A stretch of 64,000 nucleotides of DNA, taken from positions 68,045 through 132,044 of IMG/VR virus record IMGVR_UViG_3300009184_000033. The stretch is one strand, 5' to 3'. The stretch is from a virus. Positions 1-64,000 of the stretch are shown in pieces. The notes under the pieces were generated by a model, which saw only the letters and a list, made by a program, of their open reading frames with translations, searched no databases and was not told where the DNA came from. Positions within the stretch are counted from its first letter, which is position 1; each line of letters begins with the position of its first letter. The position numbers and the translations under genes were made by a program.

Positions 1-1
1 C

Positions 2-1564
2 AGCAGAGTTTCCATTGAGTCCCGCAATCCTGGCACCGTGGACATTGTCATCGTAGAAGTTGGCAAACTTGATGAAATCACCAGTCTCAGCGTCGACATA
101 GTCACAACCATCAGATCCCGGCTTAGAGTAAGTGCCGCCATCCTCATCGGTGACCCTAAAGACTCCAGGAATCCCGTGGGTGATGTTTGGTCTGTTGCGG
201 CTCAAGCGCCACTTCCAGGGATTTATGTCAGCGCGGACCTTGCTTGGACCTCCCCAGTACTCGATCACCGGCAGCGCGAGGAGGTCAACCCCAGCTGGGA
301 ACCTCTTACAAAGCTGCTGGACCTTGGAGTAGTCGTCCTCATGGACGACCTCATCGGCGTCCTGTTGCCACAGGAATTCGAGCTTACATCGCCGGCGGGA
401 CTCGGCCTTCTGGGCGCCATCGAACACCGCAAACCGGGGGTGGTTCCAGTCTCTGGCGACCTGGTGGACGTCGAGCTTTGGCTCCAGCTTGGCCCACTCC
501 TGAAGCTCCTCCCAAGTACCATCCTTGCTACCGCCGTCGACCACCACGACTTGCCCGCAGAATCCCAGCAGGGAAGTTATGCTTTCCCGCCAAGGATAAC
601 TGTGCCTTATGCAGTCGAGTGTCGTCGTGTACCCAGAGATTCCCACGACTGGGGTCCTTGAGCTGAGGATGGAGTTCCAGAACTTGCCCCTCGCAGCGTA
701 GAGATAGGATTCAGTGAGACCTGCGTCATCAGTCGCAAACCACTCCTCCTTGGCATGCTCGACGTTGTCGTTGGTTACGACCTCGCAGCCGAGCAGCTTC
801 GCCTCGATGACCATTCGGGGGCAGGTGTCGCCACCGAGCGGGAGGTAGACGAAACCCTCTGCGGTGGACATGCGCTCGAGGACCTGCTCATACCTCCAGC
901 CGCTGATGACCTCGTACTCCTTCCCGTTGTCCTCGCACCACTTCACGGCGTCGGCAAAGCCCTTGATCCAGGAATCAGAACCGAGGACGAGCCACTTTGT
1001 TCGAGGCTTTCCAGCAGCGCGCTCCCTGAGGAACTTCACTGACGCAAAGAACTGGTCGTCAAAGACCGAAGACAGGACCCAGTTCTCTCTCTCGAGCAGG
1101 AACGGGAAACGCTTGGTATACCTCTCCTGCTGGCGCTCAGACATGAACCAGAGGGACTGAGCACCGTACATGAACGCTGATACGAGCTTGCCGTGATCCT
1201 CGTTGTTGCAATTGCAGTGCTTGCCTTCGGCAGCCTCATGCTTCTCGGGAGAGCGGTACCTGCAGAACTTGTAGTCGTACTCAAGGATGGAGTACTTGAT
1301 ATTTGCAGCGATCGACGGGATCAGATTGAGATCCATCTGTGCAAAGTTTCCGAAGATCCAGTACTTGTCCTTGCCCTCTTCGAGGAGCTCGTGCGAAACG
1401 TCCCTGGAGTGGAGCTTCAGGATAGGCAAGGGAGCTGAGCTGATCAGGGCACCAGAGGTGAGCTCCGCACCTCCGAGATACTCCTCCTGGAACAGGTCAG
1501 CTACGAAGATGATCTCGCACTCCTGAGGGATGCTGAGCTTCTTACCAAAGGGACTGTCGAACAT
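2..1564 (-). CDS. Two-domain glycosyltransferase (GT-B-like N-half + GT2/GT-A C-half), runs off left edge
   Basis: Hand-translated, absent from ORF track because no stop in window. ATG at 1564 with GAGGAG RBS. N-half has GGAELT and FVYLPLGGDTCPRMVIEAKLLGC; C-half has ISGYTTT, VVVVDGGSKDGTWE and QQDADEVVH (DxD). Confidence 0.8.
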   Translation of the reverse strand, partial: MFDSPFGKKLSIPQECEIIFVADLFQEEYLGGAELTSGALISSAPLPILKLHSRDVSHELLEEGKDKYWIFGNFAQMDLNLIPSIAANIKYSILEYDYKFCRYRSPEKHEAAEGKHCNCNNEDHGKLVSAFMYGAQSLWFMSERQQERYTKRFPFLLERENWVLSSVFDDQFFASVKFLRERAAGKPRTKWLVLGSDSWIKGFADAVKWCEDNGKEYEVISGWRYEQVLERMSTAEGFVYLPLGGDTCPRMVIEAKLLGCEVVTNDNVEHAKEEWFATDDAGLTESYLYAARGKFWNSILSSRTPVVGISGYTTTLDCIRHSYPWRESITSLLGFCGQVVVVDGGSKDGTWEELQEWAKLEPKLDVHQVARDWNHPRFAVFDGAQKAESRRRCKLEFLWQQDADEVVHEDDYSKVQQLCKRFPAGVDLLALPVIEYWGGPSKVRADINPWKWRLSRNRPNITHGIPGVFRVTDEDGGTYSKPGSDGCDYVDAETGDFIKFANFYDDNVHGARIAGLNGNSA

Positions 1565-1730
1565 TTTTCACTCCTCAAAATTGAACACTTCAACTTCTGG
1601 AGGTACTAGTTTTAAGAGAAAAGAGAACAGAGACTAGTAACGACCAGTAGAACAACTAGTAGATTCTACTGAGCAGAAAAAATAGATAAAAGACTCTATT
1701 GAGGAAGCTTCTCATCTTGAAGAAGTTTCT

Positions 1731-2762
1731 CTAGAAACCTCTTGTTGCTGGGCTATAGAAGACCTTTCCTGTTACAGTCGTCGTCTTGCCGATTGTTGCA
1801 GTCGAGTGGCTGAAGGTCATGATATCACCACCGCCATTCTCACCGAACTGGAACCTGACCGGATAGTAGACTCCAGCAGTGAGTGATGCTGTTCCTGATA
1901 CCTCAACTGGACCATGGAGACCGCCGTTGTTGATAGTCGCATTAGTTGTTGAGAATCCGGAGACTGCGTTACTTCCTATCCACATGTAAGATGCGTCGTC
2001 AGAATTCAGATAGAAAGTGTAGGTCTCTGTGGTCGTAGGAACAAAGTATCCAAGCCACTGCCTGCTGAAGCTCTCGCCTTCTTCTGCGCTGGAATCTTCA
2101 ATGACCGTTGTCTGCACATTAGTGGCCGTAGCCGTCGCAGTTGCGAACCAGCTCACAGCATCTGCGAAGTATCCAGAGTACGTTGTGCGATAGAGACCAG
2201 CAAGGTAAGGGCTCGATCCTCTTGTGATGTAGAAGATCTGTGTTGCCGTTATCCTGCTGGTGGTGATTGAGGCGTCTGTCGACTGGACATAGATTACCGT
2301 CCATGACGAGGCATCATTGCTTCCCTCCAGAATCCACTGGACTGGATCACGACCGTTGACATCGGCACCCGTAATATACCTAAAACCGTCAACTGTTCTT
2401 CTGGAACCAAAGTCAATCTGTAGGACCCAGGACTTGGTGACACCGGTCACATTGCCACTCACAGTTCCGTTTCCAGACCAGTCGAGGAAAACGGTTCCGG
2501 TGTTGTTGTCGATCGCCTTGCTCGCGTCCTGACCGGCTGGGTTGACTCCGCTTGGATTGGTCGCAGTTGCTCCTGTGTAGTCAACACGAGTGCCCATGAA
2601 TGTGAGATGGAATTCAGCCATCTGCATCATCCCGACGGGGTAGGTCGGATCCTGCGTGATGTCGCGTACCTTGGTGACAGCGAATCTGAAGTAACGGAAT
2701 GTTTGGTTTGTCACGTTTCTGGGAGCGAGTGAGCCAGCGAATGAAGAAACTCTAGAAAACAT
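1731..2762 (-). CDS. Discoidin (F5/8 type C)-like + PA14 carbohydrate-binding protein, probable tail-associated lectin
   Basis: FRYFRF..DFGSRRTVDGFRY..RDPVQWILEGSND, then QWLGYFVP..YTFYLNSDDASYMWIG..YYPVRFQFGENGGG (PA14). Confidence 0.75.
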   Translation of the reverse strand: MFSRVSSFAGSLAPRNVTNQTFRYFRFAVTKVRDITQDPTYPVGMMQMAEFHLTFMGTRVDYTGATATNPSGVNPAGQDASKAIDNNTGTVFLDWSGNGTVSGNVTGVTKSWVLQIDFGSRRTVDGFRYITGADVNGRDPVQWILEGSNDASSWTVIYVQSTDASITTSRITATQIFYITRGSSPYLAGLYRTTYSGYFADAVSWFATATATATNVQTTVIEDSSAEEGESFSRQWLGYFVPTTTETYTFYLNSDDASYMWIGSNAVSGFSTTNATINNGGLHGPVEVSGTASLTAGVYYPVRFQFGENGGGDIMTFSHSTATIGKTTTVTGKVFYSPATRGF

Positions 2763-3511
2763 TAGACACCGTACCTGCTGCGACCAGCCTGGAAGTTAGT
2801 TGAGACCTGCCCTGCCGAGAGTGCTATGTTGTACACTTGGAATGCGCCAAGTCTCATGTTGGAGAAAGTTCCGTCTCCCAGGTTCGTTGCGTCTGTGTGG
2901 GCGATGGCGTAGTGTAACGGTAGGTTGCCACCATCGTTGTAGGGAGTCGAACGTGTTATAGTGGAGGATGTAACGGCAAGCGCACCGTTGACATATCCTC
3001 GCAGGACCGATCCATCGAACGTGAAACCTGCGTAGTACCAGGCACTCAGCGGGGTCGATATCGTCGATGAAAATCCTGGCTGGTTGCTCCAGACAGAGAA
3101 CTTCATTGTTCCGGCAACCATCTCAATCTGAGAGTCGTGCCAGGCAGAATTTGGAGTAGTCTGGCCCATCTCCTGGACAATGACACCGTTGTCCATGGGA
3201 TAGACCCAGGTGAATATGGAAATCACTGTCGAAGTGTTTGCCGGAGACAGCTTCGAGTTGAGGCTGGTGTTGGTCGTGAGGTACTGGTTGGTGCCGTTGA
3301 ACGTGAGGTAGCCGGATGCGTATGTCGGGGTGTTGAAAAGAGAGGCATTGCTGCTGGCCTGAAGATCTGTGACAGTCGCGCCGGATCCCGGATAGGAGGA
3401 CGCATTACCGATGTCGTAGTTGAGGATGAGCCCTGTTGACACGATTGAGCTACCGCTCGTGAAAGGGCGGGTTGAGATAGGTCCTGCAAAATTTGAGAAC
3501 CTGCCATACAT
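2762..3511 (-). CDS. LamG/concanavalin-A-like lectin, probable tail-associated
   Basis: GLILNYDIGNASSYPGSG..YLTFNGTNQY..WYYAGFTFDGSVLRGYVNG..FQVYNIALS. Confidence 0.8.
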   Translation of the reverse strand: MYGRFSNFAGPISTRPFTSGSSIVSTGLILNYDIGNASSYPGSGATVTDLQASSNASLFNTPTYASGYLTFNGTNQYLTTNTSLNSKLSPANTSTVISIFTWVYPMDNGVIVQEMGQTTPNSAWHDSQIEMVAGTMKFSVWSNQPGFSSTISTPLSAWYYAGFTFDGSVLRGYVNGALAVTSSTITRSTPYNDGGNLPLHYAIAHTDATNLGDGTFSNMRLGAFQVYNIALSAGQVSTNFQAGRSRYGV

Positions 3512-3515
3512 TAGA

Positions 3516-6500
3516 TCAACCGTATGTGCTCATCTGACCAAGGACCTTCCATGTGGATCCTGATCTGATGAGGCTGAATCCAAAGACATCCTGCTTGCCT
3601 GCAGTTCCAGCTGGAGTAGTTCCGTTTGCCCAGTTGATTGTTTGAACTGCTGTGTCAATTTGGACTGCACTGACGATTCTTGCAGTGGCGCTCTGCGAGA
3701 GGATGACGGTGGGTGTGATAATTCTATTGTTGGTTGTTGGGACATTCGTAAAGTTTGCGGTGATGTCGCCTGTTGGTGCATTGGCATAGAATATGCTTGC
3801 AAGCGACAGGTCATAAGCAACTGTTCCCGTACCGCCGACTGATGGGACCATCTTCTCAGTGATTGATGAGAGTGTAGTCCTTCCGTCAACTTGTATTGCT
3901 CCCGTGAAGCTGCTCGTTGCCATTGTTCCACCAACCAAAATGGAGCTTGCCAAGGTTCCGAAGTTAAGCGTCCCAGTGAGTGCCGTTGTAAGAAGGTTAT
4001 AAGTTGTAGTTGTTACAGTCTGTATTGAACTTCCGCTAACAACCAAACTTCCTGATAGCTCGGCATTTCCGTTCTCACCGACAGAAAATTGGTCGATGTC
4101 CCTCCAATCCCGGACCGCAAACTTGTGCCCTTCAGCGCTATTATCAGTGTCAATCTTTGCGATGATATTTCCGCTGGAGATTAGCGTCATCACATTGTTG
4201 CCTGTCCCAGGCGCACCGATGATATTGCCCGTAGATGTTGCTAGGCTTCCTGTCACCGTGAAGAGACCGTCGCCTCTCAGACTTGCGATCTCTGTTGTTC
4301 CTGCATACCACTTGAAGCGAGGCGTCGTAGTTGCAACATTGACACCAAACCACATGGCTTGGTTCTCCATTCCAATTGCCCAATCTGCGCTAGAAGCACC
4401 TATGCTTGGGTATAGAAGAAGTCGTGTACCGATAGATGAGTTTGTGAACGTGGGTGCGCCTAACGCCCCTCCACCAACTGGGAAGCTAATAAGGCTTCCG
4501 GCCGCATTTGTGAGAGCAATCTTGCCGCTACTTGCTGTAATAACACCATTTAACGTCATTACGCTGTTTGATGATCCTGATCCGATTGTAATGGCTGTTG
4601 CTGATCCGCCGATATTAAGTGTAGCAACAGACCCTGTTACTAGATTAAAAGTTGATGATGTTGATGTTATATCACCACCGTTAACTGCAAGATCTCCACT
4701 TAGAAGTGCATTCGAACCTGTGATATTTCCTTGGAAAGTTGTTGAACCTCCCGAGGCTCCGGCTACAAGTGTTGTTGCAGCTCTCGCGAAATTGACGGTC
4801 GTCGCAGAGCCTGTCACCAGGTTAAATGTTGCTGCCGTTGTTGTGATGTCACCGCCATTGACTGAAAGGTCACCGCTCAGCAACGCGTTCGATCCTGTGA
4901 CGTTACCAGCAAATGTCGTTGCGCTTCCTGCAGCGCCGATGTTGACCGCAGAAGCGCCACCGCCCAAGTTGACTGTTGTCGCAGTTGAGTTCACCAGGTT
5001 GAAAGTACCTGCCGATGTGGTGATGTCCCCGCCGTTGACCGCTAGATCACCCGCTATCGTCAGTGTGTCAGTCGTCTTGTCGTAGGTGAGTCCTGCGTCA
5101 CCGCCGAATGTGGAACCACCATCATTGAACTGGACGTAGGTGTCTAAGCCAGCAGCGCTAGTTGCTCCGACCGCTACACCACCTCCACCACCAGCACCTG
5201 CTCCGCGAGATACACCAGCTTGGATAAATCTTGCTTGTGCTGTGTTAGATAAGTTTGTGGCATTTCCAAGTGCAAGGATGTAACCAACTAAAATAGCAGC
5301 ACCAGCCGTATTTTCACCCTCTACAAAGTTCTCTGATGCAATGCTCTGCTGTGCAACGTCAAGCGCGTTTGTACCTCCGGGTGGATTTGCGTAGACATCA
5401 GAACCATAATAGACGGTGAAAGCACGGGAAACAGTATTAGGATACCAGTAAACTCTTTGAATTGATGCGTCTGATGCTCCAACTGATGCAAGTGTTCCGT
5501 TGTTATTATATTGGGCTGGATTGATAGTGGTGTAACCTGCGTTGTTTACACCCGTATCTAATCTGAGTGTGGAACCAGATACATAAGCCCTGTAAATCTT
5601 AGAAACCGTGACGGCAGTATCGGTTGCAGATGAGATGTTGTTGGGATTATTTGGGTCTGTGGTATAGTTTTTTCCAATAACATAGGAATCACCAGCGGTC
5701 TTTGTGATTCCGAGCGTGGAACCGCTGGCTGCTAGTATGTGACCAGAAACTTTGAGAGGACCAAATGCGCGCATGAAGTCGTCTTGCCAATGATTGTTTC
5801 CGTAAGATACAATGGGTTGTGTAGAAACACCATTTGTTACAGAACCAGATTGATGCAGAACCCTACCGATTGTAATGTAGTCAGAGTCGGTGGTAAGTGT
5901 GAAGGGTGAGGTCTGCTGGATTATTCCACCCGTTGAATTGATTCCGATGTAGGTAGTGAGGGAGGAAGTAACGTAAGTAAGAGATTGGCTAACGTAGGCA
6001 GGCCACTGGACGAAATTGATAGTCGGGTAGGGATCGGTAGTCAACGTGGCATTGTAGGAGAGTATGATGCCCGAACCGGATGTGATCGAGAATGTTGTGG
6101 AACCAGTAGCAGTTGAAAGGACACCGCCGTGAAGGAGACCCGTGGTGAGCATACCTTCCAACCAGCGGAGACGGGTGGTGTTCGTGTAGGGACCCGAGTA
6201 CTGGGTGAAGTAGAGGTCGTTCGTACTTCCTGAGGTGTAGATGTAGCTCGCGGTGGTGTTGGTGGGAATCCGGAGGGTGTTGACCGGCTTCATCTGGAAG
6301 TAGCTGTCAGTTCCGAAAGCTCCGGAGACGAAGGTGTCACCTCCGAAGATCGCATTGGGGGTGTCGGCACCGAGCTGTGTCTTGTTGCCTGAGACAAAGA
6401 GCTTCACACCTGAAGCCAGCGTTGGAAAGCTAGATGGTGCTGCATCCGCTATGATTAGCGTTCCTGATACTGCAGTGGTGGAAGTCAGTGCGCCAGAGCT

Positions 6501-6533
6501 CACACTTCCAGAGATTGTTCCTATTAGCGCCAT
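3516..6533 (-). CDS. Tail fibre-like structural protein (1005 aa)
   Basis: G/S/T-rich; repeated GDL(A/S)VNGGDIT; C-terminal fibre-tip-like domain (INWANGTTPAGTAGKQDVFGFSLIRSGSTW). Confidence 0.7.
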   Translation of the reverse strand: MALIGTISGSVSSGALTSTTAVSGTLIIADAAPSSFPTLASGVKLFVSGNKTQLGADTPNAIFGGDTFVSGAFGTDSYFQMKPVNTLRIPTNTTASYIYTSGSTNDLYFTQYSGPYTNTTRLRWLEGMLTTGLLHGGVLSTATGSTTFSITSGSGIILSYNATLTTDPYPTINFVQWPAYVSQSLTYVTSSLTTYIGINSTGGIIQQTSPFTLTTDSDYITIGRVLHQSGSVTNGVSTQPIVSYGNNHWQDDFMRAFGPLKVSGHILAASGSTLGITKTAGDSYVIGKNYTTDPNNPNNISSATDTAVTVSKIYRAYVSGSTLRLDTGVNNAGYTTINPAQYNNNGTLASVGASDASIQRVYWYPNTVSRAFTVYYGSDVYANPPGGTNALDVAQQSIASENFVEGENTAGAAILVGYILALGNATNLSNTAQARFIQAGVSRGAGAGGGGGVAVGATSAAGLDTYVQFNDGGSTFGGDAGLTYDKTTDTLTIAGDLAVNGGDITTSAGTFNLVNSTATTVNLGGGASAVNIGAAGSATTFAGNVTGSNALLSGDLSVNGGDITTTAATFNLVTGSATTVNFARAATTLVAGASGGSTTFQGNITGSNALLSGDLAVNGGDITSTSSTFNLVTGSVATLNIGGSATAITIGSGSSNSVMTLNGVITASSGKIALTNAAGSLISFPVGGGALGAPTFTNSSIGTRLLLYPSIGASSADWAIGMENQAMWFGVNVATTTPRFKWYAGTTEIASLRGDGLFTVTGSLATSTGNIIGAPGTGNNVMTLISSGNIIAKIDTDNSAEGHKFAVRDWRDIDQFSVGENGNAELSGSLVVSGSSIQTVTTTTYNLLTTALTGTLNFGTLASSILVGGTMATSSFTGAIQVDGRTTLSSITEKMVPSVGGTGTVAYDLSLASIFYANAPTGDITANFTNVPTTNNRIITPTVILSQSATARIVSAVQIDTAVQTINWANGTTPAGTAGKQDVFGFSLIRSGSTWKVLGQMSTYG

Positions 6534-6549
6534 GTGCTTACCTCAGATG

Positions 6550-6556
6550 TAAATAT
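6550..6556 (-). promoter_or_regulatory. ATANTTA late-promoter-like motif (ATATTTA)
   Basis: 16 nt upstream of ATG 6533. Confidence 0.55.
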
Positions 6557-6584
6557 CGCCTCCACCCGGAAGTGGAGGCGATAT
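6553..6584 (-). terminator. Perfect 13-bp stem hairpin between fibre genes
   Basis: atatcgcctccac-ccggaa-gtggaggcgatat; weak U-tract. Confidence 0.55.
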
Positions 6585-6616
6585 GCTCCACTGGGAGCTA
6601 GCTCTTGACTAGATTA

Positions 6617-9226
6617 TCACAGTTCCTGGAGTACGAACTTGTAGCGCTTGCCGCTGATGTTGTTCGTGATCGAGAGGTATTCCTCTTCCTCGATGATGGT
6701 CCAGTTGCCGCGATCGTTGCGGAGGTGCAAGTCTCCGGTGTAGACGTTGGCCCATCGCCTCTGCGGCGAACCGAGGCTCGCTCCTGAGTCTGAGCTCGGG
6801 AAGAGTCCAGTGATTCCATCCACCGTCTGACCGGCCACCGCAAAGGCCGCTCCATCCTTCTTGAAGGTGACGCCAGAAAGAACACTGGCATTGAGCTCAA
6901 CCGCACTTCCACTCATTATAAGAGTCGTTGTTCCAAGTCCAGAGGCCAGAGTAACGCTCTGGCTTGCTGATCCAGACAGTGTTGTCGTTGTACCGGCTGC
7001 ATTGATGTGAAGCTCTGGAGATCCTCCATCTTTCTGGAAGACGAATCCACCTGAACCAGCGTTTGCTACAACTGTGCTGCCGCTGAGAGTAAGAGTGGTT
7101 GCACCAGTTCCTGAACCAAGAGTGACGTTGGCGCTAGTGCCACCGAGTATATTGGCATTGTTGCTCGAGTTCTGGACCGTGAGGAACGTTGTGTTGGAGC
7201 TGTTCTTGTATAGGACCTCGTCGCCAGCAGGCTTCAGGATGATGTCCTGCAGCGCGCTGAACAGTGAGTCTCCAGGGCCATCTGACAAGATCGTAAGGTG
7301 GTCTCCATCAGCGCCTTCCTTCCTGAATGTGTAACCATTGGTTCCGTGTATCGAGCGAATGCCATTTGCGCCGCTGAGCGAGAGAAGAACTCCGCTCTCA
7401 GTTCCTAGCGTCAGAGTGTTTGCTCCATACGTCATCGAACCGCGGTTAGTACCGACAAACCTGTACTCGATGCCCTGAGTGTTGGCACCAAGCACGAGGG
7501 ATGATCCAGTCAGGACCAGCTGCCTTGCGGTTCCAACTCCACCTGCGCCTGGACTCTGCGCGGTTAGGGTGAGGCTCGTGTTTGCAGCGCCGGTGAATCT
7601 TCCGACCTCGATGCCACCGCTGTACATCTTCAAGGCCTGGTTGCCGCCGCTTCCATGTCCAATGTTGACGCTGGTGCCTGAGAGCCAGAGGCTTCCAAGG
7701 CTTGTGCCGTTCATGCCCTTGATCTCGCCCTCTCCTGTACCGGCGATGTCTCCGAACTGGATCCTGGTCGTACCGTTCTGCGAGAATGAAGCCGTTGCAG
7801 AGGTGGCCACCGCTAGATTTACTGACTGGCCGTCAGAAGATGATAGGAATACGTTGATTCCACCGCCAAGCTCGAACTTTCCAGCCCTCAGGTTAGAGTA
7901 GTCAGTTACGGTGATTGGTGAACCAGTTGCAGTGCCTGAAGTGGTCCTGATCGCCGCAAACCCACCCTCAGATTGATCCCAGATGAATGCCGCGTTGTTG
8001 ACTCCGTTGAGTCCACCGATGAATCCTCTGTCTCCGACCGACACCGCCGTCGAGCCGCTGGTGAATCCGAGCCCGATGACTGGATCTTCCATCTCAATCG
8101 TGGTCGCGTCGACCGTTAGCGTGGTTCCCTGGATTGTGAGGTCACCAGGGATGATAACGTTGCCACCCGAGAGCGTGATTGCAGTGGCGCCAGTGCTGGA
8201 CTTGATGTCGTTGCCTGTGACCGTGAGGTCGCCTGCGACTGTGACATCACCGCTTGCTCCAAGCGTGAGGTTTAGGCCTGCTGAACCTGAGATGTAGTTG
8301 CTGTTGACCTGGAGGTCTCCAGCCGTCGTGACCTTTGTGCCGGCAAGAGTGATTGCAGTTGTTCCACCGGAGGACTTTATGTCGTTTCCTGTGACCGTGA
8401 GATCACCAGTTACTGCAACGTCTCCTGTTCCAGAGAACGTGATGGCGGTGGTTCCACCGTTCATCTTAATGTCATTACCACCGACAGTGATGTCACCGCT
8501 CAGTGTAACGTCGCCAACCAGATTCGAAGTTCCTGCAATAGTGAGATTTCCACCAGCCTGGAGGTTGCTGGAACCGCTGATTGCGCCGCCTCTTGTGAGG
8601 TCTACCGCAGTAGAACCATCTGTTGCTACGATGCGTACAAAGGAGCCAGAGGCAATGACAGGACCACCGAATAGAGATACCTTGTTGTTTGCACCACCGG
8701 CGTTGCTGCCTGAGACGAAGAAGAATACATCGGCGCCATTGGCATCTGCGGTGGCCGCAGTTCCAATTGCAATGGAGCTTGTGGTGTATGCCTCTGAAGC
8801 GTTTGCGGCAGTGAAAATTGCGTCGCCGCCACCACCACCTGAAGCTAGCTCTGAAAGCGTCTTACCAGAGGTGTTGTTGCCGTCGAAGAACTTGAGGTCT
8901 GATCCAACGAGAGAGACCCTGTTTGCCGCAGTTCCGAACTGTACGTGACCTGTGCTTCCAATTCGAATGTCATTTGACGTGACCACGATCGAGCCTGAGC
9001 CGACCGTGAGGGCGCCTGAGACCACCATGTCGCCGCCAAATACGGCAACGTTACGTGTAGCACCGCCCTTACCGCCAACTGAGCCAGAGACAAAGAACTG
9101 AACATCAGCTCCAGGTAGGCTTGATGGGAAAGATCCAGCTGGATTGTTTGAGAAGATTACTGAACCGGTGACGCCAATCAGTGAGTTGGCGCTCGATGAA
9201 CCTGATATGTTGCCGACTAAAGCCAT
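6617..9226 (-). CDS. Tail fibre-like structural protein (869 aa)
   Basis: GDLTVTGNDIKSS repeats; C-terminal RWANVYTGDLHLRNDRGNWTIIEEEEYL domain. Confidence 0.7.
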   Translation of the reverse strand: MALVGNISGSSSANSLIGVTGSVIFSNNPAGSFPSSLPGADVQFFVSGSVGGKGGATRNVAVFGGDMVVSGALTVGSGSIVVTSNDIRIGSTGHVQFGTAANRVSLVGSDLKFFDGNNTSGKTLSELASGGGGGDAIFTAANASEAYTTSSIAIGTAATADANGADVFFFVSGSNAGGANNKVSLFGGPVIASGSFVRIVATDGSTAVDLTRGGAISGSSNLQAGGNLTIAGTSNLVGDVTLSGDITVGGNDIKMNGGTTAITFSGTGDVAVTGDLTVTGNDIKSSGGTTAITLAGTKVTTAGDLQVNSNYISGSAGLNLTLGASGDVTVAGDLTVTGNDIKSSTGATAITLSGGNVIIPGDLTIQGTTLTVDATTIEMEDPVIGLGFTSGSTAVSVGDRGFIGGLNGVNNAAFIWDQSEGGFAAIRTTSGTATGSPITVTDYSNLRAGKFELGGGINVFLSSSDGQSVNLAVATSATASFSQNGTTRIQFGDIAGTGEGEIKGMNGTSLGSLWLSGTSVNIGHGSGGNQALKMYSGGIEVGRFTGAANTSLTLTAQSPGAGGVGTARQLVLTGSSLVLGANTQGIEYRFVGTNRGSMTYGANTLTLGTESGVLLSLSGANGIRSIHGTNGYTFRKEGADGDHLTILSDGPGDSLFSALQDIILKPAGDEVLYKNSSNTTFLTVQNSSNNANILGGTSANVTLGSGTGATTLTLSGSTVVANAGSGGFVFQKDGGSPELHINAAGTTTTLSGSASQSVTLASGLGTTTLIMSGSAVELNASVLSGVTFKKDGAAFAVAGQTVDGITGLFPSSDSGASLGSPQRRWANVYTGDLHLRNDRGNWTIIEEEEYLSITNNISGKRYKFVLQEL

Positions 9227-9250
9227 GGGATTACCTCTGCTAGCTGTTTC

Positions 9251-9257
9251 TAACTAT
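9251..9257 (-). promoter_or_regulatory. ATANTTA motif (ATAGTTA)
   Basis: 24 nt upstream of ATG 9226. Confidence 0.55.
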
Positions 9258-9295
9258 TACGTACTAGACGACATTTAACTTTCTAGACGACTCAA

Positions 9296-11026
9296 TCACT
9301 TGATTTCATCAAATTCTGGAGCGCGCTCCAGAACAAACCTGTACCTCTTTCCATTCTTGTTGAACCTCACCGTGAGGCAGTCCTCTTCCTCGATGAGGGT
9401 GTAGTCTCCACGCTCGTTTCTTAGGTGGAGGTCTCCAGTAAATATGTTTGCAAATCTTGCGGTGTCTGAGCCGAGATTCCTGGTCCTATTTCCATCTGGT
9501 ATGATGTCGGAAGCCAGAAGAGAGTTGACCACGAGCGTGTCAGTGGAATCGGTGCCGAGATGAGCTGAGCCTGAGACTACTGCGTCACCACCAAACACGG
9601 AAGCACCGCGGGTGATTCCTCCCTTTGCTCCCCTCTTGCCTGATACAAAGAAAGTCGTGTCGTTCGATGAGAAGGGGTTGGCAGGACCAGCATACAATCC
9701 AGAGAATATCGACATCACTGATCCGGTGGCGGCGCCGTTAGGCCTGACCTCCAGATAGTTTACGGTGTTTCCGATAGAGGTGTTCACTGAGGCGAGGAAT
9801 GTCCCACCCAAGGTCCTGTTCCTGATGCTGAGCTCTCCGCCAGAGCTCATGTTGAAGATTGAGTAGCCTGTTGCGCCGTCAATGTACAGCGTACCTGAGA
9901 CTAGAGTATCACCACCAAACACCGACATGCCAGAAGATGGCTTTGCAGAAAGTGTTCCCTTTGAACCGGAGACAAAGAAGAAGACCTCTGAACCGACATT
10001 TGCCGTGGTGTAGCTGGCGCCCAGCGCTCCTGCCAGTGCAAGGGATCCAGTGGAGTTTAGCTTTCCCGCTGATGGATCTGTGAAGAATGAAGTTCCACTT
10101 CCGCCACCAGCTGCAGAGATAGTGATTGCACCGCTGGAGCCCGTGGTGATTGTGATGTTGGAACCAGCTATGAGATAAGAAGATCCATCTGAGAGCTTAG
10201 TTAGAGATCCCGATATTCCTCGAACTGCAGCTATTGTTCCTGATATGACAAGGTCGCCACCAAAGACTGATGTTCCTCTGGTAGTGCTGCTCCTCGTGCC
10301 TGGAATTCCTTCGACATAGAAGTTTGTGTCTTGAGACACAGTTGGATTTGCAGCAACTGAGCTGGGAAGCGTCCCTGAGCTGATTAGCGTTACGCTTTGG
10401 CCATTATTTCTTGGATAGATTCTGATGACGTTGGCGCCGATACCATTTGGCGCAGTAACACTCAGCCAAAGCTCGCCACCAGACTTTGAGTTTGTGACAT
10501 AGTAGTTCCCATCTGAGTAGTAAGAGTGGTCTACTCTACCTGCGCTTGAGCTCAGGACTAGTTGCGGCCTATCAACATTATCGTCTTTGACCGTGAGAGA
10601 TCCGGTTACTCCAGCTGATCCCGACAGGATCATCGCACCCTTTATGTACGATGAACCGGTTAGGGTCAGGTTGTTGCTGGAGAAAGTTAGGTTGCTGCTT
10701 CCAGCAAAGGAGCCTGCGTTATTGTACTGAATGCTATTTGTCGGAAGACCTGGCGTAGTTGACGAGACTCCGAATAGAGATCCAGAGATGTATACGTCAC
10801 CACCGAAGGTGACTCTGTCGTTGCCACCAGCTGATCCAGATATAAACAGCCATGTGTCTGATCCAGTGCCGGCAAGCACTAGATTGCTGGTATCGACGTT
10901 GACACCTTCGTTTCCAGAGGCTCCACTGCCGATCAGCAAAAGCCTCGGATTCGCAGAGCTACCAGATGCTATGATCCTCTCGGCTCTTATGCCAGATGCT
11001 TTGAAGTCTGATGGTTTCTGTGCCAT
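9296..11026 (-). CDS. Tail fibre-like structural protein (576 aa)
   Basis: Four F(F)VSG..FGGD..SG modules; C-terminal RFANIFTGDLHLRNERGDYTLIEEEDCL domain paralogous to 6617..9226. Confidence 0.7.
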   Translation of the reverse strand: MAQKPSDFKASGIRAERIIASGSSANPRLLLIGSGASGNEGVNVDTSNLVLAGTGSDTWLFISGSAGGNDRVTFGGDVYISGSLFGVSSTTPGLPTNSIQYNNAGSFAGSSNLTFSSNNLTLTGSSYIKGAMILSGSAGVTGSLTVKDDNVDRPQLVLSSSAGRVDHSYYSDGNYYVTNSKSGGELWLSVTAPNGIGANVIRIYPRNNGQSVTLISSGTLPSSVAANPTVSQDTNFYVEGIPGTRSSTTRGTSVFGGDLVISGTIAAVRGISGSLTKLSDGSSYLIAGSNITITTGSSGAITISAAGGGSGTSFFTDPSAGKLNSTGSLALAGALGASYTTANVGSEVFFFVSGSKGTLSAKPSSGMSVFGGDTLVSGTLYIDGATGYSIFNMSSGGELSIRNRTLGGTFLASVNTSIGNTVNYLEVRPNGAATGSVMSIFSGLYAGPANPFSSNDTTFFVSGKRGAKGGITRGASVFGGDAVVSGSAHLGTDSTDTLVVNSLLASDIIPDGNRTRNLGSDTARFANIFTGDLHLRNERGDYTLIEEEDCLTVRFNKNGKRYRFVLERAPEFDEIK

Positions 11027-11268
11027 TATCTAGAGCTCACAATCAAGTAGTTCACGGCAGAGACCTCATCTTGTGTGGCGTTTATGAGGTACACCTCTTC
11101 GTCGACCGTGTGGATCGAGATGTTTGTGTTCTCATCTGGGGTTGCCACTATCGCAGTAGTTGACGTCTCAAGCTCAGTATTGGTGACCAAGAGCGGCGCA
11201 ATGCCACCCGTGGTCACAGATGTCTTCCCAAACTGGATTTGGACGTTGTGTACTCCGAACCAGCTCAT
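11026..11268 (-). CDS. Small hypothetical, probably structural
   Basis: Coupled ORF (stop/start overlap), beta-rich composition. Confidence 0.6.
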   Translation of the reverse strand: MSWFGVHNVQIQFGKTSVTTGGIAPLLVTNTELETSTTAIVATPDENTNISIHTVDEEVYLINATQDEVSAVNYLIVSSR

Positions 11269-11579
11269 GTATTCACCACCACGACTGAGGCTGCGCTATT
11301 GTTTGGTATGCTTGCCCCAATCTGCACCTGAGTCGTGGAGATTGATAGAACAAATACGCTAAAAGATTCATCTAGAGATGTGGCCACGACATTTGGGACT
11401 GACGTATACTCATTCTCAAAGAGATAAGTTACTGTCGAGCCGCCGTTGAAGTTCAGCGTGGCACTCTCTAGGGCAAATGGCTCCTCGGTCGTGTACACGT
11501 TACGAGCAGCCCACCTGACGCCTGGGTAGGTCTTTCTATATCTGTTTAGGTCTCTAGACTTGAGAACGACTCTTCCCAT
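11265..11579 (-). CDS. Small hypothetical, probably structural
   Basis: GAGGG RBS, ATGA overlap with next gene. Confidence 0.6.
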   Translation of the reverse strand: MGRVVLKSRDLNRYRKTYPGVRWAARNVYTTEEPFALESATLNFNGGSTVTYLFENEYTSVPNVVATSLDESFSVFVLSISTTQVQIGASIPNNSAASVVVVNT

Positions 11580-11612
11580 GGAACCCTCTGACGTAAATAG
11601 GCGTCTTTGGGA

Positions 11613-12929
11613 TTATAGTTCTCTGCTTGCCAAAGTTGCAAGAGGAGAACGTTCGCCACGGTCAAGCTTTATGTGTCCAAACAGCTCGTTGCCCTTCAGC
11701 TTCTCGATTGCAATTGCGAGGCCGTTTGAGTGGCGGTCGAGGTACGGAGTGTCAACCTGGTCAGTGTCACCAAGCAGGACAATCTTTGTCCCTGCGCCAC
11801 ATCGAGTCACAATTGTCTTGATCTCATGGATGCTCAGATTCTGAGACTCATCGACAATCACATAACAATTGTTGAAGCTTCTTCCTCTGATGTAGCTTAC
11901 CGGCGAGATTTCGATGTTTCCCTTCTGGCGCATCATCTCAAAGTAGGACGGGTCATGGAATGCGCTCCTGAAGTTGTCAATGATGGGCATCAGCCACGGT
12001 GCCATCTTGTCGTCGATAGTGCCGGGTAGGAATCCGAGGTCGCGACCGACAGGTTCGATGGACCTCGTGATCACAATCCTGTCGTACACCTTGGCGTTGA
12101 GACCTGACATGCCGGCAACAAGAGCCAAGAAAGTCTTTCCAGAGCCGGCTAGCCCCGTGAGGCTTACCAGTGGAATGTCCTTGTTGGTGAGCAGGTGGAG
12201 CGCCGCGGTCTGCTCCTTGCTTCTCGGCTTCACGCCGATCGACTGCTCCATGAACATCTTCGGCTTCACTACCTTTCCCTTGTTGTAGATGCCGATGAAT
12301 CCCTTCTGCGGATCAATGTCGCTAGTCGCATGGACCAGCTGGTTCTCATAGAGCACCACCTCTGGATCAATGAGCTCGACCTCTCCGTCTCGGTAGAAGT
12401 CATCCACATCTCTTGTGGTCACGTCGATTGAGCACTGACCAGTGTATGCCTCTGATCCGTCTCGATAAGCCTTGGGGATGTCCGTGTAGTAGTCCTCGGC
12501 GCGGACACCGAGGGCATCGCACTTGACTCTGAGATTTATGTCCTTGGAGATGACTCTGACTTCTCGGTCAGGATTCTGCGACTTGATGGCCAGTGCGACA
12601 GCGACGATCTTGTTGTCGCCCTTCTCGATAGGAAACTCGACTGGCGTGGCATCTTCCTCGACAGGAACCCGCTCGACTCTGATCACAATGTCGGTGTTTG
12701 GAACCTGGACTCCGTCATGCAAGCTGCCAATCTTACGGAGCGAGTCGAGGAATCTATTGACCTCTCTCGCGGCAGATCCAATCTGCTCCTTCTTCTCCTT
12801 GAAGCGGTCGAGCTCTTCCAGAACGATCAGGGGAATGATAACATCGTTCCCGTGGAAGAACTTTAGCGAATTCGGATCGTACAGCATCACACTAGTGTCG
12901 ATTACTAGAAGCTTTCTCTGGTTCAACAT
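11613..12929 (-). CDS. phoH: PhoH2-type protein (PIN domain + PhoH ATPase)
   Basis: N-terminal VIDTSVMLYDP..VLEELDRFK (PIN); GLAGSGKT; RGRSFNNCYVIVDESQNLS; VLLGDTDQVD. Confidence 0.92.
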   Translation of the reverse strand: MLNQRKLLVIDTSVMLYDPNSLKFFHGNDVIIPLIVLEELDRFKEKKEQIGSAAREVNRFLDSLRKIGSLHDGVQVPNTDIVIRVERVPVEEDATPVEFPIEKGDNKIVAVALAIKSQNPDREVRVISKDINLRVKCDALGVRAEDYYTDIPKAYRDGSEAYTGQCSIDVTTRDVDDFYRDGEVELIDPEVVLYENQLVHATSDIDPQKGFIGIYNKGKVVKPKMFMEQSIGVKPRSKEQTAALHLLTNKDIPLVSLTGLAGSGKTFLALVAGMSGLNAKVYDRIVITRSIEPVGRDLGFLPGTIDDKMAPWLMPIIDNFRSAFHDPSYFEMMRQKGNIEISPVSYIRGRSFNNCYVIVDESQNLSIHEIKTIVTRCGAGTKIVLLGDTDQVDTPYLDRHSNGLAIAIEKLKGNELFGHIKLDRGERSPLATLASREL

Positions 12930-12981
12930 GTCTCCCTTGACAATCTTATCTTATTGGCTTCAGCTGCAGATGATACAGAGA

Positions 12982-15045
12982 TCAATCCAGTGTCGGCACT
13001 AATCCACCGCACACTGCGTACCAACCGTTGTCATTTCCACCGGCAACAAACTTTGCAACTAGCTCGACCCACTGCCTCTGCGTGGGGAGCGTCACAGATC
13101 CAAGGCCTGAAGTGCCAAGAACAATAACATTCTCGGTGCCATCTGGCTTGATTGTTCCAGTGCCACCTGCAAATATCATGTTGGAAATTGTCAGCACCCT
13201 ACCGTGGATCGACTCAGAAAGAGCAGGAAGAGCTAAATCTGCTGTTGCCGTGAACCTTATGTAGCGTGCAGTGCTGCTTACTCCAACATTGGATGAAACA
13301 ACTTGAATGTCGCTTGCGTAGAAGTCGCCATTGTACTCGAATGATCCGCTGACAGTTGTCTTTCCGCCTTGTGCAGTGCCGAGATTGATTACTGTCTTTG
13401 AGCCGCTTGCATTTCCTGTACCAATGTTGACTGTCTTGTCATTACCAGAAGTTGAAGTTCCTGTGCCAATGTTGTAGGTTGAAGCGCCTGTCGAACCACC
13501 GCCTATTGTCACCGTCTGGGCTGCAGAAGCGCCGCCGATGTTGAGAGTGGTAGCAGTTCCAGCAAAACTTACCGTTGTCGCAATCGTGTTCAGGACGTTG
13601 ACACTGGTGAATCCTGTCGAGGGTATCAAATCACCGTTGAAGTAGGTCCTGCCGCGGTGCTCAGTGTCTGCGCTTGATAGCCTTATTGCAACTGCACCCG
13701 ATGATGACTGGATGTCGTTGCCAGAGATGTTGACGCCGTTGTAGACGCCCATCTGGGCACCAACAATAAGCTTTGAGAAGTTTACCTGTCCAATGGTGAG
13801 GGTGTTGTTTCCAAGCGTCGGGAATAGATTTATGTCTTTGGTCGAAGGTATGTCGATCGTGTTTGCACTGCCAATGACTAACGCGCCCGAGAGATAGAGG
13901 TTGTTCCCGTTTGAAGTGTACCAGAGCCCACCGCTTCCGCTGAATGCGCTTCCAGCCGCATTTGCCAGCTGTATCTGGTTTCCAGCGCCGCCTGGAGTTC
14001 CTCCACCTGTAGCTCCAATAGTCCACTGACCGTTTGTGGCATTGTAACTGACCGTTGCGTTTCCACTCTGTGCCAAGAATGCCGTGGAGCCATCGACAGT
14101 GCCAATCGATCCGGTCATGTTTCTGGCCATGAACGAGCCAGTGACGGCTGTCAGGTCAGAGGAGTCATTGCCAAGCAGAGACGTACCAGAGACAATCAAG
14201 TTTCCTGAGACCGCGACATTGCTTCCAGTTGTCTGGATTGCCACAGCTCCGGCGCTTGACTTGATTTCATTTCCCTTGAGCTGGAAGTTTGTGGCCGTGA
14301 TTGTGCCTGAGACATACAGGTTGTTTCCGTTCGAAGTGAACCAAAGCCCGCCGCTTCCGCTGAAAGCCGTGCCTGCTGAGTCCGCTAGCTGTACCTGATT
14401 GGAAGCTCCACCTGGAGTTCCACCACCACCCGATGCGCCGATTGTCCACTGCCCAGTGGCACTGTTGAAGCTCACGGTAGCATTTCCACTCTGTGCAAGA
14501 AATGGCGTAGATCCATCGACCGATGAGATCGAGCCAGTGATGTTTCTAGAGAGCAGAGATCCAGTTATGGTAGTCTTGTTCGAAGAATTCTGTCCAAGAG
14601 TAGAGTTTCCTGAGGTGTAGACACCACCCGAGACGTACAGGTTGTTTCCATTTGACGTGAACCAAAGTCCAGAGCTGGCACTCATGGCACTAGCGCCGGC
14701 ATTCGCCATCTGGATCTGGTTCACAAATCCCGCAGGAGTTCCTCCGCCACTGGCACCAATCGTCCACTGTCCACTTGCGGCATTGTAGCTTACTGTGGCG
14801 CCAGAACCCTGGGTCAGGAAAGCCGTGGAGCCATCGACAGTGCCAATGGATCCAGTCATGCTCCGCGCCTTGAACGATCCAGTGACCTGCACCTGGTCAG
14901 CCAGCGTGTCTCCCATGTAGGAAGATCCGCTCACGATCAGGTTGTTGTTCACAGAATTGATGGAGCCAAGAAGCAGTGAGTAGCTTCCATCAGATCCGCT
15001 GTATGTGTATGTGGTCCCAGGGACTAGCGACAATTTGCTGGCCAA
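12982..15045 (-). CDS. Fibre-like structural protein with three internal repeats (TTG start)
   Basis: 3x [MTGSI..VDGST.FL.Q..ATVS.N...GQWTIGA.GGG.TP.G..NQ.Q.A...GLW.TSNGNNLY.SG]. Confidence 0.7.
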   Translation of the reverse strand: MASKLSLVPGTTYTYSGSDGSYSLLLGSINSVNNNLIVSGSSYMGDTLADQVQVTGSFKARSMTGSIGTVDGSTAFLTQGSGATVSYNAASGQWTIGASGGGTPAGFVNQIQMANAGASAMSASSGLWFTSNGNNLYVSGGVYTSGNSTLGQNSSNKTTITGSLLSRNITGSISSVDGSTPFLAQSGNATVSFNSATGQWTIGASGGGGTPGGASNQVQLADSAGTAFSGSGGLWFTSNGNNLYVSGTITATNFQLKGNEIKSSAGAVAIQTTGSNVAVSGNLIVSGTSLLGNDSSDLTAVTGSFMARNMTGSIGTVDGSTAFLAQSGNATVSYNATNGQWTIGATGGGTPGGAGNQIQLANAAGSAFSGSGGLWYTSNGNNLYLSGALVIGSANTIDIPSTKDINLFPTLGNNTLTIGQVNFSKLIVGAQMGVYNGVNISGNDIQSSSGAVAIRLSSADTEHRGRTYFNGDLIPSTGFTSVNVLNTIATTVSFAGTATTLNIGGASAAQTVTIGGGSTGASTYNIGTGTSTSGNDKTVNIGTGNASGSKTVINLGTAQGGKTTVSGSFEYNGDFYASDIQVVSSNVGVSSTARYIRFTATADLALPALSESIHGRVLTISNMIFAGGTGTIKPDGTENVIVLGTSGLGSVTLPTQRQWVELVAKFVAGGNDNGWYAVCGGLVPTLD

Positions 15046-15068
15046 TCTACGCTCCAGTTCTCACTGAC

Positions 15069-15075
15069 TAAGTAT
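15069..15075 (-). promoter_or_regulatory. ATANTTA motif (ATACTTA)
   Basis: 23 nt upstream of start 15045. Confidence 0.55.
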
Positions 15076-15140
15076 CACTCTCTAGAGCCGCGCCACTGAT
15101 GACAAAATGAACATAGCGTTTTGGACTCTTATAGTATCTC

Positions 15141-15404
15141 ATGGCGGAGATCATGAAAGACACTGTAATACCTGAGACCACTTGCTTTGAGGAGCACAAG
15201 AAGCGCTCACTGACCTGCGAGAAGTCGAGCTGCAGAAACTGGATGAAGTGCGGTGAGCACCTCAATTGCGCGATTCTTGCGGCTGATACTGGACCCTGGA
15301 TCCTTCAGGACATTGGTGACATCTTTGGCGTCACCAGGATGAGAATCTGCCAGATCGAGAAGGACATCATCGGGAAGCTGGCAAAGACTGAGCTCGGTAC
15401 ATAG
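15141..15404 (+). CDS. Stand-alone sigma-70 region-4 HTH protein with Cys-rich N-terminus
   Basis: WILQDIGDIFGVTRMRICQIEKDIIGKL resembles sigma 4.2 TLEEVG..FDVTRERIRQIE..ALRKL; C/H cluster upstream. Confidence 0.75.
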   Translation: MAEIMKDTVIPETTCFEEHKKRSLTCEKSSCRNWMKCGEHLNCAILAADTGPWILQDIGDIFGVTRMRICQIEKDIIGKLAKTELGT

Positions 15405-15408
15405 AGAA

Positions 15409-15432
15409 ATCGCCGGCCTCTCGACCGGCGAT
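15409..15432 (-). terminator. Intrinsic terminator, GAGA tetraloop
   Basis: Minus strand atcgccggtc-gaga-ggccggcgat then ttctct, between convergent genes. Confidence 0.65.
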
Positions 15433-15451
15433 GCGCCTCTGCCTGAGGAAT

Positions 15452-15649
15452 TTACTCCTCAGTCTTTCGATCCTTCTCGACCTCGAGGCTCTCCTTCACC
15501 AGGGCGGCAACCTCGGTCTTCAGGAGGCGAAGTCCCTTTCGGGCTCGAATGCCAGCACTGGCATTTCCATTCTCCTGCTTTGCAATGTCGAGGTCCAAGC
15601 TATCGACCAGGACCTTGATCTCTTCCCACTTGCTCTTTAGATTTGCCAT
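15452..15649 (-). CDS. Histone H1-like Hc1-family nucleoid protein
   Basis: GNASAGIRARKGLRLLK matches the GNxxAGxRARK core of short Hc1-like proteins. Confidence 0.7.
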   Translation of the reverse strand: MANLKSKWEEIKVLVDSLDLDIAKQENGNASAGIRARKGLRLLKTEVAALVKESLEVEKDRKTEE

Positions 15650-15659
15650 GTTGTCTCTC

Positions 15660-15899
15660 CTAAGTTATGATTGGACTGGAACTCTGAGCCTCGTCGAGTC
15701 CATCGAGCAGAGGCTTCACGACTTCCACGACGCCCTCAAGAGCGTCTCTATCTTCTAGCTCAAGGGCTAGCAAGTAGATTATCTTTGTGATCTGATACTG
15801 AGAAACTCCAAACTTGAGTATCTCTTGCGTAATCTCGCGAGACTTGATCGACTCTTCGACCCTCTTCTCGCCCTCAATCTGACCGTATAGCTTTGTCAC
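15660..15899 (-). CDS. Hypothetical protein
   Basis: GTG start overlapping upstream stop. Confidence 0.65.
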   Translation of the reverse strand: MTKLYGQIEGEKRVEESIKSREITQEILKFGVSQYQITKIIYLLALELEDRDALEGVVEVVKPLLDGLDEAQSSSPIIT

Positions 15900-16354
15900 A
15901 TATCCTCCGTGTTGAAGGGCTCGACCCTGAAGTTTGTCGGTCCATCAATCCGCAAGATCTTCCCAGAAGTTCCGCCCTCAAGCTCTTCACGGACCAGCGT
16001 TGTCCATGTTCCCCACTTCTGGTTGTGGAAAGCAAACTGGACTAGCTGCCAGGTCGCCAGGTCGCACGAATAAGACTCAAGGACGTTGGACAGAGATGTC
16101 GGAAGCGTCAGCTTGATGTCTTTTTCAGTGATCATCGACCTGAGCTCGTCTTTGCCGATCATGATTTCAGACTTACAGACGTCAGTGATCTTGTGGACAG
16201 CCCCGCAATTATTGCACTGTGCATGGGCCTGCTGGACCTTTCCCTCGTCATCAATGACACTGAAGACGACAAACTTGTGAAACACCTGATTCGGCTTGCC
16301 CTTTAGCTGGGGCAAGATGCACATACACTCGATCAGATGTTTTGTCCCCTCCAT
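15896..16354 (-). CDS. Hypothetical protein, possible Zn-binding
   Basis: CxC..C and CNNCG..H..C motifs. Confidence 0.7.
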   Translation of the reverse strand: MEGTKHLIECMCILPQLKGKPNQVFHKFVVFSVIDDEGKVQQAHAQCNNCGAVHKITDVCKSEIMIGKDELRSMITEKDIKLTLPTSLSNVLESYSCDLATWQLVQFAFHNQKWGTWTTLVREELEGGTSGKILRIDGPTNFRVEPFNTEDM

Positions 16355-16355
16355 G

Positions 16356-16589
16356 TCAGTTGTACAGTCTCACCAGCTGGTCAAGAGCAACAGTGCGGCT
16401 CTTCTCGTTGCAGACTCGAAGAAGCTCTGCAATCCTCTGTACCGACTCATCATCGAGCTTCAGTAGGCGTCGATTCTCTAAGATTGCCGTAAGAGACTCG
16501 TTTCGATTGATCTCAAACACGTCATTGATCATCTGGCCAACCTGGCCCTGCTTCGGACCAGAGGGCTGTGAACTTGCAGGCTTTAACAT
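16356..16589 (-). CDS. Hypothetical protein
   Basis: Start reassigned to ATG 16589 (AGGAG RBS); track start overlaps upstream gene. Confidence 0.55.
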   Translation of the reverse strand: MLKPASSQPSGPKQGQVGQMINDVFEINRNESLTAILENRRLLKLDDESVQRIAELLRVCNEKSRTVALDQLVRLYN

Positions 16590-16620
16590 TTTTATTGTAC
16601 TCCTGAGGAAGTCTAAGACA

Positions 16621-17127
16621 TTAAGCAGCGTTAGTAAATGCATTTTTGGTCTTTTTGTCCGCGAGACAGCTGGCAGCCCAAGACTCTGGCTTGATGATCG
16701 GCTTGAAACCCATTCCCTGGACATATGACTGGAGGCTCTTCTGGCAAACAGAAGATCCAGCAGAAGGGTCACTGTTGCAGTCCAGGTGGACTGAGATGTC
16801 GAGGCTCTCATTTCTGTCGCGAAGTGTCTGGGCAACTTCAAGCGAGTGTGAAGTCTCGAGCTCCAGCCTCTTCCTGAGATTTGGCACAGAGCTCTTCATG
16901 ATCTTCTCTCGAGACCAGAAGTACTTGCCACCACGTCCAGGTCGATAGAGGGCAATCACAGTGACGAAAGAGACCTGCTTGCCCTTGGGGTCAGAGTCAG
17001 TTCCAACGTGGAGCTCAGCACCGCTCGAGATTTCTTCAAGGACCTGGTCGATGATTTCATTGAAGTCGTACTCGACCTGAGCTCCAGAAAACCAGTTTCT
17101 GTCCTGAATGTTCTTATCTGGTATCAT
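16621..17127 (-). CDS. RNase H-like YkuK/DUF458-family protein
   Basis: LHVGTDS, ETSHSLEVA, VHLDCN, QGMGFKPIIKPESWAASCLAD. Confidence 0.8.
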   Translation of the reverse strand: MIPDKNIQDRNWFSGAQVEYDFNEIIDQVLEEISSGAELHVGTDSDPKGKQVSFVTVIALYRPGRGGKYFWSREKIMKSSVPNLRKRLELETSHSLEVAQTLRDRNESLDISVHLDCNSDPSAGSSVCQKSLQSYVQGMGFKPIIKPESWAASCLADKKTKNAFTNAA

Positions 17128-18424
17128 TTGCGATCACAGCTCCTATCTTTCTCATGGAATCTGCCAGCTCAGTGCCAATCTTCATTCCACTAACCAGAGA
17201 TCCAGCTGGCAAGGACCTAATTTTAGGTAGCAGATCAGAGGTGGAAATTCCCTCAACGTCTCCTGCTGAGATTCTACCCGTCAAACAGAACCCGTTTACG
17301 ATCCCAAGCGCAGAACGTATGCGGTCTTCGATAAGTCCAGACATCTCACCAACGCTGCGACCCAGCCAGATCTCAACAACGGCAGGGTTTAGGTTGGCCG
17401 CTCGATCCTCAAAGAGCTTACGCTTGTCTTCGACTTGCTCGCTTGCAGCCTGATCCAGAAGCCACCTGGCGTGTTCCCAGACGCTGTGGGAACGTTCAGG
17501 ATTTTCGATAGTGCACTCTCTTACGCTAGACACGATCCTCTTGACGCTTGGAATTTCTTCTAGCTTTATGCTCGAGATCAGGTCGCCCTTGAGCGGCGAG
17601 ACAGCCGAATGACCAATGCATACGCAAAGGTCACGGATCAAGTTTATCGTATCCAAGCTCGTGGGCACAATGTGCGGAATGACCCTCAGAGACCCTCTGA
17701 GGTAGTTCACTGCAAGTGTGTGGATTACTTCTGGTTCGAATCCCCGGGCAAACAGAAACAATCTGCGTTTGGTCTGTGAGTATGATTCGAGTATGTGGTT
17801 GATCTCTGAGACGGTGGTGACTACTCCATCGATTGCAGCAACGTCACAGTCGAGAAAATCAAAAGTCTTCTGGCCAGAGCCCTGGCAGAAATTTGGATCG
17901 ACCCCAGCTCCAAACCTGTAGCCCTCGTGGACTTTGATTCTGATGTCGAACTCATCAGATCTCTTCAGGCGAATTGTGCCAGAACTTCCCGCGGCGGCAA
18001 GGGCTTGTCTAACCACCGCGGTGGTGATGGGGCATGATGAGACATGAGATAACGCGGCATTGAGCTCATCTATGTCCATGAACCTCGAAGTGTGGCTGAT
18101 CTCATGCAGGTCCTTTTTACCAGATCCGAGATAAGATGACACGAATCCGCAGACCACAAAATAGCTGGATCCTGGAATCTTCCTCTCGGCTGAGACAATC
18201 GCCTCAATGAGCGCAGCCCTACAAGACCTTGCTGACATTGAATTCGCACGCTGTTCGTGGACGACACGAAGGCAATCAAGGTACTCGAGCCTCTCAGCGC
18301 GATTTCCAAATGAGACTGTGAGATGGCCATCACGAAGCTTCTTCACCGAAGCCTCAAGAGACTCAACCCATGAACGGATCTCGTCGTGGTGCTGGTCTCC
18401 TGAGATGGGAAGGCTATTTTCCAT
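17114..18424 (-). CDS. Highly divergent GroEL/chaperonin-like protein
   Basis: Apical-domain-like AIDGVVTTVSEINHILE..LFLFARGFEPEVIHTLAVN..IRDLCVCIG; no GDGTTT. Confidence 0.6.
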   Translation of the reverse strand: MENSLPISGDQHHDEIRSWVESLEASVKKLRDGHLTVSFGNRAERLEYLDCLRVVHEQRANSMSARSCRAALIEAIVSAERKIPGSSYFVVCGFVSSYLGSGKKDLHEISHTSRFMDIDELNAALSHVSSCPITTAVVRQALAAAGSSGTIRLKRSDEFDIRIKVHEGYRFGAGVDPNFCQGSGQKTFDFLDCDVAAIDGVVTTVSEINHILESYSQTKRRLFLFARGFEPEVIHTLAVNYLRGSLRVIPHIVPTSLDTINLIRDLCVCIGHSAVSPLKGDLISSIKLEEIPSVKRIVSSVRECTIENPERSHSVWEHARWLLDQAASEQVEDKRKLFEDRAANLNPAVVEIWLGRSVGEMSGLIEDRIRSALGIVNGFCLTGRISAGDVEGISTSDLLPKIRSLPAGSLVSGMKIGTELADSMRKIGAVIANDTR

Positions 18425-18696
18425 TAGTTGACGCTCTCGTTCTTGTTTTTGACAAAGCTCGAGAGATTTATCGCAGATCCACGCTCCGCAAGTTTAGAAG
18501 TCAATGATTCCACTGTCTTGCTGAGGATCTCTGCCTGATTCTTCTTCTCCTGAGAGATGTAAGCAAGCCTGAGGAAAGATCCCGCAGATCCCACAGTGAT
18601 GAGGGACCACCCAGGAATGACCTGACCAATCCCAAGCAGCGCAATACCGCCCGCAACCATGATCTCAGGTACCCCAATTGTAATGTTCATTGACAC
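18424..18696 (-). CDS. Small membrane protein
   Basis: Two N-terminal hydrophobic segments. Confidence 0.6.
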   Translation of the reverse strand: MSMNITIGVPEIMVAGGIALLGIGQVIPGWSLITVGSAGSFLRLAYISQEKKNQAEILSKTVESLTSKLAERGSAINLSSFVKNKNESVN

Positions 18697-18737
18697 TCCT
18701 CTTCACAATCTATATTGATTTCGAGAGTGTATAGAGC

Positions 18738-18768
18738 AAAAACTGAAATGGCCCGCCGAAGCGGGCCA
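18738..18768 (-). terminator. Intrinsic terminator after prkA
   Basis: Minus strand tggcccgc-ttcg-gcgggcca-tttcagttttt (cUUCGg loop). Confidence 0.85.
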
Positions 18769-18783
18769 GTCCAGGGCTAAATA

Positions 18784-20730
18784 TCAGCTATCGCGCCACA
18801 GGTTGTTGCTGGCAAAGGTAAGGACCTCTTCCGCAGACTCCGGGGTGTATCCGTACTCGTCAACCATCGTGGTGATCATGTTGGAGTACTTCTTCTGCTG
18901 CTCGTCGTCCCTGGTCTTCGACTTGGTAACGATGCGCGCCATGTCCTTGACGGAGGCGATTAGGTAGCCCTCGATAGCCTCCTTGAGCGGCTCATAGGAG
19001 GTGTAGCTCACCTTCTCGTTGCGACGCATCTTGGCAAACATATAGGCGGTGACGTCTGACCTGAACCCGTCTCGAGAGGAAGCCACAATGCCGATCTGCT
19101 CCTCGATTGCTCGCATGAACTTCTCGTCAGGCTCACGCTCCTCTCTTGTGACTCGATCCTTGATCTTCTGGCGAGTGGTGTGGGCCTCGGCATTGTCAAG
19201 GTAGTTGTCAAACAGGGACTGTGCTTGCTCCTCGTAGGCCGTCACAAACGCCTTTGCGATCTCGGTCTCGAGGATCTTCAGGTACTCCTCGCGGACGACC
19301 TTCTGGATGAGCTCAAGGCACCGGGTGCGGAACTCTTCGTCGATTACCTGCTCCTGCACCTGCTTGGTGACTGCGGACATCACCGAGATGGGCGTGATGA
19401 AGCTCTTTTCGGAATCAGAGAGCGCGTTGTCAATTGCCTTCATGATGAATCGGGTCGAGATGCCATTCATACCCTCATCACGGGACTCCTCACGGAGGTC
19501 CTTGATGTCGATCTTCTTGACCCTGCCCTTCTCGATCACTTCCTCACCGTTGTAGATCTTCATCTTTGTCATGATGTCGCACTTCTGGGTCGGCTTCAGG
19601 CGGCTCATCACGGAGAACATCGAAGCGACCTTGATCGTGTGAGGGGCAATGTGCGCCTTGAAGTCAGACTTCTTGAGGATCTTCTCGTAGATCTTCATCT
19701 CCTGCGCCAGCTCGAGGACATAGGGGACGTTGATCTTGACGATTCGGTCGAGGATCGCCTCGTTGGTGTGCTGCGCGCGGAACCGGTTCCACTCGGCCTC
19801 GTTACAGTGCGCAAGGATCACACCATCGAAGTAGATCATGTCGTGCTTGCCAGGGGACGGGACTCGCTTCTCCTGGGTGGCAGTGATGATAGTGTGGAGG
19901 AACTCGATCTCGTTCTTGAAGACTTCGACAAGCTCCACGATGCCACGGTTTCCGACGTTGAACGCGCCGTTCAGGGACAGGATGCGGGGATCGTCCTCAG
20001 AGAACTTGTCAAGCTTTGAGATGTCCTCAGAGCCGATAAGGACCGATACGTCCTGCGAGTTTGCATCCATGGGCGGGACCACTGCAACACCACGACGAGC
20101 GCGCTGTGAGAACGTAGACTGTACGACCTGGAACTTCTCGTACTCGCCCTTGTACTTCTCGAGGAGGACGTGGCGGGCAACGGGACTGAGGTCACCCTCG
20201 ATCTTCACGCCAAGCAGCTCTTCGAACTCTGGACGAAGGGAGCGGGGGATGAGCTGGAGAGGCTCTCCGCGCTGGGGGTCGTCCTTGAGGTGGTAGAACG
20301 GCTCAGCGTGCTCCACCGCCTTCTTTATGTGTTCTGCAAGGGCAGACTTGCCGGAACCGACAGGACCCATGAGGAGCAGGACCTGGCGGCTCTCCTCACC
20401 CTTGAGGGATGCGGACTTCAGGAAGCGCATGATCTTTGCAATGACTCGCTCATGACCAAAGAACTCGTCCTTGAAGTACTCGTAAAGCTTCAGGTTGTCA
20501 CCGTCAAAGACCTTACGCTTGCGCGGGTCCTCATCCGGTATGATAGAGACTCCGAAACCCTCGATGGTATCGTTGAGTCGCTTGTGGGCGTGCTTCACAA
20601 CGCCCGGGTTATCACGGACCAGGTCGAGGTACTCAAGAAAGTTACCCTCGAACTTGGTGTCCGACTTGTTGTCCCTCTGGCTCTTGATGAGGTCGAGAAA
20701 CTTGTTCTTGCTCTTATCCGACATTGACAC
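18784..20730 (-). CDS. prkA: PrkA/YeaG family AAA+ ATPase / Ser kinase
   Basis: EFFGHE, LLMGPVGSGKS (Walker A), NRGIVELVEVFK, ILAHCNEAEW, GMNGISTRF. Confidence 0.93.
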   Translation of the reverse strand: MSMSDKSKNKFLDLIKSQRDNKSDTKFEGNFLEYLDLVRDNPGVVKHAHKRLNDTIEGFGVSIIPDEDPRKRKVFDGDNLKLYEYFKDEFFGHERVIAKIMRFLKSASLKGEESRQVLLLMGPVGSGKSALAEHIKKAVEHAEPFYHLKDDPQRGEPLQLIPRSLRPEFEELLGVKIEGDLSPVARHVLLEKYKGEYEKFQVVQSTFSQRARRGVAVVPPMDANSQDVSVLIGSEDISKLDKFSEDDPRILSLNGAFNVGNRGIVELVEVFKNEIEFLHTIITATQEKRVPSPGKHDMIYFDGVILAHCNEAEWNRFRAQHTNEAILDRIVKINVPYVLELAQEMKIYEKILKKSDFKAHIAPHTIKVASMFSVMSRLKPTQKCDIMTKMKIYNGEEVIEKGRVKKIDIKDLREESRDEGMNGISTRFIMKAIDNALSDSEKSFITPISVMSAVTKQVQEQVIDEEFRTRCLELIQKVVREEYLKILETEIAKAFVTAYEEQAQSLFDNYLDNAEAHTTRQKIKDRVTREEREPDEKFMRAIEEQIGIVASSRDGFRSDVTAYMFAKMRRNEKVSYTSYEPLKEAIEGYLIASVKDMARIVTKSKTRDDEQQKKYSNMITTMVDEYGYTPESAEEVLTFASNNLWRDS

Positions 20731-20733
20731 CTC

Positions 20734-22044
20734 TCAGATTTCGAAGGGTTCGCCTTCCAAAGTTGTTAGGAGCTTGACTTCGCTCTTCCAGATTTTTGAT
20801 ACGTGGCCTATGACTTTTTCTGCGTAATTGATCTCTAGATCTCTGCCATCGTGCTCGTGGTGAAGCACAAGAACGTTTCCCTTGTCGATCGATTCAACAT
20901 AGATCGTTGGTATCGTATTTGCGCCAACTTGCCTGATTAGGTTATGCTTCACCTCTTTCCAGCCCATCTCATCAGAGACATCCTCGACAACGTAGTTCTC
21001 CTTCTTCCTGCCGTAGGAGAAAAGGTTCAGCTCCTCGCACATCTCTTGGGTGAGGTAGTTTCTGATGAAGGACTCATCGTTGCACGCCTCTCTTGCGATG
21101 AAGCATTCCTCTAGTCCCATACGCTTCTCTATATCGTGAAACATGTGGAAGCCGAGGTGGTAAGGATTGATTGATCCGATCGCGGGTCTGATGACCTGGT
21201 TGTGCGACTTGATGAATGGAAGGTGAAGTTCAGGCGGGAGATTGAGCTCGTGGAGGATCCGGTAGTGCCAGTAGCTGGCCCAGCCCTCGTTCATAATCTT
21301 GGTGCGGATCTGCGGCATGAAGTACTGTGACTCAGTCCTCACAATGTCGAGAACGTCCCTCTCCCAGTCTTCCATGTTTGCGTGCTCGCCCAGGAATCCC
21401 AGAACATCGTACTCCTTCTCCAGAGGAACCTTCTCGAGGCTGTCCATTGAGACCTTGAGTCCGCGTTCCTTCTGCTCCTTGAAGCGTAGTATCATCTCCT
21501 TCTTCTTCACAGAGTGAGGAATGTACTCCTTCGGGAAGCGGTAGGTCTGGAACTGGATTGCGTGCGCAGAATCCAGTAGCTCCTCCACCTTGATGATTCC
21601 AATGCTTGGGTCCTCGATGTAGCCCTGGATGCGCTTTCTGGCATTCCTAAAGCGGTGCACAATGATGTCCGGCTGGGTGCTGGAGAACATCCTGTTGTTC
21701 TTGAAGAAGTCACTGTGGCCAACACAGTGCGCCATGATGAGCACCTGCAGGTACAGAGGATTCTCCCGCATCAGGTAAGCAATGCTGGGATTCGAGTTGA
21801 TGATGAGCTCGTATGGAAGACCCTCAGCACCAATGTTATACATCTGCTGAGTGCGCTCGAAAGACTTTCCGAAAGACCAGTGCGGGTAGTGGCTCGGCAT
21901 GCCGTGGTATGACATGTGGCCCATCATCTCGTAGTAGTCGCAGGTCTCGTACACAATTGGAAACCAGTCGAGATTGTGGCTCTCTGCGATCTCAATGATC
22001 CTCTTATCGTATTCTTCCAGTTCCTTGAAGGTCCAATCTGACAT
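20734..22044 (-). CDS. spoVR: SpoVR/YcgB family protein
   Basis: YPHWSFGK, LPYELIINSNPSIAYLM, AHCVGHSDFFKNN, TKIMNEGWASYWH, NPYHLG. Confidence 0.93.
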   Translation of the reverse strand: MSDWTFKELEEYDKRIIEIAESHNLDWFPIVYETCDYYEMMGHMSYHGMPSHYPHWSFGKSFERTQQMYNIGAEGLPYELIINSNPSIAYLMRENPLYLQVLIMAHCVGHSDFFKNNRMFSSTQPDIIVHRFRNARKRIQGYIEDPSIGIIKVEELLDSAHAIQFQTYRFPKEYIPHSVKKKEMILRFKEQKERGLKVSMDSLEKVPLEKEYDVLGFLGEHANMEDWERDVLDIVRTESQYFMPQIRTKIMNEGWASYWHYRILHELNLPPELHLPFIKSHNQVIRPAIGSINPYHLGFHMFHDIEKRMGLEECFIAREACNDESFIRNYLTQEMCEELNLFSYGRKKENYVVEDVSDEMGWKEVKHNLIRQVGANTIPTIYVESIDKGNVLVLHHEHDGRDLEINYAEKVIGHVSKIWKSEVKLLTTLEGEPFEI

Positions 22045-23213
22045 TAAAGCTTCCCTCCAAAGAATGACTTGAATGCTGGCCAGATGTCTTTCGGCGTGTT
22101 GATGTTGGCGATCTTGAAGTTGCTGTCCTTGAGCGGCTGGAGCAAGTTTCCGAGCATCGAGTCGTTGTGAGCCCAGCGCATCTTGTCCTTCTCAGGCTCA
22201 ATCTCACAGTAGCCGTACAGCTGGCACAGTGGCTTTAGCACTCTGAGTCGCTCAAGGAGCTTTGGATTGTCGTTGGAGAAGTTGTCACCGTCGCTACACT
22301 GGAACGCATAGATGTTCCAGGCGGACTGGTGGTACCGCTTCTCAATGATCTGGCTCACCATCTCGATTGCCGGCGAGACCGTGGTGCCGCCAGAGGATCC
22401 GCGCTTGAAGAACTGGTCTTCCGTGACCTCGTAGGCGGCGGTATCATGGGCAATGAATACGATCTCGGTGTTCTCATACCGTGAGCGTACAAAGTGGTAT
22501 AGCAGGAAGAAGAAGCTCCGTGCGAGATACTTCTTCTCATCGGTCATCGAGCCTGACACGTCCATGATGAAGAAGATCACGGCGTTCGAAGAGGGCTGTG
22601 AGACCTGCTTGATGTGCTTGTAGCGCAGGTCGTCATCATTGAACGAGAAGCTCTCCTGCTCCTCTGGATCATAAGAGCCGCTCGACTTTGCCACGTTTCG
22701 CCGGCGGAGCATGCGCTTCACCGTCTCCTTCTTATCAAGCCTGGGCCTGATTCCCTCGTTCCTGTAGCCGTGGCGCTTTGGCTTCTCGGTGATGATCTGC
22801 TTTAGGGACTTCTTCTCCAGCTCGGGAAGCTCTAGGCTATCGAAAAGGTAGTGTGCGAGCTCTTCGAGCGTGATCTCGACCTCGTACACTTCCTCACCAG
22901 CATCCTCGCCGGCCTTTCCTGGCTTTCCCTTCTGGGGCTTTCCGGCACTGCCGACCGTCTGTCCCCTGGATACGTCCTTTCCTGGAGCAGAACCGACCTG
23001 GCGATTTCCATTATCGCCATAGACGAATCGATACTCCTTGATGCCCTTCACGGGAATCTTGATCTTCTTCTTACCGTCCTGACCTATGATCGACTCATCC
23101 GCGACTATGTCGTGGATTCCGTCCTTGATTGCCCTATCGATCTTCTCTTTGTGACGTCGGCGGTCAGAAGCCGACCTGTCAGCGGAGGTCTTGTGCTCTT
23201 TGAAAACGGACAT
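22044..23213 (-). CDS. yeaH: YeaH/YhbH (DUF444) VWA-like protein
   Basis: VIFFIMDVSGSM (MIDAS), FFLLYHF..Y, SSGGTTVS, WNIYAFQCSDGDN. Confidence 0.92.
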   Translation of the reverse strand: MSVFKEHKTSADRSASDRRRHKEKIDRAIKDGIHDIVADESIIGQDGKKKIKIPVKGIKEYRFVYGDNGNRQVGSAPGKDVSRGQTVGSAGKPQKGKPGKAGEDAGEEVYEVEITLEELAHYLFDSLELPELEKKSLKQIITEKPKRHGYRNEGIRPRLDKKETVKRMLRRRNVAKSSGSYDPEEQESFSFNDDDLRYKHIKQVSQPSSNAVIFFIMDVSGSMTDEKKYLARSFFFLLYHFVRSRYENTEIVFIAHDTAAYEVTEDQFFKRGSSGGTTVSPAIEMVSQIIEKRYHQSAWNIYAFQCSDGDNFSNDNPKLLERLRVLKPLCQLYGYCEIEPEKDKMRWAHNDSMLGNLLQPLKDSNFKIANINTPKDIWPAFKSFFGGKL

Positions 23214-23218
23214 ACCAA

Positions 23219-23225
23219 TAAGTAT
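23219..23225 (-). promoter_or_regulatory. ATANTTA motif, 5 nt before yeaH ATG
   Basis: ATACTTA-ttggt-ATG, no Shine-Dalgarno. Confidence 0.45.
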
Positions 23226-23677
23226 CAGGTTCTGAGCGAGTATAAACTCTCGTTGCTCTTCAGTATGTCACGGGCCCAAACAACTGCTGGCTGAAGGTAG
23301 GGGTGAAACTTATCGTGGTCGGCCTCAAGATCAAGCCACTTGAGTCCGTGATGCTCGAGGATTCCGGTCTTCTCGTTCTTCTTGATCTTTGCGTCCTTGC
23401 TGGTCACCGCAATATAGAGAGTCAGGTGCTTGACTTTGAGGCTGAGATCTCCGAATGGCATCTCGCCGTCTTCGATTAGGATGTCAGCCTCCTCAAAGCA
23501 CTCTCTCTTTGCCGTGCTAAGAAGCGGCTCGCTGTTGGAGTCCACGCCACCCTTGGGTAGATCATAAGTGCTGTAGAACCTGAGCCCCAGCACTTTCCAG
23601 CCGTCATCAAACTTTCGCAGGACTACAAATCCTGCTCCAGGACGCCGCTCCCTCTTATTGCTCCCGCGAGTAGTCAT
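23225..23677 (-). CDS. NUDIX hydrolase
   Basis: LPKGGVDSNSEPLLSTAKRECFEEADI Nudix box. Confidence 0.88.
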   Translation of the reverse strand: MTTRGSNKRERRPGAGFVVLRKFDDGWKVLGLRFYSTYDLPKGGVDSNSEPLLSTAKRECFEEADILIEDGEMPFGDLSLKVKHLTLYIAVTSKDAKIKKNEKTGILEHHGLKWLDLEADHDKFHPYLQPAVVWARDILKSNESLYSLRT

Positions 23678-23996
23678 CTTCAAGCCTCACTACATCGTTG
23701 ATTTCAGGGGTCGAGACTTCAATCAGCTGGACATCACCATCGTAAGCACAGAACCTGTGGACCGTCTTTGGAGTCACGTGAAACGTGCTTCCCTCAGTGT
23801 ATTTCCACTTGTTCTCGCCCTTGGCTCCGACTTCGATTGTGAGAGTTCCACTGAGAACCCTGATTGTCTCGTCCTTGATATTGTGGTACTGACGGCTCAG
23901 ACGGTGGCCATTCTTGATCACCAGAATCTTTCCAAGGTACTTGGGGTTCTCAGCCCAAATCTCTTCGTGTCCCCATGGCTTATTTACGATTCTCAT
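23655..23996 (-). CDS. Cupin (mannose-6-phosphate isomerase type II-like)
   Basis: KPWGHE, LSRQYHNIKDET, TVHRF, IEVSTPEINDVVRLED; start reassigned to ATGA overlap. Confidence 0.85.
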   Translation of the reverse strand: MRIVNKPWGHEEIWAENPKYLGKILVIKNGHRLSRQYHNIKDETIRVLSGTLTIEVGAKGENKWKYTEGSTFHVTPKTVHRFCAYDGDVQLIEVSTPEINDVVRLEDDYSREQ

Positions 23997-24472
23997 TTCT
24001 TCACCTTTGAGACTAGATCTGATGACGACTGGATCTTGCCGCCGCCAATTCCAAATACCACATCGCACCCAATCTTTGAGCACAGCTCAAACTCTGGAAC
24101 GTTCTGCGCCGTGTCTCGGTCTCCACCCTTTGTGAAATAGTTCGGCTTTAGAGCATCAATTGCGCCAACCACGGTCTGTGATCCATCATCCCACGGTACA
24201 ACATAGTCGACTCCTCGGACACCGTCGATTATCTCCATGCGCTCTTCATCGGGCATGAAGGCATAACCCTTCTTCCTGAGGAGAAATCCGTCTCCGTTCA
24301 CAATCACGACCGTTACGCCGCCCTCTTTGCTTGCCAGCCTGGCAGTGTCAAGAAGGCAACGAAGGTGTCCGACGTGCATGGGATCAAATCCGCCGCTCGT
24401 AGCCCAGACCTTCTGGTTTGGGTGGAATTCGCTGAGCACATCTCGCAGGTGCTCGACATTCTTGCAGATCAT
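23993..24472 (-). CDS. Cytidylyltransferase-like nucleotidyltransferase (RfaE-II/TagD family)
   Basis: TSGGFDPMHVGH (HxGH), VIVNGD, ERMEII, KGGDR, QSSS. Confidence 0.88.
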   Translation of the reverse strand: MICKNVEHLRDVLSEFHPNQKVWATSGGFDPMHVGHLRCLLDTARLASKEGGVTVVIVNGDGFLLRKKGYAFMPDEERMEIIDGVRGVDYVVPWDDGSQTVVGAIDALKPNYFTKGGDRDTAQNVPEFELCSKIGCDVVFGIGGGKIQSSSDLVSKVKK

Positions 24473-26100
24473 TTTACGATAGACTCCCTGAAATCTTCTG
24501 GAAAGAACTTGGAGTTCTTCGAGTAAAATCTATCCCAGTCGCCATCGAGAATATAGGTCACTGCGTGGTCAGTCTCACTTCGGACAGATCGGCCCACAGA
24601 CTGGACGATGGTCTTTGCGGTCTGGAGCGGGTACCACCAGGGCCAGCGGTGCATGCGCTTCTTCACGATCTTGTCACCGAGGTAGGGGTATGGGACCTTG
24701 CAGAGGATCTGGAAGCGGCTGGAATCGTCCTTGAGGTCCACACCTTCCGTCATCGAGGGTGACAGCAGAACCGTTGGCTGGGTCCCCGTGATGTGCTTGG
24801 ACAGCGTCTCATCCCGGTCTGCGCTGCCATGGGTAAGGAGCCGGTTGGACTTCACGTTCTTCATGAGATAGTTCGCGATCTTGTAGGAGTGGCAGTGGAT
24901 GATGCCCTTCTCATTCGGGTGATTGCGCAGAATCTCGGTAACGGCGGTGGCCAAACGAGGCAGGGTCTGCTCGATCTTGTCCGCTGACATGCTGCCGACG
25001 GGGCTCACCAGGATCGGCTTGTTCTCGACCGGGAACGGTGACGGGATAGAGATGAAGGCGCAGTCCTCGGACTTGATTCCCAGGAGACCGCAGAAGCCCT
25101 CCTTGTCGAGAATCGTCGCCGACATCAGCAGGACCTTGTGACCGTGACGGAACAGGAACTCGTCCGCATAGTGGGAGACATCAACCGGCTTGAACTCGAG
25201 CTTGCGACCGGACTGCCCCTCGGCAGGAATCAGGTTGAAGATCCAGTTCTCGTCGTCGTAGATCTTCAGGAATCGGTGGACCTTGCAGATGTGCTTGTCG
25301 AGGAGCTCATACCGCTTTGCGATTGTAGTGAACTCCTTGAGTTTGTCCTTGAAGCCGACGTACTTCTCCATCATCTTTTCCATGTGCTTCACATGGGTAT
25401 CAAGCTTGGGCTCGTACTCCTCGCGCAGCCACTTGATCGCCTGGAGCTGGGTCTTGATCTCGGGCATCTCAAGCTTGAGGGCAGTGGATGCAAACCGCTC
25501 GCTGATGTCGATCTCGATGAACTTGCTGAGCTCCATGTCAGCATTGTGCGCCTCGTCGACCACCAGGAGCCGCCGGGGCTGGAGGCGGCCAGCGTACACC
25601 GTCTCAGCCAGGAAGTAGCTGAAGTTCGTCACGCTCTCCTCGCCATTGATGAACGCGTTCTTGGCCTGCCGGTAGACACAGTGGTGGGCACAGTTCTTGA
25701 AGAACGCAGAGGACTTGTCTGCGACCTTGAGTGCCCTGAGGCTGTCCGCGCAGGTGTTCGCCTTGTGGTAAGTGCACTGGAAGTTTGCTGAAGACTTCAG
25801 CGAGAGCATCGTGCCTTTCGGTGCCCCAAAGTCGCGCAGGTACTGGTCCTGCAGGATCTTCTGGGTCGTGATGAAGTAGCCGCCCGGCTTGAAGTCTGCC
25901 GGGGCACTGTGACCGGACACGGTCCGGGAAAGCGCGAGACCGATCGCCGACTTGCCGACGCCGGTACCCGCCTCGATCACCACGAACTTCTTGTCTTCCT
26001 CGAAGAATGCCTTGAGCGCGAACTCGATTGCATCCTTCTGGGCGTCACGGATCTGAGAGAATGGGAAGTTGATCTCGTACTCGGGAATCACAGTTTGCAC
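24469..26100 (-). CDS. DinG/Rad3-like SF2 helicase
   Basis: EAGTGVGKS, VVDEAHN, MSAT, EGVD, KVPYP, QSVGRSVR..D. Confidence 0.9.
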   Translation of the reverse strand: MQTVIPEYEINFPFSQIRDAQKDAIEFALKAFFEEDKKFVVIEAGTGVGKSAIGLALSRTVSGHSAPADFKPGGYFITTQKILQDQYLRDFGAPKGTMLSLKSSANFQCTYHKANTCADSLRALKVADKSSAFFKNCAHHCVYRQAKNAFINGEESVTNFSYFLAETVYAGRLQPRRLLVVDEAHNADMELSKFIEIDISERFASTALKLEMPEIKTQLQAIKWLREEYEPKLDTHVKHMEKMMEKYVGFKDKLKEFTTIAKRYELLDKHICKVHRFLKIYDDENWIFNLIPAEGQSGRKLEFKPVDVSHYADEFLFRHGHKVLLMSATILDKEGFCGLLGIKSEDCAFISIPSPFPVENKPILVSPVGSMSADKIEQTLPRLATAVTEILRNHPNEKGIIHCHSYKIANYLMKNVKSNRLLTHGSADRDETLSKHITGTQPTVLLSPSMTEGVDLKDDSSRFQILCKVPYPYLGDKIVKKRMHRWPWWYPLQTAKTIVQSVGRSVRSETDHAVTYILDGDWDRFYSKNSKFFPEDFRESIVK

Positions 26101-26111
26101 TCCAATACCCG

Positions 26112-26139
26112 ATTATACCACGCGTAAATCGCTTTTCAA
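26112..26139 (-). promoter_or_regulatory. Sigma70-type promoter for the DinG operon
   Basis: TTGAAA-N16-TATAAT with extended -10 TG. Confidence 0.7.
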
Positions 26140-26447
26140 CGCTCTTTTGCCATCTTATCCCGTTTCATCTTCTCGAACTCGGTCCGGATCCACATCTTCG
26201 CTTGCTCTTCATCAGCAAACGTGCGGGTGTAGCTCTGCTTTCTGCCCTTGGTGGTGTCGGTGATGCTGGCAAACGTCTTGCCCTTCTCATCTGTGGAGAT
26301 CTCGTACTCCATGTCTTCGTAGTCTTCCCAGGTGTACGGGTCAGTGTGGACGCTGTGGGCATTTCTACCGACACCGGGAGGGACCTGGGTCATCGAAGTT
26401 CCGAATCCAGTCTCAAAAAGCAGATCGACTAATTTCATTCTGTGCAT
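26136..26447 (-). CDS. Hypothetical with MKLVDLLFE leader
   Basis: Same N-terminus (xRMKLVDLLFE) as 50002..51930. Confidence 0.7.
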   Translation of the reverse strand: MHRMKLVDLLFETGFGTSMTQVPPGVGRNAHSVHTDPYTWEDYEDMEYEISTDEKGKTFASITDTTKGRKQSYTRTFADEEQAKMWIRTEFEKMKRDKMAKER

Positions 26448-26462
26448 GCTATAACTGTACGT

Positions 26463-26804
26463 CTAGTACACATCGTATTCCGTTAGCTTGTCAGCCACTT
26501 CCTCGAGGAAACTTTCAGGGATCCCAACGTAACCGATGTCCTTCGCGGCTCTCTTCAGCTTGCGAACGTTGGTCTCTGCCTTCCTGGAGGGGCGCATCTC
26601 AAGGTCCATCATGGCATCAATAAGCTCCTGCTCCAGGTCCGCCCAGTCAATCTCTTCACCCTGGGGTGTGACGTAGTACTCGGGAGGAGACATAGGAGGG
26701 GGTGCGAGCGTTGACATCTCTGAGATACGACGTGAACGTGTGAGCTTGGAAGCTTCCTCGCGGATGATCTGACGAAGTCTCGTCTCTGTGAGTCTGATTG
26801 CCAT
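26463..26804 (-). CDS. Leader-family protein (MAIRLTETRLRQIIREE)
   Basis: Start reassigned to 26804, AGGAG RBS, ATAGTTA upstream. Confidence 0.75.
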   Translation of the reverse strand: MAIRLTETRLRQIIREEASKLTRSRRISEMSTLAPPPMSPPEYYVTPQGEEIDWADLEQELIDAMMDLEMRPSRKAETNVRKLKRAAKDIGYVGIPESFLEEVADKLTEYDVY

Positions 26805-26832
26805 TTGATGATTCTCCTGTGAGCTGTAACGA

Positions 26833-26839
26833 TAACTAT
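26833..26839 (-). promoter_or_regulatory. ATANTTA motif
   Basis: 28 nt upstream of 26804, just downstream of a terminator. Confidence 0.55.
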
Positions 26840-26867
26840 CCTCTTTCGGGCATGTTTTCAATCTGAC

Positions 26868-26902
26868 AAAAAAAAAGCCGTCGAACCCAAGAGAACGACG
26901 GC
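26868..26902 (-). terminator. Intrinsic terminator after Hsp20
   Basis: gccgtcg stem followed by 9 T on minus strand. Confidence 0.85.
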
Positions 26903-26925
26903 ATCACAGAGCGGGTGATTGCTGA

Positions 26926-27309
26926 CTACTCGACGGAGATGATCCGCTTCACGCTCTTCTGGACGGGGACCTCGACATAGAGGATGCCGGCGTCATACCG
27001 CGCCGAGATTCCATCCTGCGCGACGTTCTCACCGAGAGTCCAGGACCGGGAGTATGTGGACTTGGTGCCGTTCACCTCACGGTTACCGGTGACGGTGAGG
27101 CTGTCGTGCTCGGTGGAGATCTCAATGTCGGAGCGGCTGAGGCCCGGCATCTCCACGGCGATGGAGTAGCCCTTGTCGGTCTCATTGATCTGAGCACGCG
27201 GCATCAGGGCAGTCGTCTTACGAGCGTACCGGTCACTGCGCTCATCGAGGAACGAGTCGAGGAAGGTGTCGAAGCTGGCATAGGGGCTGCGATTCACGAT
27301 GCTGAACAT
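26926..27309 (-). CDS. Small heat-shock protein Hsp20
   Basis: EMPGLSRSDIEIS..LTVTG..YSRSWTL..ISARYDAGILYVEVP alpha-crystallin motifs. Confidence 0.92.
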   Translation of the reverse strand: MFSIVNRSPYASFDTFLDSFLDERSDRYARKTTALMPRAQINETDKGYSIAVEMPGLSRSDIEISTEHDSLTVTGNREVNGTKSTYSRSWTLGENVAQDGISARYDAGILYVEVPVQKSVKRIISVE

Positions 27310-27392
27310 GTTTTCTCTCCTTTTGATCTACGGCGTCGTTGCCGTGTGAAGAAGATAAGCACCAATGCTCATAAGAAAACGGCCTGAGAGAA

Positions 27393-27539
27393 CTATTTTT
27401 TCGCCTCGACGATGAGGTACTTCATGAGCTTCTCTATCTGGATTATCGCGCTGACTGACTGAGGGTCAGTGAACATGAACTTGCACTGGGATAGCAGGAG
27501 GGTGATCTTCTTGATCAGGTAGGCTTTCTGTTGGTCCAT
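27393..27539 (-). CDS. Small hypothetical (48 aa, MDQQKAYLIKK..)
   Basis: Hand-translated; GAGGA RBS; below ORF-track length cutoff. Confidence 0.5.
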   Translation of the reverse strand: MDQQKAYLIKKITLLLSQCKFMFTDPQSVSAIIQIEKLMKYLIVEAKK

Positions 27540-27556
27540 CGAGTCCTCGATACTAA

Positions 27557-28006
27557 CTAGACGTCGCTGAGCTTTCTCGCAACAAATCCGTCATCAAACC
27601 ACAGCATTCCAGAGTCGGGAGAGTACTTGATGAGCACCTCTTCACCTGCCGCAATTGGCTTTCTGGTCCAGATCTGGATGGAGTAGGTGTCCTCACCTGT
27701 GCTCTCGTACTTCCAGAATGCATTTGGCTCGTGGTTGTGGTTGTAGATGCTCGCCCAGCCCAGCGCCACCAGCGCAATCCCATCCTTGTGCATGAAGACG
27801 TAGTCGTGGAGTATGTGCCGAGACTCATGCTCAACCATGTACTCCTTGAGGATCGAGCGACCGAACGCGATCGTTGGCGAGACCTCGACGCAGTAGTGCT
27901 CAGGAAGGTCTTTGGTCGCAAAAACTCCGAGACCGTGGATTGTTGACCTACGGATCTCGACGTCGCGTATGAAGTACGATCCTGGCTTCTGTTTTTCCTT
28001 GAACAT
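27557..28006 (-). CDS. SET-domain lysine methyltransferase
   Basis: STIHGLGVFATKDL, SIYNHNHEPNA, KPIAAGEEVLIKY. Confidence 0.88.
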   Translation of the reverse strand: MFKEKQKPGSYFIRDVEIRRSTIHGLGVFATKDLPEHYCVEVSPTIAFGRSILKEYMVEHESRHILHDYVFMHKDGIALVALGWASIYNHNHEPNAFWKYESTGEDTYSIQIWTRKPIAAGEEVLIKYSPDSGMLWFDDGFVARKLSDV

Positions 28007-28024
28007 CAGTCAAGTTTAAAAACC

Positions 28025-28222
28025 TCAGCGCTGGCGTAAACGCCTGATGCCTTCCTTAATCCTCTTGATCGGCATGGCAAGGTTGTCTCCGCCTGCCCAC
28101 AAATCTTCCTCTGCTTCGACATCGGAGGGGTGGTCGACCTCGATTGGTGTCGCCTCGCCAGAGTGCTCCTGGCTGAGAGCTTCGCGGATGATCTTACGGA
28201 GCTGACGTACGGTGACCCTCAT
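28025..28222 (-). CDS. Leader-family protein (MRVTVRQLRKIIREA)
   Basis: Coupled to upstream gene, leader motif. Confidence 0.65.
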   Translation of the reverse strand: MRVTVRQLRKIIREALSQEHSGEATPIEVDHPSDVEAEEDLWAGGDNLAMPIKRIKEGIRRLRQR

Positions 28223-28824
28223 CTTGAGTCCACCGCGGGAGGTCCTTCCTGCCCATCTTCCTCTTCCTCTGGCTCTTCAGCGTCTTCGTCTTCTTCCTCG
28301 TAGTCTTCTTCCGAATCCTCGGCGTCATCATAGTCACTGATTTCGTACTCACCGGTGTCTGGGTCTTCCGTGTCTTCCTCGGAGTCCTCATAGTCCATGG
28401 AATCATCGGAGTCATCGTCCATGTCTTCCATGCCCTCACCACTCATGAGCGAAGATAGCATGCTTGACATGTCGCCAGAGTCCATCTCGTCAGATTCCAT
28501 GTCATCATCGCCATACTCGGAAGAGTAGTCTGCATCACCACCGCTTCGATCGATCTCGCCATGGAGGTAGTCTGACAGGCTCGTCATGTATGAGTCGGCG
28601 ACAGCCATCTTGCTGAGAACCCAAGCTGGCAAGTCATCGCCATCCTCAAGCGCGTCGTGGAGCTTTGTTGCCCTCGCTGCGATGTTCTTCAGCTGTGTAC
28701 GGGCCATGTCAGCATCACCTGAGTATCCAGGCGAGTGGTCGAAGTCCCGGCCCTGTTGGCCCTCAGCATGCTCACGAAGAGCTTTCCTGACAAAACTGCG
28801 GAGTGTGCTTATTCTAACTCTCAT
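28219..28824 (-). CDS. Leader-family protein with very acidic tail
   Basis: MRVRISTLRSFVRKALRE; MARTQLKNI..LPAWVLSKMAVADSY; D/E-rich C-terminus. Confidence 0.75.
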   Translation of the reverse strand: MRVRISTLRSFVRKALREHAEGQQGRDFDHSPGYSGDADMARTQLKNIAARATKLHDALEDGDDLPAWVLSKMAVADSYMTSLSDYLHGEIDRSGGDADYSSEYGDDDMESDEMDSGDMSSMLSSLMSGEGMEDMDDDSDDSMDYEDSEEDTEDPDTGEYEISDYDDAEDSEEDYEEEDEDAEEPEEEEDGQEGPPAVDSR

Positions 28825-28838
28825 AGTATCCTCGCCAT

Positions 28839-28845
28839 TAAGTAT
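28839..28845 (-). promoter_or_regulatory. ATANTTA motif
   Basis: 14 nt upstream of 28824. Confidence 0.55.
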
Positions 28846-28853
28846 TAGGCGGG

Positions 28854-29123
28854 CTACGAAAGTTCAACCTTGATTAGGTTGGCCTCGTCGCACCATGTCG
28901 TTAGCTCGAACTCAGTTGACATAATCAGGGCACGACCACGCTTTGGTTCTGTTGAGATGTAGGAGACGATTTTATCAGAGTTAGGGTCCCTGTAGGAGTG
29001 GATGCTGGTTCCACCCAGCACATCTGGCTCATACTCAAGCACTGTGACTAAGACCAGACGCTGCTCAGTAGTCCAGCCTCCCGTTCTATACAGGAATTGG
29101 ACCAGATCACCCTTGCTCAGCAT
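28854..29123 (-). CDS. Small KOW/SH3-like protein
   Basis: MLSKGDLVQF; start reassigned. Confidence 0.6.
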   Translation of the reverse strand: MLSKGDLVQFLYRTGGWTTEQRLVLVTVLEYEPDVLGGTSIHSYRDPNSDKIVSYISTEPKRGRALIMSTEFELTTWCDEANLIKVELS

Positions 29124-29124
29124 C

Positions 29125-29565
29125 TTAGTTCTTCCAGCAGATTTCGGCGCAGTAGAGCTTATCGCTCTTGGAGCGGAGCATCGGGGCGCCGCACCGGTTG
29201 CAGGCCTGACCCTCACGGCAGCGCTTCCAGGTCTCCCGAGCGCGCTCGATCATGCGGTCCTTGATCGCCTCGATCTCGCCGGTGCGATTGACCCGGGTGT
29301 TCGAGATCAGTCCGCGCTTGCCCTTGGAGTTCTCGTAGAGGCCTACCACGCGGATCGCATCGGCGCCAGAATCGCGGACCTGGTCACCCTGGATCGAGGT
29401 GTAGACCTGGATGAAGAAGGGCGTGTCTTCAACTGGGCGGGACCAGATCTCCTCCTCGGCCTCGTGGGACTTGGGGAGCTTCTGGAAGCCAGCCGTGTGC
29501 AGCGCGACCTGAAGGGTCGTCGCGAGGAACTTCCGCTGCCAGTCGTGGTGGGGATCGTAGCTCAT
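29125..29565 (-). CDS. Hypothetical with C-terminal Zn-ribbon
   Basis: Start reassigned to MSYDPHH (GAGAGG RBS); CNRCG..YCAEIC. Confidence 0.65.
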   Translation of the reverse strand: MSYDPHHDWQRKFLATTLQVALHTAGFQKLPKSHEAEEEIWSRPVEDTPFFIQVYTSIQGDQVRDSGADAIRVVGLYENSKGKRGLISNTRVNRTGEIEAIKDRMIERARETWKRCREGQACNRCGAPMLRSKSDKLYCAEICWKN

Positions 29566-29590
29566 CGCTTTTCCTCTCCGTAGATCGAAT

Positions 29591-29619
29591 ATAATACATC
29601 GCACCCTCAGTGGGAACAA
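29591..29619 (-). promoter_or_regulatory. Sigma70-like promoter
   Basis: TTGTTC-N17-TATTAT; also reads TTCCCA-N14-TATTAT. Confidence 0.45.
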
Positions 29620-29656
29620 CTTTACCGCCCTCTGAAGCACTTTTATGTTTTGACTG

Positions 29657-29663
29657 ATACTTA
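29657..29663 (+). promoter_or_regulatory. ATANTTA motif
   Basis: 24 nt upstream of + strand ATG 29688; orientation flips with the gene. Confidence 0.6.
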
Positions 29664-29687
29664 CAAAGGTCGCGGAGTACTTGGAAT

Positions 29688-32213
29688 ATGAGAATGTCAC
29701 CGGCAGCGAGAGAGCAGAGGATTGACCAGCTGGCGCAGCTTATCAGAGAGGGCGCAGATTACCGCTGGGAGAACGAGACTGAGCGCCACATCTGGACCCA
29801 GGTCGCAGCAGAGTTTCTCAGCGAGCACCTAGATGGCAGGAAGTCTCTGGTCTCTGAAGCGTGCTTCAGAGCGCACGTGAACAAGAATGACGTGCTCCTT
29901 GCTGAGTCTGCTGCCCGTCTAAACGAAGGTTTCTTCGGTGGACTCAAAGACATGCTCGGAGGCGGGCTCGCCAAGACTTTCGGTAAGGCATTCGGCGGTG
30001 TGAAGTCGAGAAACTGGTGGATCTTCGGGGGTGGAGGCGAGAAGGAGACGGCAAAGTATCGTCAGGCCTACATTGATGCTACCGAAGAGAACCAGGAAGT
30101 GTTTGCAAAGCTGGGTCAGACTACTCTGAAGACATTGGTCGACCAGATCAAGGGTATGATCGAGGAATGGCCCAACGGCGGTAGCGTCAAGGAATTCACA
30201 GATGCGATGGCCAAGTTCGACCAGTTCTATCAGTCGGTCAGGACCGCCGCCGGTGCCGGCACGACGGATGGAACTCCGCCACCCCAGGGCGTTGCACCAA
30301 AGCTCAGCGTCGAAGACGCTAACGCAATCATCAAGAAGCTTCGCCAGGCGATGCAGTTCTTCGACAGGGAACTCAAGGACAGGTACACTTACAATCTCGA
30401 GAGCCGCACTCGTAGGGTTCCAACGCTGGTTGAGGCCCTGCTTCTTGAGGCGGGTGAGGATGATGACATAGGTGCGGAGGGCAGAAAGACCTCAGGCATG
30501 AAGGGTCTTGAGAGCAACCTTGCACCAGGAATATTAGCCGCCCTTGGACTTGGAGGAATTGCAGCTGGACTTCTTGCGCAGTCTGACTGGTTCATCAAGC
30601 TCACCTCGGTAATGAAAGAATCGCCGCCAACGGAAATTGTCCAGAACACCACAAAGTTTGTGGAAGAAACTCTAGGAACAGTGAAAGACGGCCAGGGCTG
30701 GATGTGGAGCATGAACAATCTCACACCCGGAGGACCAAACATCACGGGCGCATCTCCGATGTCAGACGTCGTCAAGAAGATTGCCATGGCTGGCGGTGGA
30801 GATTTTTCCAAGGGCGTCCAGGCATACACCAGCGGTGATCCTCCGTTCCTGATGGGTGGGCAAAAGACTGCTGAGATGCTCATGAAGCTCAAGGACAATC
30901 CAAACGCTTATGGAAAAACGATGATGGACCTTCTTGGGCACACCGGAACAGGCACAGGCAAGAAGATTGGGGATCTTGTCTGGGTCAAGTCAGGCGCCCA
31001 ACTAAAGGGACTGGTGATGAAGCCTGTTCAAGAGGTCATTAAGTCTGCGGGATCTAAGGTGCTGACTCAAACAGCGCTTGGTGCCAAGATCACGGCGCTC
31101 GGTCCGTGGGGAGTAGGAATTGGCGCTGGACTAATCGCCGCCGCCGCCTCGATCAAGGCTCTCAGAGACTACGGCGCAAAGAACAGCAGAACTACTTACT
31201 TCCAGGCAGCCGTCGACCTGTTCAAGGACATTAAGCCCGACGAGGTGAAGGGAGCTACCACGATTCCTGACAATCCTCCAGAAGTCGACCCGCCTCAGGC
31301 AGGGAAAGTCCTGGTAACTCTCGACAATACAAACACAATGGTATCAGTACCAAAAGATGTCGTTGCGTCTCAAGGATTTGAGATTCCCAAAGCCTACACC
31401 CTAGAAGAGATACCGCTTAACGATAAGGAGGAGACAAAGAAAGAGGTTATTGCATACCTCGAGTCTCCTCCGGGTAAGGCGGGAGTCCAGATGGCAGATG
31501 GCAAGTCCGCAAAGGATCTGGAGGGTCTAGAGTTTGAAGTTACAGACAAGCGCAAGAAGTCCAGAGGAAGCTCGACAGAGCCTGGCAAGGGGGCAGTATC
31601 AGTGGTTTCGATCAAAGATTGGAAGATGCCGTCTCTCGCATCAGTGCTATTCGAATCCACCGATGAGTCTGCAGATGTAAGAGTCGCTGGCGCAGACGCC
31701 AAGAAGAGCAAGACCTACAAGGAGCTCAAGAAGAAGTTCAAGAATGATCCGAAGAACTTGCCGCTCCCATCGGGCGTCTCCACAAGAGAAGATGACGTAA
31801 TAAAAGACACCATGAAGCTCACTGACGACGACTTCGATCTCAGGGCTACATCGAAGGACGGCGATGTCCAGCAGGGACTCAATGCCCTTCGCAAGAAGGC
31901 AAAGAGTGGTAACGTCATCCTCACCTTCAGCAACAAGGCGCACGAAAAGCTGGCAACACAGTTCCAGATGTCAGAAGATGACATAAAGAAGTTGTTGGCA
32001 ATATACTCCAAGAAGCCCGAGTCTGCGCCAAAAATAGAAGCCTACAAGTCCATCTTGAGCAAGATTAAGGATGACGCGAAGAAGAAGGAGCTGAGGCAGT
32101 TCATAGTCGACATGGGTATGGCGGTATCTAAGCCGAAAAAGAATGAAGCGCTCGATGCGGGTTCTGAGAACCTCATCATCGAGCGCTGGTCGAAGCTGGC
32201 AGGACTGCTCTAG
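29688..32213 (+). CDS. Large putative internal virion/ejection protein (841 aa)
   Basis: LAQLIREG, LLLEAG, VLFES, C-terminal IIERWSKLAGLL; two Gly/Ala-rich hydrophobic helices. Confidence 0.6.
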   Translation: MRMSPAAREQRIDQLAQLIREGADYRWENETERHIWTQVAAEFLSEHLDGRKSLVSEACFRAHVNKNDVLLAESAARLNEGFFGGLKDMLGGGLAKTFGKAFGGVKSRNWWIFGGGGEKETAKYRQAYIDATEENQEVFAKLGQTTLKTLVDQIKGMIEEWPNGGSVKEFTDAMAKFDQFYQSVRTAAGAGTTDGTPPPQGVAPKLSVEDANAIIKKLRQAMQFFDRELKDRYTYNLESRTRRVPTLVEALLLEAGEDDDIGAEGRKTSGMKGLESNLAPGILAALGLGGIAAGLLAQSDWFIKLTSVMKESPPTEIVQNTTKFVEETLGTVKDGQGWMWSMNNLTPGGPNITGASPMSDVVKKIAMAGGGDFSKGVQAYTSGDPPFLMGGQKTAEMLMKLKDNPNAYGKTMMDLLGHTGTGTGKKIGDLVWVKSGAQLKGLVMKPVQEVIKSAGSKVLTQTALGAKITALGPWGVGIGAGLIAAAASIKALRDYGAKNSRTTYFQAAVDLFKDIKPDEVKGATTIPDNPPEVDPPQAGKVLVTLDNTNTMVSVPKDVVASQGFEIPKAYTLEEIPLNDKEETKKEVIAYLESPPGKAGVQMADGKSAKDLEGLEFEVTDKRKKSRGSSTEPGKGAVSVVSIKDWKMPSLASVLFESTDESADVRVAGADAKKSKTYKELKKKFKNDPKNLPLPSGVSTREDDVIKDTMKLTDDDFDLRATSKDGDVQQGLNALRKKAKSGNVILTFSNKAHEKLATQFQMSEDDIKKLLAIYSKKPESAPKIEAYKSILSKIKDDAKKKELRQFIVDMGMAVSKPKKNEALDAGSENLIIERWSKLAGLL

Positions 32214-32215
32214 TC

Positions 32216-33364
32216 CTAGCGGCAGGCACCAGAGAGGCTCGTAGTGGAGCCGCCCGGAACGTCAACTTCGACAAATGGCTCATAGCAGCCTTCGGAGTTG
32301 ACGTTACGCGTATCAGTCCACACCATGACACCACCGAGGTAGACGTTCACAGTGACATCATTGCGTCCCGAGTAGACGGAACCAGGGTAGTCATGGACAT
32401 AGACAGTGTACGTCCCACGTGCGGGAGAGTCGATATTGATATTCTCCGGACCAGTTCCCGGGATGTCATCGAGGTCGAGGATGGGATCATCCGTTGGACC
32501 ACCAGCCCCCCAGTTGAGTCCGCCCCAAGTGCAATTCGCATAGTAACAGTCAGAATCAGTTGTCAGGACGCCGCCATCATCGAGGAGGTGGAGGTCCATG
32601 TCATCGCCGGAGTATGTCCAGAACATCTCCACCCAGAGCCCGTCACCGGCTGTCGCCTCCAGGGTCGCGAGGCAGGGCTCAGAGACGAGACCGTCGTTAT
32701 CAGTGACCACCAGCTGGCCGACGTACTCGCCTGCTACGTCCGGAGTGAAACCCCGACGATTTGCGGTGCCACCAGGCATTGTGGAGGTGGCACCAGCCGG
32801 CTCAGAGATGAGAGTCCAGTCGTATGAGACGATCGATCCGTCATCGTACGAGGCGCTGCCAATCCAGTCCGCTGACTCATGGATGGCGAGGACGGACGTG
32901 GGATCGACCGAGCATACCGCAACTGGCTGGGAGAGTGGAGGCGCGGTGTCCCCAGTGTCTCCGGTGTCGACTATGACCTCCGCACCGGCTAGCAGAGGCA
33001 CAGTAAGGTTAGGACTAGCAGGATCGTTAGAAAGAATCTGAAGGTCACCGGTTGTCTCGCTCCCATCGGAGGTGTATGTGATCGTGAGCTCAGCGAAGGA
33101 ATCAGGTTCGAAAGAACCGACAATGGGCTCGAGGAGAGTGAATGTCTCACGTCCGTTGCCGATCTGCATTGCGGTCACGTTGAGGTTTGCGTCTCCGAGC
33201 GATGACATGGTGATGATCTGCGCCGAGCTCTCACCGGCTGGGACGATCCCAAAGTCGACAGGGCTGGGGTCGACCTGAATACGCGGTGCGCCATCAGTGG
33301 GTGGATCCTTGATGGAAGTGATCGTATTGTCCATGCATGCGACCGTGAGTAAGAATAACACCAT
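32216..33364 (-). CDS. Lipoprotein: Ig-like (ASH/choice-of-anchor) + PKD-like + YfaP-like domains
   Basis: Lipobox LTVAC at residue 10; VDFGIV; DTGDT linker; DMDLHL..DLDDIPGTGPENINI..GTYTVYVHDY. Confidence 0.7.
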   Translation of the reverse strand: MVLFLLTVACMDNTITSIKDPPTDGAPRIQVDPSPVDFGIVPAGESSAQIITMSSLGDANLNVTAMQIGNGRETFTLLEPIVGSFEPDSFAELTITYTSDGSETTGDLQILSNDPASPNLTVPLLAGAEVIVDTGDTGDTAPPLSQPVAVCSVDPTSVLAIHESADWIGSASYDDGSIVSYDWTLISEPAGATSTMPGGTANRRGFTPDVAGEYVGQLVVTDNDGLVSEPCLATLEATAGDGLWVEMFWTYSGDDMDLHLLDDGGVLTTDSDCYYANCTWGGLNWGAGGPTDDPILDLDDIPGTGPENINIDSPARGTYTVYVHDYPGSVYSGRNDVTVNVYLGGVMVWTDTRNVNSEGCYEPFVEVDVPGGSTTSLSGACR

Positions 33365-33425
33365 TGGGCCTCCGTTAACCTCAACAGTATGTATACTCAG
33401 ATGCTCTCAGATGTACAGAGCTACA

Positions 33426-33677
33426 TCAAGATGTGGAAACACTCATCGCTGACTGGACCTTCCCAGAATCAATCTGAGTGTCTTCCGACACCAGCTCTAG
33501 CCAGTCGGTCGGATAGGTCTCGACCCGACCGTCATTGAGCACCTCTGACCTGTTCTCCCAGTACACGCCACTGCCCTCTCCTGTGGAGACCTCGACAAGC
33601 TCGGTGCTTATGACTATCATGAAGCCACGCGGTAACAGCATGGACCAGTGGAACTTTACGAGACTACCTGGTGCCAT
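33426..33677 (-). CDS. Small KOW/SH3-like protein
   Basis: MAPGSLVKF. Confidence 0.55.
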   Translation of the reverse strand: MAPGSLVKFHWSMLLPRGFMIVISTELVEVSTGEGSGVYWENRSEVLNDGRVETYPTDWLELVSEDTQIDSGKVQSAMSVSTS

Positions 33678-33743
33678 CTCTCTTCGACCATATCCGTTCG
33701 AGAGCCCTCAGGAGCTCAAATGAGAAGTTTCCAAACATGACAG

Positions 33744-33750
33744 TAAGTAT
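33744..33750 (-). promoter_or_regulatory. ATANTTA motif 5 nt before an ATG
   Basis: ATACTTA-ctgtc-ATG (24-codon ORF 33664..33738). Confidence 0.4.
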
Positions 33751-33752
33751 GT

Positions 33753-33950
33753 TCAGTCTCCGTTTCCGAGACCACTCCACAGCGGGACTGCCAGCGTCAT
33801 CTTCTTGTGCTCGTGCGCGTGGTGCTCGATCTCCTCGATGAGCCGGATGATGTCTCCCGCATTCACGTCCAGCGAGTGGTCGATCCTGTGCCGGCACCGC
33901 TCGATCACCTTCTCAATTGGCTCCAATGTCTTCTCGCCTCCACCTGCCAT
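33753..33950 (-). CDS. Hypothetical protein
   Basis: GGAGAGG RBS. Confidence 0.55.
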   Translation of the reverse strand: MAGGGEKTLEPIEKVIERCRHRIDHSLDVNAGDIIRLIEEIEHHAHEHKKMTLAVPLWSGLGNGD

Positions 33951-34140
33951 TTCCCTCTCCGCAGAGACACTGCTCGTGAAAATCGATCACGGGTGTGAGC
34001 GCGGGCTGGTCGCTGCACCTCGCCTCGCATGCCTTCTGGAAGCTCAGTGAGTCGGAGCAGACCCAGATCAGCAGGAGAAATCCAACTGCAAGAGAAATCA
34101 TGGTCACAAACTTTTCGATCTGCTGGTCAGAAAAATTCAT
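33913..34140 (-). CDS. Small membrane protein with four Cys
   Basis: TM helix then CEARC..CLC. Confidence 0.6.
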   Translation of the reverse strand: MNFSDQQIEKFVTMISLAVGFLLLIWVCSDSLSFQKACEARCSDQPALTPVIDFHEQCLCGEGNGRWRREDIGAN

Positions 34141-34155
34141 CTACCCCTCCAGGTT

Positions 34156-34920
34156 CTACCAGTCTCCCTCGTGATTTCCATCGACAACTTTTCCACGGAC
34201 TCGCCGTCCCTTCTTGTTATAGAGGGTCACCTTCTCCTGCAGCATCTGGACCTCCCATCGATCGCTACTGACCTGCTTCAGGCTAAAGGGCCCGTAGCCA
34301 TCGATCCCGAGGAACTCATCGTGCCCATAGTGGATGTTGGCGAGCTCCTTCTTGCCAACTACATTTGCGCACCGTGTCACTTCTTCCTGCAAGCCTGCGT
34401 TGGCCCTGTGAAGCTCACTGTTCTCTTTTAGAAGTTCCCGGATACGATCGCCAGTCGCCTCTTTGAGATCGTCACATTCTTCCTTCAGAGTCCGAATGTC
34501 CTCACAGAGGGTATTGAGCTCATCGCGAGCGTCATCCCTCTCAGAGAGGGTTTGCTTCAGTGCTTCCTGGAGATAGTCCCTCTCAGCAACCACCTTCTCC
34601 GCGTAGACAGACCAGCTTCCCTGCCCAACGAATCCGGGACCACGCTCGGACTCAGGTGGGACAAGCTTCTCAAGGCGCTCGGCCTTCAGAAGGATCTCCT
34701 TCATTCGCTGGGCCTGCTCGGCGTTCTCCTTTCGCAGCTGGTCATTCTCTTTGTCGATGTCCAGTCCAGCCTGATGTGCCTCGTAGCACTCCTTCCGAAG
34801 ACTATCGATCTCATCGAGGAGGACCCTTGCCTGCTCACTGTTGAGCAGTGTACCACCGGCATTGATGTGCTCACGGATTGAATCCTCGGTCAACCAATCT
34901 TGTTCAGCACGCTGGTTCAT
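34156..34920 (-). CDS. Coiled-coil hypothetical protein
   Basis: Heptad E/K/R-rich; ATGA overlap. Confidence 0.7.
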   Translation of the reverse strand: MNQRAEQDWLTEDSIREHINAGGTLLNSEQARVLLDEIDSLRKECYEAHQAGLDIDKENDQLRKENAEQAQRMKEILLKAERLEKLVPPESERGPGFVGQGSWSVYAEKVVAERDYLQEALKQTLSERDDARDELNTLCEDIRTLKEECDDLKEATGDRIRELLKENSELHRANAGLQEEVTRCANVVGKKELANIHYGHDEFLGIDGYGPFSLKQVSSDRWEVQMLQEKVTLYNKKGRRVRGKVVDGNHEGDW

Positions 34921-35156
34921 GGGTTCTCCTTCTTCATGATGTTCTGGATCTTGCTGTCACGTTCCTGGACCAACTGTGACCAGCGTGCGGCATGCTCATC
35001 CGACCGTCGCTTGATCTCATCTGGATCTGTCGACTTGAACTCGTACTCCTTGCTCATCTCCAGGAGTCTCAGGGAGTAATCGATCTCAAGCTCAAGCACA
35101 TCGGACTTACCGGCCGAAGAGAGCGAGGCGAACTGTTCAGGTGTAAGGGCACTCAT
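34917..35156 (-). CDS. Hypothetical protein
   Basis: ATGA-coupled. Confidence 0.65.
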   Translation of the reverse strand: MSALTPEQFASLSSAGKSDVLELEIDYSLRLLEMSKEYEFKSTDPDEIKRRSDEHAARWSQLVQERDSKIQNIMKKENP

Positions 35157-35560
35157 TCTGTCTCCTTGTTGTCAATGTCTCTACACTCTGCGATGATGGC
35201 TTCTCGATTCTTCTCATTGTAGTCGAGAAGTTCCTGGACAATCGCGAGGAGATCGCCGTTTTCACCCTTTTCGAGGGTCTCATTAGCTTTATCAGCAAGG
35301 TTCTTGAAGTCTCTAATGTGCTTGTAATCAGTCATGGGTGCTCCTTCCTGCAAACCATACGGGCTGCGATTCTCGTTTACAAACCGGCGATACTTCTCAA
35401 GAGCGGGATGCGACCCGTCTCTATCGCTTGGATGTCGTGTCGCATCAATCATCTTAACGTGCCGTTCGAGGACATCCCACAGCTCGATGATCGCTTTGTC
35501 GCGATCCTGGATGTCCTCATCTCGAATGTCAGCCAGGTCGATCTCACCCCAGTTTCTCAT
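35153..35560 (-). CDS. Hypothetical protein
   Basis: ATGA-coupled. Confidence 0.65.
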   Translation of the reverse strand: MRNWGEIDLADIRDEDIQDRDKAIIELWDVLERHVKMIDATRHPSDRDGSHPALEKYRRFVNENRSPYGLQEGAPMTDYKHIRDFKNLADKANETLEKGENGDLLAIVQELLDYNEKNREAIIAECRDIDNKETE

Positions 35561-35727
35561 GCGTTCTCCTTCTCCCTGCGAAGCTCCTGAAGACTCTCCT
35601 TCAGGACGGCTGCAAACTTCTCCATCTCCTCTGGGGTCAGGCTATCGAGCTTCTCGATAATCGTGGGATCCGTGATGGGAAAGCTGGCCCCTTCGGGGAC
35701 CTCATTGTCTACGTGCTCGTTGCTCAT
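35557..35727 (-). CDS. Small hypothetical (56 aa)
   Basis: Hand-translated MSNEHVDNE..; ATGA overlaps at both ends. Confidence 0.65.
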   Translation of the reverse strand: MSNEHVDNEVPEGASFPITDPTIIEKLDSLTPEEMEKFAAVLKESLQELRREKENA

Positions 35728-35978
35728 TGATTCTCCTTGACCTTTCGCGGTGGAAGGCCGACCATCTCACGGACCTCATCCTCGTAGGGCTTCCCTTTCA
35801 GGAGACTGAAGTCGATAAGATGGCGAATCCGGTGATCAACGACAGGAATGTCTCCCTCAGGATCATCGTACTCACTGATGAAAGCAAAGATGTTGTTAGG
35901 TACTGTTCCCTTCTCAAAGATGTGCGGGTTCTTCACGTTGGCAAGATGAAGCTGAAAGATTTTGCCGCTTTCTGTCAT
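35724..35978 (-). CDS. Hypothetical protein
   Basis: ATGA-coupled. Confidence 0.65.
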   Translation of the reverse strand: MTESGKIFQLHLANVKNPHIFEKGTVPNNIFAFISEYDDPEGDIPVVDHRIRHLIDFSLLKGKPYEDEVREMVGLPPRKVKENQ

Positions 35979-36139
35979 GATTCCTTCTCCTCATTTCCGT
36001 TTTTAGCCGTATCTCTTTCCTTGTACGCTCTCTCGAGAATCGACCAGAAGTAATCTGTCATCCTCGTCGCATTATACCCCTCATCCATTCTTGCTTCGAT
36101 TTCCTCAAAGAGTTCATCTCTCGTAAAATCCCAGCTCAT
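35975..36139 (-). CDS. Small hypothetical (54 aa)
   Basis: Hand-translated MSWDFTRDE..; ATGA overlaps at both ends. Confidence 0.65.
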   Translation of the reverse strand: MSWDFTRDELFEEIEARMDEGYNATRMTDYFWSILERAYKERDTAKNGNEEKES

Positions 36140-36354
36140 TCTGTCTCCTTGTCTCTATCATAACCATCGGTGTCGTCGTTTACAAGGTCGACTTCGCGAG
36201 GTTTGAACCAAGCGATACCGACCGGCGTGTGGACTCTCAATGGGTTCGGGTTGGTCCCGACTTCAATGATGAGACCGATCTGTTCCCAGTATTTCTCGGC
36301 ATAATCCTTGTCGTATTCCGGTCTGCGGATCCTGACGAGATCACCGGGTTTCAC
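36136..36354 (-). CDS. Small KOW/SH3-like protein
   Basis: MKPGDLVRIRR (GTG start). Confidence 0.7.
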   Translation of the reverse strand: MKPGDLVRIRRPEYDKDYAEKYWEQIGLIIEVGTNPNPLRVHTPVGIAWFKPREVDLVNDDTDGYDRDKETE

Positions 36355-36550
36355 TGATCACCTCCAGATTCTCCTCCGCCCAGGGCTGCATCTCACCGTC
36401 GATCAGGACCCACCAGTCGCACCAACTGTTGATGGGATGGCCGTCCTCGAGTGTGACGGGTTCGACGATCACTCCGGTGTGACCGAGGATATCGTCAGGG
36501 AGTTTCTCTTCGGATGAGTGGACAATCCTAACGAGGTCACCGGGTTTCAT
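36341..36550 (-). CDS. Small KOW/SH3-like protein
   Basis: MKPGDLVRIVH; start reassigned. Confidence 0.7.
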   Translation of the reverse strand: MKPGDLVRIVHSSEEKLPDDILGHTGVIVEPVTLEDGHPINSWCDWWVLIDGEMQPWAEENLEVISETR

Positions 36551-36701
36551 CAAACTCCGACTCATCATCGAATCCTGCAAGACTGGCAATCTCACGCCAG
36601 GCGGCGGTGATCTCTGGTGGGTCCCGGTAGTCGGTTGCTGGATTGTAGTGCCACTCGTAGAGGAGCCTGAGGGTGTCGATGCTGATTGTGACCTCGTTCA
36701 T
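36537..36701 (-). CDS. Small hypothetical (54 aa)
   Basis: Hand-translated MNEVTISIDT..; coupled. Confidence 0.55.
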   Translation of the reverse strand: MNEVTISIDTLRLLYEWHYNPATDYRDPPEITAAWREIASLAGFDDESEFDETR

Positions 36702-36862
36702 TCTTCCTCTTCAGGGCGGCGATCGGGATTGTTTCGGTACCACTCCTCCCGCATCCGCATGTTTTCCTCATGCGTGTACGCCGTGTACCATGGTGGGCCG
36801 ATGTCTGGACACTTGCACTGGCTGTGTAAGAATCTGCAGTCATCGCAGTGGTGGATGCTCAT
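36698..36862 (-). CDS. Small Cys-rich hypothetical (54 aa)
   Basis: Hand-translated MSIHHCDDCRFLHSQCKC..; GGAG RBS. Confidence 0.55.
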   Translation of the reverse strand: MSIHHCDDCRFLHSQCKCPDIGPPWYTAYTHEENMRMREEWYRNNPDRRPEEEE

Positions 36863-36876
36863 GATTCACTCCATTC

Positions 36877-37098
36877 TCAAGGTAGTTGGATGTCCCATTC
36901 TCGCTGAAGATCTTTCAACACGCTTACTCTCCACTCACATACCCGGCAGGGATTGTCATGCCTACACTCGTAGGTGAGCTCACCTGGGTGGGAGACGAGG
37001 CACGGAGCATTTCGAACGTGGTTGAGGAGGTCTTCGATGATCTCCTTCAGTCTTTCGTTCTCGAATGGTAGGTACTGGAGTTTCAGGCCTTCGTGCAT
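36877..37098 (-). CDS. Small hypothetical, Cys motifs
   Basis: CRHDNPCRVC; start uncertain. Confidence 0.5.
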   Translation of the reverse strand: MHEGLKLQYLPFENERLKEIIEDLLNHVRNAPCLVSHPGELTYECRHDNPCRVCEWRVSVLKDLQREWDIQLP

Positions 37099-37772
37099 GG
37101 GATATCCAGGATGTTGCCGTGGCTCGTGATCACGCCCCATTTGCCATCATCCACGCAAGACGCGTTGCTGAACACCGTGCGCATACCGTGCACGGTCCGG
37201 GTCCCTGAGTTCCGGACATCACGGAAGCTGTGCACATGACCAAAGCACATGAGCTGGGGGTCGACCCGCTTCACCGCCTTGAACAGGGCGGAGTCGCCAC
37301 AGAGGTCATACTCATTGTCGCGACGGATAGTGGCATCAAGCACACTGAACGGCGGTCCGTGCGTGATCACCACGTCAACACCCTCAGGAATGGTGTCCCA
37401 CACACGGTTGATCGTGCCACGGTCCTTCATGTAGGACCAGTCTCCATACTTGGGTGTGAAGGGAGATCCCCAGAACCGCAGTCCAGAGATCTCCCTCTCC
37501 TCGGTGAGGAGGAGGTTGATGCCGCGGCTCTCTATGAGTTCACGGCTGACCAGCCCCTTCTCTACCGAGGTGTCATGATTTCCGGGGACGAACACCTTGG
37601 TCGGAATCGGGATGCATGCAAACCAGTCGATGAACGCCCGCATCTCTGGCTCATTCCGGTACGGGTCCCGGTAGTTTGATGCATCTCCAGAGTGGATGAC
37701 GATGTCAACGCCCTCAGGCACAACAAGCTGCCCGTGATTCATATGCGTATCAGAGATGTGCCAGACTTTCAT
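37083..37772 (-). CDS. Calcineurin-like metallophosphoesterase
   Basis: HISDTH, IHSGD, VPGNHD, ITHGPP, FGHVH. Confidence 0.92.
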   Translation of the reverse strand: MKVWHISDTHMNHGQLVVPEGVDIVIHSGDASNYRDPYRNEPEMRAFIDWFACIPIPTKVFVPGNHDTSVEKGLVSRELIESRGINLLLTEEREISGLRFWGSPFTPKYGDWSYMKDRGTINRVWDTIPEGVDVVITHGPPFSVLDATIRRDNEYDLCGDSALFKAVKRVDPQLMCFGHVHSFRDVRNSGTRTVHGMRTVFSNASCVDDGKWGVITSHGNILDIPCTKA

Positions 37773-38002
37773 GTTTTTCCGGTTTCTTGAGAAGGAAGGT
37801 TGATGATTGTCATCAAATGGGTCCAGTCTCCATTGAAATAGAAGATGTTCCCGTCAAGTAAGTAGTGGAAGCCAGTGCTGACAGGTTCGATGACAAGCAT
37901 CGTTCGATTGGCAATGTTCTCAAGGACCCATTGACGATCACTACGTGAGATATCTGTTCGCACATTATGCTCCCGGAGAACAACGAGATCTCCGGGCTTC
38001 AT
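37769..38002 (-). CDS. Small KOW/SH3-like protein
   Basis: MKPGDLVVLRE; ATGA overlap start. Confidence 0.7.
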   Translation of the reverse strand: MKPGDLVVLREHNVRTDISRSDRQWVLENIANRTMLVIEPVSTGFHYLLDGNIFYFNGDWTHLMTIINLPSQETGKT

Positions 38003-38217
38003 TTGGACTCCTTGACTTTGCGGCACCACGTACTGGGAACCGACCACCTCTCACCCTCGTGCAGTACCAGCAGCTCATCCCCGTACTTCGCATCACCCGG
38101 ACGCGACATGGTGGTCTGGATGATGAGGCCGATTCGGGCCCTCTCCCAGTCCATGGGGTCATCGACGCGAGACAGGGATTCAGGCCACACAAACATGATG
38201 AGGTCGCCGGGTTTCAT
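37999..38217 (-). CDS. Small KOW/SH3-like protein
   Basis: MKPGDLIMFV. Confidence 0.7.
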   Translation of the reverse strand: MKPGDLIMFVWPESLSRVDDPMDWERARIGLIIQTTMSRPGDAKYGDELLVLHEGERWSVPSTWCRKVKESK

Positions 38218-38224
38218 TTAAGCC

Positions 38225-39373
38225 CTAGAAGTCAGAGGCGCCGATCTGGTAATTGGGGCGACCCTTCGCCTCTTCTGTGAAGACAATGCGGAACTTGCTT
38301 CCATAGTCCTCGACATCGAAGACGTAGGTCCCCGAGAACGGATCGATACGCGTGAGATTGTCGGTGTGGAGCTCGAGATAGAGCGTCTCGTCAGAATCGT
38401 AGTCGTCCTCATCTTCCTCATCTCGGGACTTGGCTCGCTTGGCGACAACTTCCTTGATCCGCACCGAAATGCAGTTGTCGTACCGATCGGAAGAGATCAT
38501 GTGGAGAGGAGAAGCATCGAGCTGGGACGGAGACTCAACCTCCCACTTGCGACCCTTCTCGCCGGGAGTGGATACAGAGGTCTTCCACTTCGACTTCCCG
38601 CCGTGACCAATGGGCTTCACGTTGAGGATCTCAACGCATTCCTCGAAGGGCCCACCGTAGCGGTTGAGCTCATCTACTAGGACCTGCAGCATGTCGAAAT
38701 TGAACTCATCGCAGGTAGCGCTGAGACCGATGATGGGATCTGTGAAGCTTTGGTCATCCAGACAGTCCTCGCAGTACTCCTTGATGAAGGAGGCATCGAG
38801 ACCGCTGAAGGCGATCGCGTACCGGAGCCGGCTGGGGCGATTGTGGAAGAAGCCCTGCACCGAGTACTTGTCGTTGCAGGTGATGACCATGATCTTGTTC
38901 CGCGCCGTGTAGACGCCGTCAAAGAGGGTGAGAATCGACTCCTGCGCCTCCCGGTCATAGAGCTTCTCAAACTCGTCAAAGATGACAATCGCCGGCTGCT
39001 CGATTCCCTGGATCGTCCGCATGAAGCGCTCGTCCGAGAAGGGAGTGTTGACGATGATGACCGGAAGACCAGAGTTCACCGAGACCTGCTTCGCGAGGAG
39101 GGTCTTGCCGGAGCCCTTCACGCCACTGAGGAACACGCCCACCTGGGTCCCAGGCTGGCGATTCTCGAAGGTCTCGAGGATTCGATCCGCGTACCGGTTG
39201 GTCTTCCCGTAGAGCTTCTTGGGGAGGGTGAAGGGCTCGCTCTCCTCGAGGAAATACTCCTTCGTCAGGGGATTCTGGCAGACTGTGTAGTTTCCCGGCG
39301 GAAGCCTGTCGCGGACATCGAGACGGGCATCAGGAGTGAGGGACCAGGCGTTGTCATTCTTGAGGAACTTCAT
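38225..39373 (-). CDS. AAA+ ATPase
   Basis: GVFLSGVKGSGKT (Walker A), IVIFDEFEK (Walker B), NRPSRLRY. Confidence 0.88.
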   Translation of the reverse strand: MKFLKNDNAWSLTPDARLDVRDRLPPGNYTVCQNPLTKEYFLEESEPFTLPKKLYGKTNRYADRILETFENRQPGTQVGVFLSGVKGSGKTLLAKQVSVNSGLPVIIVNTPFSDERFMRTIQGIEQPAIVIFDEFEKLYDREAQESILTLFDGVYTARNKIMVITCNDKYSVQGFFHNRPSRLRYAIAFSGLDASFIKEYCEDCLDDQSFTDPIIGLSATCDEFNFDMLQVLVDELNRYGGPFEECVEILNVKPIGHGGKSKWKTSVSTPGEKGRKWEVESPSQLDASPLHMISSDRYDNCISVRIKEVVAKRAKSRDEEDEDDYDSDETLYLELHTDNLTRIDPFSGTYVFDVEDYGSKFRIVFTEEAKGRPNYQIGASDF

Positions 39374-39399
39374 GATTTTCTCTTTGTTGGAGTTTGAGT

Positions 39400-39639
39400 C
39401 TATTCTACTGAGTTGTAATTTTCAACTGAGATTAGTGTCCAGTGGTCAGTATCTAGAAATTTGATGCTTCCCTTCGCCAGGACTTCATAGTGACACCTGT
39501 TTGACCTGAGCCTGTGGTGCTCGACAACGTCGTGTGGTAGCGAGAACTGCTTGTGCATCTCTATCAGGATGCAGGGTTCATGAAACTCGCCGCTCTCATC
39601 CAGCGGTAGGAACAGCTTGCCCTTGTCAGCTTCACGCAT
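39400..39639 (-). CDS. Hypothetical protein
   Basis: Short overlap with upstream gene. Confidence 0.55.
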   Translation of the reverse strand: MREADKGKLFLPLDESGEFHEPCILIEMHKQFSLPHDVVEHHRLRSNRCHYEVLAKGSIKFLDTDHWTLISVENYNSVE

Positions 39640-39835
39640 CTGATATCAACCTCGTGAGACTGCGTATCGATTCCTCAGTCATCTCGCTGGTGTGTCCACC
39701 ATTGAACATGACCGTCCATGTGCCTCTGGACTCTGAGATCAGCAACATCATCTCAAAGCCCTCGCCTGGAGGTGTGAGCTTAAAGTACTTTTCCTTCCAG
39801 GTTCGGAGCTGTCCTGCCGACGTGTTGTTATGCAA
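39632..39835 (-). CDS. Hypothetical protein
   Basis: In-run ORF; start uncertain. Confidence 0.5.
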   Translation of the reverse strand: MHNNTSAGQLRTWKEKYFKLTPPGEGFEMMLLISESRGTWTVMFNGGHTSEMTEESIRSLTRLISDA

Positions 39836-39892
39836 GAAGCCTCCAAACCAGTGTAATACTGATCTGGAGGCTGTTCAAGCTCTTTTAGAATT

Positions 39893-40183
39893 TCAGGACT
39901 GCAACTTGTGCAGGAACCTCACTGGGATGCTGAGCTTCTGACCATTGATCAAGACCACATAATGGGTGTCAAAGTCATTCACGCCGAGGTGGTCCAGCTC
40001 AATTACCAGTCCAGAAACTCCGGGGATCAGCTTCTTCCTGGAGATCTTCGTGGCATAGCTTTTGTTGCTTTCCATGACTCTCTTTCTCTCATCGCCTGAA
40101 GTCCATCCCCACGGAGGCTCAATACCCTCACAGTCCCACGGCTCGATTGACACGAGGTCACCGCCCTGAAGCTTCTCGCTCAT
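39893..40183 (-). CDS. Small KOW/SH3-like protein
   Basis: LQGGDLVSIE..GLVIE..YVVLING. Confidence 0.6.
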   Translation of the reverse strand: MSEKLQGGDLVSIEPWDCEGIEPPWGWTSGDERKRVMESNKSYATKISRKKLIPGVSGLVIELDHLGVNDFDTHYVVLINGQKLSIPVRFLHKLQS

Positions 40184-40186
40184 GTC

Positions 40187-41680
40187 TCAGTACCGGTACT
40201 GATTCGACTTGTAGGGACCTTCGACGTCGACTCCAATGTAGCTTGCCTGACTCTCGGTAAGCTTCGTGAGCTTTGCACCGAACTTATCGAGGTGAAGTCG
40301 GGCAACCATCTCATCGAGGTGCTTCGGAAGCGTGACCACGCTCACATTGAGATCAGGAAGCTTGATGCGATTATGACCGTAGAGCTCAGAGAACTTGTGG
40401 AGGTCGATCTGGGCGAGCACCTGATTCGTGAAACTGTTGCTCATCACAAGGCTCGGGTGACCGGTCGCGCATCCAAGATTCACGAGTCGACCCTCGGCGA
40501 GGATCAGGATCTTTCGACCCGTGTCGTCAAACTCCCACTCGTGGACGCCTGGCTTCACTTCGGTCTTAGTAACCAGCCGATCACGGCGCATGCGCTCGAG
40601 GCCTGCCATGTCGATCTCATTGTCGAAGTGGCCAATGTTACAGACGATGGCTCCGTCCTTCATCTGGGACATGTGCTCGGCGTTAATGATGTTCTTGTTC
40701 CCAGTTGCGGTCACAAAGATGTCAGTGTGCGGGAGCGCATCCTCGACCGTAGTGACCTCGAGGCCCATCATACATGCCTGGAGCGCACAGATCGGGTCAA
40801 TCTCAGTGACTGCAACTCTGGCATACTGGCCTCGGAGGCTATCTACTGAACCCTTACCCACGTCACCGTAGCCACAGACCAGGACCCGCTTGCCTGAGAC
40901 CAGCACGTCCGTAGCACGATTGATGGCATCGACGAGAGAGTGGCGGCAACCATAGAGGTTGTCGAACTTCGACTTGGTCACCGAATCGTTGACGTTGATC
41001 GCCGGGAACAAGAGGGTGCCGGCATCGCGCATCTCGTAGAGCCGGTGCACGCCAGTAGTAGTCTCTTCAGAGACACCCTTGATGTTCGCCGCCAGAGGAG
41101 TCCAGAAGTTGTTACCCTTCTCCCTGCGGACATCATGGATGAGCTGGAAGATGACGGCTTCCTCCTCCGAAGATGCAGTAGCTAGGTCTGGCAGCGTATC
41201 ATTCTTCTCGTGCTGGTAGCCGAGATGAACTAGAAGGGTCGCATCACCGCCATCATCGAGGAGGAGCGTGGGACCAGAACCATCAGGCCAGGCGAGCGCC
41301 TGAAGGGTGCACCACCAGTACTCCTCGAGGGTCTCACCAGCCCATGCAAAGACCCGGGTGCCGGTGGAAGCAATAGCTGATGCCGCGTGGTCCTGCGTCG
41401 AGAAGATGTTACAGCTCACCCACTGCACATCTGCGCCGAGGTCTTTAAGGGTCTCGATCAGCACAGCCGTCTGGATAGTCATGTGGAGTGAACCCATGAT
41501 CCGGGCGCCCTGCAGGGGCTTCTCATCCTTGAAGCGATTGCGCACGGACATGAGCCCGGGCATCTCCTTCTGGGCGAGCTCAATCTCCTTCCGACCCCAC
41601 GTCGTCGTCTTGTCAGAATTGTCCTTGACTCTGCTCTGCATGCCCGAGAAAAGCTCGAGGCCAGTATTCATGAATTTCAT
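40187..41680 (-). CDS. ahcY: S-adenosylhomocysteine hydrolase
   Basis: [61 protein letters not shown]; start taken at TAATG overlap. Confidence 0.96.
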
Positions 41681-42846
41681 TAGATCTCCAGGTAACGCTT
41701 GATTGTTGTAACCATGTCCAACTTCTCCCAAGTGAATTCGCCTCGCCCAAAGTGGCCATACGCGGCGGTGCGCTGGTATCCCGGCTTGCGCAGGTCCAGG
41801 CGCTCAATGATTCCCTTCGGCTTCAGCGGGAAGACGTCCTTGACGCAGCGAATGATCTGATCCTCGCTTACCCTGTTGGTGCCGAAAGTATCGACCATCA
41901 CGCTCACCGGTTCTGCGACGCCAATCGCATAGGAGAGCTGGACCAGCGCTCGAGAGCAGGCTCCGGAAGCGACGAGGTTCTTTGCGATGTACCGACCCAT
42001 GTAAGCCGCCGAACGGTCAACCTTGCTGGGATCCTTGCCCGAGAAGGCGCCACCGCCGTGGGCACCGTGGCCACCGTAGGTGTCGACGATGATCTTGCGA
42101 CCCGTGAGACCCGAGTCTCCCATCGGTCCGCCGATCTCAAACTTGCCCGTGGGGTTGACATAGAACTTCGTCTTGTTGTCGATCATGTCAGAGGGCAGGT
42201 ACCGCTTGATGAGACCAGAGACGACCTGCTCATAGATCTCGCCGTGGGCACGGGGCTCGTGCTGGGTAGACAGGACGACGGTATCGATGCGTGAGATCCT
42301 CGAGTCTCGGTACTCCACCGTCACCTGGGCCTTGCTGTCCGGACGGACCCAGGACCAGTCGCTGTCGGTCTTGCGGAGCTTCGAGAGGTTCCGCATCAGG
42401 TCGTGGCTCCACTGGATCGACGCCGGCATGAGCTCTGGCGTCTCAAGGACTGCGTAGCCGAACATCATGCCCTGGTCGCCAGCACCCATCTCAGAGAACA
42501 GGCCAGAGCCCTCATCGACGCCCTGCGCAATATCGGGAGACTGCTCCTCGAGGGCGACCATGACGGCGCAGGTGTTGCCGTCGAATCCCTTGTCAGAGTG
42601 GTTGAATCCGATGTCGTTGATCGTCTTCCTCACCACCTTTGCGATGTCGACCTTGACTTCAGACGGCACGGTGATCTCTCCAGCTACAACGACCAAGCCG
42701 GTCTTCACGAGGGTCTCGCAGGCCACCCTCGAGTTAGGATACTGCTGGAGGTAAGAATCCAACACAGCGTCAGAGATCTGGTCACAGATCTTATCTGGGT
42801 GCCCCTCTGATACGGACTCAGATGTAAACAGGTAGTTCTTCGGCAT
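41680..42846 (-). CDS. metK: S-adenosylmethionine synthetase
   Basis: [54 protein letters not shown]. Confidence 0.97.
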
Positions 42847-42847
42847 G

Positions 42848-43279
42848 TTACCACTCCTCCCCAAGACCGACCCAGTCCTTGTACTTCTCTTCTCCGCCGC
42901 GGGTCTTCCAGTCAGAGTCGATTGTGAGCTTCGAGCTGATTCCACCTCGAGGATTGAACACCATCACGACCCGGAGCCGGTCTGGCTCGTACGCTGCCAT
43001 GAGATCGTCGTAGACGACATTGATCAGCCGCTCATAGGAGATGATCTTCTCGCGGAACTGGTGGAGATAGTACTTCAGAGACTTGAGCTCCACCACCTTG
43101 GAATTCGGATAGATGGTGATGAAGAGGTCTGCGAAATCTGGCTGGTCCTTGACACCGAGAAACGTTACCTCGGGTGACTTGATCTTGACCTCGTAGCCCT
43201 TGCTCGAGGGATTGGGAATTGCCTTCAGGATAGAAGGGTCGCTCCAGACTCTTGACAATTGTCCTCCTTGATTTGACAC
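42848..43279 (-). CDS. QueF-like T-fold protein lacking the catalytic Cys
   Basis: [35 protein letters not shown]; protein contains no Cys. Confidence 0.85.
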
Positions 43280-43310
43280 TATAATCGCTGCGTGGGAATC
43301 TTATAGAGAT

Positions 43311-43649
43311 TCAGCCCAGCTCGCTCCAAGTTCCGTCTTCGAGCTCGATGTTATTGTTGCCGAGAAAGTTCACGAGCGCGTCCCAAGCCTCGCCACTCTC
43401 CTCGTCATCGAACAGGACATAGGTGGAGCCATCGGCAAAACCAGACAGGCCGCTGATCTCACCACCTTTCTGCTCATAGAACTTGACGACTCGCCAAGGC
43501 GTCACACCGTACTTCTCCTCGAACTCGTACCCGAATTCGCTGTCATACTGCTCGCCATCCCACTCCTCCCACTGCTCGAGGAGCCCCAGCTTCTCAGCGA
43601 CGCTGGAATCGATCTCAAAACCAACAGCACTCTTTGGATAGTAACGCAT
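43311..43649 (-). CDS. Acidic hypothetical protein
   Basis: Start reassigned (AGGAGG RBS). Confidence 0.65.
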   Translation of the reverse strand: MRYYPKSAVGFEIDSSVAEKLGLLEQWEEWDGEQYDSEFGYEFEEKYGVTPWRVVKFYEQKGGEISGLSGFADGSTYVLFDDEESGEAWDALVNFLGNNNIELEDGTWSELG

Positions 43650-43674
43650 CTTCCCTCCTGGAGGCTGAGACAAG

Positions 43675-43716
43675 AAAGCCTCCGGTACCAGAATCTAACT
43701 GGAGACCGGAGGCTTT
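43675..43716 (-). terminator. Intrinsic terminator hairpin
   Basis: aaagcctccggt..accggaggcttt 12-bp stem. Confidence 0.7.
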
Positions 43717-43730
43717 ACATCGCGGGAAGA

Positions 43731-43925
43731 TTAGTCTATCGCATCCTTGGCAAGCTGGAGCGCCATCCTCGTGATGAGCGCCTTGATAGCCTTACCCTCT
43801 TCAGGTGTGATTCTGACCTTTCCGTCGTCATCTTTCTTCAGCGCCTTGTTAAGGAGCTCAACGAGCTTGGCAGCGTCTGGTGCGATGGCAAGCAATTCTT
43901 CTGGTTTTAGAGCCATTGTAAACAT
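43731..43925 (-). CDS. Small hypothetical
   Basis: GGGAGG RBS; ATATTTA upstream. Confidence 0.65.
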   Translation of the reverse strand: MFTMALKPEELLAIAPDAAKLVELLNKALKKDDDGKVRITPEEGKAIKALITRMALQLAKDAID

Positions 43926-43955
43926 CCTCCCTTAGCAGATCCGATCTGCTAGTGA

Positions 43956-43962
43956 TAAATAT
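43956..43962 (-). promoter_or_regulatory. ATANTTA motif in divergent intergenic region
   Basis: ATATTTA followed by hairpin tagcagat-cgg-atctgcta. Confidence 0.5.
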
Positions 43963-43976
43963 GTTGGAGGGTCAAC

Positions 43977-44465
43977 ATGGATACACCAGCAGAGATAGTA
44001 AATCACGAAATTGCAACACCGGCGATTGGGCCTGAGGCACCGCCAGAAATGATTGCTGCACAGCCAGCGGTCGAAACTACCGAAATAGTCGAAGCGCCTG
44101 TTACGACTGGAGCGAAAGTTTATCCAAGCCTGTATGACACTATTCCGACAACAATTGCGGCGATCGCGATCGGTATTGGAATCATCGGCGGAATCCAGTG
44201 GACGGTAAGGAAGATCTTCTCTTCGGAAAAGATGGAGCACAAGGCGCTCACGCAGTTCGTAACTGCGATGTTCGCCCTTATTGTTGGCGTCTGGATAGCA
44301 GACAAGCTCATTGCAGGTCCCTCTACCGAACTGCTTCTTCCTGAAGAAAGCACACAACTGCTTACGTTCATCAAGGACATCACGCTCATGGTGTTCAGCT
44401 ACTACTTTGGCACTAAGGCACAGGTTCCTTCTGACGTTGTCGAGAGCGAGGTGATCGATGGCTGA
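43977..44465 (+). CDS. Multi-pass membrane protein, holin-like
   Basis: Three hydrophobic helices, VFSYYFGT C-terminal motif. Confidence 0.55.
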   Translation: MDTPAEIVNHEIATPAIGPEAPPEMIAAQPAVETTEIVEAPVTTGAKVYPSLYDTIPTTIAAIAIGIGIIGGIQWTVRKIFSSEKMEHKALTQFVTAMFALIVGVWIADKLIAGPSTELLLPEESTQLLTFIKDITLMVFSYYFGTKAQVPSDVVESEVIDG

Positions 44466-44928
44466 TCCATTAGCACAGATCCTGGAAGCATCAGGCGGTG
44501 GAAATGTCTGGGCAGTGCTTGGACTTGCGGTCTCCGGTGGTCTAGGCAAGTACGCCTGGGACTTCTACAAGAAGAAGGCAGACCTCAATTTCAAGGCCAA
44601 CGACAATGTCCGTAAGGACGTCAAGGAAGAGAAGCTCCTCGATCGCAAGGAACGGAACGAGTTCAAAGACGACCTGAAGGAGCGCGTCGCCGCTCTTGAA
44701 GTGAAGCTCGAGGCGGCTGTGAAGGCAAAGGAGGACCTCCTCGAGCAGGTTGGTGAGCTTCGCGCAAAGCTGGCCAAGATTGAGACAAAGCTCGAGATCC
44801 TCCTTGCAGGTGGAAAGGTAGCACCAGAGCCACCAGCTCCAGAGCCTCCGCCAAAGAAGACTGCTGCAAAGGCAAATCCGGCATCAAAGCCAGCGGCAAA
44901 GGCCGCAAAGCCAAAGAAGAATGCCTGA
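44458..44928 (+). CDS. N-terminal TM + coiled-coil protein
   Basis: WAVLGLAVSGGLG then long coiled coil, P/K/A tail. Confidence 0.65.
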   Translation: MADPLAQILEASGGGNVWAVLGLAVSGGLGKYAWDFYKKKADLNFKANDNVRKDVKEEKLLDRKERNEFKDDLKERVAALEVKLEAAVKAKEDLLEQVGELRAKLAKIETKLEILLAGGKVAPEPPAPEPPPKKTAAKANPASKPAAKAAKPKKNA

Positions 44929-45559
44929 CTGCACAATCAAGTCTGGGGAAATTGTCAGCCTCGAAGACCTGAGGCTGAATGACCCCAACTGCACAATCGA
45001 GGCTGGGGTCATAATCAGGCCACCTTTAGCTCCAGAAGTTGAGTCTGTCGATAAGAAGGCAGAAACAAAGCCTGCCAAAGTCAAGAAACAGGCAGAAATC
45101 AAAAAGACAGAAGCAAAGCCTGAAGAAGTTGTTGCAAATGTAGAGGCGCCGAAAGTGGCGCCACAGAAGAAAGTGGTCACCAAAGAGGTGATCGAAGTGC
45201 CGCAGCCTGTCATCAACAATGGGCTGTCTTCAAGTGAAATTGCTGCCGGTGCGGCGGTGCTTGGTGTTGCCGCCATAGGTGCCGCAGCGGCAACTTCTGC
45301 CGCAGGAGGAATTTCATCGATACAAGCCAAGATCGCATCGATGTTCGGCTCTAAGGGCGCAATTGCTGGCGCGGCAGCGGTAACCGCTGGTACGATCGTG
45401 GCAGTCAAGGCACTGGAATCAAAGATGGGCAAGCTTGAGCAGGATATGTCAAAAATGAAAGAGGAGGTCGGTGGTGCCGCCTCCTCTATCGATAAGATTG
45501 ACGAGCTACTTGACCGGCTCAGCAGAGACGGTAACGACAAACTCGACCCGCCTGTTTAG
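44921..45559 (+). CDS. Membrane protein with K/E linker, Ala/Gly TM and coiled coil
   Basis: Coupled to previous gene; overlaps convergent 45506..49288 by 54 nt. Confidence 0.6.
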   Translation: MPDCTIKSGEIVSLEDLRLNDPNCTIEAGVIIRPPLAPEVESVDKKAETKPAKVKKQAEIKKTEAKPEEVVANVEAPKVAPQKKVVTKEVIEVPQPVINNGLSSSEIAAGAAVLGVAAIGAAAATSAAGGISSIQAKIASMFGSKGAIAGAAAVTAGTIVAVKALESKMGKLEQDMSKMKEEVGGAASSIDKIDELLDRLSRDGNDKLDPPV

Positions 45560-48500
45560 GGCCTTGCCAGCTGGCGTTCCAGAGGAATCGATCGGAGACT
45601 CATCACCCTTGCCCTCGATCGAGATCCTCTCGGTCGAGATTCCTTTTCCAGCGAGATAGTCGGCGGCAACCTTTGCCCTCTCGTATGAGAGCTCGTCAGG
45701 ATGCTTGTACTCAATCTCAGAGGAATCAGCATAACCAACTACCTTGACTCCAAATCCAGGTCGAGAGTTCAAGATAACCCAAACGCCATCGAGTGTTGCT
45801 TGTCCCCTGGCGTTCAGCTTGGAATCTCCAGCCTTGAAACCTATGCCGATCTCTTGCTTCGGAGCCGTGACCGCGTCTGGCGCAGCTGGAACAACTATCA
45901 CTATCGGCTGCTCGTACACGGTGACTGACTTGCAGTCGCATGCTGGAGCTGGTGGGGGTATGACCAGAGCTGGGGCTGGAATTACTTCAGGTTTATCATC
46001 AGAGCCAAAGGTCAACTGAGCTGATAGTTGCCAGTCGGGGTCTCCTGGCTGGCGGATGATTCCCTTGCTTCCCGCGACTCCCACGGAGAAGTTTCCTATT
46101 GTCCAGTCGAGTGATGTCCCCACAAAGAGCGAGGAAACTGGTCTCTCACCGATGTTGTAGTAGGCTTGCGTATCGACGCCAACCGTGAAGTTACCAAGAC
46201 CGTAGGCAGCTAGAGCGTTAAGGTAAGGACCGTCTCCGAGCTCGTAACCCTCGAGATCAATTTCTGGGTAAACAAGGTAACCACCACCAGCTGTAAAGCT
46301 TAGATCCCCGACCTGTCCCTCGGCACCGGCCTCGACCTGCATCACTGTGTTCGGGTGCGCGACCCCGAGCCCAACGCCAGTGGGAACAACGACCGCGAGA
46401 TCGCCGTAAGCTCCCCAGCCGTCCTCTCCGAATGCCTTTGTATATCCACGAGCTCCACCCCAGGCGTCTCCGATTCTTGGTACACCATCCTGCATAATAG
46501 ATCCCGGGAGACCCACATCGAAGGAGAAGTGATCGAAAGTGTACCTATTTGTCGTCCAGCCCCAGAAGGTGTCACCGATGACGACCGTCTCAGTGCCGTC
46601 TGGATTCACATAGGAGAGCGGGTCAGTAACGATACCGCCGACCACTGCCGATTCCTCACCCTTGAATACCGAGGCTCCCCTCGGAGGAAGAGGAACCACG
46701 CTCATCTCTGGGACCTCACCGCCTGAAGCGCCCATCAATAGTGGAGTACCCAGGATAGCAGCCATGAGACCGAGGCCACGTCGCCTCACCGAGGCGAGGA
46801 GGGCAGCTCCAAGCAAGATGATTCCACCTGATGGTCCACCACCTGTCGTTGAGCATCCGCCAGGAACGTACTTACCCACAGCTGGCTTGACTGGATCTTC
46901 TACGGGGTCTGTGTCGGTATCAACTGCTGTGTCGATGCCTGAATCAATCCCCGAGTCTATTCCGGAATCGATCCCTGAGTCGATGGCAGTATCGACTGCT
47001 GTGTCACCAGTATCTACTGGTCTGTCGTCCACTGGGTCGCATGCGTCTCCGATTCCGTCACCGTCAATATCCGTCTGATCATTAGGCTCACCGAAGCAGT
47101 TGTCGCTGTCGTCGGCGTATGTGTCACCGTCAGCATCAGAGTCACAGAAATCTCCAATACCGTCGTGATCGAAGTCTAGCTGCTCGTCGTTCGGATAGTC
47201 AGGGCAGTTGTCGGCAAGTCCGCAGACTCCGTCAGAATCGACATCGTTCGATGGATCTCCGAGGCAAGTGTCCGATCCATCGCAGACTCCATCACCATCG
47301 GCGTCGTTGAACGGATCGTATGGGCATGGGTCTATGTCAGCGCACTTGTCGTCAGAGTCGACGTCATCTTCCGGATCAAGGGGGCATGCGTCGCATCCGT
47401 CAGGGACAGTGTCGAGGTCAGAGTCGACAAGGTCATCAGAGCCTGCGCAGATGTCGATATCTCCACAGACTCCGTCCGCGTCCGAATCATTCTCAGCATC
47501 AGCTGGGCAGATGTCGACGTCTCCACAGTTTCCGTCCTCATCAGCATCGTTCATGGGATCAAGCGGGCAAGTGTCTGCCGATTCGCAGAGTCCATCGCTG
47601 TCACGGTCATCGAGCGCGTCCGATGGACAGGCGTCGACGTCTCCGCACACCCCATCATCATCTGCATCGTTCAGCTCATCGAGCGGACAGGCATCACAGT
47701 CATCAGAAAGACCATCAGAGTCTACGTCCGCGACGTCGTCGAAGCCAGGGCAGATGTCTGCAGAGTCGCAGGAGCCGTCTCCATCAGAGTCATCTGCTGA
47801 GTCGGTCGGGCAGGTGTCGCATCCGTTCGGAACAGAGTCGCCGTCGACGTCAAGCAGGTCATCGGCGCCTGGGCAAATGTCGTCCGAATCACAAGAACCG
47901 TCAGCGTCAGAGTCATCAAGGGCGTCGAATGGACAGGTGTCACAACCATCTGGGACAAAGTCCAAGTCGGTGTCCATCAGGTCATCAGACCCAGGACAGG
48001 CCTCGTTGTTTCCGCAGACAGTGTCCTCATCCTCATCGTCGAGAGGATCGTAGATGCAGATATCACATCCGTCTGGAGTTCCATCTGAGTCAGAGTCTAC
48101 GATATCGCTAAACCCTGGGCATGTGTCGAAGTCACCGCAGATTCCATCTAGGTCTTCGTCATCGAGAGGATCATTAGGGCAAACATCGCATCCGTCAGGG
48201 GTAAGATCTGAATCTGCGTCAGCAAGGTCATCGTATCCAGGGCAAATGTCGGTATCGCCACAGATACCATCAGCATCCGCATCGTTTTCAGGATCGGTCG
48301 GGCAAGTGTCCTCAGTGTCAGGTATGCCGTCAGAATCTGCATCTGGAATCACGGGTGCCTCGGCACATTCCGTCGCAGCGGTGATCGCAGAGTCATCAAG
48401 TGCATAGACAACCCTGAATGTCTCAGACTGTCCAGGTATCATATCACCTATGCGGACTGCAAGAGAGATTGCCTGATCTGCGGTGGTTGTGGATCCAACT

Positions 48501-49288
48501 GATGAGTTTAGTCCTGAGCCGTTCCAGATATTGGAACCGTCTGTGTTGCTGAATCCGCCGTGCGTGACCTTTGCGCGTGAGTCAGAGGCAAGAAGGTAGA
48601 GGTCAGACCCATCGCCTCCCGTGGCCTTCACCTCAGCGAGATCAGTTGAGGCATTTGGCTGGGAGATGATGGTGTTGGTCGTGCTGTAACCGTAACCAGT
48701 CATCACAGCGTTGTCAGGATCTACGTTCCTGAACCAGTACACGTCCGACAGGGTGCTCGATCCGTTGTTGGTGAGTGTGACGGTCATGACGATGTAGACG
48801 CCGTCATTCACAACGCCGTACTGCGTCTCAATACCAAGGTCTCCCCTGTTTCCGGTCCATGTCGCGGCCCCGCCGAGATTCCCACAGATGTCGACTTCAC
48901 AGGCAGGGTCACCGAGGCTGCCTACAATGTTCTGGCTTCCGTTGAAGTTTGTGTAGGAAGTGCCGTTGACCTCGACTCCCCATCCCTCGAGAGGCGAACC
49001 GGGAGAGAAGAAGTCACCGTAGAATGATGCCCATCCGTTGGCTTGCGGGTTCGCGACAAAACCCATCTGGCCCGTGTTGGAGCGATAGTGCCAGCCAGCA
49101 GGATACCCTCCCTCGCCAAAGGCACCTTCACTTCCAAGACCAAGCTCAACGTAGGAGTTGCGGATGAAGGCTGCGGACCCAGGATCGCTTACCTCACAGA
49201 ATCCGGAGGCGTGTGCTACTCTGGGAGCTGAAGCGAACGCTGCTAAAAGAACAGGGAATAGAATTTGATTTAGACATAGTTTGCGCAT
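45506..49288 (-). CDS. Secreted TSP3-repeat / MYXO-CTERM-like / beta-barrel / OmpA fusion protein
   Basis: Signal peptide (..VAHA); ~22 DxDxD TSP3-type repeats; DTG/DSGI linker; GGCSTTGGG..IILLGAALLASVRRR; C-terminal VVGYADS..LSYERA..GKGDESP..NRRVEF. Confidence 0.85.
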   Translation of the reverse strand: MRKLCLNQILFPVLLAAFASAPRVAHASGFCEVSDPGSAAFIRNSYVELGLGSEGAFGEGGYPAGWHYRSNTGQMGFVANPQANGWASFYGDFFSPGSPLEGWGVEVNGTSYTNFNGSQNIVGSLGDPACEVDICGNLGGAATWTGNRGDLGIETQYGVVNDGVYIVMTVTLTNNGSSTLSDVYWFRNVDPDNAVMTGYGYSTTNTIISQPNASTDLAEVKATGGDGSDLYLLASDSRAKVTHGGFSNTDGSNIWNGSGLNSSVGSTTTADQAISLAVRIGDMIPGQSETFRVVYALDDSAITAATECAEAPVIPDADSDGIPDTEDTCPTDPENDADADGICGDTDICPGYDDLADADSDLTPDGCDVCPNDPLDDEDLDGICGDFDTCPGFSDIVDSDSDGTPDGCDICIYDPLDDEDEDTVCGNNEACPGSDDLMDTDLDFVPDGCDTCPFDALDDSDADGSCDSDDICPGADDLLDVDGDSVPNGCDTCPTDSADDSDGDGSCDSADICPGFDDVADVDSDGLSDDCDACPLDELNDADDDGVCGDVDACPSDALDDRDSDGLCESADTCPLDPMNDADEDGNCGDVDICPADAENDSDADGVCGDIDICAGSDDLVDSDLDTVPDGCDACPLDPEDDVDSDDKCADIDPCPYDPFNDADGDGVCDGSDTCLGDPSNDVDSDGVCGLADNCPDYPNDEQLDFDHDGIGDFCDSDADGDTYADDSDNCFGEPNDQTDIDGDGIGDACDPVDDRPVDTGDTAVDTAIDSGIDSGIDSGIDSGIDTAVDTDTDPVEDPVKPAVGKYVPGGCSTTGGGPSGGIILLGAALLASVRRRGLGLMAAILGTPLLMGASGGEVPEMSVVPLPPRGASVFKGEESAVVGGIVTDPLSYVNPDGTETVVIGDTFWGWTTNRYTFDHFSFDVGLPGSIMQDGVPRIGDAWGGARGYTKAFGEDGWGAYGDLAVVVPTGVGLGVAHPNTVMQVEAGAEGQVGDLSFTAGGGYLVYPEIDLEGYELGDGPYLNALAAYGLGNFTVGVDTQAYYNIGERPVSSLFVGTSLDWTIGNFSVGVAGSKGIIRQPGDPDWQLSAQLTFGSDDKPEVIPAPALVIPPPAPACDCKSVTVYEQPIVIVVPAAPDAVTAPKQEIGIGFKAGDSKLNARGQATLDGVWVILNSRPGFGVKVVGYADSSEIEYKHPDELSYERAKVAADYLAGKGISTERISIEGKGDESPIDSSGTPAGKALNRRVEFVVTVSAEPVK

Positions 49289-49293
49289 ACCTG

Positions 49294-49300
49294 TAATTAT
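49294..49300 (-). promoter_or_regulatory. ATANTTA motif 5 nt before ATG
   Basis: ATAATTA-caggt-ATG, no Shine-Dalgarno. Confidence 0.45.
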
Positions 49301-49399
49301 GCGCTGAGATTTTACATAATTCTTCCAAAATTTACTTTCTTAGATTGGCCATAACCAGAACACGACTAATGAACGCTTCTGGAAATTTTTATAATCTCT

Positions 49400-49669
49400 C
49401 TATTTGATCTCGTCGACTGATTGATCCATCTCTTGATTCCAATTTGTCCTGAGCTGGATGAGCGGATTGAAGCTCGCCTTCTTCCTCTCGAGGACTAGGG
49501 CGGACTGAGGCTTCTGGAGGATTCCCTCGATCTCAAGTTCCTCGAAATCGATCTCGGTCTTCTGCTTGTAGACGACCTTTCCATCCTCGTCCCCGTCTTC
49601 GCCCGCGTTGGCGTGGCCAGGTGCAAAAAGAAGTGCGACAAAGATTGCGATTCTGATCATTCTACTCAT
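49400..49669 (-). CDS. cglF: CglF/GltF-like adventurous gliding motility protein
   Basis: Signal peptide (..HANA) then VVYKQKTEIDFEELEIEGILQKPQSALVLERKKASFNPLIQLRTNW, matching the myxobacterial CglF pattern as I recall it; AGGAG RBS. Confidence 0.7.
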   Translation of the reverse strand: MSRMIRIAIFVALLFAPGHANAGEDGDEDGKVVYKQKTEIDFEELEIEGILQKPQSALVLERKKASFNPLIQLRTNWNQEMDQSVDEIK

Positions 49670-49677
49670 GATGGCTC

Positions 49678-49959
49678 CTATGCATTCTGGATTGTCTGGA
49701 GGAAACACTCGTCCACTCCAAGGATCTGGCCGCGATATAGCACGTCATACAGCGGCTCTCTGGCATCTTCCTCGAACTGATGGCACTCGATTATGGTACA
49801 GATGTCGCCCAGCTGTATCTCTAGTTCATCGCCCTCCTCATCGAAGAGAGTTATCGATATTGCGTCGTGATAAGAGTCTGGAGCAATAAATTTGCAAAGA
49901 GAACCAGGGAACATGTCAGTACTATATCTTCTTGCGACCGCCTTTTCAGGCTGGCCCAT
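49678..49959 (-). CDS. Small KOW/SH3-like protein
   Basis: PGSLCKF..LGDICTII..YDVLY; start uncertain. Confidence 0.5.
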   Translation of the reverse strand: MGQPEKAVARRYSTDMFPGSLCKFIAPDSYHDAISITLFDEEGDELEIQLGDICTIIECHQFEEDAREPLYDVLYRGQILGVDECFLQTIQNA

Positions 49960-50001
49960 CTGCCACAGCGTCATTGAAGATCCAACGCGCAGCAAATCTT
50001 G

Positions 50002-51930
50002 TCAGTACCCGTCCTGCTCTTGAGCATGCTCCAGCGCCGACTCAAGATCTTCCGCAATCCGATTTGCATCCTGCTCGTCGATGTGCTCGCAGTCCCTGAT
50101 TATCGAGATTGCTTCCCTGGTGAGAGGGATGATCATCGCGGTGGTGTAGTTGGGTCTCTCACGGGCGCTGTCTATCATGTCCATCAGCTCAAAGAGCGCG
50201 CCAAGCGCCACTGAGTCCTCTGGACAGCCGGCGTCCTCTAGATCCATCTCCGCCATCTCAAGGGCGGCAAGTAGCTCGGATGTCTGCATCTGCTCGAGGT
50301 CCCTTCCTGCGAACATCTCTCCCGCCTCGGTGAGGCTCTTGCCGCGAACTCTTGATTCGACCACGCCGCGCGGATCCAAGATCGCGAGGACGCGCCCAGT
50401 GGTGATCTTGCCACGGCTCCAGTTGTCGAAGATCTTCTTGAAGGTCTGCCTGGAGTGCGTGACGCTCTCTTCCCAGATGTCACGGTTTTCTGGTGATAGA
50501 GTTTGCTCGAGCTCGTCGAACTTGGACATCACTTTGTGCCTGAGCTTATTGAAAGCTCTTCCGGCCGGAGTCTGTATGTCACGTGCTAGATCAAAGTTAG
50601 TGTCCATGCTTGCATGCCTGTTCTGGGCGAGCTTGTAGTTCTCCCAGATCGCCTTGTACTCTGGTGTCATGTGAAGCGTGTTGAGGAACCTCTGATAGTC
50701 CTCTATCACCTCGTCGTCGCCAGCATTAATGAGCCGCTGCGCCTGGTTGGGTCCAAAGATCTCCTTGAAGATTCCGATCAGACCTGGGATGACAGACCAT
50801 GGAGAGTTGAGAAATGAGTCAATTATTCCGTACTCGCGGAGCAATTTGCCTCGAACAGTTGCCATGACCGCAGACTCACCAATGTCAAGGGTCTTTGGAT
50901 AGCCCTTCTGACCCGGCTTCTTTCTTGGTAAGCCCTTCTTCCTGCGCTGGCGGATATTGTGCCAGAGACCCTTTGGCTTCGCTTCGTTCAGTGGCTCAAG
51001 CCCAGCAAGCTTGTGCCAGCGCTCGAGGATGGGATCTTTGTCGTATCTACGACCTGAATTCTCTTGGCTCTTTGTGGTCTCTTCTTCAGCTGGCTCGAAT
51101 GACTTGTTTGGTGTAGAAGGATTTGCCTCATTGTGAGCAAACTCACCTGGACCATAAATGTGCAGTTCTGCTGGAATCTGCTTTGCCATGTTCTTTTCTA
51201 CGTCATTGGTGTTCTTACTGAGATCATCATAGAAGTGAACTTCCTCTGGCTTTTGCGCGGCTTTGTCAACAAAGTGATCTTTTATCTTCTTGCCCTTGTT
51301 TCCGCCTGAGACGCCGAAGACTCCAGAGTTTGGCTTCGCACCCTGCTTCTCCAAGAACTCTTCCATGTCTTCAGCGTTCGTGGCGGTCAGCTTGTTGCCG
51401 TGAATGTCCTCCACCTGTCCACTGGCGGTCCTGGCAGTTACAACTGCCGTCTTGGAGCCAGCCGCGTTCGCCTTCTTGAGCTTATCAATGGTGGACGAGA
51501 TTGGCTTGGTGGTATCCAGGTTTGTGCTGCTCGAGGGAGTGTAGTCTACCAACACCTCGTCTTGTCCAGAGGCTCCAGTTGGAACTCCGAATCCAGTCGC
51601 AAACTGTCTATCTGATGGTATCTGCGACTGAATCTTGGCAAGAGCAGCAGAATTCACGTAGGCGGCATATGCTCCGTCTTTTTCGGAGATCGGTACGATG
51701 CCCGGATCAAGCAGCGCATTCGTGCTGACGCCGAGGCTCTTGAGCCAACCCTCGACCTCCTGCTTAGACTTGTGGACTGGCTTTCCGTCTCGGTACAACA
51801 TTACGGCATTCGCATTTGTAGTGACGCCAAGCGTGTCGTCAAAATCGAACAAGTGAACTTGCTTCTCTGGAGGAGCGTCACCTGGTACTGCATCTTCGAA
51901 CAATAGATCGACGAGTTTCATCCGCTTCAT
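50002..51930 (-). CDS. Leader-bearing multi-segment protein with HAD phosphatase domain
   Basis: MKLVDLLFE; HLFDFDDTL, VVTAR, HFYDD; internal ILERWHKLAGL-EPLNEA, LLREY, LTEA. Confidence 0.7.
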   Translation of the reverse strand: MKRMKLVDLLFEDAVPGDAPPEKQVHLFDFDDTLGVTTNANAVMLYRDGKPVHKSKQEVEGWLKSLGVSTNALLDPGIVPISEKDGAYAAYVNSAALAKIQSQIPSDRQFATGFGVPTGASGQDEVLVDYTPSSSTNLDTTKPISSTIDKLKKANAAGSKTAVVTARTASGQVEDIHGNKLTATNAEDMEEFLEKQGAKPNSGVFGVSGGNKGKKIKDHFVDKAAQKPEEVHFYDDLSKNTNDVEKNMAKQIPAELHIYGPGEFAHNEANPSTPNKSFEPAEEETTKSQENSGRRYDKDPILERWHKLAGLEPLNEAKPKGLWHNIRQRRKKGLPRKKPGQKGYPKTLDIGESAVMATVRGKLLREYGIIDSFLNSPWSVIPGLIGIFKEIFGPNQAQRLINAGDDEVIEDYQRFLNTLHMTPEYKAIWENYKLAQNRHASMDTNFDLARDIQTPAGRAFNKLRHKVMSKFDELEQTLSPENRDIWEESVTHSRQTFKKIFDNWSRGKITTGRVLAILDPRGVVESRVRGKSLTEAGEMFAGRDLEQMQTSELLAALEMAEMDLEDAGCPEDSVALGALFELMDMIDSARERPNYTTAMIIPLTREAISIIRDCEHIDEQDANRIAEDLESALEHAQEQDGY

Positions 51931-52133
51931 CTTGTTGTACCTACCCTTCCAATTTTTCCATCTGAGAGTATCTTCTTGATATCCTTACCAAGATCGAGAA
52001 CGCCCTGCTTGAACGGCTCGATGAATACATATGCTGCCGCCACGATGGCGATGACGATCACGCTGATGAGGAGCATGTACTCGACAGTGGACTGTCCCTC
52101 GTCATCTGCAATGAGCTGCTTCAGTAGTTCCAT
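51927..52133 (-). CDS. flp: Flp/Fap (type IVb/Tad) prepilin
   Basis: MELLKQLIADDEG|QSTVEYMLLISVIVIAIVAAAY: G/Q cleavage site, E+5 Y+6, hydrophobic helix; GAGG RBS. Confidence 0.88.
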   Translation of the reverse strand: MELLKQLIADDEGQSTVEYMLLISVIVIAIVAAAYVFIEPFKQGVLDLGKDIKKILSDGKIGRVGTTR

Positions 52134-52152
52134 GTGATACCTCAGATACTTA

Positions 52153-52159
52153 TAACTAT
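52153..52159 (-). promoter_or_regulatory. ATANTTA motif
   Basis: 19 nt upstream of pilin ATG. Confidence 0.55.
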
Positions 52160-52467
52160 CAGCCTGATTTGACTGTAACGAGGTGACCTTGCTCAAAGTG
52201 CCACAGGTCTCCCCTGACAAGCACCAGCCAAATCTTGAGCTCACTGAAGGCAAACGGTCCATCCACCACGGTTCCAACGTCCTGCTCGGTGGTCCTACAG
52301 ACATCTTTAAAGAGACGCGAAATGGGATCGACTTCCCTAGTGCCATCGGCGCACAGGGTGTCGACCCCAGTCTCTATCGGCACAAACCTTACCAGGTCGC
52401 CGATCCTGATTTCTGCGCGGTGCTCTACTTCTGCTTGTTGCACGTGTCGCACAGTGTCCGGATCCAT
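52159..52467 (-). CDS. Small KOW/SH3-like protein
   Basis: IRIGDLVRF..VGTVVD..IWLVL; start uncertain. Confidence 0.5.
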   Translation of the reverse strand: MDPDTVRHVQQAEVEHRAEIRIGDLVRFVPIETGVDTLCADGTREVDPISRLFKDVCRTTEQDVGTVVDGPFAFSELKIWLVLVRGDLWHFEQGHLVTVKSG

Positions 52468-52844
52468 CCGCCAGTGCGCTTGTGACCCCTGTTCCCACAG
52501 TTCTCACAGGTGCGATAGCTCACGGACTCTGCCATGGAGATCGCACCCTGGATGTAGTCGTCAGTGTTGTCCATGTAGAAGCGGAGCCCACCGAACTTCT
52601 CCTTCACCTGCGCTGCGACGGGCTGGTGTTCCTCATCGAACTCCCCGTCAGAGAGCTCAGGATGCTGGCGCCGCTTCCAGTCGACGTGGTTCTGGATGTT
52701 TGCGCAGAGGGATTCGACGATGTCGAACCAGCCGTCACCGTGCTCGAAACCCCAGTACATGCAGGACTCCTGCATCGACTTGCCGCGATCTCGGAAGATC
52801 TTTGGGTACTTCTCACAGAGGAGCTTGTCGAGCTCGTCCCTCAC
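52425..52844 (-). CDS. Conserved phage hypothetical with Zn-ribbon
   Basis: GDGWFDIV..AQVKEKFGGLRFY..TCENCG..TLCDTC. Confidence 0.8.
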   Translation of the reverse strand: MRDELDKLLCEKYPKIFRDRGKSMQESCMYWGFEHGDGWFDIVESLCANIQNHVDWKRRQHPELSDGEFDEEHQPVAAQVKEKFGGLRFYMDNTDDYIQGAISMAESVSYRTCENCGNRGHKRTGGWIRTLCDTCNKQK

Positions 52845-53047
52845 TTGGAGCCTCCCTTCACGAAATTGTTGATTGCTTCGATTACAAGAGCTTCAAATCC
52901 AGCCTCGTCGCCTGGCTGAAGACCGAACCTTACGAAGAATTCGTCACTGCGATCATCATCGATTTCGAACACAAAGCGAGTCTTTCCATCAGCGTCAGTC
53001 TCTTCGTAGATCTGCTTCAGGCCTGGAATTTCACTCTGTGTTGCCAT
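52841..53047 (-). CDS. Hypothetical protein
   Basis: Start reassigned (AAGGA RBS). Confidence 0.6.
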   Translation of the reverse strand: MATQSEIPGLKQIYEETDADGKTRFVFEIDDDRSDEFFVRFGLQPGDEAGFEALVIEAINNFVKGGSK

Positions 53048-53369
53048 CTTGCTTGTTCCTTTCGTAGTCTTCGATCCACTTGATTGTGGATTCGAGATCA
53101 AGATTGATCTTCTCGTGGTCTCGGGACGGATCCTTGGCCCACTCGGATGCGAGCCAGCCCTCGACAATCTTGCGCCAGAGGGTCACGTCAATCCGGAGTC
53201 CAAGCTTCGGACGTGGTCCGTTGTCCTCCCGCCAGTCGACATTTGCTGTATCAAGAGATGCTGCCCATCCATCGCCGTCAAGCTGGAGATAGACGTTATC
53301 ATTCTCGAAGCATTCTTGGTAGAAGTGGAAGTCTTTCTGATCGAAAGCGATCGTGCATCGTGTACTCAC
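53031..53369 (-). CDS. Hypothetical protein
   Basis: ATGA-coupled. Confidence 0.65.
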   Translation of the reverse strand: MSTRCTIAFDQKDFHFYQECFENDNVYLQLDGDGWAASLDTANVDWREDNGPRPKLGLRIDVTLWRKIVEGWLASEWAKDPSRDHEKINLDLESTIKWIEDYERNKQDGNTE

Positions 53370-54019
53370 TTTCCCTCCAGAGATTGGATTTTCAGAAGCG
53401 CAGACTCAACAGCTTGGGCGCGCATCTGATCGATATCGATAAGCTCTTCGACGGTCACTGGCCTTTTCAGGAGGCGGTCCCAGAGCTTCAGCTTTCCAGA
53501 CTTGACCGCGGGAACATACCTCTCCGTAAGTCCATCGAGGCGCTTTCCATGCCTCTTATCGAGGATCCCGAGCTTGCCAGTCTTTCCGTTTGGGAGCAGG
53601 ACGGTGTCACACCTGGCGTCTAGAATCTCACCCACGCTCTCGATCAGCACCTGATCGCGGTGGTGAACGCCACGATCGAAGGCCTGAAATACTGCGGCCA
53701 AGATAGTCGGCTTAGTAATTCCCTTCTGCCACGGGTGCTCGACGTAAGGCTGACCCGCACGTCCGGTGCGCTTCCAATCCTTGAGTCCGATCTCACACCA
53801 CCTGGAGCGCTCATGCCGGAGGATGCCCTCACCCATCTCCTGTGGAAGCTGAGGCAGTGCATGGAGCGCCCGATTGATCGGCATCCGGGCAGCTTCCCTC
53901 TCCTCTTCTGACTCGACGTGCGATGACCAAGATGCCTCAAGCACCGTGCACCACAGGCGCGCAGTGTACCAGAGGTTGTGGGAGAACCGCGGGTCTTCTC
54001 GGAAGTTCTGCATCTGCAC
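53366..54019 (-). CDS. Hypothetical protein
   Basis: First gene after sigma70 promoter; GAGG RBS. Confidence 0.65.
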   Translation of the reverse strand: MQMQNFREDPRFSHNLWYTARLWCTVLEASWSSHVESEEEREAARMPINRALHALPQLPQEMGEGILRHERSRWCEIGLKDWKRTGRAGQPYVEHPWQKGITKPTILAAVFQAFDRGVHHRDQVLIESVGEILDARCDTVLLPNGKTGKLGILDKRHGKRLDGLTERYVPAVKSGKLKLWDRLLKRPVTVEELIDIDQMRAQAVESALLKIQSLEGK

Positions 54020-54028
54020 CTCAGTTAG

Positions 54029-54056
54029 ATTATAATCACTTCTGAGGAATTTTCAA
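54029..54056 (-). promoter_or_regulatory. Sigma70-type promoter
   Basis: TTGAAA-N16-TATAAT, same architecture as 26112..26139. Confidence 0.65.
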
Positions 54057-54060
54057 GCAA

Positions 54061-55086
54061 TTATGCAAGTACCGAGGCGTCTACACCAACGTCTGCATCT
54101 GCCCTATCGTACTTCTTCTTGATCCAGTCAGTTATTATCTTGTTGATGTTGATGTCTGCGATCGATTTATCTGGGCTGTCTTTAGCGATCTTCCTCAGCT
54201 CTCCAACATACCACTTGATGTACTCAGCTTCGAGCTTGTCATCAAGGACATCCTCGAGGTCATCATTGAGCTGTAGAGCCTTTCCAAACTTCCCAAGCTG
54301 ATCATTGTCTGGTCCCTTTGCGATCTTCTCGGCAAAGTCAGCAAACTTCTCGTCGGGTGACTGTTGGGACTTCCTAAACGAGGCAAACAGAGACTTGATC
54401 TTGCCTCCGACCTCGACAGCCTTCTTGATCATCTGGTAGCCAGCAACAAGCTTGTCGCCATATGGGATGAGCTTAACGGCTTGCTCTACGAGCTTCTTGA
54501 TTGCCTGCTTCAGCGCCGATGTGAAGACGGTGTCGACTAGCCCCTTGAACGTCTCGTTGCTTGTGTACAGGTCCTTGAGTCCCTTGAAGTGGTCTAGAAC
54601 ATCAGTTATCTGCTCTTTCTTGTTACCCCAAAGCCACTGGAGAGACTTCTTGATATCGTCGTACTTCTTCTTAGCCTCTCTCCAGGCGCTCTGTAAATCG
54701 ACGCCGTACTTCTTCAGGTCAGTGAACCATTCCAGCATCTCCTTCACGTCGTCCTTGTTAGAAGAAGCTAGCTCTGCCGCCTCTTTGGACTTTTTGATCA
54801 TGGCGCTGATGTTCTCTGGCGCATATTCTTCGGCAAACTCAAGTGCTTCCTTGATGAAGTTTGCCATGGAATCATCCATGTCGCTAACGGTCTCGTCAAA
54901 GGAGGCTAGCAAATCTCCGACAGTCATGCCAGCCTCGAGCATCAGCATGTCGGTCTCGTGTTCAAGAATGACGATTCGAAGGTCTTCAGATCTCAGCACC
55001 TCTCTCACCAGGCGTGAGCTTCGGTGTGCTGGGCGAGAGTCCATAAGTTGCTCACGGATGAGAGCGCGAAGGTACTTCTCTTCCAC
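54061..55086 (-). CDS. Leader-family helical protein
   Basis: YLRALIREQ..RLVREV..VILE..LMLEAG. Confidence 0.7.
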   Translation of the reverse strand: MEEKYLRALIREQLMDSRPAHRSSRLVREVLRSEDLRIVILEHETDMLMLEAGMTVGDLLASFDETVSDMDDSMANFIKEALEFAEEYAPENISAMIKKSKEAAELASSNKDDVKEMLEWFTDLKKYGVDLQSAWREAKKKYDDIKKSLQWLWGNKKEQITDVLDHFKGLKDLYTSNETFKGLVDTVFTSALKQAIKKLVEQAVKLIPYGDKLVAGYQMIKKAVEVGGKIKSLFASFRKSQQSPDEKFADFAEKIAKGPDNDQLGKFGKALQLNDDLEDVLDDKLEAEYIKWYVGELRKIAKDSPDKSIADININKIITDWIKKKYDRADADVGVDASVLA

Positions 55087-55093
55087 GATTCTC

Positions 55094-56332
55094 TTACCTC
55101 TTCTTCTTTGGCGGCAGGCTGACGCCTTTCCGGCGGCTGTATTTTATGGTGTAGTCGTCCTGCCACTCAGCGTCATAGAGCTGTGCTCTCATGGTTTTTA
55201 TTGGATCATGTCCACGAACTGAACTCCATTTGCGGGGAGTCATATTCTTTAAGAGCTCAGGGTTGTCATTACCATAGTAGCCAAAATATGGCTCGCCAGA
55301 GAACTTGATGGCGCCAGACTCAGAGTCTCCCGTGACCTCCTTGTCAGACCATGGCAAGTCAAAATACACGTCTTCTGGATTCGACCTGTTGTATGAGTCT
55401 GCAAATGATGCAATCTCTCGCGGGACATCGCCCCACATCTGGTACACCTTGCAGGTGAGCTGTGCTCCAGATTTCACGATGACCTCTCCCTCACCGCCGT
55501 GCTCTGAGTTGACTTCGATGTTGTCGAAATCCACGATGGTGTCCTCTGGATTGACTACAGCACCGATTATGTAGCCACCTTTCTCTGCGTAATTCTTACC
55601 AGACTTTGCTCTGGCGGCCCACTGCATCATTGCCTCGTACTCAGATCCGGCTGATGACATCGTGGCAAAACGCTCTGCGACGCTCTTTGATTTCGTCCAC
55701 GCGCTGGGCTTATCCTGCTGGAATGGGAACGGCCTCTTGCCATCTCCGTACTTTTCTGCAAAGTCGAGGAGGTCCACGACCTCCCTGAATCTGATGCCAC
55801 GGTAGAGGACAGTGCGCTCCTGCATGCGGTACGGCTCGAGGTCAATTACGTACTCTGGCCTCGGCTCTGGCATGCCATAGCCGTTGGTGTTCTTCCACTG
55901 CCTGAGCCACTTCTTAGATCCGAGAGCAGGAGCACCACGACCCTTCTTCTTGCCGACGGTGGAGCGGATCTTCAGCGCGCGCTTGATGATCGGCAACTTG
56001 TCATAGTTGTTCCTGACAAAGCCAAGCGGGTCCAGACTGCGATTCCATTCTATGCGAACTGCGACGTCAGGCTCGTTCATCAGCGCCTTGGCTTCCTGGC
56101 TGTTCTTGAAAGCCTCGAAAGCCGGCGCAAATTTCGCTGCCAGCTCTTTGTTGGAATCTTCGAACTGTGGCGCCCACATGTGGCCTGCATCCACTCTCGT
56201 CAACATAGCCTTGAGCGCGGTAGCAGCCTCACCCGATCCGAACATCAGGTCGTAGACTTCGCCGGCAGAGAGACCCTTGCTCTCTAACATGATCCTGTGG
56301 AGGATTCTCTCTATTAGCGTCTCTCTCATCAT
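55094..56332 (-). CDS. Leader-family protein with ADP-ribosyltransferase-like domain
   Basis: MMRETLIERILHRIMLES; VLYRG, SAWTKS..VAERFA, HGGEGEVIV (R-S-E); start at ATGA overlap. Confidence 0.65.
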   Translation of the reverse strand: MMRETLIERILHRIMLESKGLSAGEVYDLMFGSGEAATALKAMLTRVDAGHMWAPQFEDSNKELAAKFAPAFEAFKNSQEAKALMNEPDVAVRIEWNRSLDPLGFVRNNYDKLPIIKRALKIRSTVGKKKGRGAPALGSKKWLRQWKNTNGYGMPEPRPEYVIDLEPYRMQERTVLYRGIRFREVVDLLDFAEKYGDGKRPFPFQQDKPSAWTKSKSVAERFATMSSAGSEYEAMMQWAARAKSGKNYAEKGGYIIGAVVNPEDTIVDFDNIEVNSEHGGEGEVIVKSGAQLTCKVYQMWGDVPREIASFADSYNRSNPEDVYFDLPWSDKEVTGDSESGAIKFSGEPYFGYYGNDNPELLKNMTPRKWSSVRGHDPIKTMRAQLYDAEWQDDYTIKYSRRKGVSLPPKKKR

Positions 56333-56610
56333 GATGCCTCTGGTGGCATCACATGGACGCCGCCCGGAACTTTGTTGATGGTCCAGCCACGTTGGGTGAG
56401 CTGATTCACGAGAATTGGATTTGGGAGATCGATCGTGTATCCGCCAGTCTCTGCGAGATTCACAGCCTCGATAGCGCCTGCTGGATCCCACTGGGAGTAT
56501 GCTTCGCGAAGGATGCCAAGGGTCCTGTCGGGATTGGGGTTGTATTCTCCATAAGAACCCTCGCCAAGCAGGAATCCACGTGTCATGTCGCGGAACTGGT
56601 TGCTGTTCAT
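56329..56610 (-). CDS. Small hypothetical, leader-like (FLLGEG)
   Basis: GAGGA RBS; start reassigned. Confidence 0.6.
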   Translation of the reverse strand: MNSNQFRDMTRGFLLGEGSYGEYNPNPDRTLGILREAYSQWDPAGAIEAVNLAETGGYTIDLPNPILVNQLTQRGWTINKVPGGVHVMPPEAS

Positions 56611-56617
56611 CTTATCC

Positions 56618-57133
56618 TCACTTTTTCTTCTTTGACTTCTTGACGACAGCCCAGGACTTTGATGGGTTCGCAGAGTTGACCCTCGCCATGGCCCACTGGT
56701 GCTGTGACATTCCCTTCCGTGAGCCAGACCTCGCCCATGCCGCAAGTCCCTTCTCATACTCAGTGTACACAGAACCTGGGGTCAGACCGCGTTTCTCTGC
56801 CTTCTTCTTCAGGGTCTCTTTGGTCTTCTTGGAGAGGGCTTCTACTACGATCTCTTGGATGAGATCAAGCAAGACCTCATGCCCCTCTTTCTGCGAGTCA
56901 GGTCGCGGCTTTGACTCGAACCCAGGCTTCTCGCGCTCCTTCTTCTCCATGCGCTCACGGCGAGCATACGCCCGCTTGATCCTCTCTGGGTCACCAGACT
57001 CCAGATCAGCCTTCGTCATGTCAAGCTGCTTGTCCCGCTTGCTGCCCTCAGGAGCATCATACTGCGGAGGATTTTTGGCCTCCAGCAGTTCTTCCTGTAT
57101 GATCTCTCGCAGCCTGCTCTCTGTGATTTTCAT
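56618..57133 (-). CDS. Leader-family basic protein (MKITESRLREIIQEELLEA)
   Basis: K/R-rich; C-terminal WARSGSRKGMSQHQWAMARVNS. Confidence 0.8.
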   Translation of the reverse strand: MKITESRLREIIQEELLEAKNPPQYDAPEGSKRDKQLDMTKADLESGDPERIKRAYARRERMEKKEREKPGFESKPRPDSQKEGHEVLLDLIQEIVVEALSKKTKETLKKKAEKRGLTPGSVYTEYEKGLAAWARSGSRKGMSQHQWAMARVNSANPSKSWAVVKKSKKKK

Positions 57134-57144
57134 CGAGATTCCAC

Positions 57145-57789
57145 TCAGCCCGATGTATCGATTTCATAGTAGGCGTAGATGCGACCTGAATCGGGGTCTC
57201 GGTACATCTCGAACTTCCACATAGGGGCGCCAGAGAACCTGCTCTGCAGCCACTTCACCGCCTCTTCATCAGAGAGACCCTCTGGCGCGAAGGCAGTGCC
57301 GATATCGGTGTGACCATAGGTGGGACGACCGGCGCCGAGTCCATTCGGTGACATGTTCCTGATGATCATGCCGCCGACACGGAGCTTGTCATCAGCGCGC
57401 CGCTGCTCCTCAGCGCGGGCATTTTCTGCCGAAGTGTGGGAACTCACCGCATCGATGAAGTCCTGGCCTGAGGGACAAGTCCCAGCCTTCGACATCTCAC
57501 CAGCCTTCTGGACGTGGAATGCGATCGCATTGCGAGAGATGCCAGTGGCCTGGGAGATCTGGTCGCAGATCTCGCCCTTGTTTCCACCGGCTCCGAAGAC
57601 CAGACCTGCGCCCATCTCGCACATCATGTCCCAGGCCTTTGCGAGGTCTTGGTGGAGCTCCGTGTCGTTCGGGTGGAGCTTGAACTGTCGCAGCCAGCTT
57701 CGCGTGGTCATGTTTTTCTCGAGGTCCATGGGCGACTCCATGATAGTGCGCCTGATGATCTGGCGAAGTTGCGACTCTGTGATTCTCAT
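57145..57789 (-). CDS. Leader-family protein (MRITESQLRQIIRRTIMES)
   Basis: AGGAG RBS; own ATATTTA motif. Confidence 0.8.
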   Translation of the reverse strand: MRITESQLRQIIRRTIMESPMDLEKNMTTRSWLRQFKLHPNDTELHQDLAKAWDMMCEMGAGLVFGAGGNKGEICDQISQATGISRNAIAFHVQKAGEMSKAGTCPSGQDFIDAVSSHTSAENARAEEQRRADDKLRVGGMIIRNMSPNGLGAGRPTYGHTDIGTAFAPEGLSDEEAVKWLQSRFSGAPMWKFEMYRDPDSGRIYAYYEIDTSG

Positions 57790-57807
57790 GAGATCTCCTA
57801 TCGAGTG

Positions 57808-57814
57808 TAAATAT
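57808..57814 (-). promoter_or_regulatory. ATANTTA motif
   Basis: 18 nt upstream of 57789. Confidence 0.55.
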
Positions 57815-57931
57815 ACCCGCGTGCGGGTTCATTGTGAGCTTGTTCTCTGGCGCGCGTATCAGGTTCCTTGTACAGATCCTTTGATACACTGAGCGAGAAG
57901 CGGACACCCCCTGCGGAAACTATTGCGACTT

Positions 57932-58402
57932 TTAGAAGTCGCGGAGGTCTTCCCTGATGAGGGACCGTATGAGGTGCAGTAGGCTGGATTCGTTGGTCGA
58001 ATCTCCGTCTATTGTCCCTATCTGGCTCGGGTGCGGGTATAGCATGATCCCACGACATCCCGGCGGGAGGTTGTCAAGCTCCTCTTCATCGTCATCGTGA
58101 TGAAGTCTTGAGCCTATTTTGGCGAGAGTGTCCCTCTTCAGCTTGCCGTTCGTGAAGTGGATCTTCGCTATCCCGTCGAGGACTTTCCACTTCCCAAGCC
58201 ACTCGATCGTGTCGTTTCGCATCTTCTCGTAACGGGTGGTGACGATGTGGACCTCGTGGCCGTCACTGATGGCCCGCTTCAGGAGAGCAAGTCCCTCTGG
58301 ATTGGGGCCATCGACAACCACCTCATCTATCTCACCGTCCTCGTCACGGACGTACCTCTTCCAGAGGAGGGTGTCATCGAAATCGAAAGTGACTACGCTC
58401 AT
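57932..58402 (-). CDS. HAD-superfamily phosphatase with C-terminal leader-like tag
   Basis: VTFDFDDTL, IVTTR, LHHDDD; ends NESSLLHLIRSLIREDL. Confidence 0.75.
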   Translation of the reverse strand: MSVVTFDFDDTLLWKRYVRDEDGEIDEVVVDGPNPEGLALLKRAISDGHEVHIVTTRYEKMRNDTIEWLGKWKVLDGIAKIHFTNGKLKRDTLAKIGSRLHHDDDEEELDNLPPGCRGIMLYPHPSQIGTIDGDSTNESSLLHLIRSLIREDLRDF

Positions 58403-59089
58403 TACTCTAGCTTCCAGAGGTACATCTTGCGCACTGTGATCGGACCCATGCCGATCGCCTCCATCTCGTCCTCGACTGTTGGCACACCATCCATCTCATA
58501 GAGGGGAGCACAGTCAAAGAACTTGAGTGGGTTGGCCGCGAGATCCGGCGCAATAGATTACGCCGACAGGCCCCTTTCTGCCGTAGGATGTAGTGCCAGC
58601 AGCGTAGTTCCACACGATACTCGATGTGTCGTCTCGGCTACCGAGCTCGGCGGTAGACCACGAAGAAGCCCATCCTCCTGCAGGTGGGTTCACCACACGG
58701 GGCTTGGTGGAGGCAGCAATCTGATCGACTGGTGCGCTCTTGTACCAGTTCGAATAGCCCAGCGCCTTAAGGTCCTCGAGAGTGATGTTGATGCCCCTGT
58801 AAACAGAGGGCACCTCAGGCTCCATGAAGACGTCAGAGTAGATTCCCTTCTTCATGAAACTCTGGATGAGATTGCACTCAGCGCGAGGCAACAGTGGATT
58901 ATCAGTGAAGTGGTTGATGAGGGCATCGTAGAGCGCCTGTTCCTTCGGCTTGTTCGGCTCAGGCGGGACACTGTCCCTCTGGTCAGCGAACGCCCACCTG
59001 CCAAGGGCAGATCTCGGAGAAGCCGCCCCCTCCATGTCTTCCGTCTCTTCCCTGATGATCCGCCTGAACTGCGACTCTGTGATTCTCAT
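58402..59089 (-). pseudogene. Frameshifted leader-family ADP-ribosyltransferase-like gene
   Basis: MRITESQFRRIIREE, VYRG, ASSWST in frame 1 (stop at 58514); second frame from 58551 gives APDLAANPL..VEDEMEAIGMGPI..LE* whose TAA overlaps next ATG. Confidence 0.7.
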
Positions 59090-59120
59090 TTTATCTCCTG
59101 CCGAAGCATTCAGCGGCGTG

Positions 59121-59693
59121 TTACTCAACCCAACCCATGCGCATCCTCGTGCTGGTGGCATCGGCGGCCTTCTGTTGGGCTGGAGTCATCTTCATGCGCT
59201 TCAGCAGTGTCTCTGCAGACTCCAGGGTCCGGAGTATCTTCTTGAAAGAGCGGGTTAGCTCTGCCTGGAGGGGTTCGTCACTGGGGAACAGGAGCTTGTT
59301 CACCTGTACGGTGACGGTCTTCCGGGAGAGCTTGTTATAGTAAATGAGGTCTCGCAGGCGCAGGAAGTTACCCCTCAGCGCCGGCCTGTCCTGTGCCTCG
59401 ACGTTCTTGTCCATCTCGGACTTGATCTCATCGTATGCGGGCTCAATCACGTTGACAAGCTCCTCACCGAGCTCCTGAAGGGCCTCGCCGTGGTACCAGG
59501 CCTTCTGCTTCTCACCAGGTGTGAAACCGACTCCCCTCTTCACCGGCGCCTGCATGATTGCATCTCGGTCATCCTTGAACTTCTTCAGGATTGCCTGACG
59601 CTCCCCACGCTTTGCGGTGTACTCGGGAGTCTCGATGCTCTCGAGGATCTCCTGTCGGACGATCTTGCGTAGCTGCGACTCTGAGATTCTCAT
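59121..59693 (-). CDS. Leader-family protein (MRISESQLRKIVRQEILES)
   Basis: AGGAG RBS. Confidence 0.8.
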   Translation of the reverse strand: MRISESQLRKIVRQEILESIETPEYTAKRGERQAILKKFKDDRDAIMQAPVKRGVGFTPGEKQKAWYHGEALQELGEELVNVIEPAYDEIKSEMDKNVEAQDRPALRGNFLRLRDLIYYNKLSRKTVTVQVNKLLFPSDEPLQAELTRSFKKILRTLESAETLLKRMKMTPAQQKAADATSTRMRMGWVE

Positions 59694-59701
59694 GTTATCT
59701 C

Positions 59702-60097
59702 CTATACGTGCTCGATGTCCATATCATGAAGGATCATCTGTGTTCCATCCTCCAACTTCACGTAGTGGTGACGGTACTCCTCTCGACCTCCCGGCCCAGG
59801 AACCACGACACCCTCCATCCCGTTGGCGTTCTTGTACTTGTCGGAATGGATTCTTCCAGGTGCTCCCTTCGGCATGTTGACGTTGAGGTTGATCCTCACT
59901 GCATCTCCGTGCTTGAAGAACACCTTCTGTTTCCACACAGGACTGTATAGATCACGCCAGTCATCGCTCTCCCTTCTCTTGAAAGTATCGGTCCACGGAC
60001 GTCCGGGAATGTTCCTCATGATGTCGTCATCGTACTCGGATTCCCTCAGGATCTCCTCACGGACGATCTTGCGAAGCTGTGATTCTGTGATTCTCAT
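59702..60097 (-). CDS. Leader-family protein with KOW/SH3-like C-terminus
   Basis: MRITESQLRKIVREEILRES; FKHGDAVRI..GVVV..YVKLEDG. Confidence 0.8.
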   Translation of the reverse strand: MRITESQLRKIVREEILRESEYDDDIMRNIPGRPWTDTFKRRESDDWRDLYSPVWKQKVFFKHGDAVRINLNVNMPKGAPGRIHSDKYKNANGMEGVVVPGPGGREEYRHHYVKLEDGTQMILHDMDIEHV

Positions 60098-60121
60098 GTT
60101 TGTTACCCAGGAGTAGAAATG

Positions 60122-60454
60122 TCAATATTGTCCGCGAGAATAATCGGGCTTTAGTCTTCCCCAGTACTTGCCAGTCTTGGGATCCCTGTAAACCAGTATG
60201 TTTTTGTGTGAACCCGTGCGGCCTCCCAGCACAACGGTGTTGTATGCAGCCTCAGGGCTAGGGTAGAGCATGTACCCTCCATATACGGGTTCATCTATAA
60301 CTGGTTCCCCGTTTGGAAGTCTGTAGTTCGGTCCGATCACCTCGGTCTTCGGTTCAGGATAGCGCTTCTCGAAGGGCAAAGTGTTCCAGTCTTCCTCATC
60401 GTCATTGAACATTTCACGAATTAGATTCCTGAGCTGGGATTCAGTGATTCTCAT
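60122..60454 (-). CDS. Leader-family protein (MRITESQLRNLIREM)
   Basis: Start reassigned; GGAGAG RBS; ATAGTTA upstream. Confidence 0.8.
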   Translation of the reverse strand: MRITESQLRNLIREMFNDDEEDWNTLPFEKRYPEPKTEVIGPNYRLPNGEPVIDEPVYGGYMLYPSPEAAYNTVVLGGRTGSHKNILVYRDPKTGKYWGRLKPDYSRGQY

Positions 60455-60473
60455 TCTCTCTCCAATACTCGAG

Positions 60474-60480
60474 TAACTAT
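60474..60480 (-). promoter_or_regulatory. ATANTTA motif
   Basis: 19 nt upstream of 60454. Confidence 0.55.
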
Positions 60481-60752
60481 ACTGCCGCCGGTGAAATTTC
60501 ACCATCTGTGCCGACAGACGTGCCGACAGACGTGCCGACAGACGTGCCGACAGGCACGAGGTTGCGCGGGTGGTAGGAGACCACCCGCCCCTCGAAGAGC
60601 ACGTCGACGGCGCCGTCAGGCGCCCAGACCTGCCGCTCGCGGTCGGTGGGCCCGATCACCACGCCCAGCCCCGCCGGGTTCTTCGCGTGCGGGCTCCGCC
60701 GGCGCACCAGCGTCCCCGCCTCGATCCCCACCACGCCCGGCGTGTCCGGCAT
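60477..60752 (-). CDS. Small KOW/SH3-like protein with VGTS repeat tail
   Basis: EAGTLVRRR..LGVVIG; AGGAGG RBS; start reassigned. Confidence 0.6.
   Translation of the reverse strand: MPDTPGVVGIEAGTLVRRRSPHAKNPAGLGVVIGPTDRERQVWAPDGAVDVLFEGRVVSYHPRNLVPVGTSVGTSVGTSVGTDGEISPAAV
60508..60553. repeat. 12-bp tandem repeat (gtgccgacagac) x3.8
   Basis: Exact copies at 60508, 60520, 60532, partial at 60544. Confidence 0.95.
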
Positions 60753-60827
60753 CTCGCCTCCTGCTGGGATATAATCAGGCGCGTGACCGCAGGTCACCCC
60801 GCCGGAAAAAAATCCGGCCGGCGCCGC

Positions 60828-61118
60828 TCAGCCCCGCCGCACCCGGCATGCCGCACTGAAGGCGTCCCACACCGCCCAGTGGGCCTCGGCGTCCCGGGAT
60901 CCCAGGTCCTCGGCACCCGCGAGCACCGCATCGAGCCGCCTCTGCCCGTCGAGCACCGCGTCGCGGACCTCCGCGAGGATCCCGTCGATCTCCTGGTCGA
61001 CCCGGTCGCCGTAGAGCCCGTACTTGCTCCCGCCGAAATCCATGTCGTCGTGTGACTCGGCGAGGCGCCTCGCCTCGTCCCGCACGATCCGCCTCAGCCG
61101 TGACTCCGTGATCCGCAT
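60828..61118 (-). CDS. Leader-family protein (MRITESRLRRIVRDEARRLAES)
   Basis: AGGAG RBS; ATAGTTA upstream. Confidence 0.75.
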   Translation of the reverse strand: MRITESRLRRIVRDEARRLAESHDDMDFGGSKYGLYGDRVDQEIDGILAEVRDAVLDGQRRLDAVLAGAEDLGSRDAEAHWAVWDAFSAACRVRRG

Positions 61119-61140
61119 CTCTTGAACTCCTGTACGCGAG

Positions 61141-61147
61141 TAACTAT
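61141..61147 (-). promoter_or_regulatory. ATANTTA motif
   Basis: 22 nt upstream of 61118. Confidence 0.55.
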
Positions 61148-61352
61148 ACCGACCCGGTGGCATGTGTGGATGCAATGAAAGTGCACCGGTGCGCTGTCAT
61201 GCGGGGGCCCGCAGGGCCCCGGCCAGCCGCCGCCTTGGATTCCATGGCATGCCGGACGGGTGAACCACGCGGGGCACGGGAGTTGGCATGCTGTCTCCCC
61301 ATCGGTGGCATGCATGACCCCGCGCGCGGGGAGGCCGGGGGACCCGGCGGGG

Positions 61353-61533
61353 CCCAAAAATCTCCCGGGAAAAAATCGGGCACGGGGGCACACGGGACTC
61401 TCGTTCCCGCGCGGGAAATCGGGTACCTCGGGAGAATCGGGAAGGGGTGGGCCCAGTGGAAGCCAAAATTTTCTCGGGAAAAACCAGACTCGAGAAGCCC
61501 AGTCAAAGCCAAAAAGTTCTCGGGAAAAAAAAG
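61353..61533. repeat. Three imperfect A-tract repeats CCAAAA-N-(C/T)CGGGAAAAAA
   Basis: Copies at 61353, 61462, 61508 in a GC-rich non-coding stretch. Confidence 0.75.
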
Positions 61534-61642
61534 AATTCCACCTTAGCCAGGCCTCCCCGCGAGGCCCCCGACAGAGCATGCAGCGGGCCCCCAGAGGGGG
61601 GCCCCCTGGGCCCATTTTTGGGGGCCCTCGAGGGGGCCCCTC

Positions 61643-61754
61643 TGTAACGTTACAATGGCCCCCTGCGGGGGGCTAAATAACATGTTACAGGGGGTGTAAC
61701 ATTGGGCCCCATTGTAACGTTACAATCACTGGGGTGTAACCCTGTAACGTTACA
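61643..61754. repeat. Cluster of TGTAACGTTACA palindromes and TGTAAC half-sites
   Basis: Full at 61643, 61713 (16-bp ATTGTAACGTTACAAT), 61743; GGGGTGTAAC at 61691, 61731; TAACATGTTA at 61678. Confidence 0.9.
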
Positions 61755-61755
61755 C

Positions 61756-62109
61756 TCACCACGCCGCTGGGTAGCGGTCCACGTCCGCCTCCCAGTCACG
61801 GCAGGCGTCGGCCTCGCGGCCGTGGGCCAGGAGCTCCTGCGTCATCTCCTCCCACTCCTCGGCGGTGCGCTCCCGCCAGTCGTACCCCCGGGCGCGGAAG
61901 TTGCGGACCTCCTTGTGCGTCTCCGCCCAGTCGCAGTAGGCGAGGTAGCTGTCGAGCTCGGCGCCCGTGTGCACCCCGGACTCGGCCCAGTACTCCGCGC
62001 TCTCGGGCAGGGTCCCGTAGAAGGTGAGACCCATCGCCTCCGCCCGGGCGATCGTGGCGAGGTTGCGCTCCGCGGCGCGGGTGGCGGCGGTGGTGGTGTT
62101 GCTGGTCAT
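61756..62109 (-). CDS. Hypothetical protein (probable early gene)
   Basis: AGGAGG RBS within repeated cassette. Confidence 0.75.
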   Translation of the reverse strand: MTSNTTTAATRAAERNLATIARAEAMGLTFYGTLPESAEYWAESGVHTGAELDSYLAYCDWAETHKEVRNFRARGYDWRERTAEEWEEMTQELLAHGREADACRDWEADVDRYPAAW

Positions 62110-62114
62110 CTCTC

Positions 62115-62158
62115 TGCCTCCTGAGATCTGTTATTCTGGCGAGATGCGGGTGGGAAGG
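62115..62158 (-). promoter_or_regulatory. Repeated promoter/RBS cassette, copy 1
   Basis: CCTTCCCA-N14-GAATAACAGATCTCAGGAGGCA. Confidence 0.75.
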
Positions 62159-62198
62159 TCCGTGCGGGATTTATTTTGTGCCGCGCCCGGAGCGCAGT

Positions 62199-62405
62199 TC
62201 ACTGCGCTCGGTAGATCGACTGGAGACCGGCGTTCTTCGCGTCCCGCTCGTTGTAGTACCCGCCGCCGGACCAGGTCCCCTTCGGGCCCGTCACCTCGAA
62301 GTGCCACCCGAAGCGGGCCACCTTCCAGGTGGTGAGGGTCCAGCCCGGGAAGTTGTTCACGAAGACGTCGAGGTCGAAGGTCTTGACACTGAGTCGGGTC
62401 TGCAT
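62199..62405 (-). CDS. Hypothetical protein (probable early gene)
   Basis: Preceded by cassette copy 2. Confidence 0.7.
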   Translation of the reverse strand: MQTRLSVKTFDLDVFVNNFPGWTLTTWKVARFGWHFEVTGPKGTWSGGGYYNERDAKNAGLQSIYRAQ

Positions 62406-62407
62406 GT

Positions 62408-62451
62408 TGCCTCCTGAGATCTGTTATTCCGGTGGGACCGCGCTGGGAAGG
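62408..62451 (-). promoter_or_regulatory. Repeated promoter/RBS cassette, copy 2
   Basis: Identical 22-mer and 8-mer, same 14-nt spacer. Confidence 0.75.
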
Positions 62452-62467
62452 ATGCGCGGGACTTATT

Positions 62468-62704
62468 TCAGGCCGCGCTCATGAGCTTCTTGACGCGCTG
62501 TCCCTGCTCCTTGATGACCTCGCCGGTCTTCGTGTCCACCATCTCCAGCGCCCAGTAGGCACCGGCGGACGACTGCTCGTGGTGGAAGACCGCCTTCGCG
62601 ACCAGGAGCTGGCGGACCGGGAACCAGCTGAAGGGCTGGTACTCGACCATGTCGCCGACCGAGTAGCTGACGAGGGTCTTCGTGTTCGTGACTTCGCGGA
62701 TCAT
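62468..62704 (-). CDS. Small KOW/SH3-like protein (probable early gene)
   Basis: SYSVGDMVEY; preceded by cassette copy 3. Confidence 0.7.
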   Translation of the reverse strand: MIREVTNTKTLVSYSVGDMVEYQPFSWFPVRQLLVAKAVFHHEQSSAGAYWALEMVDTKTGEVIKEQGQRVKKLMSAA

Positions 62705-62709
62705 TCTGT

Positions 62710-62753
62710 TGCCTCCTGAGATCTGTTATTCTCGCCGCACCCAGTTGGGAAGG
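62710..62753 (-). promoter_or_regulatory. Repeated promoter/RBS cassette, copy 3
   Basis: Identical 22-mer and 8-mer, same 14-nt spacer. Confidence 0.75.
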
Positions 62754-62848
62754 AGGAACTTGCACAATTTTGTCCGCGCGCAGCGTTGCCCGGCGCGCCC
62801 CCGATTTCCAGCAGGCCATGGTGACCTATTGGCCAGGGGCCAGCAGCC

Positions 62849-64000
62849 TCAGGCGGCCTTTGCGGCCGGCCACTTCATCTTGATGACCACGTCGTTCGAC
62901 TGGGGCTTGAACTGGAGTTCACCGCCCGGGGTGATCAGCCAGCACCGGCGGGCGACGCAGGGACCGGGGTCCGAGGCGTACCCGTCCGTGATGATGATGC
63001 CGCCGTCGAACTCGTCCCGGCTGGCGACCAGGTGCTTGCTCGGCGCGCTGAAGTCCGTCCCACCGGTGCGGGTCCGGGTCGGTCCCTTCGCCTTGCCGCG
63101 CTTCCATTCCGCCTTGGACTTCAGGTCGACCTCGGTGTCGAAGTGGAAGGTGGTGAACGACGTGAACTTGGTGAAGGCCTCGAGCTCCCCGAATGCGAGG
63201 GCGAGCTCGTCGTCCCCGACCGAACCCGACTGGTCGATGTAGACTGCGAGCGAGGAGGTGTACCCGCGCTTCGCACCGGTCGCGAGGCCCGGCATCCGCT
63301 TGTTCAGGCGGGACCAGGAGGTCGTCCGGCTGCCGCGGCGGGAGTTCCCGACGAAGTGCTTCAGGACCTCCTGCCAGGGGACCTCATTGGCGAGCATCGC
63401 ACGGATGTTCTCGCGCATCTCGGCCGAGACCGAACCCCACTGGCCCTTGGAGTCGCAATCGCTCGCCGCACGGCGGACGATCTCCTTGAGCTTCGCCTTC
63501 GCCATGGCCTTGGACTCGGCGGACTCATCGCCGGCGGCGTCCCCATCGGACGGGTCGCCACCCCAGTCCCCGTGGTCGTCCATCTCACCGGCGCCACCGG
63601 CACCATTCTCGATCGTGTCCGCAATCTCGGGGTCCGCCATGAACCGGGCGAAGTACTCCTCTGAGGAGAGACCCTTGGGCAGGTCGCGGATGAAGTCCGA
63701 CAGCTTCTGCCAGCGGGCGACCGCCTCGGCACCCATCTTCGCCTGCTCCTTCGCGGTCAGGGGCTTGAACGCCTCACCGGGGATGAGGCCACAGTCCGGG
63801 AGGAGTTCCCGGGCGATCTGGGAGTTGATCGCGCAGTCGGTGGAGTAGTTCCACACCCGGTGGGGTTCGTGGCGTCGGGTCGTACAGTGCTCGTAGACCA
63901 GGTGCAGGCACTCGTGGATGTTGAGACCTTTGACCTTGCCGGCGGACTGCTTGGCGAGCGTCGCGAGGAACTTCGGGTTCCAGTAGAACCGGATGTCGCC
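62849..64000 (-). CDS. DUF2201-type HEXXH metallopeptidase + VWA protein, 5' end outside window
   Basis: Frame open to 64000: YWNPKF..IHECLH..WNYSTDCAIN; VYIDQSGSV (MIDAS), GGTDF, IIITDGY. Confidence 0.88.
   Translation of the reverse strand, partial: GDIRFYWNPKFLATLAKQSAGKVKGLNIHECLHLVYEHCTTRRHEPHRVWNYSTDCAINSQIARELLPDCGLIPGEAFKPLTAKEQAKMGAEAVARWQKLSDFIRDLPKGLSSEEYFARFMADPEIADTIENGAGGAGEMDDHGDWGGDPSDGDAAGDESAESKAMAKAKLKEIVRRAASDCDSKGQWGSVSAEMRENIRAMLANEVPWQEVLKHFVGNSRRGSRTTSWSRLNKRMPGLATGAKRGYTSSLAVYIDQSGSVGDDELALAFGELEAFTKFTSFTTFHFDTEVDLKSKAEWKRGKAKGPTRTRTGGTDFSAPSKHLVASRDEFDGGIIITDGYASDPGPCVARRCWLITPGGELQFKPQSNDVVIKMKWPAAKAA

Follow-up and report, generated by a model that had tools for sequence, protein, structure and literature searches.

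A giant T4-like phage with four genes for exported envelope proteins, and their possible effect on the contact and adhesion of its probable Myxococcota host

T5 Llp and lambda Lom/Bor are phage-encoded envelope proteins with roles in exclusion or serum resistance. The cellular systems closest to the locus described here are TraA and TraB of Myxococcus xanthus, the protein MXAN_5598, the Agl-Glt machine, and the Tad (type IVc) pili. TraA is described as a polymorphic receptor (PMC11980579). MXAN_5598 combines an internal MYXO-CTERM, an adhesin region, a barrel, and an OmpA domain in one ORF; proteins of this type have been likened to TraA plus TraB combined, and processing of internal MYXO-CTERM tags has been proposed (Guo, Haft and Wall, 2025, PMC11980579). 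For the Agl-Glt machine, a published model docks a strand and a helix of GltF on GltG and GltC (PMC11761067). In the literature searched, we found no paper describing the phage genes considered below.

The window analyzed here comprises the final 64 kb of a 132-kb contig (an IMG/VR record, about 39% complete). The sheath, gp23-like capsid, portal, and TerL found on the contig, together with the IMG/VR record, bear out its assignment to a phage, and its source is a large uncultured T4-like myovirus. All four envelope genes listed in an earlier note on this DNA, namely, a TraAB-like fusion, a CglF-like protein, an Flp pilin, and a lipoprotein, were confirmed within the 32–52 kb span of the window, all on the minus strand. 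Exported proteins recognized on the contig concentrate in this span, a crude screen having yielded a hydrophobic N-terminus in just two ORFs outside it. SAM-cycle, ATPase, and unknown genes lie between the four, and the span is not one operon; in the relative L033/L034, the four are packed within about 10 kb. The co-occurrence in related phages for which the note had called was indeed observed: the gltF and flp genes are adjacent in five out of six viral contigs, with the lipoprotein gene nearby in four and the adhesin gene sometimes, the latter being present in only one out of five related IMG/VR fragments bearing GltF. Judging from the sequences, the phage probably reshapes the surface of the infected cell, and we give an even chance to the explanation that the four exported proteins keep or raise contact and adhesion of the infected cell, probably of a Myxococcota lineage.

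The Flp-type prepilin (68 aa; 51927..52133, minus strand) was recognized by its sequence motif, in which a leader with Gly at its end is followed by QSTVEY and a hydrophobic helix. HMM matches of the phage protein are weak (Class III signal, DUF4244), and Pfam Flp_Fap and solved pilins gave no match. Its close relatives form 547 clusters, several called “Flp pilus assembly pilin” by JGI, and it is 59–74% identical to orphan flp genes of Myxococcota MAGs, residues 1–24 of the mature protein being nearly invariant between the phage and MAG copies. The cleavage motif, the JGI-named relatives, and the identity to MAG flp agree with the description of this protein as an Flp pilin, and, on its motifs, it is an intact prepilin. 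The sequence TGGCAC-N5-TTGC lies upstream of flp in 18 out of 22 MAG genes vs. none out of five phage copies; that is, a predicted sigma-54 promoter is present on cellular flp and missing from the phage copies. The ATG of the gene encoding a 642-aa protein with a weak HAD-like N-terminus (50002..51930, minus strand) overlaps the flp stop codon (ATGA), and the C-terminal half of this protein is kept between the Flp and adhesin genes in L033/L034.

The exported GltF/CglF homolog (89 aa; 49400..49669, minus strand; alternative upstream start GTG at 49708) matches NF033764 over the full model length (8.3e-16). Its score of 57.8 bits is below the curated equivalog cut-off of 90, as is that of host-lineage gltF, e.g., 53.9 bits for GltF of MAG G305, close to the phage copy; the family has no match in 14 control genomes. 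The phage protein is 54–59% identical to gltF products of complete glt clusters from freshwater Myxococcota MAGs, e.g., 54% end to end (E 6e-33) for G305, whose cluster has the order GltC – TPR protein – GltE – CglF – GltG – CglE. The full-length model match and this identity confirm the CglF-like protein, which by sequence criteria is a genuine family member. The phage and MAG proteins are conserved over their C-terminal part; judging by position, the strand and helix docking on GltG and GltC would lie there. GltF relatives form 506 clusters, and the phage GltF sequences form one clade adjoining the MAG copies.

The envelope lipoprotein (382 aa; 32216..33364, minus strand) consists of a short signal, lipobox Cys10, an Ig domain of the choice-of-anchor-D/HYDIN type (Pfam HYDIN_VesB_CFA65-like_Ig, 1.6e-5; NF012200, 1.3e-7), a PKD domain (Pfam K319L-like_PKD, 1.2e-8), and a C-terminal beta-rich domain. 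The lipobox Cys is kept in four phage orthologs, and the L006 ortholog starts with a canonical SPII signal, in accordance with the original annotation. Full-length homologs occur in MAGs G304 and G303, with 50–55% identity.

The adhesin-anchor polyprotein (1260 aa; 45506..49288, minus strand, as are all its parts) has the TraA+TraB-type architecture in a single gene. The signal peptide is followed by a 283-aa head (residues 28–310; 48359..49207) with a galactose-mutarotase-like beta-supersandwich fold (AlphaFold2 pLDDT 91.8; Foldseek E 1e-7), matching N-domains of GH15/GH94/GH116 and aldose epimerases (VIA Z 18.5–13). According to this model, the head probably binds glycans; with 82% mean identity, it is better conserved than any other region of the polyprotein. 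Next comes a Cys/Asp-rich TSP3 stalk (residues 311–760; 47009..48358; Pfam TSP_3), the repeats of which also match NF047638 MtsC (5e-11), and then an internal MYXO-CTERM tag formed by GGCSTTGGG, a hydrophobic helix, and RRR (46775..46873; 22.7 bits with TIGR03901.2, cut-off 20; 18 bits with TIGR03382, cut-off 15.85). A second, signal-peptide-like hydrophobic segment (46715..46774) precedes an outer-membrane beta-barrel (residues 859–1095; 46004..46714) of the 12-strand type with 12–14 long hairpin strands, modeled by AlphaFold2 with modest to low confidence (pLDDT 59). The top Foldseek matches of the barrel are FapF, a COG4313 channel, and NanC, and it has almost no sequence relatives. An OmpA-like peptidoglycan-binding domain (45524..45844; Pfam OmpA, 6.9e-13) completes the protein.

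No stop codon interrupts the adhesin gene from the tag through the OmpA domain, and the fused form is kept in thirteen 90%-identity clusters from other samples (P0001–P0013); hence, the fusion is not an assembly error. In the sister phage contig L011, the gene is split into two overlapping ones, the partner ATG overlapping the adhesin stop, and the partner begins with its own signal peptide at the position of the second hydrophobic segment. The same fused architecture is seen in L013, L015, and P0035 of Archangium gephyra; the latter is cellular and shares the head at 43–46% identity, but lacks OmpA and, unlike the phage protein, has a clearly TraB-like barrel (2.6e-22 to the TraB N-domain). 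The head was absent from the 30 candidate host-lineage MAGs searched, the Archangium positive control having worked. In huge phages (LR756502; P0075) and in Bacteroidota, large secreted repeat proteins start with the same head domain, at about 40% identity, but end in Bacteroidota-type T9SS (CHU_C/Por) domains, whereas the phage adhesin has MYXO-CTERM, the barrel, and OmpA; thus, the type of sorting tag goes with the host. Three small plus-strand genes (162, 156, and 212 aa; 43977..45559), of the membrane or coiled-coil type and with marginal family matches, are convergent on the adhesin gene and adjoin it in L006 as well (53–83% identity).

When the late-type motif was scored as (G/C)ATA[ACT]TTA over the entire 132-kb contig, 15 copies were counted on the coding strand, 11 of them 5–32 nt before true ORF starts; the sheath, portal, fibre-like, and yeaH genes all have it upstream. 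Two of the four envelope genes had been placed behind it. This holds for the adhesin gene, with the copy ATAATTA (49294..49300, minus strand) 5 nt before the ATG, but neither for the lipoprotein gene, where a copy is about 380 nt upstream with two small ORFs between, nor for flp, as the sequence before it (TATAAGTAT) does not fit the motif. The adhesin gene thus appears to be late.

The host very probably belongs to a freshwater lineage of Myxococcota. The expectation of a Myxococcota-like host is supported by the MYXO-CTERM tag and by the Flp, GltF, and lipoprotein homologs in MAGs. Scanning one genome from each GTDB species gave relatives of Flp only in 42 MAG loci, several titled Deltaproteobacteria or Myxococcota and others plainly misnamed, with phage genes absent from the surroundings. 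Five of these MAGs have 22–53 MYXO-CTERM matches each vs. none in 14 controls, GltF with 57–59% identity to the phage copy, and two copies each of the Tad gene CpaB; the lipoprotein homologs mentioned above come from two of these five. The GC content, 53% in the phage vs. 57–73% in the candidate host MAGs, counts against this assignment, and no CRISPR-spacer-like match was seen for the contig.

From the gene identities, domain architecture, host-lineage homology, conservation, and co-occurrence, we infer the following processing, localization, and phenotype. All four proteins would depend on host machinery for handling. GltF and Flp would be assembly-competent mimics of host subunits, the former keeping both elements docked on GltC and GltG in the published model, and the latter having its cleavage site intact and, in the mature form, an N-terminus near-identical to that of the host, while being free of the host sigma-54 promoter. 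The lipoprotein would be a diverged version of an envelope lipoprotein found in the host lineage, and the adhesin, a late-expressed polyprotein, would add something that the host lineage appears to lack. Its N-terminal half, in which a calcium-binding TSP3 stalk carries the sugar-binding-type head, would receive a lipid, be cleaved by myxosortase at the internal MYXO-CTERM, and then travel to the cell surface; the C-terminal half would use the second signal segment to re-enter the periplasm and would lodge in the outer membrane as a barrel, with OmpA tying the barrel to the cell wall. The phage would thereby take transcriptional control of a gliding-motor linker, a Tad-type pilus subunit, and a new adhesin, so that, late in infection, contact and adhesion with neighbor cells or surfaces would most likely be kept or raised. 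Intact mimics could equally have the opposite effect, saturating or jamming the machines. Of the outcomes put forward in the note, namely, stickier cells, altered motility, spread of progeny through a swarm, and exclusion of rivals, each may apply.

As a tentative alternative, the genes may serve superinfection exclusion or receptor masking, if the phage uses a Tad-type pilus, the Glt complex, or a surface glycan as its receptor: phage subunits would overload or poison the machines, the adhesin or lipoprotein would cover the receptor, and infected cells and debris would no longer adsorb phages, own progeny included. Receptor-blocking outer-membrane proteins and lipoproteins of phages, such as T5 Llp and lambda Lom/Bor, are well known, a conserved head is expected with a fixed glycan ligand, and the phage Flp is outside the host sigma-54 control; also, no prepilin peptidase, T2SSE ATPase, or CPBP protease was found in the contig searched, though, given its incompleteness, helper genes may lie elsewhere. 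However, Flp and GltF look authentic and uncrippled, with the cleavage site, Glu5, and the C-terminal part of GltF kept, and the adhesin appears late, whereas exclusion functions are often early. It is improbable that the genes are mere passengers, captured from the host not long ago and playing no part in infection, although three out of four have 50–74% identical homologs in the candidate host lineage: diverged yet intact copies number in the hundreds, the phage GltF proteins form a single clade, Flp is 79–92% identical across phage contigs vs. 52–80% for the neighboring genes, the composition of the four-gene span is phage-like (52–57% GC vs. 57–73% in MAG loci), and the regulation has changed. 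That the contig is chimeric or includes host DNA flanking a prophage, as the 63–65% GC in its last 4 kb might suggest, is hardly credible, since the DUF2201-type gene encoded in this high-GC end is also found in the related contig L007, genes common to other viral contigs flank the span on both sides, and the genes of the span turn up again in independent contigs from IMG/VR, JGI, and ENA.

A true TraA/TraB pair, providing kin-specific adhesion and outer-membrane exchange and linked to CglF transferred by TraAB, would agree with the overall layout of head, Cys-rich stalk, MYXO-CTERM, barrel, and OmpA, with the overlap of the genes in split relatives, with the match of the Archangium P0035 barrel to TraB, and with the adjacency of the adhesin and CglF-like genes in this window. 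Nevertheless, we consider it very unlikely: of the “TraAB-like” claim, the architecture stands and the orthology does not. The TraA models NF033759 and TIGR04566 do find Archangium TraA (E = 0 and 3.9e-112, respectively), but no TraA or PA14 model matches the phage head at E ≤ 1; the fold of the head is a supersandwich, not PA14; the stalk repeats are TSP3 instead of TIGR04201; and the phage barrel has no match to the TraB model, with an hhalign probability of only 25%. The head, as the most conserved domain, is opposite in pattern to TraA, described as polymorphic. TraA-like kin recognition is not supported. Moreover, small genes just upstream of the L006/L007 adhesin homolog are not CglF-like, and the partner of GltF in relatives is Flp. 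As the large gene is not a TraA/TraB ortholog, the functional link between TraAB exchange and CglF is not carried over.

Returning to the explanation by altered contact and adhesion, the phage proteins can be compared with the known systems as follows. With TraA (PMC3325183; NF033759, NF033763) the adhesin shares a signal peptide, a lectin-type head, a Cys-rich stalk, and MYXO-CTERM, and with TraB, a partner with a large N-terminal domain followed by a C-terminal OmpA domain; the overlap of traA and traB (PMC3325183) is paralleled by the overlapping pair in L011. TraA/TraB differ in having a PA14 head, TIGR04201 repeats, a polymorphic head, and two genes, vs. a conserved supersandwich, TSP3, and one phage-borne ORF, and the phage barrel gives no match to the TraB model. 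MXAN_5598 is alike by its described architecture, but is cellular, whereas the phage gene lies behind a late-type motif. Like GltF (CglF) of the Agl-Glt machine and its paralog NfsF, the phage copy is small and exported and retains the C-terminal part, but its gene is outside any glt cluster, usually beside flp. With Flp/Fap pilins of Tad pili, the phage Flp shares the length of 66–68 aa, the short leader ending in Gly, the xxxxEY motif with Glu5, and the hydrophobic helix, and CpaB is present in the host-lineage genomes; the phage contig, however, has neither tad genes nor the host sigma-54 promoter. Finally, like T5 Llp and lambda Lom/Bor, the proteins described here would be phage-made, exported, and placed in the envelope by host pathways, altering the cell surface; but those are single small proteins, whereas here we see motor and pilus subunits and a 1260-aa sorted polyprotein.

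The contig, a single sequence of 132,044 bp and 52.7% GC whose final 64 kb form the window, carries nearly all of its genes on the minus strand. Among the genes in its other half are those for tail sheath, gp23-type major head protein, portal, and large terminase; the capsid protein is closest to its counterparts in an uncultured huge phage, at 48% identity, and in the Flavobacterium phage "immuto" (43%), and the IMG/VR virus record estimates completeness at 39%. Judging by these structural genes, the record and the capsid relatives, the contig is not cellular DNA but part of a large T4-like myovirus genome. A host flank at the high-GC contig end was ruled out, as this end encodes a phage-type DUF2201 gene. 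GC reaches 63–65% in window 60000–64000, with few ORFs at about 61.1–62.8 kb. The contig terminates within the DUF2201/VWA-type gene, and the same gene is present in the related contig L007.

The motif (G/C)ATA[ACT]TTA has 15 coding-strand copies in the whole contig, 11 of which sit 5–32 nt before true ORF starts, and the ORFs behind it include the sheath, the portal, a 1005-aa fibre-like gene, yeaH, and the adhesin gene; we consider it a candidate late promoter for the phage clade. Within the window its copies lie on the minus strand at 6556, 15075, 23225, 28845, 33750, 43962, 49300, and 57814. The copy preceding yeaH, 5 nt before the start, stands at a region (18784–23213) with full-length PrkA, SpoVR, and YeaH (DUF444) genes. 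The earlier note had placed two of the envelope genes behind this motif; the motif positions support only the adhesin gene as having a late-type promoter.

The gene at 49400–49669 encodes a GltF/CglF protein, matched by NF033764 at 8.3e-16 over model positions 7–88 of 88, a family with zero matches in 14 control genomes. Its score of 57.8 bits is below the equivalog cut-off of 90; the gltF gene in the glt cluster of the candidate host MAG G305 scores similarly (53.9 bits), and thus the low value reflects distance from Myxococcus rather than another family. This cluster (locus L094) comprises, in order, two Myxococcota-type outer-membrane barrels, GltC, a long TPR protein, GltE, CglF, GltG, and CglE, and the gene between GltE and GltG is 54% identical to the phage protein end to end (E 6e-33); homologues in five MAGs are 57–59% identical to the phage copy. 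The proposal of a CglF-like protein is therefore borne out, both by the full-length family match and by orthology to gltF in the MAG glt cluster. In a tree based on a short alignment and with moderate support, phage and MAG GltF group apart from Archangium CglF (support 97/91), and metagenomic GltF sequences, which are unlabelled and taken as phage copies, form one group that adjoins the MAG copies and is distant from Archangium CglF. Conservation among phage and MAG GltF is highest in the C-terminal part. In a published AlphaFold model, a β-strand of GltF pairs with GltG and the terminal helix docks into GltC (PMC11761067); by position, the GltG- and GltC-contact elements of phage GltF would fall in this conserved part.

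The Flp gene (51927–52133) encodes a prepilin of 68 aa; its leader ends in Gly and is followed by QSTVEY and a hydrophobic helix. Matches to family models are weak (Class_IIIsignal 0.005, DUF4244 0.004; for a cellular copy, Flp1_like 0.004), and sequence and profile comparison with PDB matched no solved pilin. The Flp-pilin features read from the sequence, the leader Gly, xxxxEY and hydrophobic helix, are invariant in 15 phage and MAG copies; several close relatives are named Flp pilin by JGI. Regulation differs between the phage and cellular copies: a canonical sigma-54 promoter, TGGCAC-N5-TTGC, lies 24–69 nt upstream of 18 out of 22 cellular flp genes (MAG loci L038–L059), and upstream of none of five phage copies. 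The phage contig carries no Tad assembly genes; such machinery is available in the candidate host MAGs, judging by their CpaB genes. The stop codon of the Flp gene overlaps the ATG of a downstream 642-aa gene (50002–51930), whose product has the short motif ERW(S/H)KLAGL in common with an 841-aa protein encoded at 29688–32213. The lipoprotein gene (32216–33364) encodes Ig-like (choice-of-anchor D) and PKD domains and has full-length homologues of 50–55% identity in two MAGs; its lipobox Cys is conserved, the signal here having only nine residues and no basic one, and that of the orthologue in the related contig L006 being canonical for lipoproteins. Choice-of-anchor-D proteins are also found after the glt cluster in two MAGs (L094:11781–12872 and G303:C342:83599–83958), sharing only the Ig-like domain with the phage lipoprotein, at 27–30% identity.

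The adhesin gene (45506–49288, minus strand) encodes a 1260-aa polyprotein. A signal peptide, read from the sequence, is followed by a 283-aa head, a stalk of about 450 residues made of Cys/Asp-rich thrombospondin type 3 repeats, and an Asp/Thr-rich linker; the repeat region matches only TSP_3 and MtsC. A MYXO-CTERM tag comes next, internal rather than C-terminal, scoring above the curated cut-off in both NCBIfam models (TIGR03901.2, 22.7 bits vs. the cut-off of 20), and a second hydrophobic signal-like stretch directly follows the Arg run of the tag. A region of 240 residues is modeled by AlphaFold2, with modest confidence, as 12–14 long antiparallel strands, its best structural matches being the outer-membrane barrels FapF, a COG4313 channel, and NanC; a Pro-rich linker and an OmpA domain (6.9e-13) form the C-terminal end. 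Thirteen clusters from other samples share the fused form, at 64–98% identity. In the sister phage-like contig L011 it is split into a 934-aa head–repeat–MYXO-CTERM gene and a 380-aa barrel–OmpA gene with its own signal peptide, the stop codon of the former overlapping the ATG of the latter; therefore, the second hydrophobic stretch of the fused adhesin corresponds to the signal peptide of the partner. The expected topology would be a helical hairpin, with the tag helix running out-to-in, the Arg loop in the cytoplasm and the signal segment running in-to-out.

This protein had been described as a TraAB-like fusion, and the architecture does match TraA plus TraB. TraA consists of a signal, a lectin-type head, a Cys-rich stalk, and MYXO-CTERM, and TraB, of a large N-domain plus OmpA, the two genes overlapping (Pathak et al., PMC3325183). 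The phage adhesin shares the signal peptide and the MYXO-CTERM tag with TraA, albeit with an internal tag, and the C-terminal OmpA domain with TraB; the overlap of traA and traB resembles that of the adhesin and anchor genes in L011, which are fused in the window. However, the head, repeats, and barrel find no match in the family models, and the head differs in fold. The TraA models NF033759 and TIGR04566 (NCBIfam) leave the phage head unmatched at E <= 1, scoring E = 0 and 3.9e-112 on the control, TraA located in Archangium gephyra, and BLASTP of the head against this TraA yields E 0.38. The AlphaFold2 model of the head (pLDDT 91.8) is a galactose-mutarotase-like supersandwich and not a PA14 fold, with structural matches (Z 18.5–13) to N-terminal domains of GH15, GH94, and GH116 enzymes and to aldose epimerases; the Cys-rich repeats of TraA (TIGR04201) are not listed for the adhesin repeat region at E <= 1. 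The pattern of conservation is also opposite: TraA has been described as a polymorphic receptor (PMC11980579), whereas in the adhesin conservation peaks at the head, with mean pairwise identity of 82% vs. 70% for the barrel in 13 fused homologues, which argues against a recognition role like that of TraA. TraA orthology of the head was thus rejected, given the lack of a model match and the different fold. TraB orthology of the barrel is unproven: the NCBIfam TraB model NF033763 does not match it, the modeled fold is an outer-membrane barrel of the 12-strand type, and its hhalign alignment with Archangium TraB-N covers 216 collinear columns at a probability of 25% (P 7.6e-4). Searched exhaustively with HMMER, 1.8 billion representatives yielded only the barrel's own family plus one 3272-aa repeat protein, taken to be spurious; look-alikes from a language-model search, useful as leads only, are Phenol_MetA_deg and an "OmpA family" cluster found most often in Myxococcota.

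The head domain is widespread. It is present in Myxococcota proteins that end in MYXO-CTERM; T9SS tails accompany it in many Bacteroidota proteins, and T9SS-type tails in two huge phages. Thus, the sorting signal follows the host. In the uncultured huge phage LR756502 (L005:5839–8535), an 898-aa secreted protein combines this head, at 40.6% identity, with Ig-like repeats. Its C-terminus resembles a T9SS type B sorting domain. This protein is the same adhesin idea fitted to a Bacteroidota host. The same head with a T9SS tail in Bacteroidota phages suggests that phages display adhesins via whichever sorting tag the host reads.

Co-occurrence of the envelope genes in related phages, which the earlier note had named as a check, was observed: among six IMG/VR contigs found with GltF, GltF and Flp are directly adjacent in five; in four, the lipoprotein gene is no more than a few kb away. 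The related contigs L033/L034 carry all four genes plus the 642-aa gene in about 10 kb. The adhesin gene is present in one out of five such GltF fragments, searched whole, and also accompanies the lipoprotein gene in L006. CglF beside the adhesin gene was considered for L006 and L007 and rejected, the small upstream genes there being not CglF-like. Metagenomes contain about 500 close clusters each for GltF and Flp, with contigs of equal size in both lists.

A scan with the Flp pattern over one genome per GTDB species yielded 42 loci, all in MAGs, several of them titled Deltaproteobacteria or Myxococcota. Others (L041, L042, L046–L049, L051, and further loci) are from MAGs deposited as "Klebsiella pneumoniae" or "Enterobacterales" and fall among Myxococcota-like lake MAGs. 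The two checked, G304 and G306, contain 53 and 22 MYXO-CTERM matches, respectively, plus a GltF homologue, and hence their deposited names are wrong. No phage genes are present around the MAG flp loci, where ORFs in high-GC DNA were called by GC3; flp occupies a conserved chromosomal site between aldehyde dehydrogenase and metallophosphoesterase. Five candidate host MAGs of 3.8–8.4 Mb have 22–53 MYXO-CTERM matches each, vs. none in 14 controls, and two CpaB genes each, over the cut-off, along with the glt cluster; MYXO-CTERM and myxosortase are reported to occur throughout Myxococcota and nowhere else (PMC11980579). Five phage genes, those for MetK, AhcY, GltF, Flp, and the lipoprotein, match these MAG genomes in DNA comparison at 64–90% identity, with MetK at 76% and AhcY at about 70% to the candidate host genes. 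The latter two form a block with a QueF-like gene at window 40187–43279. Taking into account the GC gap (57–73% at nine MAG loci measured) and the lack of a spacer match, the host very probably belongs to this freshwater Myxococcota MAG lineage. A DNA search of the 20-kb span (32216–52159) against 30 MAGs for spacer-like matches returned gene homologies only, and Flp found nothing in 301 evenly drawn Myxococcota genomes, a result uninformative for a 68-aa query. The adhesin head was not found in the 30 candidate host MAGs, though the same query finds Archangium at 3.6e-63, and so the adhesin would seem to be cargo of the phage lineage, not a copied host gene.

The gene identities, their architecture, homology to the host lineage, changed regulation, and long-term conservation are the observations on which a mechanism can be proposed. 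Prepilin peptidase, a CPBP/myxosortase-type protease, and a T2SSE ATPase were sought on the contig (~39% complete) and none was seen; the phage proteins would be processed by the host Sec system, prepilin peptidase, Tad platform, myxosortase, T2SS, and BAM. Phage GltF may then be built into the Glt machine, and phage Flp into a Tad-type pilus, as functional subunits controlled by the phage, the adhesin half being lipid-anchored at the cell surface and the barrel–OmpA half anchored in the outer membrane. As the outcome in late infection we favor a pro-contact, pro-adhesion effect. Superinfection exclusion, by receptor masking or by overload of the machines, is nearly as likely. A more far-reaching possibility is that a widespread giant freshwater phage clade takes over the surface behavior of social gliders with its own gliding-motor linker, a sigma-54-free Tad-pilus subunit, and a myxosortase-displayed phage-lineage adhesin, so that infected cells are led to adhere to uninfected kin or to keep touching them; this scenario is rather unlikely. 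If true, it would mean virus-directed manipulation of bacterial multicellular behavior.

The phage genes also offer a concrete, testable host lineage, the freshwater Myxococcota MAGs, for a sizeable group of uncultured giant phages. The GltF variants are a tool for studying how GltF couples outer-membrane and periplasmic Glt parts, and the adhesin and Flp are natural variants to probe, respectively, the processing of internal MYXO-CTERM tags and the role of Tad pili in non-model myxobacteria.

Envelope proteins that alter the host surface are known phage cargo. In the literature searched, we found no description of phage-borne GltF, Flp, or MYXO-CTERM adhesins, and the combination of gliding-motor and Tad-pilus subunits with a myxosortase-sorted adhesin–anchor polyprotein is not described there. 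The closest described match to the phage adhesin is the architecture of MXAN_5598, an "atypical" protein in which an internal MYXO-CTERM is followed by a barrel and OmpA, likened to TraA plus TraB combined and proposed to be processed at the internal tag (Guo, Haft and Wall, PMC11980579). The phage protein has the same layout of adhesin region, internal MYXO-CTERM, barrel, and OmpA in one ORF, the comparison being one of architecture. Archangium gephyra has this arrangement three times (loci L010, L013, and L015); the head of the L010 protein, P0035, is 43–46% identical to the phage head, and its barrel matches TraB positions 5–295 at 2.6e-22. In at least three loci of one Archangium gephyra genome, an internal MYXO-CTERM is followed by an in-frame TraB-like barrel. 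Thus, the fused adhesin–anchor design carried by the phage is recurrent in cells.

Follow-up and report, generated by a model that had tools for sequence, protein, structure and literature searches.

QueF, GTP cyclohydrolase I (FolE), and QueF-L are the only paralogues entered in a 2016 table of COG0780/0302. QueF-L, the archaeosine synthase of Crenarchaeota, is a T-fold paralogue of QueF with a new reaction, which retains the Cys and its thioimide and has lost the NADPH site. FolE is likewise a T-fold relative; it has Cys/His/Cys zinc ligands and no NADPH motif, and the same conserved Glu binds its guanine or pterin. The role of this Glu as the anchor of 2-amino-4-oxo-pyrimidines, i.e., guanines and pterins, is established for the fold (PMC13740343). 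A second set of described enzymes relevant to the locus reported here comprises MetF/MTHFR, Mfr, and Mer, all of which are (beta-alpha)8 barrels of approximately 300 aa. MetF uses FAD. The known methylene-tetrahydropterin reductases proceed through acid-catalysed formation of a 5-iminium cation, and in the flavin-free mycobacterial Mfr, a hydride is passed directly from NADH to the 5-iminium of methylene-THF (PMC11094777). Because Mfr works without flavin, the reaction can run on NAD(P)H as its sole cofactor and does not require covalent catalysis.

The window (the whole stretch of DNA analysed, 64,000 nucleotides) makes up the 3' half of an IMG/VR virus record of 132 kb, which is a jumbo-phage fragment given that the record is estimated to be only 39% complete. 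It carries a cysteine-less gene of the QueF family, hereafter X (also labelled 'QueFL'), whose coordinates are listed in Table 1 together with those of other features. The ORF at this position (42848-43279, minus strand) translates into a 143-aa protein with zero Cys that matches PF14489, as expected from the original prediction of a QueF homologue without any cysteine. The ORF and its QueF homology were thus upheld, whereas the start was revised. The TTG at 43258 is more likely to be the start codon, giving a gene of 136 aa at 42848-43258 rather than 42848-43279, because a perfect AAGGAGG precedes it and the public gene calls are also 136 aa long (P0002 is the identical protein). The extension up to the GTG chosen in the original prediction is probably not translated.

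Table 1. Positions of X, its flanking genes, and other features in the window.
Feature	Position	Strand	Basis or remark
Cys-less QueF-family gene (X), 136 aa	42848..43258	(-)	ORF, translation, PF14489, TTG start, RBS
Stop codon TAA of X	42850-42848	(-)	Read from sequence
Shine-Dalgarno AAGGAGG, spaced 3 nt from the downstream TTG start	43262..43268	(-)	Read from sequence
In-frame upstream extension to GTG	43259..43279	(-)	Contains the RBS itself; residues unconserved in homologues
metK (S-adenosylmethionine synthetase)	41680..42846	(-)	All three S-AdoMet_synt domains full length
ahcY (S-adenosylhomocysteine hydrolase)	40187..41680	(-)	PF05221 451 bits, PF00670 249 bits; tblastn coordinates
AAA ATPase, 382 aa, downstream of ahcY	38225-39373	(-)	66% identity and same position in viral loci L005-L007
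PrkA-SpoVR-DUF444 trio	18784-23213	(-)	Complete; Pfam models matched nearly end to end
PIN-PhoH fusion protein	11613-12929	(-)	PF13638 + PF02562

The window protein matched the Pfam QueF family PF14489 at 80.3 bits (cut-off 27.3) and the NCBIfam model TIGR03139, 'preQ(1) synthase', at 96.6 bits (cut-off 86.9), and annotation pipelines will therefore name it QueF. All of its Pfam matches were to QueF families, and PF01227 (FolE) was absent among the matches with E values up to 0.1. An AlphaFold2 monomer model built from 70 homologues (pLDDT 83.8, pTM 0.80) had a T-fold, and its best PDB matches were B. subtilis QueF (4fgc and 4f8b; TM 0.72, rmsd 1.5-1.6 A); the TM score to QueF-L (5jyx) was 0.62. 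By sequence and model, the protein is thus assigned to the QueF superfamily with a T-fold, and it is presumably oligomeric. A search of the ESM Atlas returned only automatically named QueF clusters.

Active-site residues were compared in a phmmer alignment to B. subtilis QueF (4f8b/4fgc; 37-39% identity), with residue roles taken from PMC13740343; the arguments drawn from them rest on the sequence alignment and a ligand-free monomer model. The catalytic-loop segment of the B. subtilis enzyme, SLCPKTGQPDFA, aligned with the loop around Gly42 of the window protein. The Cys required by QueF for the catalytic thioimide (Cys55) is absent, its place being taken by Gly42, after which one residue is deleted, and no other Cys occurs anywhere in the protein. 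The general acid Asp62 is retained as Asp48 and the N1/N2 anchor Glu97 as Glu83 (in SYE), with an invariant Tyr (Tyr82) in place of the catalytic His96. Further changes are Phe95 to Ser81, Asp98 to Arg84, and Cys99 to Leu85. Kept features include Glu78 (Glu64), PRGG, and the NADPH motif, ELKSLKYY at residues 64-71, which conforms to the published pattern E(S/L)K(S/A)hK(L/Y)(Y/F/W). The C-terminal motif DSDW..GG..W is specific to the Cys-less family. The original prediction had described a Cys-to-Gly change and a loop one residue shorter than EFTSLCPxTGQPDFA, together with retention of the QPDF Asp, ExKSLKxY, and the Glu of SYE; in the alignment, this description is correct and, if anything, understated, because the changes at His96, Phe95, Asp98, and Cys99 and the DSDW..GG..W tail went unmentioned. 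Relative to QueF-L, the Cys-less protein is the reverse case, having lost the Cys and kept the NADPH site.

A word-indexed search yielded 2,753 relatives of similar length, the best 120 of which were 67-100% identical to the window protein and all contained PF14489. When 70 homologues from viruses and bacteria were aligned, the invariant positions were Gly42, Gln46-Pro47-Asp48, Glu64-Leu65, Lys69, Tyr71, Arg76, Ser81-Tyr82-Glu83-Arg84, Arg111-Gly112-Gly113, Asp121-Ser122-Asp123-Trp124, Gly128-Gly129, and Trp136. The motifs TF(L/E)G...QPDF, SYER, and DSDW are invariant throughout a clade that comprises thousands of proteins. When representatives at 50% identity were searched exhaustively, nearly all matches with readable motifs above approximately 95 bits had TF.G and no Cys, while the canonical EFTS(L/V)CPxTG proteins mostly scored at or below approximately 80 bits. 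The loss of Cys is neither a sequencing error, as had been considered for the Gly codon (Gly42 is present in 70/70), nor a chance event, and is a family-wide trait.

One genome per GTDB species was scanned, and the family signature (62-72% identity to the phage protein) turned up in at least 289 species of bacteria. The carriers include Chitinophagaceae (Niastella, Flavitalea, and Longitalea), Cyclobacteriaceae, Flammeovirgaceae, Marinilabiliaceae, Syntrophorhabdus and related deltaproteobacterial MAGs, Bacillota, Zixibacteria, and CPR lineages. In a maximum-likelihood tree, a very long branch with 100/100 support parts the Cys-less clade from the canonical unimodular QueFs of related bacteria, and branches within the clade are short and largely track taxonomy. 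The sequences are best explained by neofunctionalisation of a unimodular QueF. The viral sequences grouped with those of CPR (Lloydbacteria, Saccharibacteria, and Parcubacteria) and streamlined 1.6-Mb bacteria in one clade of moderate support (80/96), distinct from those of the Bacteroidota and the deltaproteobacteria; possible reasons are exchange between phages and hosts with small genomes, or the binning of viral contigs into CPR MAGs. Among the longer cluster representatives, the 293-aa P0130 contains a Lar-like 'restriction alleviation' domain (PF14354, 31 bits) followed by the Cys-less QueF domain. Apart from this Lar-like domain, which is N-terminal, the only fusion partner seen in these representatives was a FliM that is probably chimeric, and neither gave a clue to function.

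In the phage, the ATG of metK begins 1 nt past the stop codon of X (taacATG), and the ATG of ahcY overlaps the stop codon of metK (TAATG); X-metK-ahcY is translationally coupled. The trio recurs in viral loci L005-L007. In a second viral clade (L014-L022 and L024; 52-56% identity), ahcY directly follows the Cys-less QueF gene, and in one of its members (L019), metK lies directly upstream. Overall, ahcY adjoins X in 13 of the 23 viral loci, and these 13 fall into two or more clades sharing only 52-56% identity. Close relatives also occur on other large viral contigs, up to 274 kb in length. A 160-kb ENA contig (L001) carries a relative among genes for EF-Tu and three aminoacyl-tRNA synthetases, a poly(A) polymerase-like gene, and many small unannotated ORFs; this contig looks like a giant virus or a huge phage with translation genes. 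Among the cultured phages in INPHARED, no close homologue was found: all 76 matches were below 60% identity and annotated as ordinary QueF, and there is therefore no annotated precedent for the Cys-less protein in cultured phages.

For 80 bacterial loci, we called ORFs, clustered the neighbours of X, and annotated the large clusters with Pfam. Unlike that of canonical QueF, the genomic context of X is the methionine/methyl cycle and not queuosine. Cyclobacteriaceae, Flammeovirgaceae, Marinoscillum, and a Crocinitomicaceae MAG have a split metH (HcyMT-X-MetH_C), in which X is located between the homocysteine S-methyltransferase and the pterin-binding/B12/activation part. The order metY(-metX)-X-hom was found in 13-14 Chitinophagaceae and metH-X in a Halanaerobiales MAG, and thyX was directly upstream of X in 15 Syntrophorhabdia-type loci. 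Neighbours of these methionine/methyl-cycle/thyX types, on the same strand and within 3 kb, were present at 39 of the 80 loci. About half of the bacterial loci, as well as the CPR and several viral loci, had no informative neighbour, and no neighbouring gene was universal across the loci, the commonest being found in only 15/80. Six further carrier loci, taken from the order-level sample described below, included two more split-metH arrangements, ahcY-metK-X (L138), metK-X (L140), and, in a 1.6-Mb genome (L139), ahcY-metK-X-HcyMT-MetH_C with all genes on one strand. Since ahcY-metK-X(-metH) and metK-X occur in these bacteria, the phage X-metK-ahcY is, as judged from gene order, a piece of a bacterial methyl-cycle operon.

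SAM-I riboswitches (RF00162; 71-84 bits against a gathering score of 44.4) were detected on the coding strand at the head of X operons in L058, L062, L069, L082, L089, and L077, and X is therefore in the SAM regulon of Bacteroidota and a Halanaerobiales MAG. In L033, a SAM-I riboswitch controls a divergent metH. Neither preQ1 nor THF riboswitches were found by Rfam searches in 18 loci. Directly upstream of thyX-X or X, one Syntrophorhabdia-type locus (L073:6830-7201) and 13 others encode a conserved protein of 123 aa that has no Pfam match and may belong with the thyX-X functional unit.

The distribution of X was compared with that of MetF in two samples. In the order-level sample of 151 genomes around a Cyclobacteriaceae carrier, MetF (PF02219) was found in 0/7 carriers, and a strong MetF in 121/144 non-carriers (Fisher 7e-6, a value that ignores kinship, with approximately four carrier lineages in the sample). 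Among the MetH-positive genomes of this sample, 6/8 without any MetF match carried X, compared with 0/117 of those with MetF (Fisher 9e-8, likewise ignoring kinship); the two exceptions (G031 and G061) have MetH and lack both MetF and X. Three other genomes (G076, G077, and G140) have MetH and only weak MTHFR-like matches (E ~1e-5, ORFs of 309-315 aa). These five genomes may point to further, unrecognised forms of MTHFR. In the class-level sample of 77 genomes around thyX-linked carriers, where MetF-like genes are common, two or more full-length MetF paralogues were present in 0/28 carriers and 32/49 non-carriers (Fisher 1.5e-9, again ignoring kinship, as the carriers are clustered). Despite the non-independent counts, the anti-MetF direction is the same in two unrelated phyla. 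Of the 26 carriers tested, 18 have MetF, including all Chitinophagaceae and Marinilabiliaceae tested; it is absent from the remaining eight, among them each of the four Cyclobacteriaceae-type genomes and the two other metH-linked ones. The Marinoscillum operon contains both X and metF (HcyMT-X-MetH_C-MetF).

The combination of the T-fold Glu anchor with an intact NADPH motif makes folate reductions the obvious candidates. From the comparative evidence (sequence features, fold, conservation, operons, riboswitches, and phyletic patterns), we predict a substrate, product, mechanism, and physiological role for X: it would encode an NADPH-dependent, flavin-free reductase that converts 5,10-methylene-THF to 5-methyl-THF and stands in for MetF, a reading to which we assign a probability of roughly 55%. 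With the same slight preference, we regard the protein as a functional analogue of MetF/MTHFR and not a homologue, as its 136-aa T-fold subunit has no sequence or fold relation to MetF, Mfr, or Mer. It would share with MetF the reaction and the role, as well as the operon position beside metH under a SAM riboswitch, and with Mfr the direct hydride transfer from NAD(P)H to the 5-iminium cation. A broader formulation, for which we consider the odds to be even, is that X represents a fourth, structurally unrelated class of MTHFR (T-fold, flavin-free, and NADPH-dependent) that displaced or doubled MetF in several bacterial lineages, acts as a portable methyl-cycle booster in jumbo phages together with metK and ahcY, and is misnamed preQ1 synthase throughout by current annotation pipelines.

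In the proposed mechanism, the invariant Glu83 and the Val63/Glu64 backbone region would hold the 2-amino-4-oxo-pyrimidine moiety of the pterin, just as their counterparts in QueF hold preQ0, and the invariant Asp48, the counterpart of the general acid Asp62, would help the imidazolidine ring open to the 5-iminium cation. NADPH on the ELKSLKYY motif would then give its hydride directly to the exocyclic methylene on N5. When the pyrimidine rings are superposed, C7 of the 7-deazaguanine would correspond to N5 of the pterin, and the nitrile/imine carbon of preQ0 to the exocyclic methylene of 5-iminium methylene-THF, the atom reduced by MTHFR. As the iminium is already electrophilic, the thioimide and the Cys would be dispensable; the Cys could have been lost while the NADPH site, Asp48, and Glu83 stayed invariant because the iminium route needs no covalent catalysis. 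The replacement of Cys by Gly, Phe by Ser, and His by Tyr, the shorter loop, Arg84, and the tail with DSDW..GG..W would create the space needed for a six-membered ring and a pABA-glutamate tail; the small residues at positions 42 and 81, the short loop, Arg84, and the tail are plausible adaptations to a bigger, carboxylate-bearing substrate. During infection, phage X, metK, and ahcY would raise the flux through the methyl cycle by supplying methyl-THF for the host methionine synthase, synthesising SAM, and removing SAH. The phage would thereby provide three of the four activated-methyl-cycle activities, with the large B12 enzyme coming from the host. X is not simply a replacement for MetF, because 18/26 carriers keep MetF and Marinoscillum has both genes in one operon; it may be a second isozyme, perhaps NADPH-specific or differently regulated, or catalyse an adjacent folate reaction. 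The thyX linkage fits an MTHFR only loosely, in that ThyX and MTHFR both use methylene-THF and NADPH.

Several other functions were weighed against the MTHFR assignment. The same pterin-anchor and NADPH features would suit an NADPH-dependent reductase of another folate or pterin, such as a DHFR in FolA-less ThyX users, a methylene-THF dehydrogenase, or an enzyme repairing oxidised methyl-folate. The position of thyX directly upstream of X in 15 loci, the lack of FolA in the thyX-linked and Bacillota carriers (FolA is absent from 7/26 carriers in all), and the coexistence with MetF in 18/26 fit such a non-MetF role. However, FolA is absent from 77/77 genomes of the class-level sample, carriers or not, so its absence says nothing about X, and all Bacteroidota carriers tested have FolA; moreover, a DHFR or repair role predicts neither the exclusion with MetF nor the metH/SAM-riboswitch operon position, and we consider this alternative unlikely. 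We give a lower standing to a non-catalytic subunit or regulator of the methionine cycle, with folate, SAM, or SAH as a possible ligand or with an accessory function in methionine synthase, and rate it as improbable. The tight linkage to metH halves, metK, and ahcY, the small size of the protein, and the coexistence with MetF in many genomes would accord with it, but neither the NADPH motif nor the Asp of the general acid nor the substrate-binding Glu varies across large evolutionary distances, which is typical of an enzyme, and confinement to MetF-less genomes in the order-level sample would be unexpected for a MetH accessory factor. The original suggestion of a non-catalytic sponge or regulator binding guanine, preQ0, or nucleotides is unsupported: besides the invariance of the NADPH motif and the T-fold Glu, the gene behaves as a methionine-pathway biosynthetic enzyme, exclusive with MetF in one order, and most carriers lack a preQ0 pathway. 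The other parts of that prediction fared better. Its 'different chemistry' is supported, and so is its link to SAM metabolism, which is conserved far outside this phage, in the other viral clades, the ahcY-metK-X-metH and metH-X-metH operons, and the SAM-riboswitch regulons; in the neighbourhoods of the Cys-less homologues, which it had proposed to compare, methionine/methyl-cycle genes recur and queuosine genes do not.

Continued action on 7-deazaguanines, as a Cys-independent preQ0 reductase, in another preQ0/preQ1 reaction, or, in phages, in making SAM-methylated modified bases, appears the most doubtful of these functions. The closest homology is to QueF, the TIGR03139 cut-off is passed, methylated preQ1 in phage DNA is already known, and in 6/26 carriers QueC and TGT are present with X as the sole QueF-family member. 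Against this, the C55A and C55S variants of QueF are inactive (PMC13740343), QueC is found in 10/26 carriers and absent from 16/26, and the 132-kb phage record (~39% complete) contains no TGT/DpdA, QueC, QueD, or FolE; the lack of preQ1 riboswitches in the 18 loci also speaks against it. A second, canonical bimodular QueF occurs in only four of the 26 carriers, all Marinilabiliaceae, where it sits beside queC and away from X. In the class in which X is the sole family member, 45/49 non-carriers are without any QueF, and QueC was present in 5/5 of those tested. 'QueC without QueF' is thus the norm in that class, and no QueF substitute is needed; substitution of X for canonical QueF was accordingly rejected, as there is no anticorrelation between the two. 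DpdL, the proposed CDG decarboxylase of phage deazaguanine pathways, was also considered and set aside, as it is a paralogue of QueD and not a relative of QueF.

If the MTHFR assignment is correct, folate reduction joins the only reactions known for the QueF family, nitrile reduction and amidine transfer on 7-deazaguanines, an active site having been reused with the hydride geometry unchanged and the covalent step dropped. The Cys-less proteins would likewise add a new class to the methylene-tetrahydropterin reductases, until now all TIM barrels, and account for the 'missing MetF' of bacteria that contain MetH, such as Cyclobacteriaceae. A systematic misannotation, which arises because the protein passes the NCBIfam preQ(1) synthase equivalog cut-off, would be corrected; carriers are at present wrongly credited with QueF and wrongly called methionine auxotrophs if this reading holds. 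Large phages would then carry a three-gene unit that supports the host methyl cycle, which matters for how SAM-dependent reactions are kept going in infected cells. The fold and the family are already known, whereas the predicted chemistry and physiological role are new. The published literature covered, which is incomplete, yielded no account of a T-fold MTHFR or of QueF proteins forming a subfamily without Cys, and GapMind 2026 and a paper on folate-independent methionine synthases make no mention of this family.

A search of the 132-kb record (~39% complete) for a phage SAM consumer found neither a DNA methyltransferase of the common families (PF01555 and PF00145) nor ThyX. Downstream of ahcY, an AAA ATPase gene is shared with the three viral loci that have the same trio (Table 1). 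The window also encodes a PIN-PhoH fusion protein and a PrkA-SpoVR-DUF444 trio of the yeaG/ycgB/yeaH-type stress module, the latter being an unusual viral cargo. Finally, the G+C content rises from approximately 0.53-0.56 to 0.63-0.65 across the last 4 kb of the window (60001-64000), which is also the end of the record and could represent a different module or a junction.

What the first reader, a model, noticed from the sequence alone, without database searches (positions are those of the whole stretch)
45506..49288. TraA/TraB-like fusion: MYXO-CTERM tag in the middle of a TSP3-OmpA protein
Seen: signal peptide, ~280-aa head, ~22 Cys/Asp TSP3 repeats, then GGCSTTGGG-hydrophobic-RRR (~46780-46865), a second signal-like hydrophobic stretch, a beta-barrel-like region and an OmpA domain, with no stop in between. 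Known: MYXO-CTERM is normally C-terminal; Myxococcus TraA (head, Cys repeats, MYXO-CTERM) and TraB (barrel, TSP3, OmpA) are adjacent genes for kin recognition and outer-membrane exchange. Inference: a single-gene TraAB-like adhesin, possibly cleaved into two products. The head is not recognisably TraA, so it may be a paralogous system.
Basis: partly seen in the sequence, partly recalled or inferred. Interest (0 to 1): 0.85.

Follow-up and report, generated by a model that had tools for sequence, protein, structure and literature searches.

The report
Phage-borne fused adhesin and membrane anchor
A large T4-like phage carries one real, conserved gene that joins a myxobacteria-style surface adhesin, still bearing its sorting tag, to an outer-membrane barrel and cell-wall anchor through a second export signal; the layout is already known from Myxococcus, and the phage setting is the new part.

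Summary
Observation confirmed. Window 45506-49288 (minus strand) is one 1260-aa ORF. In order it has:
- a signal peptide;
- a 283-aa head;
- about 20 Cys/Asp TSP3-like repeats;
- an internal MYXO-CTERM tag (TIGR03901, 23.8 bits, cut-off 20);
- RRR;
- a second signal-peptide-like segment;
- a predicted 12-strand outer-membrane barrel;
- an OmpA domain.

Fourteen orthologues (52-96% identity) keep the junction in frame, so it is not an assembly artefact. The junction's PLLMGASGG stretch is the best-conserved part of the protein.

The record is a phage: it has a T4 Gp23 capsid protein and phage replication genes.

The layout is not new. mBio 2025 (PMC11980579) describes it for MXAN_5598. Here, 8 chromosomal TraB-family proteins of the phylum that includes Lujinxingia show the same junction of tag, RRR and signal peptide.

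The phage barrel is only a remote TraB relative. NF033763 matches the OmpA part alone; hhalign gives 94% against a merged profile. The head is a galactose-mutarotase-like supersandwich, not a detectable TraA head.

Most likely the host cuts one precursor into a lipid-anchored surface adhesin and an outer-membrane/cell-wall anchor. The cleavage and the adhesive function are inferred, not shown.

This scan has already reported the same design in other phages and in Myxococcota genomes.

The parts
45506..49288 (-). Whole ORF, 1260 aa (P0001): the adhesin-tag-signal-barrel-OmpA precursor
   Evidence: Fourteen orthologues are aligned over their full length.
49208..49288 (-). N-terminal Sec signal peptide, aa 1-27 (...APRVAHA|SGFCEV)
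   Evidence: Read from the sequence. A hydrophobic N-terminus is present in all homologues, although its sequence varies (column identity 0.24).
48359..49207 (-). Head domain, aa 28-310: beta supersandwich of the galactose-mutarotase-like type. Carbohydrate binding is presumed, not shown.
   Evidence: AlphaFold model: pLDDT 74.6, pTM 0.78. VIA-align Z 15-16.4, 210-233 residues aligned, rmsd about 3.2 A, to the N-domains of GH94/GH116/GH15 enzymes; Foldseek gives the same set. No Pfam or NCBIfam hit at E<=10. Column identity 0.88.
47021..48358 (-). Stalk, aa 311-756: about 20 Cys/Asp-rich TSP3-like repeats (DxDxDG, probably calcium-binding)
   Evidence: 40 Cys, 32% Asp, 20 motifs. TSP_3 scores 24.0 bits against a cut-off of 25. 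Partial match to NF047638 MtsC, 41-42 bits.
46871..47020 (-). Asp/Thr/Ser/Gly-rich variable linker, aa 757-806
   Evidence: column identity 0.59
46775..46870 (-). Internal MYXO-CTERM tag, aa 807-838: YVPGGC(812)STTGGG motif, helix GGIILLGAALLASV, then RRRG
   Evidence: TIGR03901 23.8 bits against a cut-off of 20; TIGR03382 19.2 against 15.85. C812 is invariant; motif column identity 0.88.
46718..46774 (-). Internal signal-peptide-like segment, aa 839-857 (LGLMAAILGTPLLMGASGG). The tag's RRR serves as its n-region. Small residues sit at -3/-1 (ASG|G, GAS|G or SGG|E).
   Evidence: Hydropathy profile. The c-region P-L-L-M-G-A-S-G-G has column identity 0.97, the highest in the protein, while the h-region is variable (0.50). 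The same design recurs in four metagenome/phage groups and in bacterial TraB fusions.
46004..46696 (-). Predicted 12-strand outer-membrane beta-barrel, aa ~865-1095. The last strand, WQLSAQLTF, ends in Phe.
   Evidence: Model pLDDT is 64-80 in this part. VIA-align Z 17.4 to the COG4313 channel 4rl8, 17.3 to FapF, 15.5-17.3 to autotransporter beta-domains, with 193-222 residues aligned. Foldseek E 7e-9 to FapF. hhalign 94% against the merged TraB-type barrel profile.
45854..46003 (-). Pro-rich linker with a conserved CxC (C1117, C1119), aa 1096-1145
   Evidence: disordered in the model
45533..45853 (-). OmpA-type peptidoglycan-binding domain, aa 1146-1252
   Evidence: PF00691 49.2 bits against a cut-off of 27.2. 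Many OmpA-type NCBIfam matches.
49400..49669 (-). Neighbour, 111 nt upstream on the same strand: an exported CglF/GltF-like protein. It is context only; nothing shows that it works with the ORF.
   Evidence: NF033764 57.8 bits, E 8e-16, below the cut-off of 90. Signal peptide ...GHANA|G.

Best explanation
This is a phage-encoded envelope polyprotein.

Proposed route:
1. The N-terminal signal peptide takes the head and stalk across the inner membrane.
2. The MYXO-CTERM helix stops transfer, leaving RRR in the cytoplasm.
3. The next hydrophobic segment uses the same RRR as its n-region and restarts export. Together the two segments form a helical hairpin.
4. The host lipidates Cys812, and host myxosortase cuts off the tag helix.
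5. The host type II secretion system then puts the lipid-anchored adhesin on the cell surface. The adhesin is a sugar-binding-type supersandwich head on a calcium-stiffened TSP3-like stalk.
6. Signal peptidase I cuts after the conserved MGASGG. This frees a TraB-type 12-strand barrel that inserts into the outer membrane, while its OmpA domain holds the peptidoglycan.

The result is a 1:1 adhesin-and-anchor pair that re-dresses the surface of the infected Myxococcota-type cell, most likely to change what it sticks to.

Shown: the gene, its domains, its conservation, the phage setting and the recurrence of the junction design.
Inferred: both cleavages, lipidation, surface display, the host phylum and adhesion.
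For: The gene is real and under constraint:
- Fourteen orthologues keep the frame.
- Against the L002 orthologue dS is saturated, with dN 0.15-0.38. dN/dS is 0.07 for the head and 0.22 for the junction.

The tag passes the curated cut-offs and its Cys is invariant.

The junction behaves like a working tag plus a working signal peptide:
- The tag motif (0.88) and c-region (0.97) are conserved, while the hydrophobic cores vary (0.50-0.65).
- The same order (GC tag, helix, R/K run, hydrophobic segment, AxA-like site) occurs in four otherwise different metagenome/phage groups.
- It also occurs in 8 chromosomal TraB-family fusions.

The barrel is predicted with Z about 17 to 12-strand outer-membrane barrels. 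Only about 7-20 residues separate the second hydrophobic segment from the barrel. That is too few to cross the periplasm, so the barrel must be released.

No conserved internal start codon exists: V834 and M842 are not conserved, and no Shine-Dalgarno sequence lies in range.

Literature:
- PMC11980579 describes lipidation, MrtX cleavage and T2SS export for MYXO-CTERM proteins.
- It proposes processing of the internal tag of MXAN_5598, and states that sorting tags work in mid-protein.

Phage setting:
- Gp23, 221 bits.
- Helicase, clamp-loader-type ATPase, HNH and tail-fibre PHROG hits in the window.
- The orthologue L002 and the group C genes L006/L007 lie on IMG/VR contigs. L007 sits among phage replication genes.

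The head is used for surface display elsewhere:
- The same head family carries a C-terminal tag in L003.
- It carries a Bacteroidota-type sorting end in a 642-kb phage.
Against: - No experiment or read-level data exist for this gene.
- The C-module model has only middling confidence (mean pLDDT 61.9), built on a shallow alignment.
- No myxosortase-type (Rce1-like) protease is present in the 132-kb record. Processing therefore depends on an unknown host, and the record is only about 39% complete.
- The GASGG site is Gly/Ser-rich rather than a classic AxA.
- Homology to TraB is weak: the curated model matches only the OmpA part, and hhalign against TraB barrels alone gives 38%.
- Sugar binding by the head is inferred from the fold alone.
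- In the split relative L003 the downstream protein has no signal peptide. This model does not explain that.
Confidence: 0.58

Rival explanations
1. Outer-membrane-exchange hijack. The pair acts like TraA/TraB: it makes infected cells bind neighbours and fuse or exchange outer membrane. That would pass phage-chosen cargo or receptors to the neighbours. The CglF-like protein encoded just upstream is one possible cargo.
For: - The layout matches the combined TraA/TraB layout.
- The C-module is a remote TraB-type barrel plus OmpA domain.
- Group C and D C-modules are clearer TraB homologues (hhalign 98.5% and 91%). Group C lies on IMG/VR contigs; the setting of group D was not checked.
- A CglF-like gene lies 111 nt upstream.
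- From my own knowledge: Cgl proteins are classic cargo of TraAB-dependent transfer in M. xanthus.
Against: - The head is not a detectable TraA head, and the repeats are not the TraA type. There is no PA14 or TIGR02232 hit.
- The TraB model matches only the OmpA part.
- MXAN_5598-type fusions have no known exchange role.
- Nothing here tests homotypic binding.
Confidence: 0.12
2. Superinfection exclusion or a receptor shield. The abundant surface protein masks the phage receptor, or traps incoming or released virions. Known phage outer-membrane lipoproteins such as T5 Llp do this.
For: - It is a phage-encoded protein aimed at the cell surface, with a firm outer-membrane/cell-wall anchor.
- The heads vary between phage groups: supersandwich or H_lectin. 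That pattern fits an arms-race surface function.
- In L003 the gene pair follows the M15 peptidase gene. By my own knowledge that is a usual site for accessory 'moron' genes.
Against: - A 1260-aa adhesin with a lectin-like head is far larger than known exclusion lipoproteins.
- There is no similarity to any known exclusion family. PHROGs matches only the OmpA part, in a family of unknown function.
Confidence: 0.15
3. An uncleaved inner-membrane protein. The tag helix and the second helix stay as a hairpin anchor. Both large parts remain in the periplasm, and the OmpA domain ties the inner membrane to the cell wall, as in MotB- or TssL-type proteins.
For: - No cleavage has been shown.
- The second segment lacks a textbook AxA site.
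- The OmpA domain also matches MotB- and TssL-type models.
Against: - The all-beta region matches 12-strand outer-membrane barrels at Z about 17, and its last strand ends in Phe.
- The tag motif and Cys are invariant. A plain anchor would not need them.
- The c-region is the best-conserved stretch of the protein.
- Bacterial versions of the junction carry classic ARAQ, AQA or AVA sites.
Confidence: 0.1
4. Two proteins by internal initiation. The C-module is translated on its own from an in-frame start (GTG at V834 or ATG at M842), which would give it a normal signal peptide. The fused frame would then be incidental.
For: V834 is GTG. A product starting there would read M-RRR-hydrophobic-GASGG, a canonical signal peptide.
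Against: - Neither V834 nor M842 is conserved among orthologues (I, S, L, T, A or a gap at 834).
- The nearest GGAG/GAGG lies 17-18 nt upstream.
- Without a stop codon the full-length chain is made in any case.
Confidence: 0.04
5. An assembly or sequencing artefact has joined two genes.
For: None found. Read mapping could not be run.
Against: Fourteen orthologues from separate assemblies and sources, at 52-96% identity, share the in-frame junction.
Confidence: 0.01

Closest known systems
MXAN_5598 of Myxococcus xanthus (Discussion of mBio 2025, PMC11980579)
   Same: A large N-terminal adhesin region, an internal MYXO-CTERM tag, then an outer-membrane barrel and an OmpA domain. The authors call it like TraA plus TraB combined and propose that the N-terminal part is processed and surface-anchored.
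   Different: - MXAN_5598 is chromosomal, next to ftsA/ftsZ; this gene is in a T4-like phage.
- Its sequence was not on hand, so homology was not tested.
- An earlier scan note calls that type AgmC. The AgmC_N model NF047640 finds nothing in this phage record.
Fused TraB-family proteins found here in genomes of the phylum that includes Lujinxingia (G005: L037, L038; also L047, L052, L060, L061, L066, L069)
   Same: The junction has the same order: GC tag, helix, Arg run, signal peptide with a small-residue site, barrel, OmpA.
   Different: - Their C-modules match TraB NF033763 over nearly its full length (234 and 271 bits) and carry TSP3 repeats between the barrel and OmpA.
- One N-part carries TraA-type myxo_disulf repeats.
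- The phage protein has none of these. Its barrel is only remotely alike.
TraA/TraB outer-membrane-exchange pair of M. xanthus (PMC3325183)
   Same: A surface receptor with a Cys-rich stalk and a MYXO-CTERM tag, plus a partner with a barrel and an OmpA domain. The two ORFs overlap in Myxococcus.
   Different: - Two genes there, one gene here.
- No PA14 or TraA-repeat match was found for the phage head and stalk; the head models as a supersandwich.
- The TraB model reaches 25.7 of the 700 bits needed.
- An exchange function is not shown here.
Other metagenome and phage groups with the same junction (groups B, C and D: P0017, P0034, P0059 and relatives)
   Same: A GCST-type internal tag, basic residues, a signal peptide with AHA|E, IEA|Q or PDA|Q, then a 340-510-aa C-module. 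Group C lies on IMG/VR contigs among phage replication genes.
   Different: - The heads differ: H_lectin in C and D.
- The C and D modules are clearer TraB homologues, and their C-terminal domains show little or no OmpA-model match (Pal 16.7 bits in P0056 only).
- The genomic setting of groups B and D was not established.
Bacterial polyproteins split at an internal signal peptide, for example the FbcH cytochrome b-c1 precursor of Bradyrhizobium (my own knowledge, not checked here)
   Same: One chain, with an internal signal peptide cut by signal peptidase to give two envelope proteins.
   Different: There is no sorting tag and no outer-membrane product, and the proteins are unrelated.

Membership tests
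MYXO-CTERM sorting domain (TIGR03901 / TIGR03382) | Match to the curated model above its cut-off | tested here: met
   23.8 bits against 20 and 19.2 against 15.85 on the 55-aa piece. TIGR03901 gives 20.2 against 20 in a 532-aa context.
MYXO-CTERM sorting domain (TIGR03901 / TIGR03382) | Invariant Cys in a short motif, then a hydrophobic helix, then an Arg-rich tail | tested here: met
   C812 is invariant in the 13-sequence alignment and present in P0271. Helix at aa 821-834; RRR at aa 835-837.
MYXO-CTERM sorting domain (TIGR03901 / TIGR03382) | Lies at the C-terminus of the protein | tested here: not met
   423 residues follow the RRR. Internal cases are acknowledged as rare in PMC11980579.
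MYXO-CTERM sorting domain (TIGR03901 / TIGR03382) | Occurs together with a myxosortase (MrtX-type CPBP protease) | not testable with these tools
   The host is unknown. The 132-kb phage fragment has no Rce1-like protease.
TraB (NF033763, exchanger_TraB) | Full-length match to the curated model (cut-off 700 bits) | tested here: not met
   25.7 bits, covering model positions 428-499 only, which is the OmpA part. The bacterial fusions reach 234-271 bits over positions 21-502.
TraB (NF033763, exchanger_TraB) | N-terminal outer-membrane barrel homologous to that of TraB | tested here: inconclusive
   - hhalign 38% against TraB barrels alone.
- hhalign 94%, E 1.5e-7, over 215 columns against the merged profile of TraB and phage group C/D barrels; reversed control 3.8%.
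- TraB-like barrels hit PF13557, and the model's top structural match is the COG4313 channel 4rl8.
TraB (NF033763, exchanger_TraB) | TSP3 repeats between the barrel and the OmpA domain | tested here: not met
   A Pro-rich linker with CxC sits there instead. The repeats lie upstream of the tag.
TraB (NF033763, exchanger_TraB) | C-terminal OmpA peptidoglycan-binding domain | tested here: met
   PF00691 49.2 bits against a cut-off of 27.2.
TraA | PA14-like variable recognition domain at the N-terminus | tested here: not met
   No Pfam hit of any kind for the head at E<=10. The model is a galactose-mutarotase-like supersandwich, Z about 16.
TraA | Cys-rich repeats of the myxo_disulf type (TIGR02232) | tested here: not met
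   The repeat region returned exactly five NCBIfam families at E<=10, and TIGR02232 is not among them. The model does score 276.8 bits on the bacterial fusion L037.
MXAN_5598-type fused precursor (architecture class, PMC11980579) | Signal peptide and adhesin, internal MYXO-CTERM, outer-membrane barrel, OmpA, all in one ORF | tested here: met
MXAN_5598-type fused precursor (architecture class, PMC11980579) | Sequence homology to MXAN_5598 itself | not tested
   No M. xanthus sequence could be fetched. The AgmC_N model NF047640, which an earlier scan note links to that type, finds nothing in the phage record.
Thrombospondin type 3 repeat (PF02412) | Match above the gathering score | tested here: inconclusive
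   24.0 bits against a cut-off of 25, in 2 stretches. 20 DxDxDG-type motifs with paired Cys.

The most novel reading that the evidence does not exclude
Phages of Myxococcota-type hosts carry their own TraAB-like receptor and anchor, and use it to make the infected cell bind neighbouring host cells and exchange outer membrane with them. This gene with the CglF-like gene beside it would be one case, and the H-lectin-headed groups others. The effect would be to spread receptors or cargo, or to hold prey cells close for the phage burst. That would be viral manipulation of bacterial social contact.
Probability: 0.12. Interest if true: 0.9.

Novelty: new variant of a known kind. Interest (0 to 1): 0.55.

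Why it matters
The fused layout itself is published and common, so it adds little. Three things are worth keeping:

1. Several phage lineages carry such genes. A T4-like jumbo phage has the fused form. A small phage with a lambda-type terminase has the head gene with a C-terminal tag and an overlapping downstream ORF. Phage contigs with H-lectin heads carry another fused form. All are built to be processed by the host's own sorting machinery. This points to Myxococcota-type hosts for these uncultured phages, and to a phage interest in the host's surface and social contacts.

2. The junction follows a simple, general rule: the tag's Arg tail doubles as the n-region of a second signal peptide. 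This gives a clear, testable route from one precursor to two envelope proteins.

3. The same head also appears with a Bacteroidota-type sorting end in a 642-kb phage. Phages therefore seem to re-fit one display module to each host's export system.

Tried and rejected

Searches that found nothing useful:
It returned only repeat-level hits and not the protein's own contig.
- Viral scans with P0017 and P0015 found nothing.
- A scan of 185,579 species genomes with the head alignment found no relative.
- phmmer of the C-module against 1.84 billion representatives found the barrel only in the fused family. P0122 looked like a stand-alone form, but it comes from a 1.6-kb contig and its cluster includes the fused P0271.
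- Gp23 and Terminase_6N were not found in the four other viral fragments.

Ideas tested and dropped:
- A T4 late promoter: TATAAATA is absent from the window, and the AT-rich motif upstream of the gene does not recur. Expression timing is left open.
- An internal start codon: not conserved.
- Other MYXO-type tags in the record: none.

Not attempted:
- Complex prediction was not used. No specific contact between the two halves could be proposed, and the barrel model rests on a shallow alignment.

Full report
**What is there.** Window 45506-49288 (minus strand) is a single 1260-aa ORF with no internal stop. Its parts, in order:
- A signal peptide, aa 1-27.
- A 283-aa head with no Pfam or NCBIfam match even at E<=10.
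- A 446-aa stretch with 40 Cys, 32% Asp and 20 DxDxDG-type motifs in units of 20-21 residues. Pfam TSP_3 scores 24.0 bits, just under its cut-off of 25.
- A variable acidic linker.
- The tag GGCSTTGGGPSGGIILLGAALLASVRRR, aa 810-837.
- The segment LGLMAAILGTPLLMGASGG.
- An all-beta region, a Pro-rich linker, and an OmpA domain (PF00691, 49.2 bits).

The tag passes both curated models: TIGR03901 at 23.8 bits (cut-off 20) and TIGR03382 at 19.2 bits (cut-off 15.85).

**Not an artefact.** A search of 5.8 billion proteins returned 12 full-length homologues at 62-96% identity, from ENA, JGI, Logan and NCBI assemblies. A further fused orthologue, P0271, has a C-module 52% identical to this one. All keep the junction in frame.

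Conservation along the junction is what a working tag plus a working signal peptide should show:

| Segment | Column identity |
|---|---|
| Tag motif | 0.88 |
| Tag helix | 0.65 |
| RRRG | 0.86 |
| Second hydrophobic core | 0.50 |
| c-region P-L-L-M-G-A-S-G-G | 0.97 (highest in the protein) |

Against the orthologue on L002, synonymous sites are saturated while dN is 0.15-0.38. dN/dS is 0.07 for the head and 0.22 for the junction. Read mapping could not be done.

**Setting.**
- The window is part of a 132-kb IMG/VR virus record, estimated 39% complete.
- The record encodes a T4-type Gp23 capsid protein at 221 bits.
- The window holds PHROG matches to a phage helicase, a clamp-loader-type ATPase, an HNH endonuclease and a tail-fibre protein, and also metK and ahcY.
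- An orthologue lies on another IMG/VR contig, L002.
- The head family was not found in 185,579 species-representative genomes.
- The gene 111 nt upstream, on the same strand, is an exported CglF/GltF-like protein (NF033764, 57.8 bits, below the cut-off of 90).
- This is the only MYXO-type tag in the record, and the record has no Rce1-like protease. Any processing must therefore be done by the host.

**Folds.**
- *Head.* The model has pLDDT 74.6 and pTM 0.78. It is a galactose-mutarotase-like supersandwich. VIA-align gives Z 15-16.4, 210-233 residues aligned and rmsd about 3.2 A to the N-terminal domains of GH94, GH116 and GH15 enzymes. Foldseek agrees. No PA14 match was found, so it is not a detectable TraA head.
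- *C-module.* The model has mean pLDDT 61.9, with 64-80 in the beta region. Residues ~865-1095 form a 12-strand outer-membrane barrel. VIA-align gives Z 17.4 to the COG4313 channel 4rl8, 17.3 to FapF and 15.5-17.3 to autotransporter beta-domains. Foldseek gives E 7e-9 to FapF.
- By sequence, the barrel has no relative outside the fused family among 1.84 billion representatives.

**Known precedent.** The Discussion of mBio 2025 (PMC11980579) describes MXAN_5598 as a large adhesin, an internal MYXO-CTERM, then an outer-membrane barrel and an OmpA domain. [quoted passage not shown] It proposes that the N-terminal part is processed and surface-anchored, and notes that sorting tags work in mid-protein. 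No paper in the library links MYXO-CTERM proteins to phage genomes.

**The junction is a general design.** Among the proteins fetched, four groups carry a GC tag, a helix and a run of R/K, followed at once by a hydrophobic stretch and a small-residue site:

| Group | Heads and C-modules | Site after the second hydrophobic stretch |
|---|---|---|
| A (this family) | supersandwich head | MGASGG\|E |
| B | same head family as A, different C-module | AHA\|E |
| C | H_lectin head | IEA\|Q |
| D | H_lectin head | PDA\|Q |

Group C genes lie on IMG/VR contigs, one of them among phage replication genes. The setting of groups B and D was not established.

In a 9.3-Mb bacterial genome (G005), two chromosomal ORFs of about 1600 and 1770 aa have the same junction, with ARAQ|E and SRAQ|E sites. 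G005 belongs to the same phylum as a Lujinxingia MAG. Their C-modules match TraB NF033763 over nearly its whole length, at 234 and 271 bits. One N-part carries TraA-type myxo_disulf repeats at 276.8 bits.

In 201 sampled genomes of that phylum, 6 of the 25 best full-length TraB-family hits that I inspected are fused in frame in the same way.

**Is the phage C-module TraB-like?**
- The curated TraB model matches only its OmpA part (25.7 bits).
- Profile comparison against TraB barrels alone is weak (38%).
- Group C and D modules are clear TraB homologues (98.5% and 91%).
- A merged profile of TraB, C and D barrels matches the phage barrel at 94%, E 1.5e-7, over 215 columns. The reversed control gives 3.8%.
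- TraB-like barrels hit Pfam PF13557 (29.6 and 21.5 bits; cut-off 22). By my own knowledge, that family includes the model's best structural match, 4rl8. The Atlas look-alikes also include PF13557 clusters, which is only a lead.

I read the barrel as a remote member of the TraB-type barrel group. It is not a TraB family member.

**Mechanism.** The best reading is a helical hairpin. The tag helix stops transfer. RRR stays in the cytoplasm and also serves as the n-region of the next segment, which restarts export. Host lipidation of Cys812, myxosortase cleavage and type II secretion then display the adhesin, following the pathway in PMC11980579. Signal peptidase I releases the barrel-OmpA part for insertion into the outer membrane.

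Release is required. Only about 7-20 residues lie between the second segment and the barrel, which is too few to span the periplasm. Internal initiation is unlikely, because the candidate start codons are not conserved and no ribosome-binding site lies in range. Every processing step is inferred.

**Function.** Adhesion is the simplest reading of a lectin-type head on a stiff stalk with a firm anchor, but it is inference. Rival readings are an exchange hijack of the TraAB kind, superinfection exclusion, and an uncleaved inner-membrane tether.

**Side findings.**
- A small phage (L003; GpA-type terminase and portal) has the same head family as a separate gene ending in the tag. It sits directly after an M15 peptidase gene. 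A TGATG-overlapping 352-aa ORF follows; it weakly resembles group C modules and has no signal peptide.
- A 642-kb uncultured phage (LR756502.1) has the head at 40.6% identity, joined to Ig-like repeats. Its C-terminal motif looks like a Bacteroidota type IX sorting domain. That identification is from memory and was not checked with a model.

**Earlier scan notes.** The same design was reported before in other phages and in Myxococcota genomes. I reached the same reading from my own tests. One note names the MXAN_5598 type AgmC; the AgmC_N model finds nothing in this phage record.

**Verdict.** The gene is real and well conserved. It is a phage-borne variant of a published bacterial design. Interest is moderate and rests on the phage setting, not on the internal tag.

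Noticed in passing
L003:3510-7111 (IMGVR_UViG_3300032233_001609): A small phage with a GpA-type terminase and a portal protein carries the same head family as a separate gene (3996-6053) that ends in a GC-helix-RRR tag. The gene lies directly after an M15 peptidase gene. The next ORF (6053-7111) overlaps it by TGATG, weakly resembles group C C-modules (hhalign 88%) and has no signal peptide.
   Followed up: partly
L072:5839-8535 (LR756502.1, a 642-kb uncultured phage): The same head family (40.6% identity over 86% of the head) is joined to Ig-like repeats. The C-terminal end reads ...NAFTPNGDGNNDQ..., which looks like a Bacteroidota type IX (CHU_C/type B) sorting domain. The head therefore seems to be re-fitted to each host's export tag. 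The sorting domain was recognised from memory and not checked with a model.
   Followed up: partly
window 49400-49669 (-): An exported CglF/GltF-like protein (NF033764, 57.8 bits, E 8e-16, below the cut-off of 90) lies directly upstream of the target gene on the same strand.
   Followed up: partly
window 51927-52346 (-): The C-terminal part of this ORF reads ...EGQSTVEYMLLISVIVIAIVAAAYVF..., a Flp-type pilin motif.
   Followed up: no
window 43977-45559 (+): Three small membrane or coiled-coil proteins are encoded convergently with the target. One weakly hits phrog_2658. The last one overlaps the target's 3' end by 54 nt, and a terminator-like hairpin lies at 45614-45638 on the + strand.
   Followed up: no
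L047, L052, L060, L061, L066, L069, and L037:737-5656 and L038:694-6045 (bacterial genomes): Among 201 sampled genomes of the phylum that includes a Lujinxingia MAG, 6 of the 25 best full-length TraB-family hits inspected are fused in frame to an upstream GC-helix-RRR tag through a signal peptide. Two more such fusions lie in G005. The fused TraAB layout is therefore common, not rare.
   Followed up: partly
L007:5905-9633 (IMGVR_UViG_2788500025_000001) and proteins P0033-P0059: Proteins with H_lectin heads, internal GCST-type tags and TraB-homologous C-modules (hhalign 98.5% for group C, 91% for group D). The group C gene in L007 sits among phage SbcCD-like, methylase, exonuclease, clamp and primase genes.
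   Followed up: partly
window 40187-42945 (-): Intact metK and ahcY genes lie in the phage. In the related contig L002, ORFs of matching size lie on the other side of the adhesin gene (not tested by family search), which would mean the neighbourhood is rearranged.
   Followed up: no
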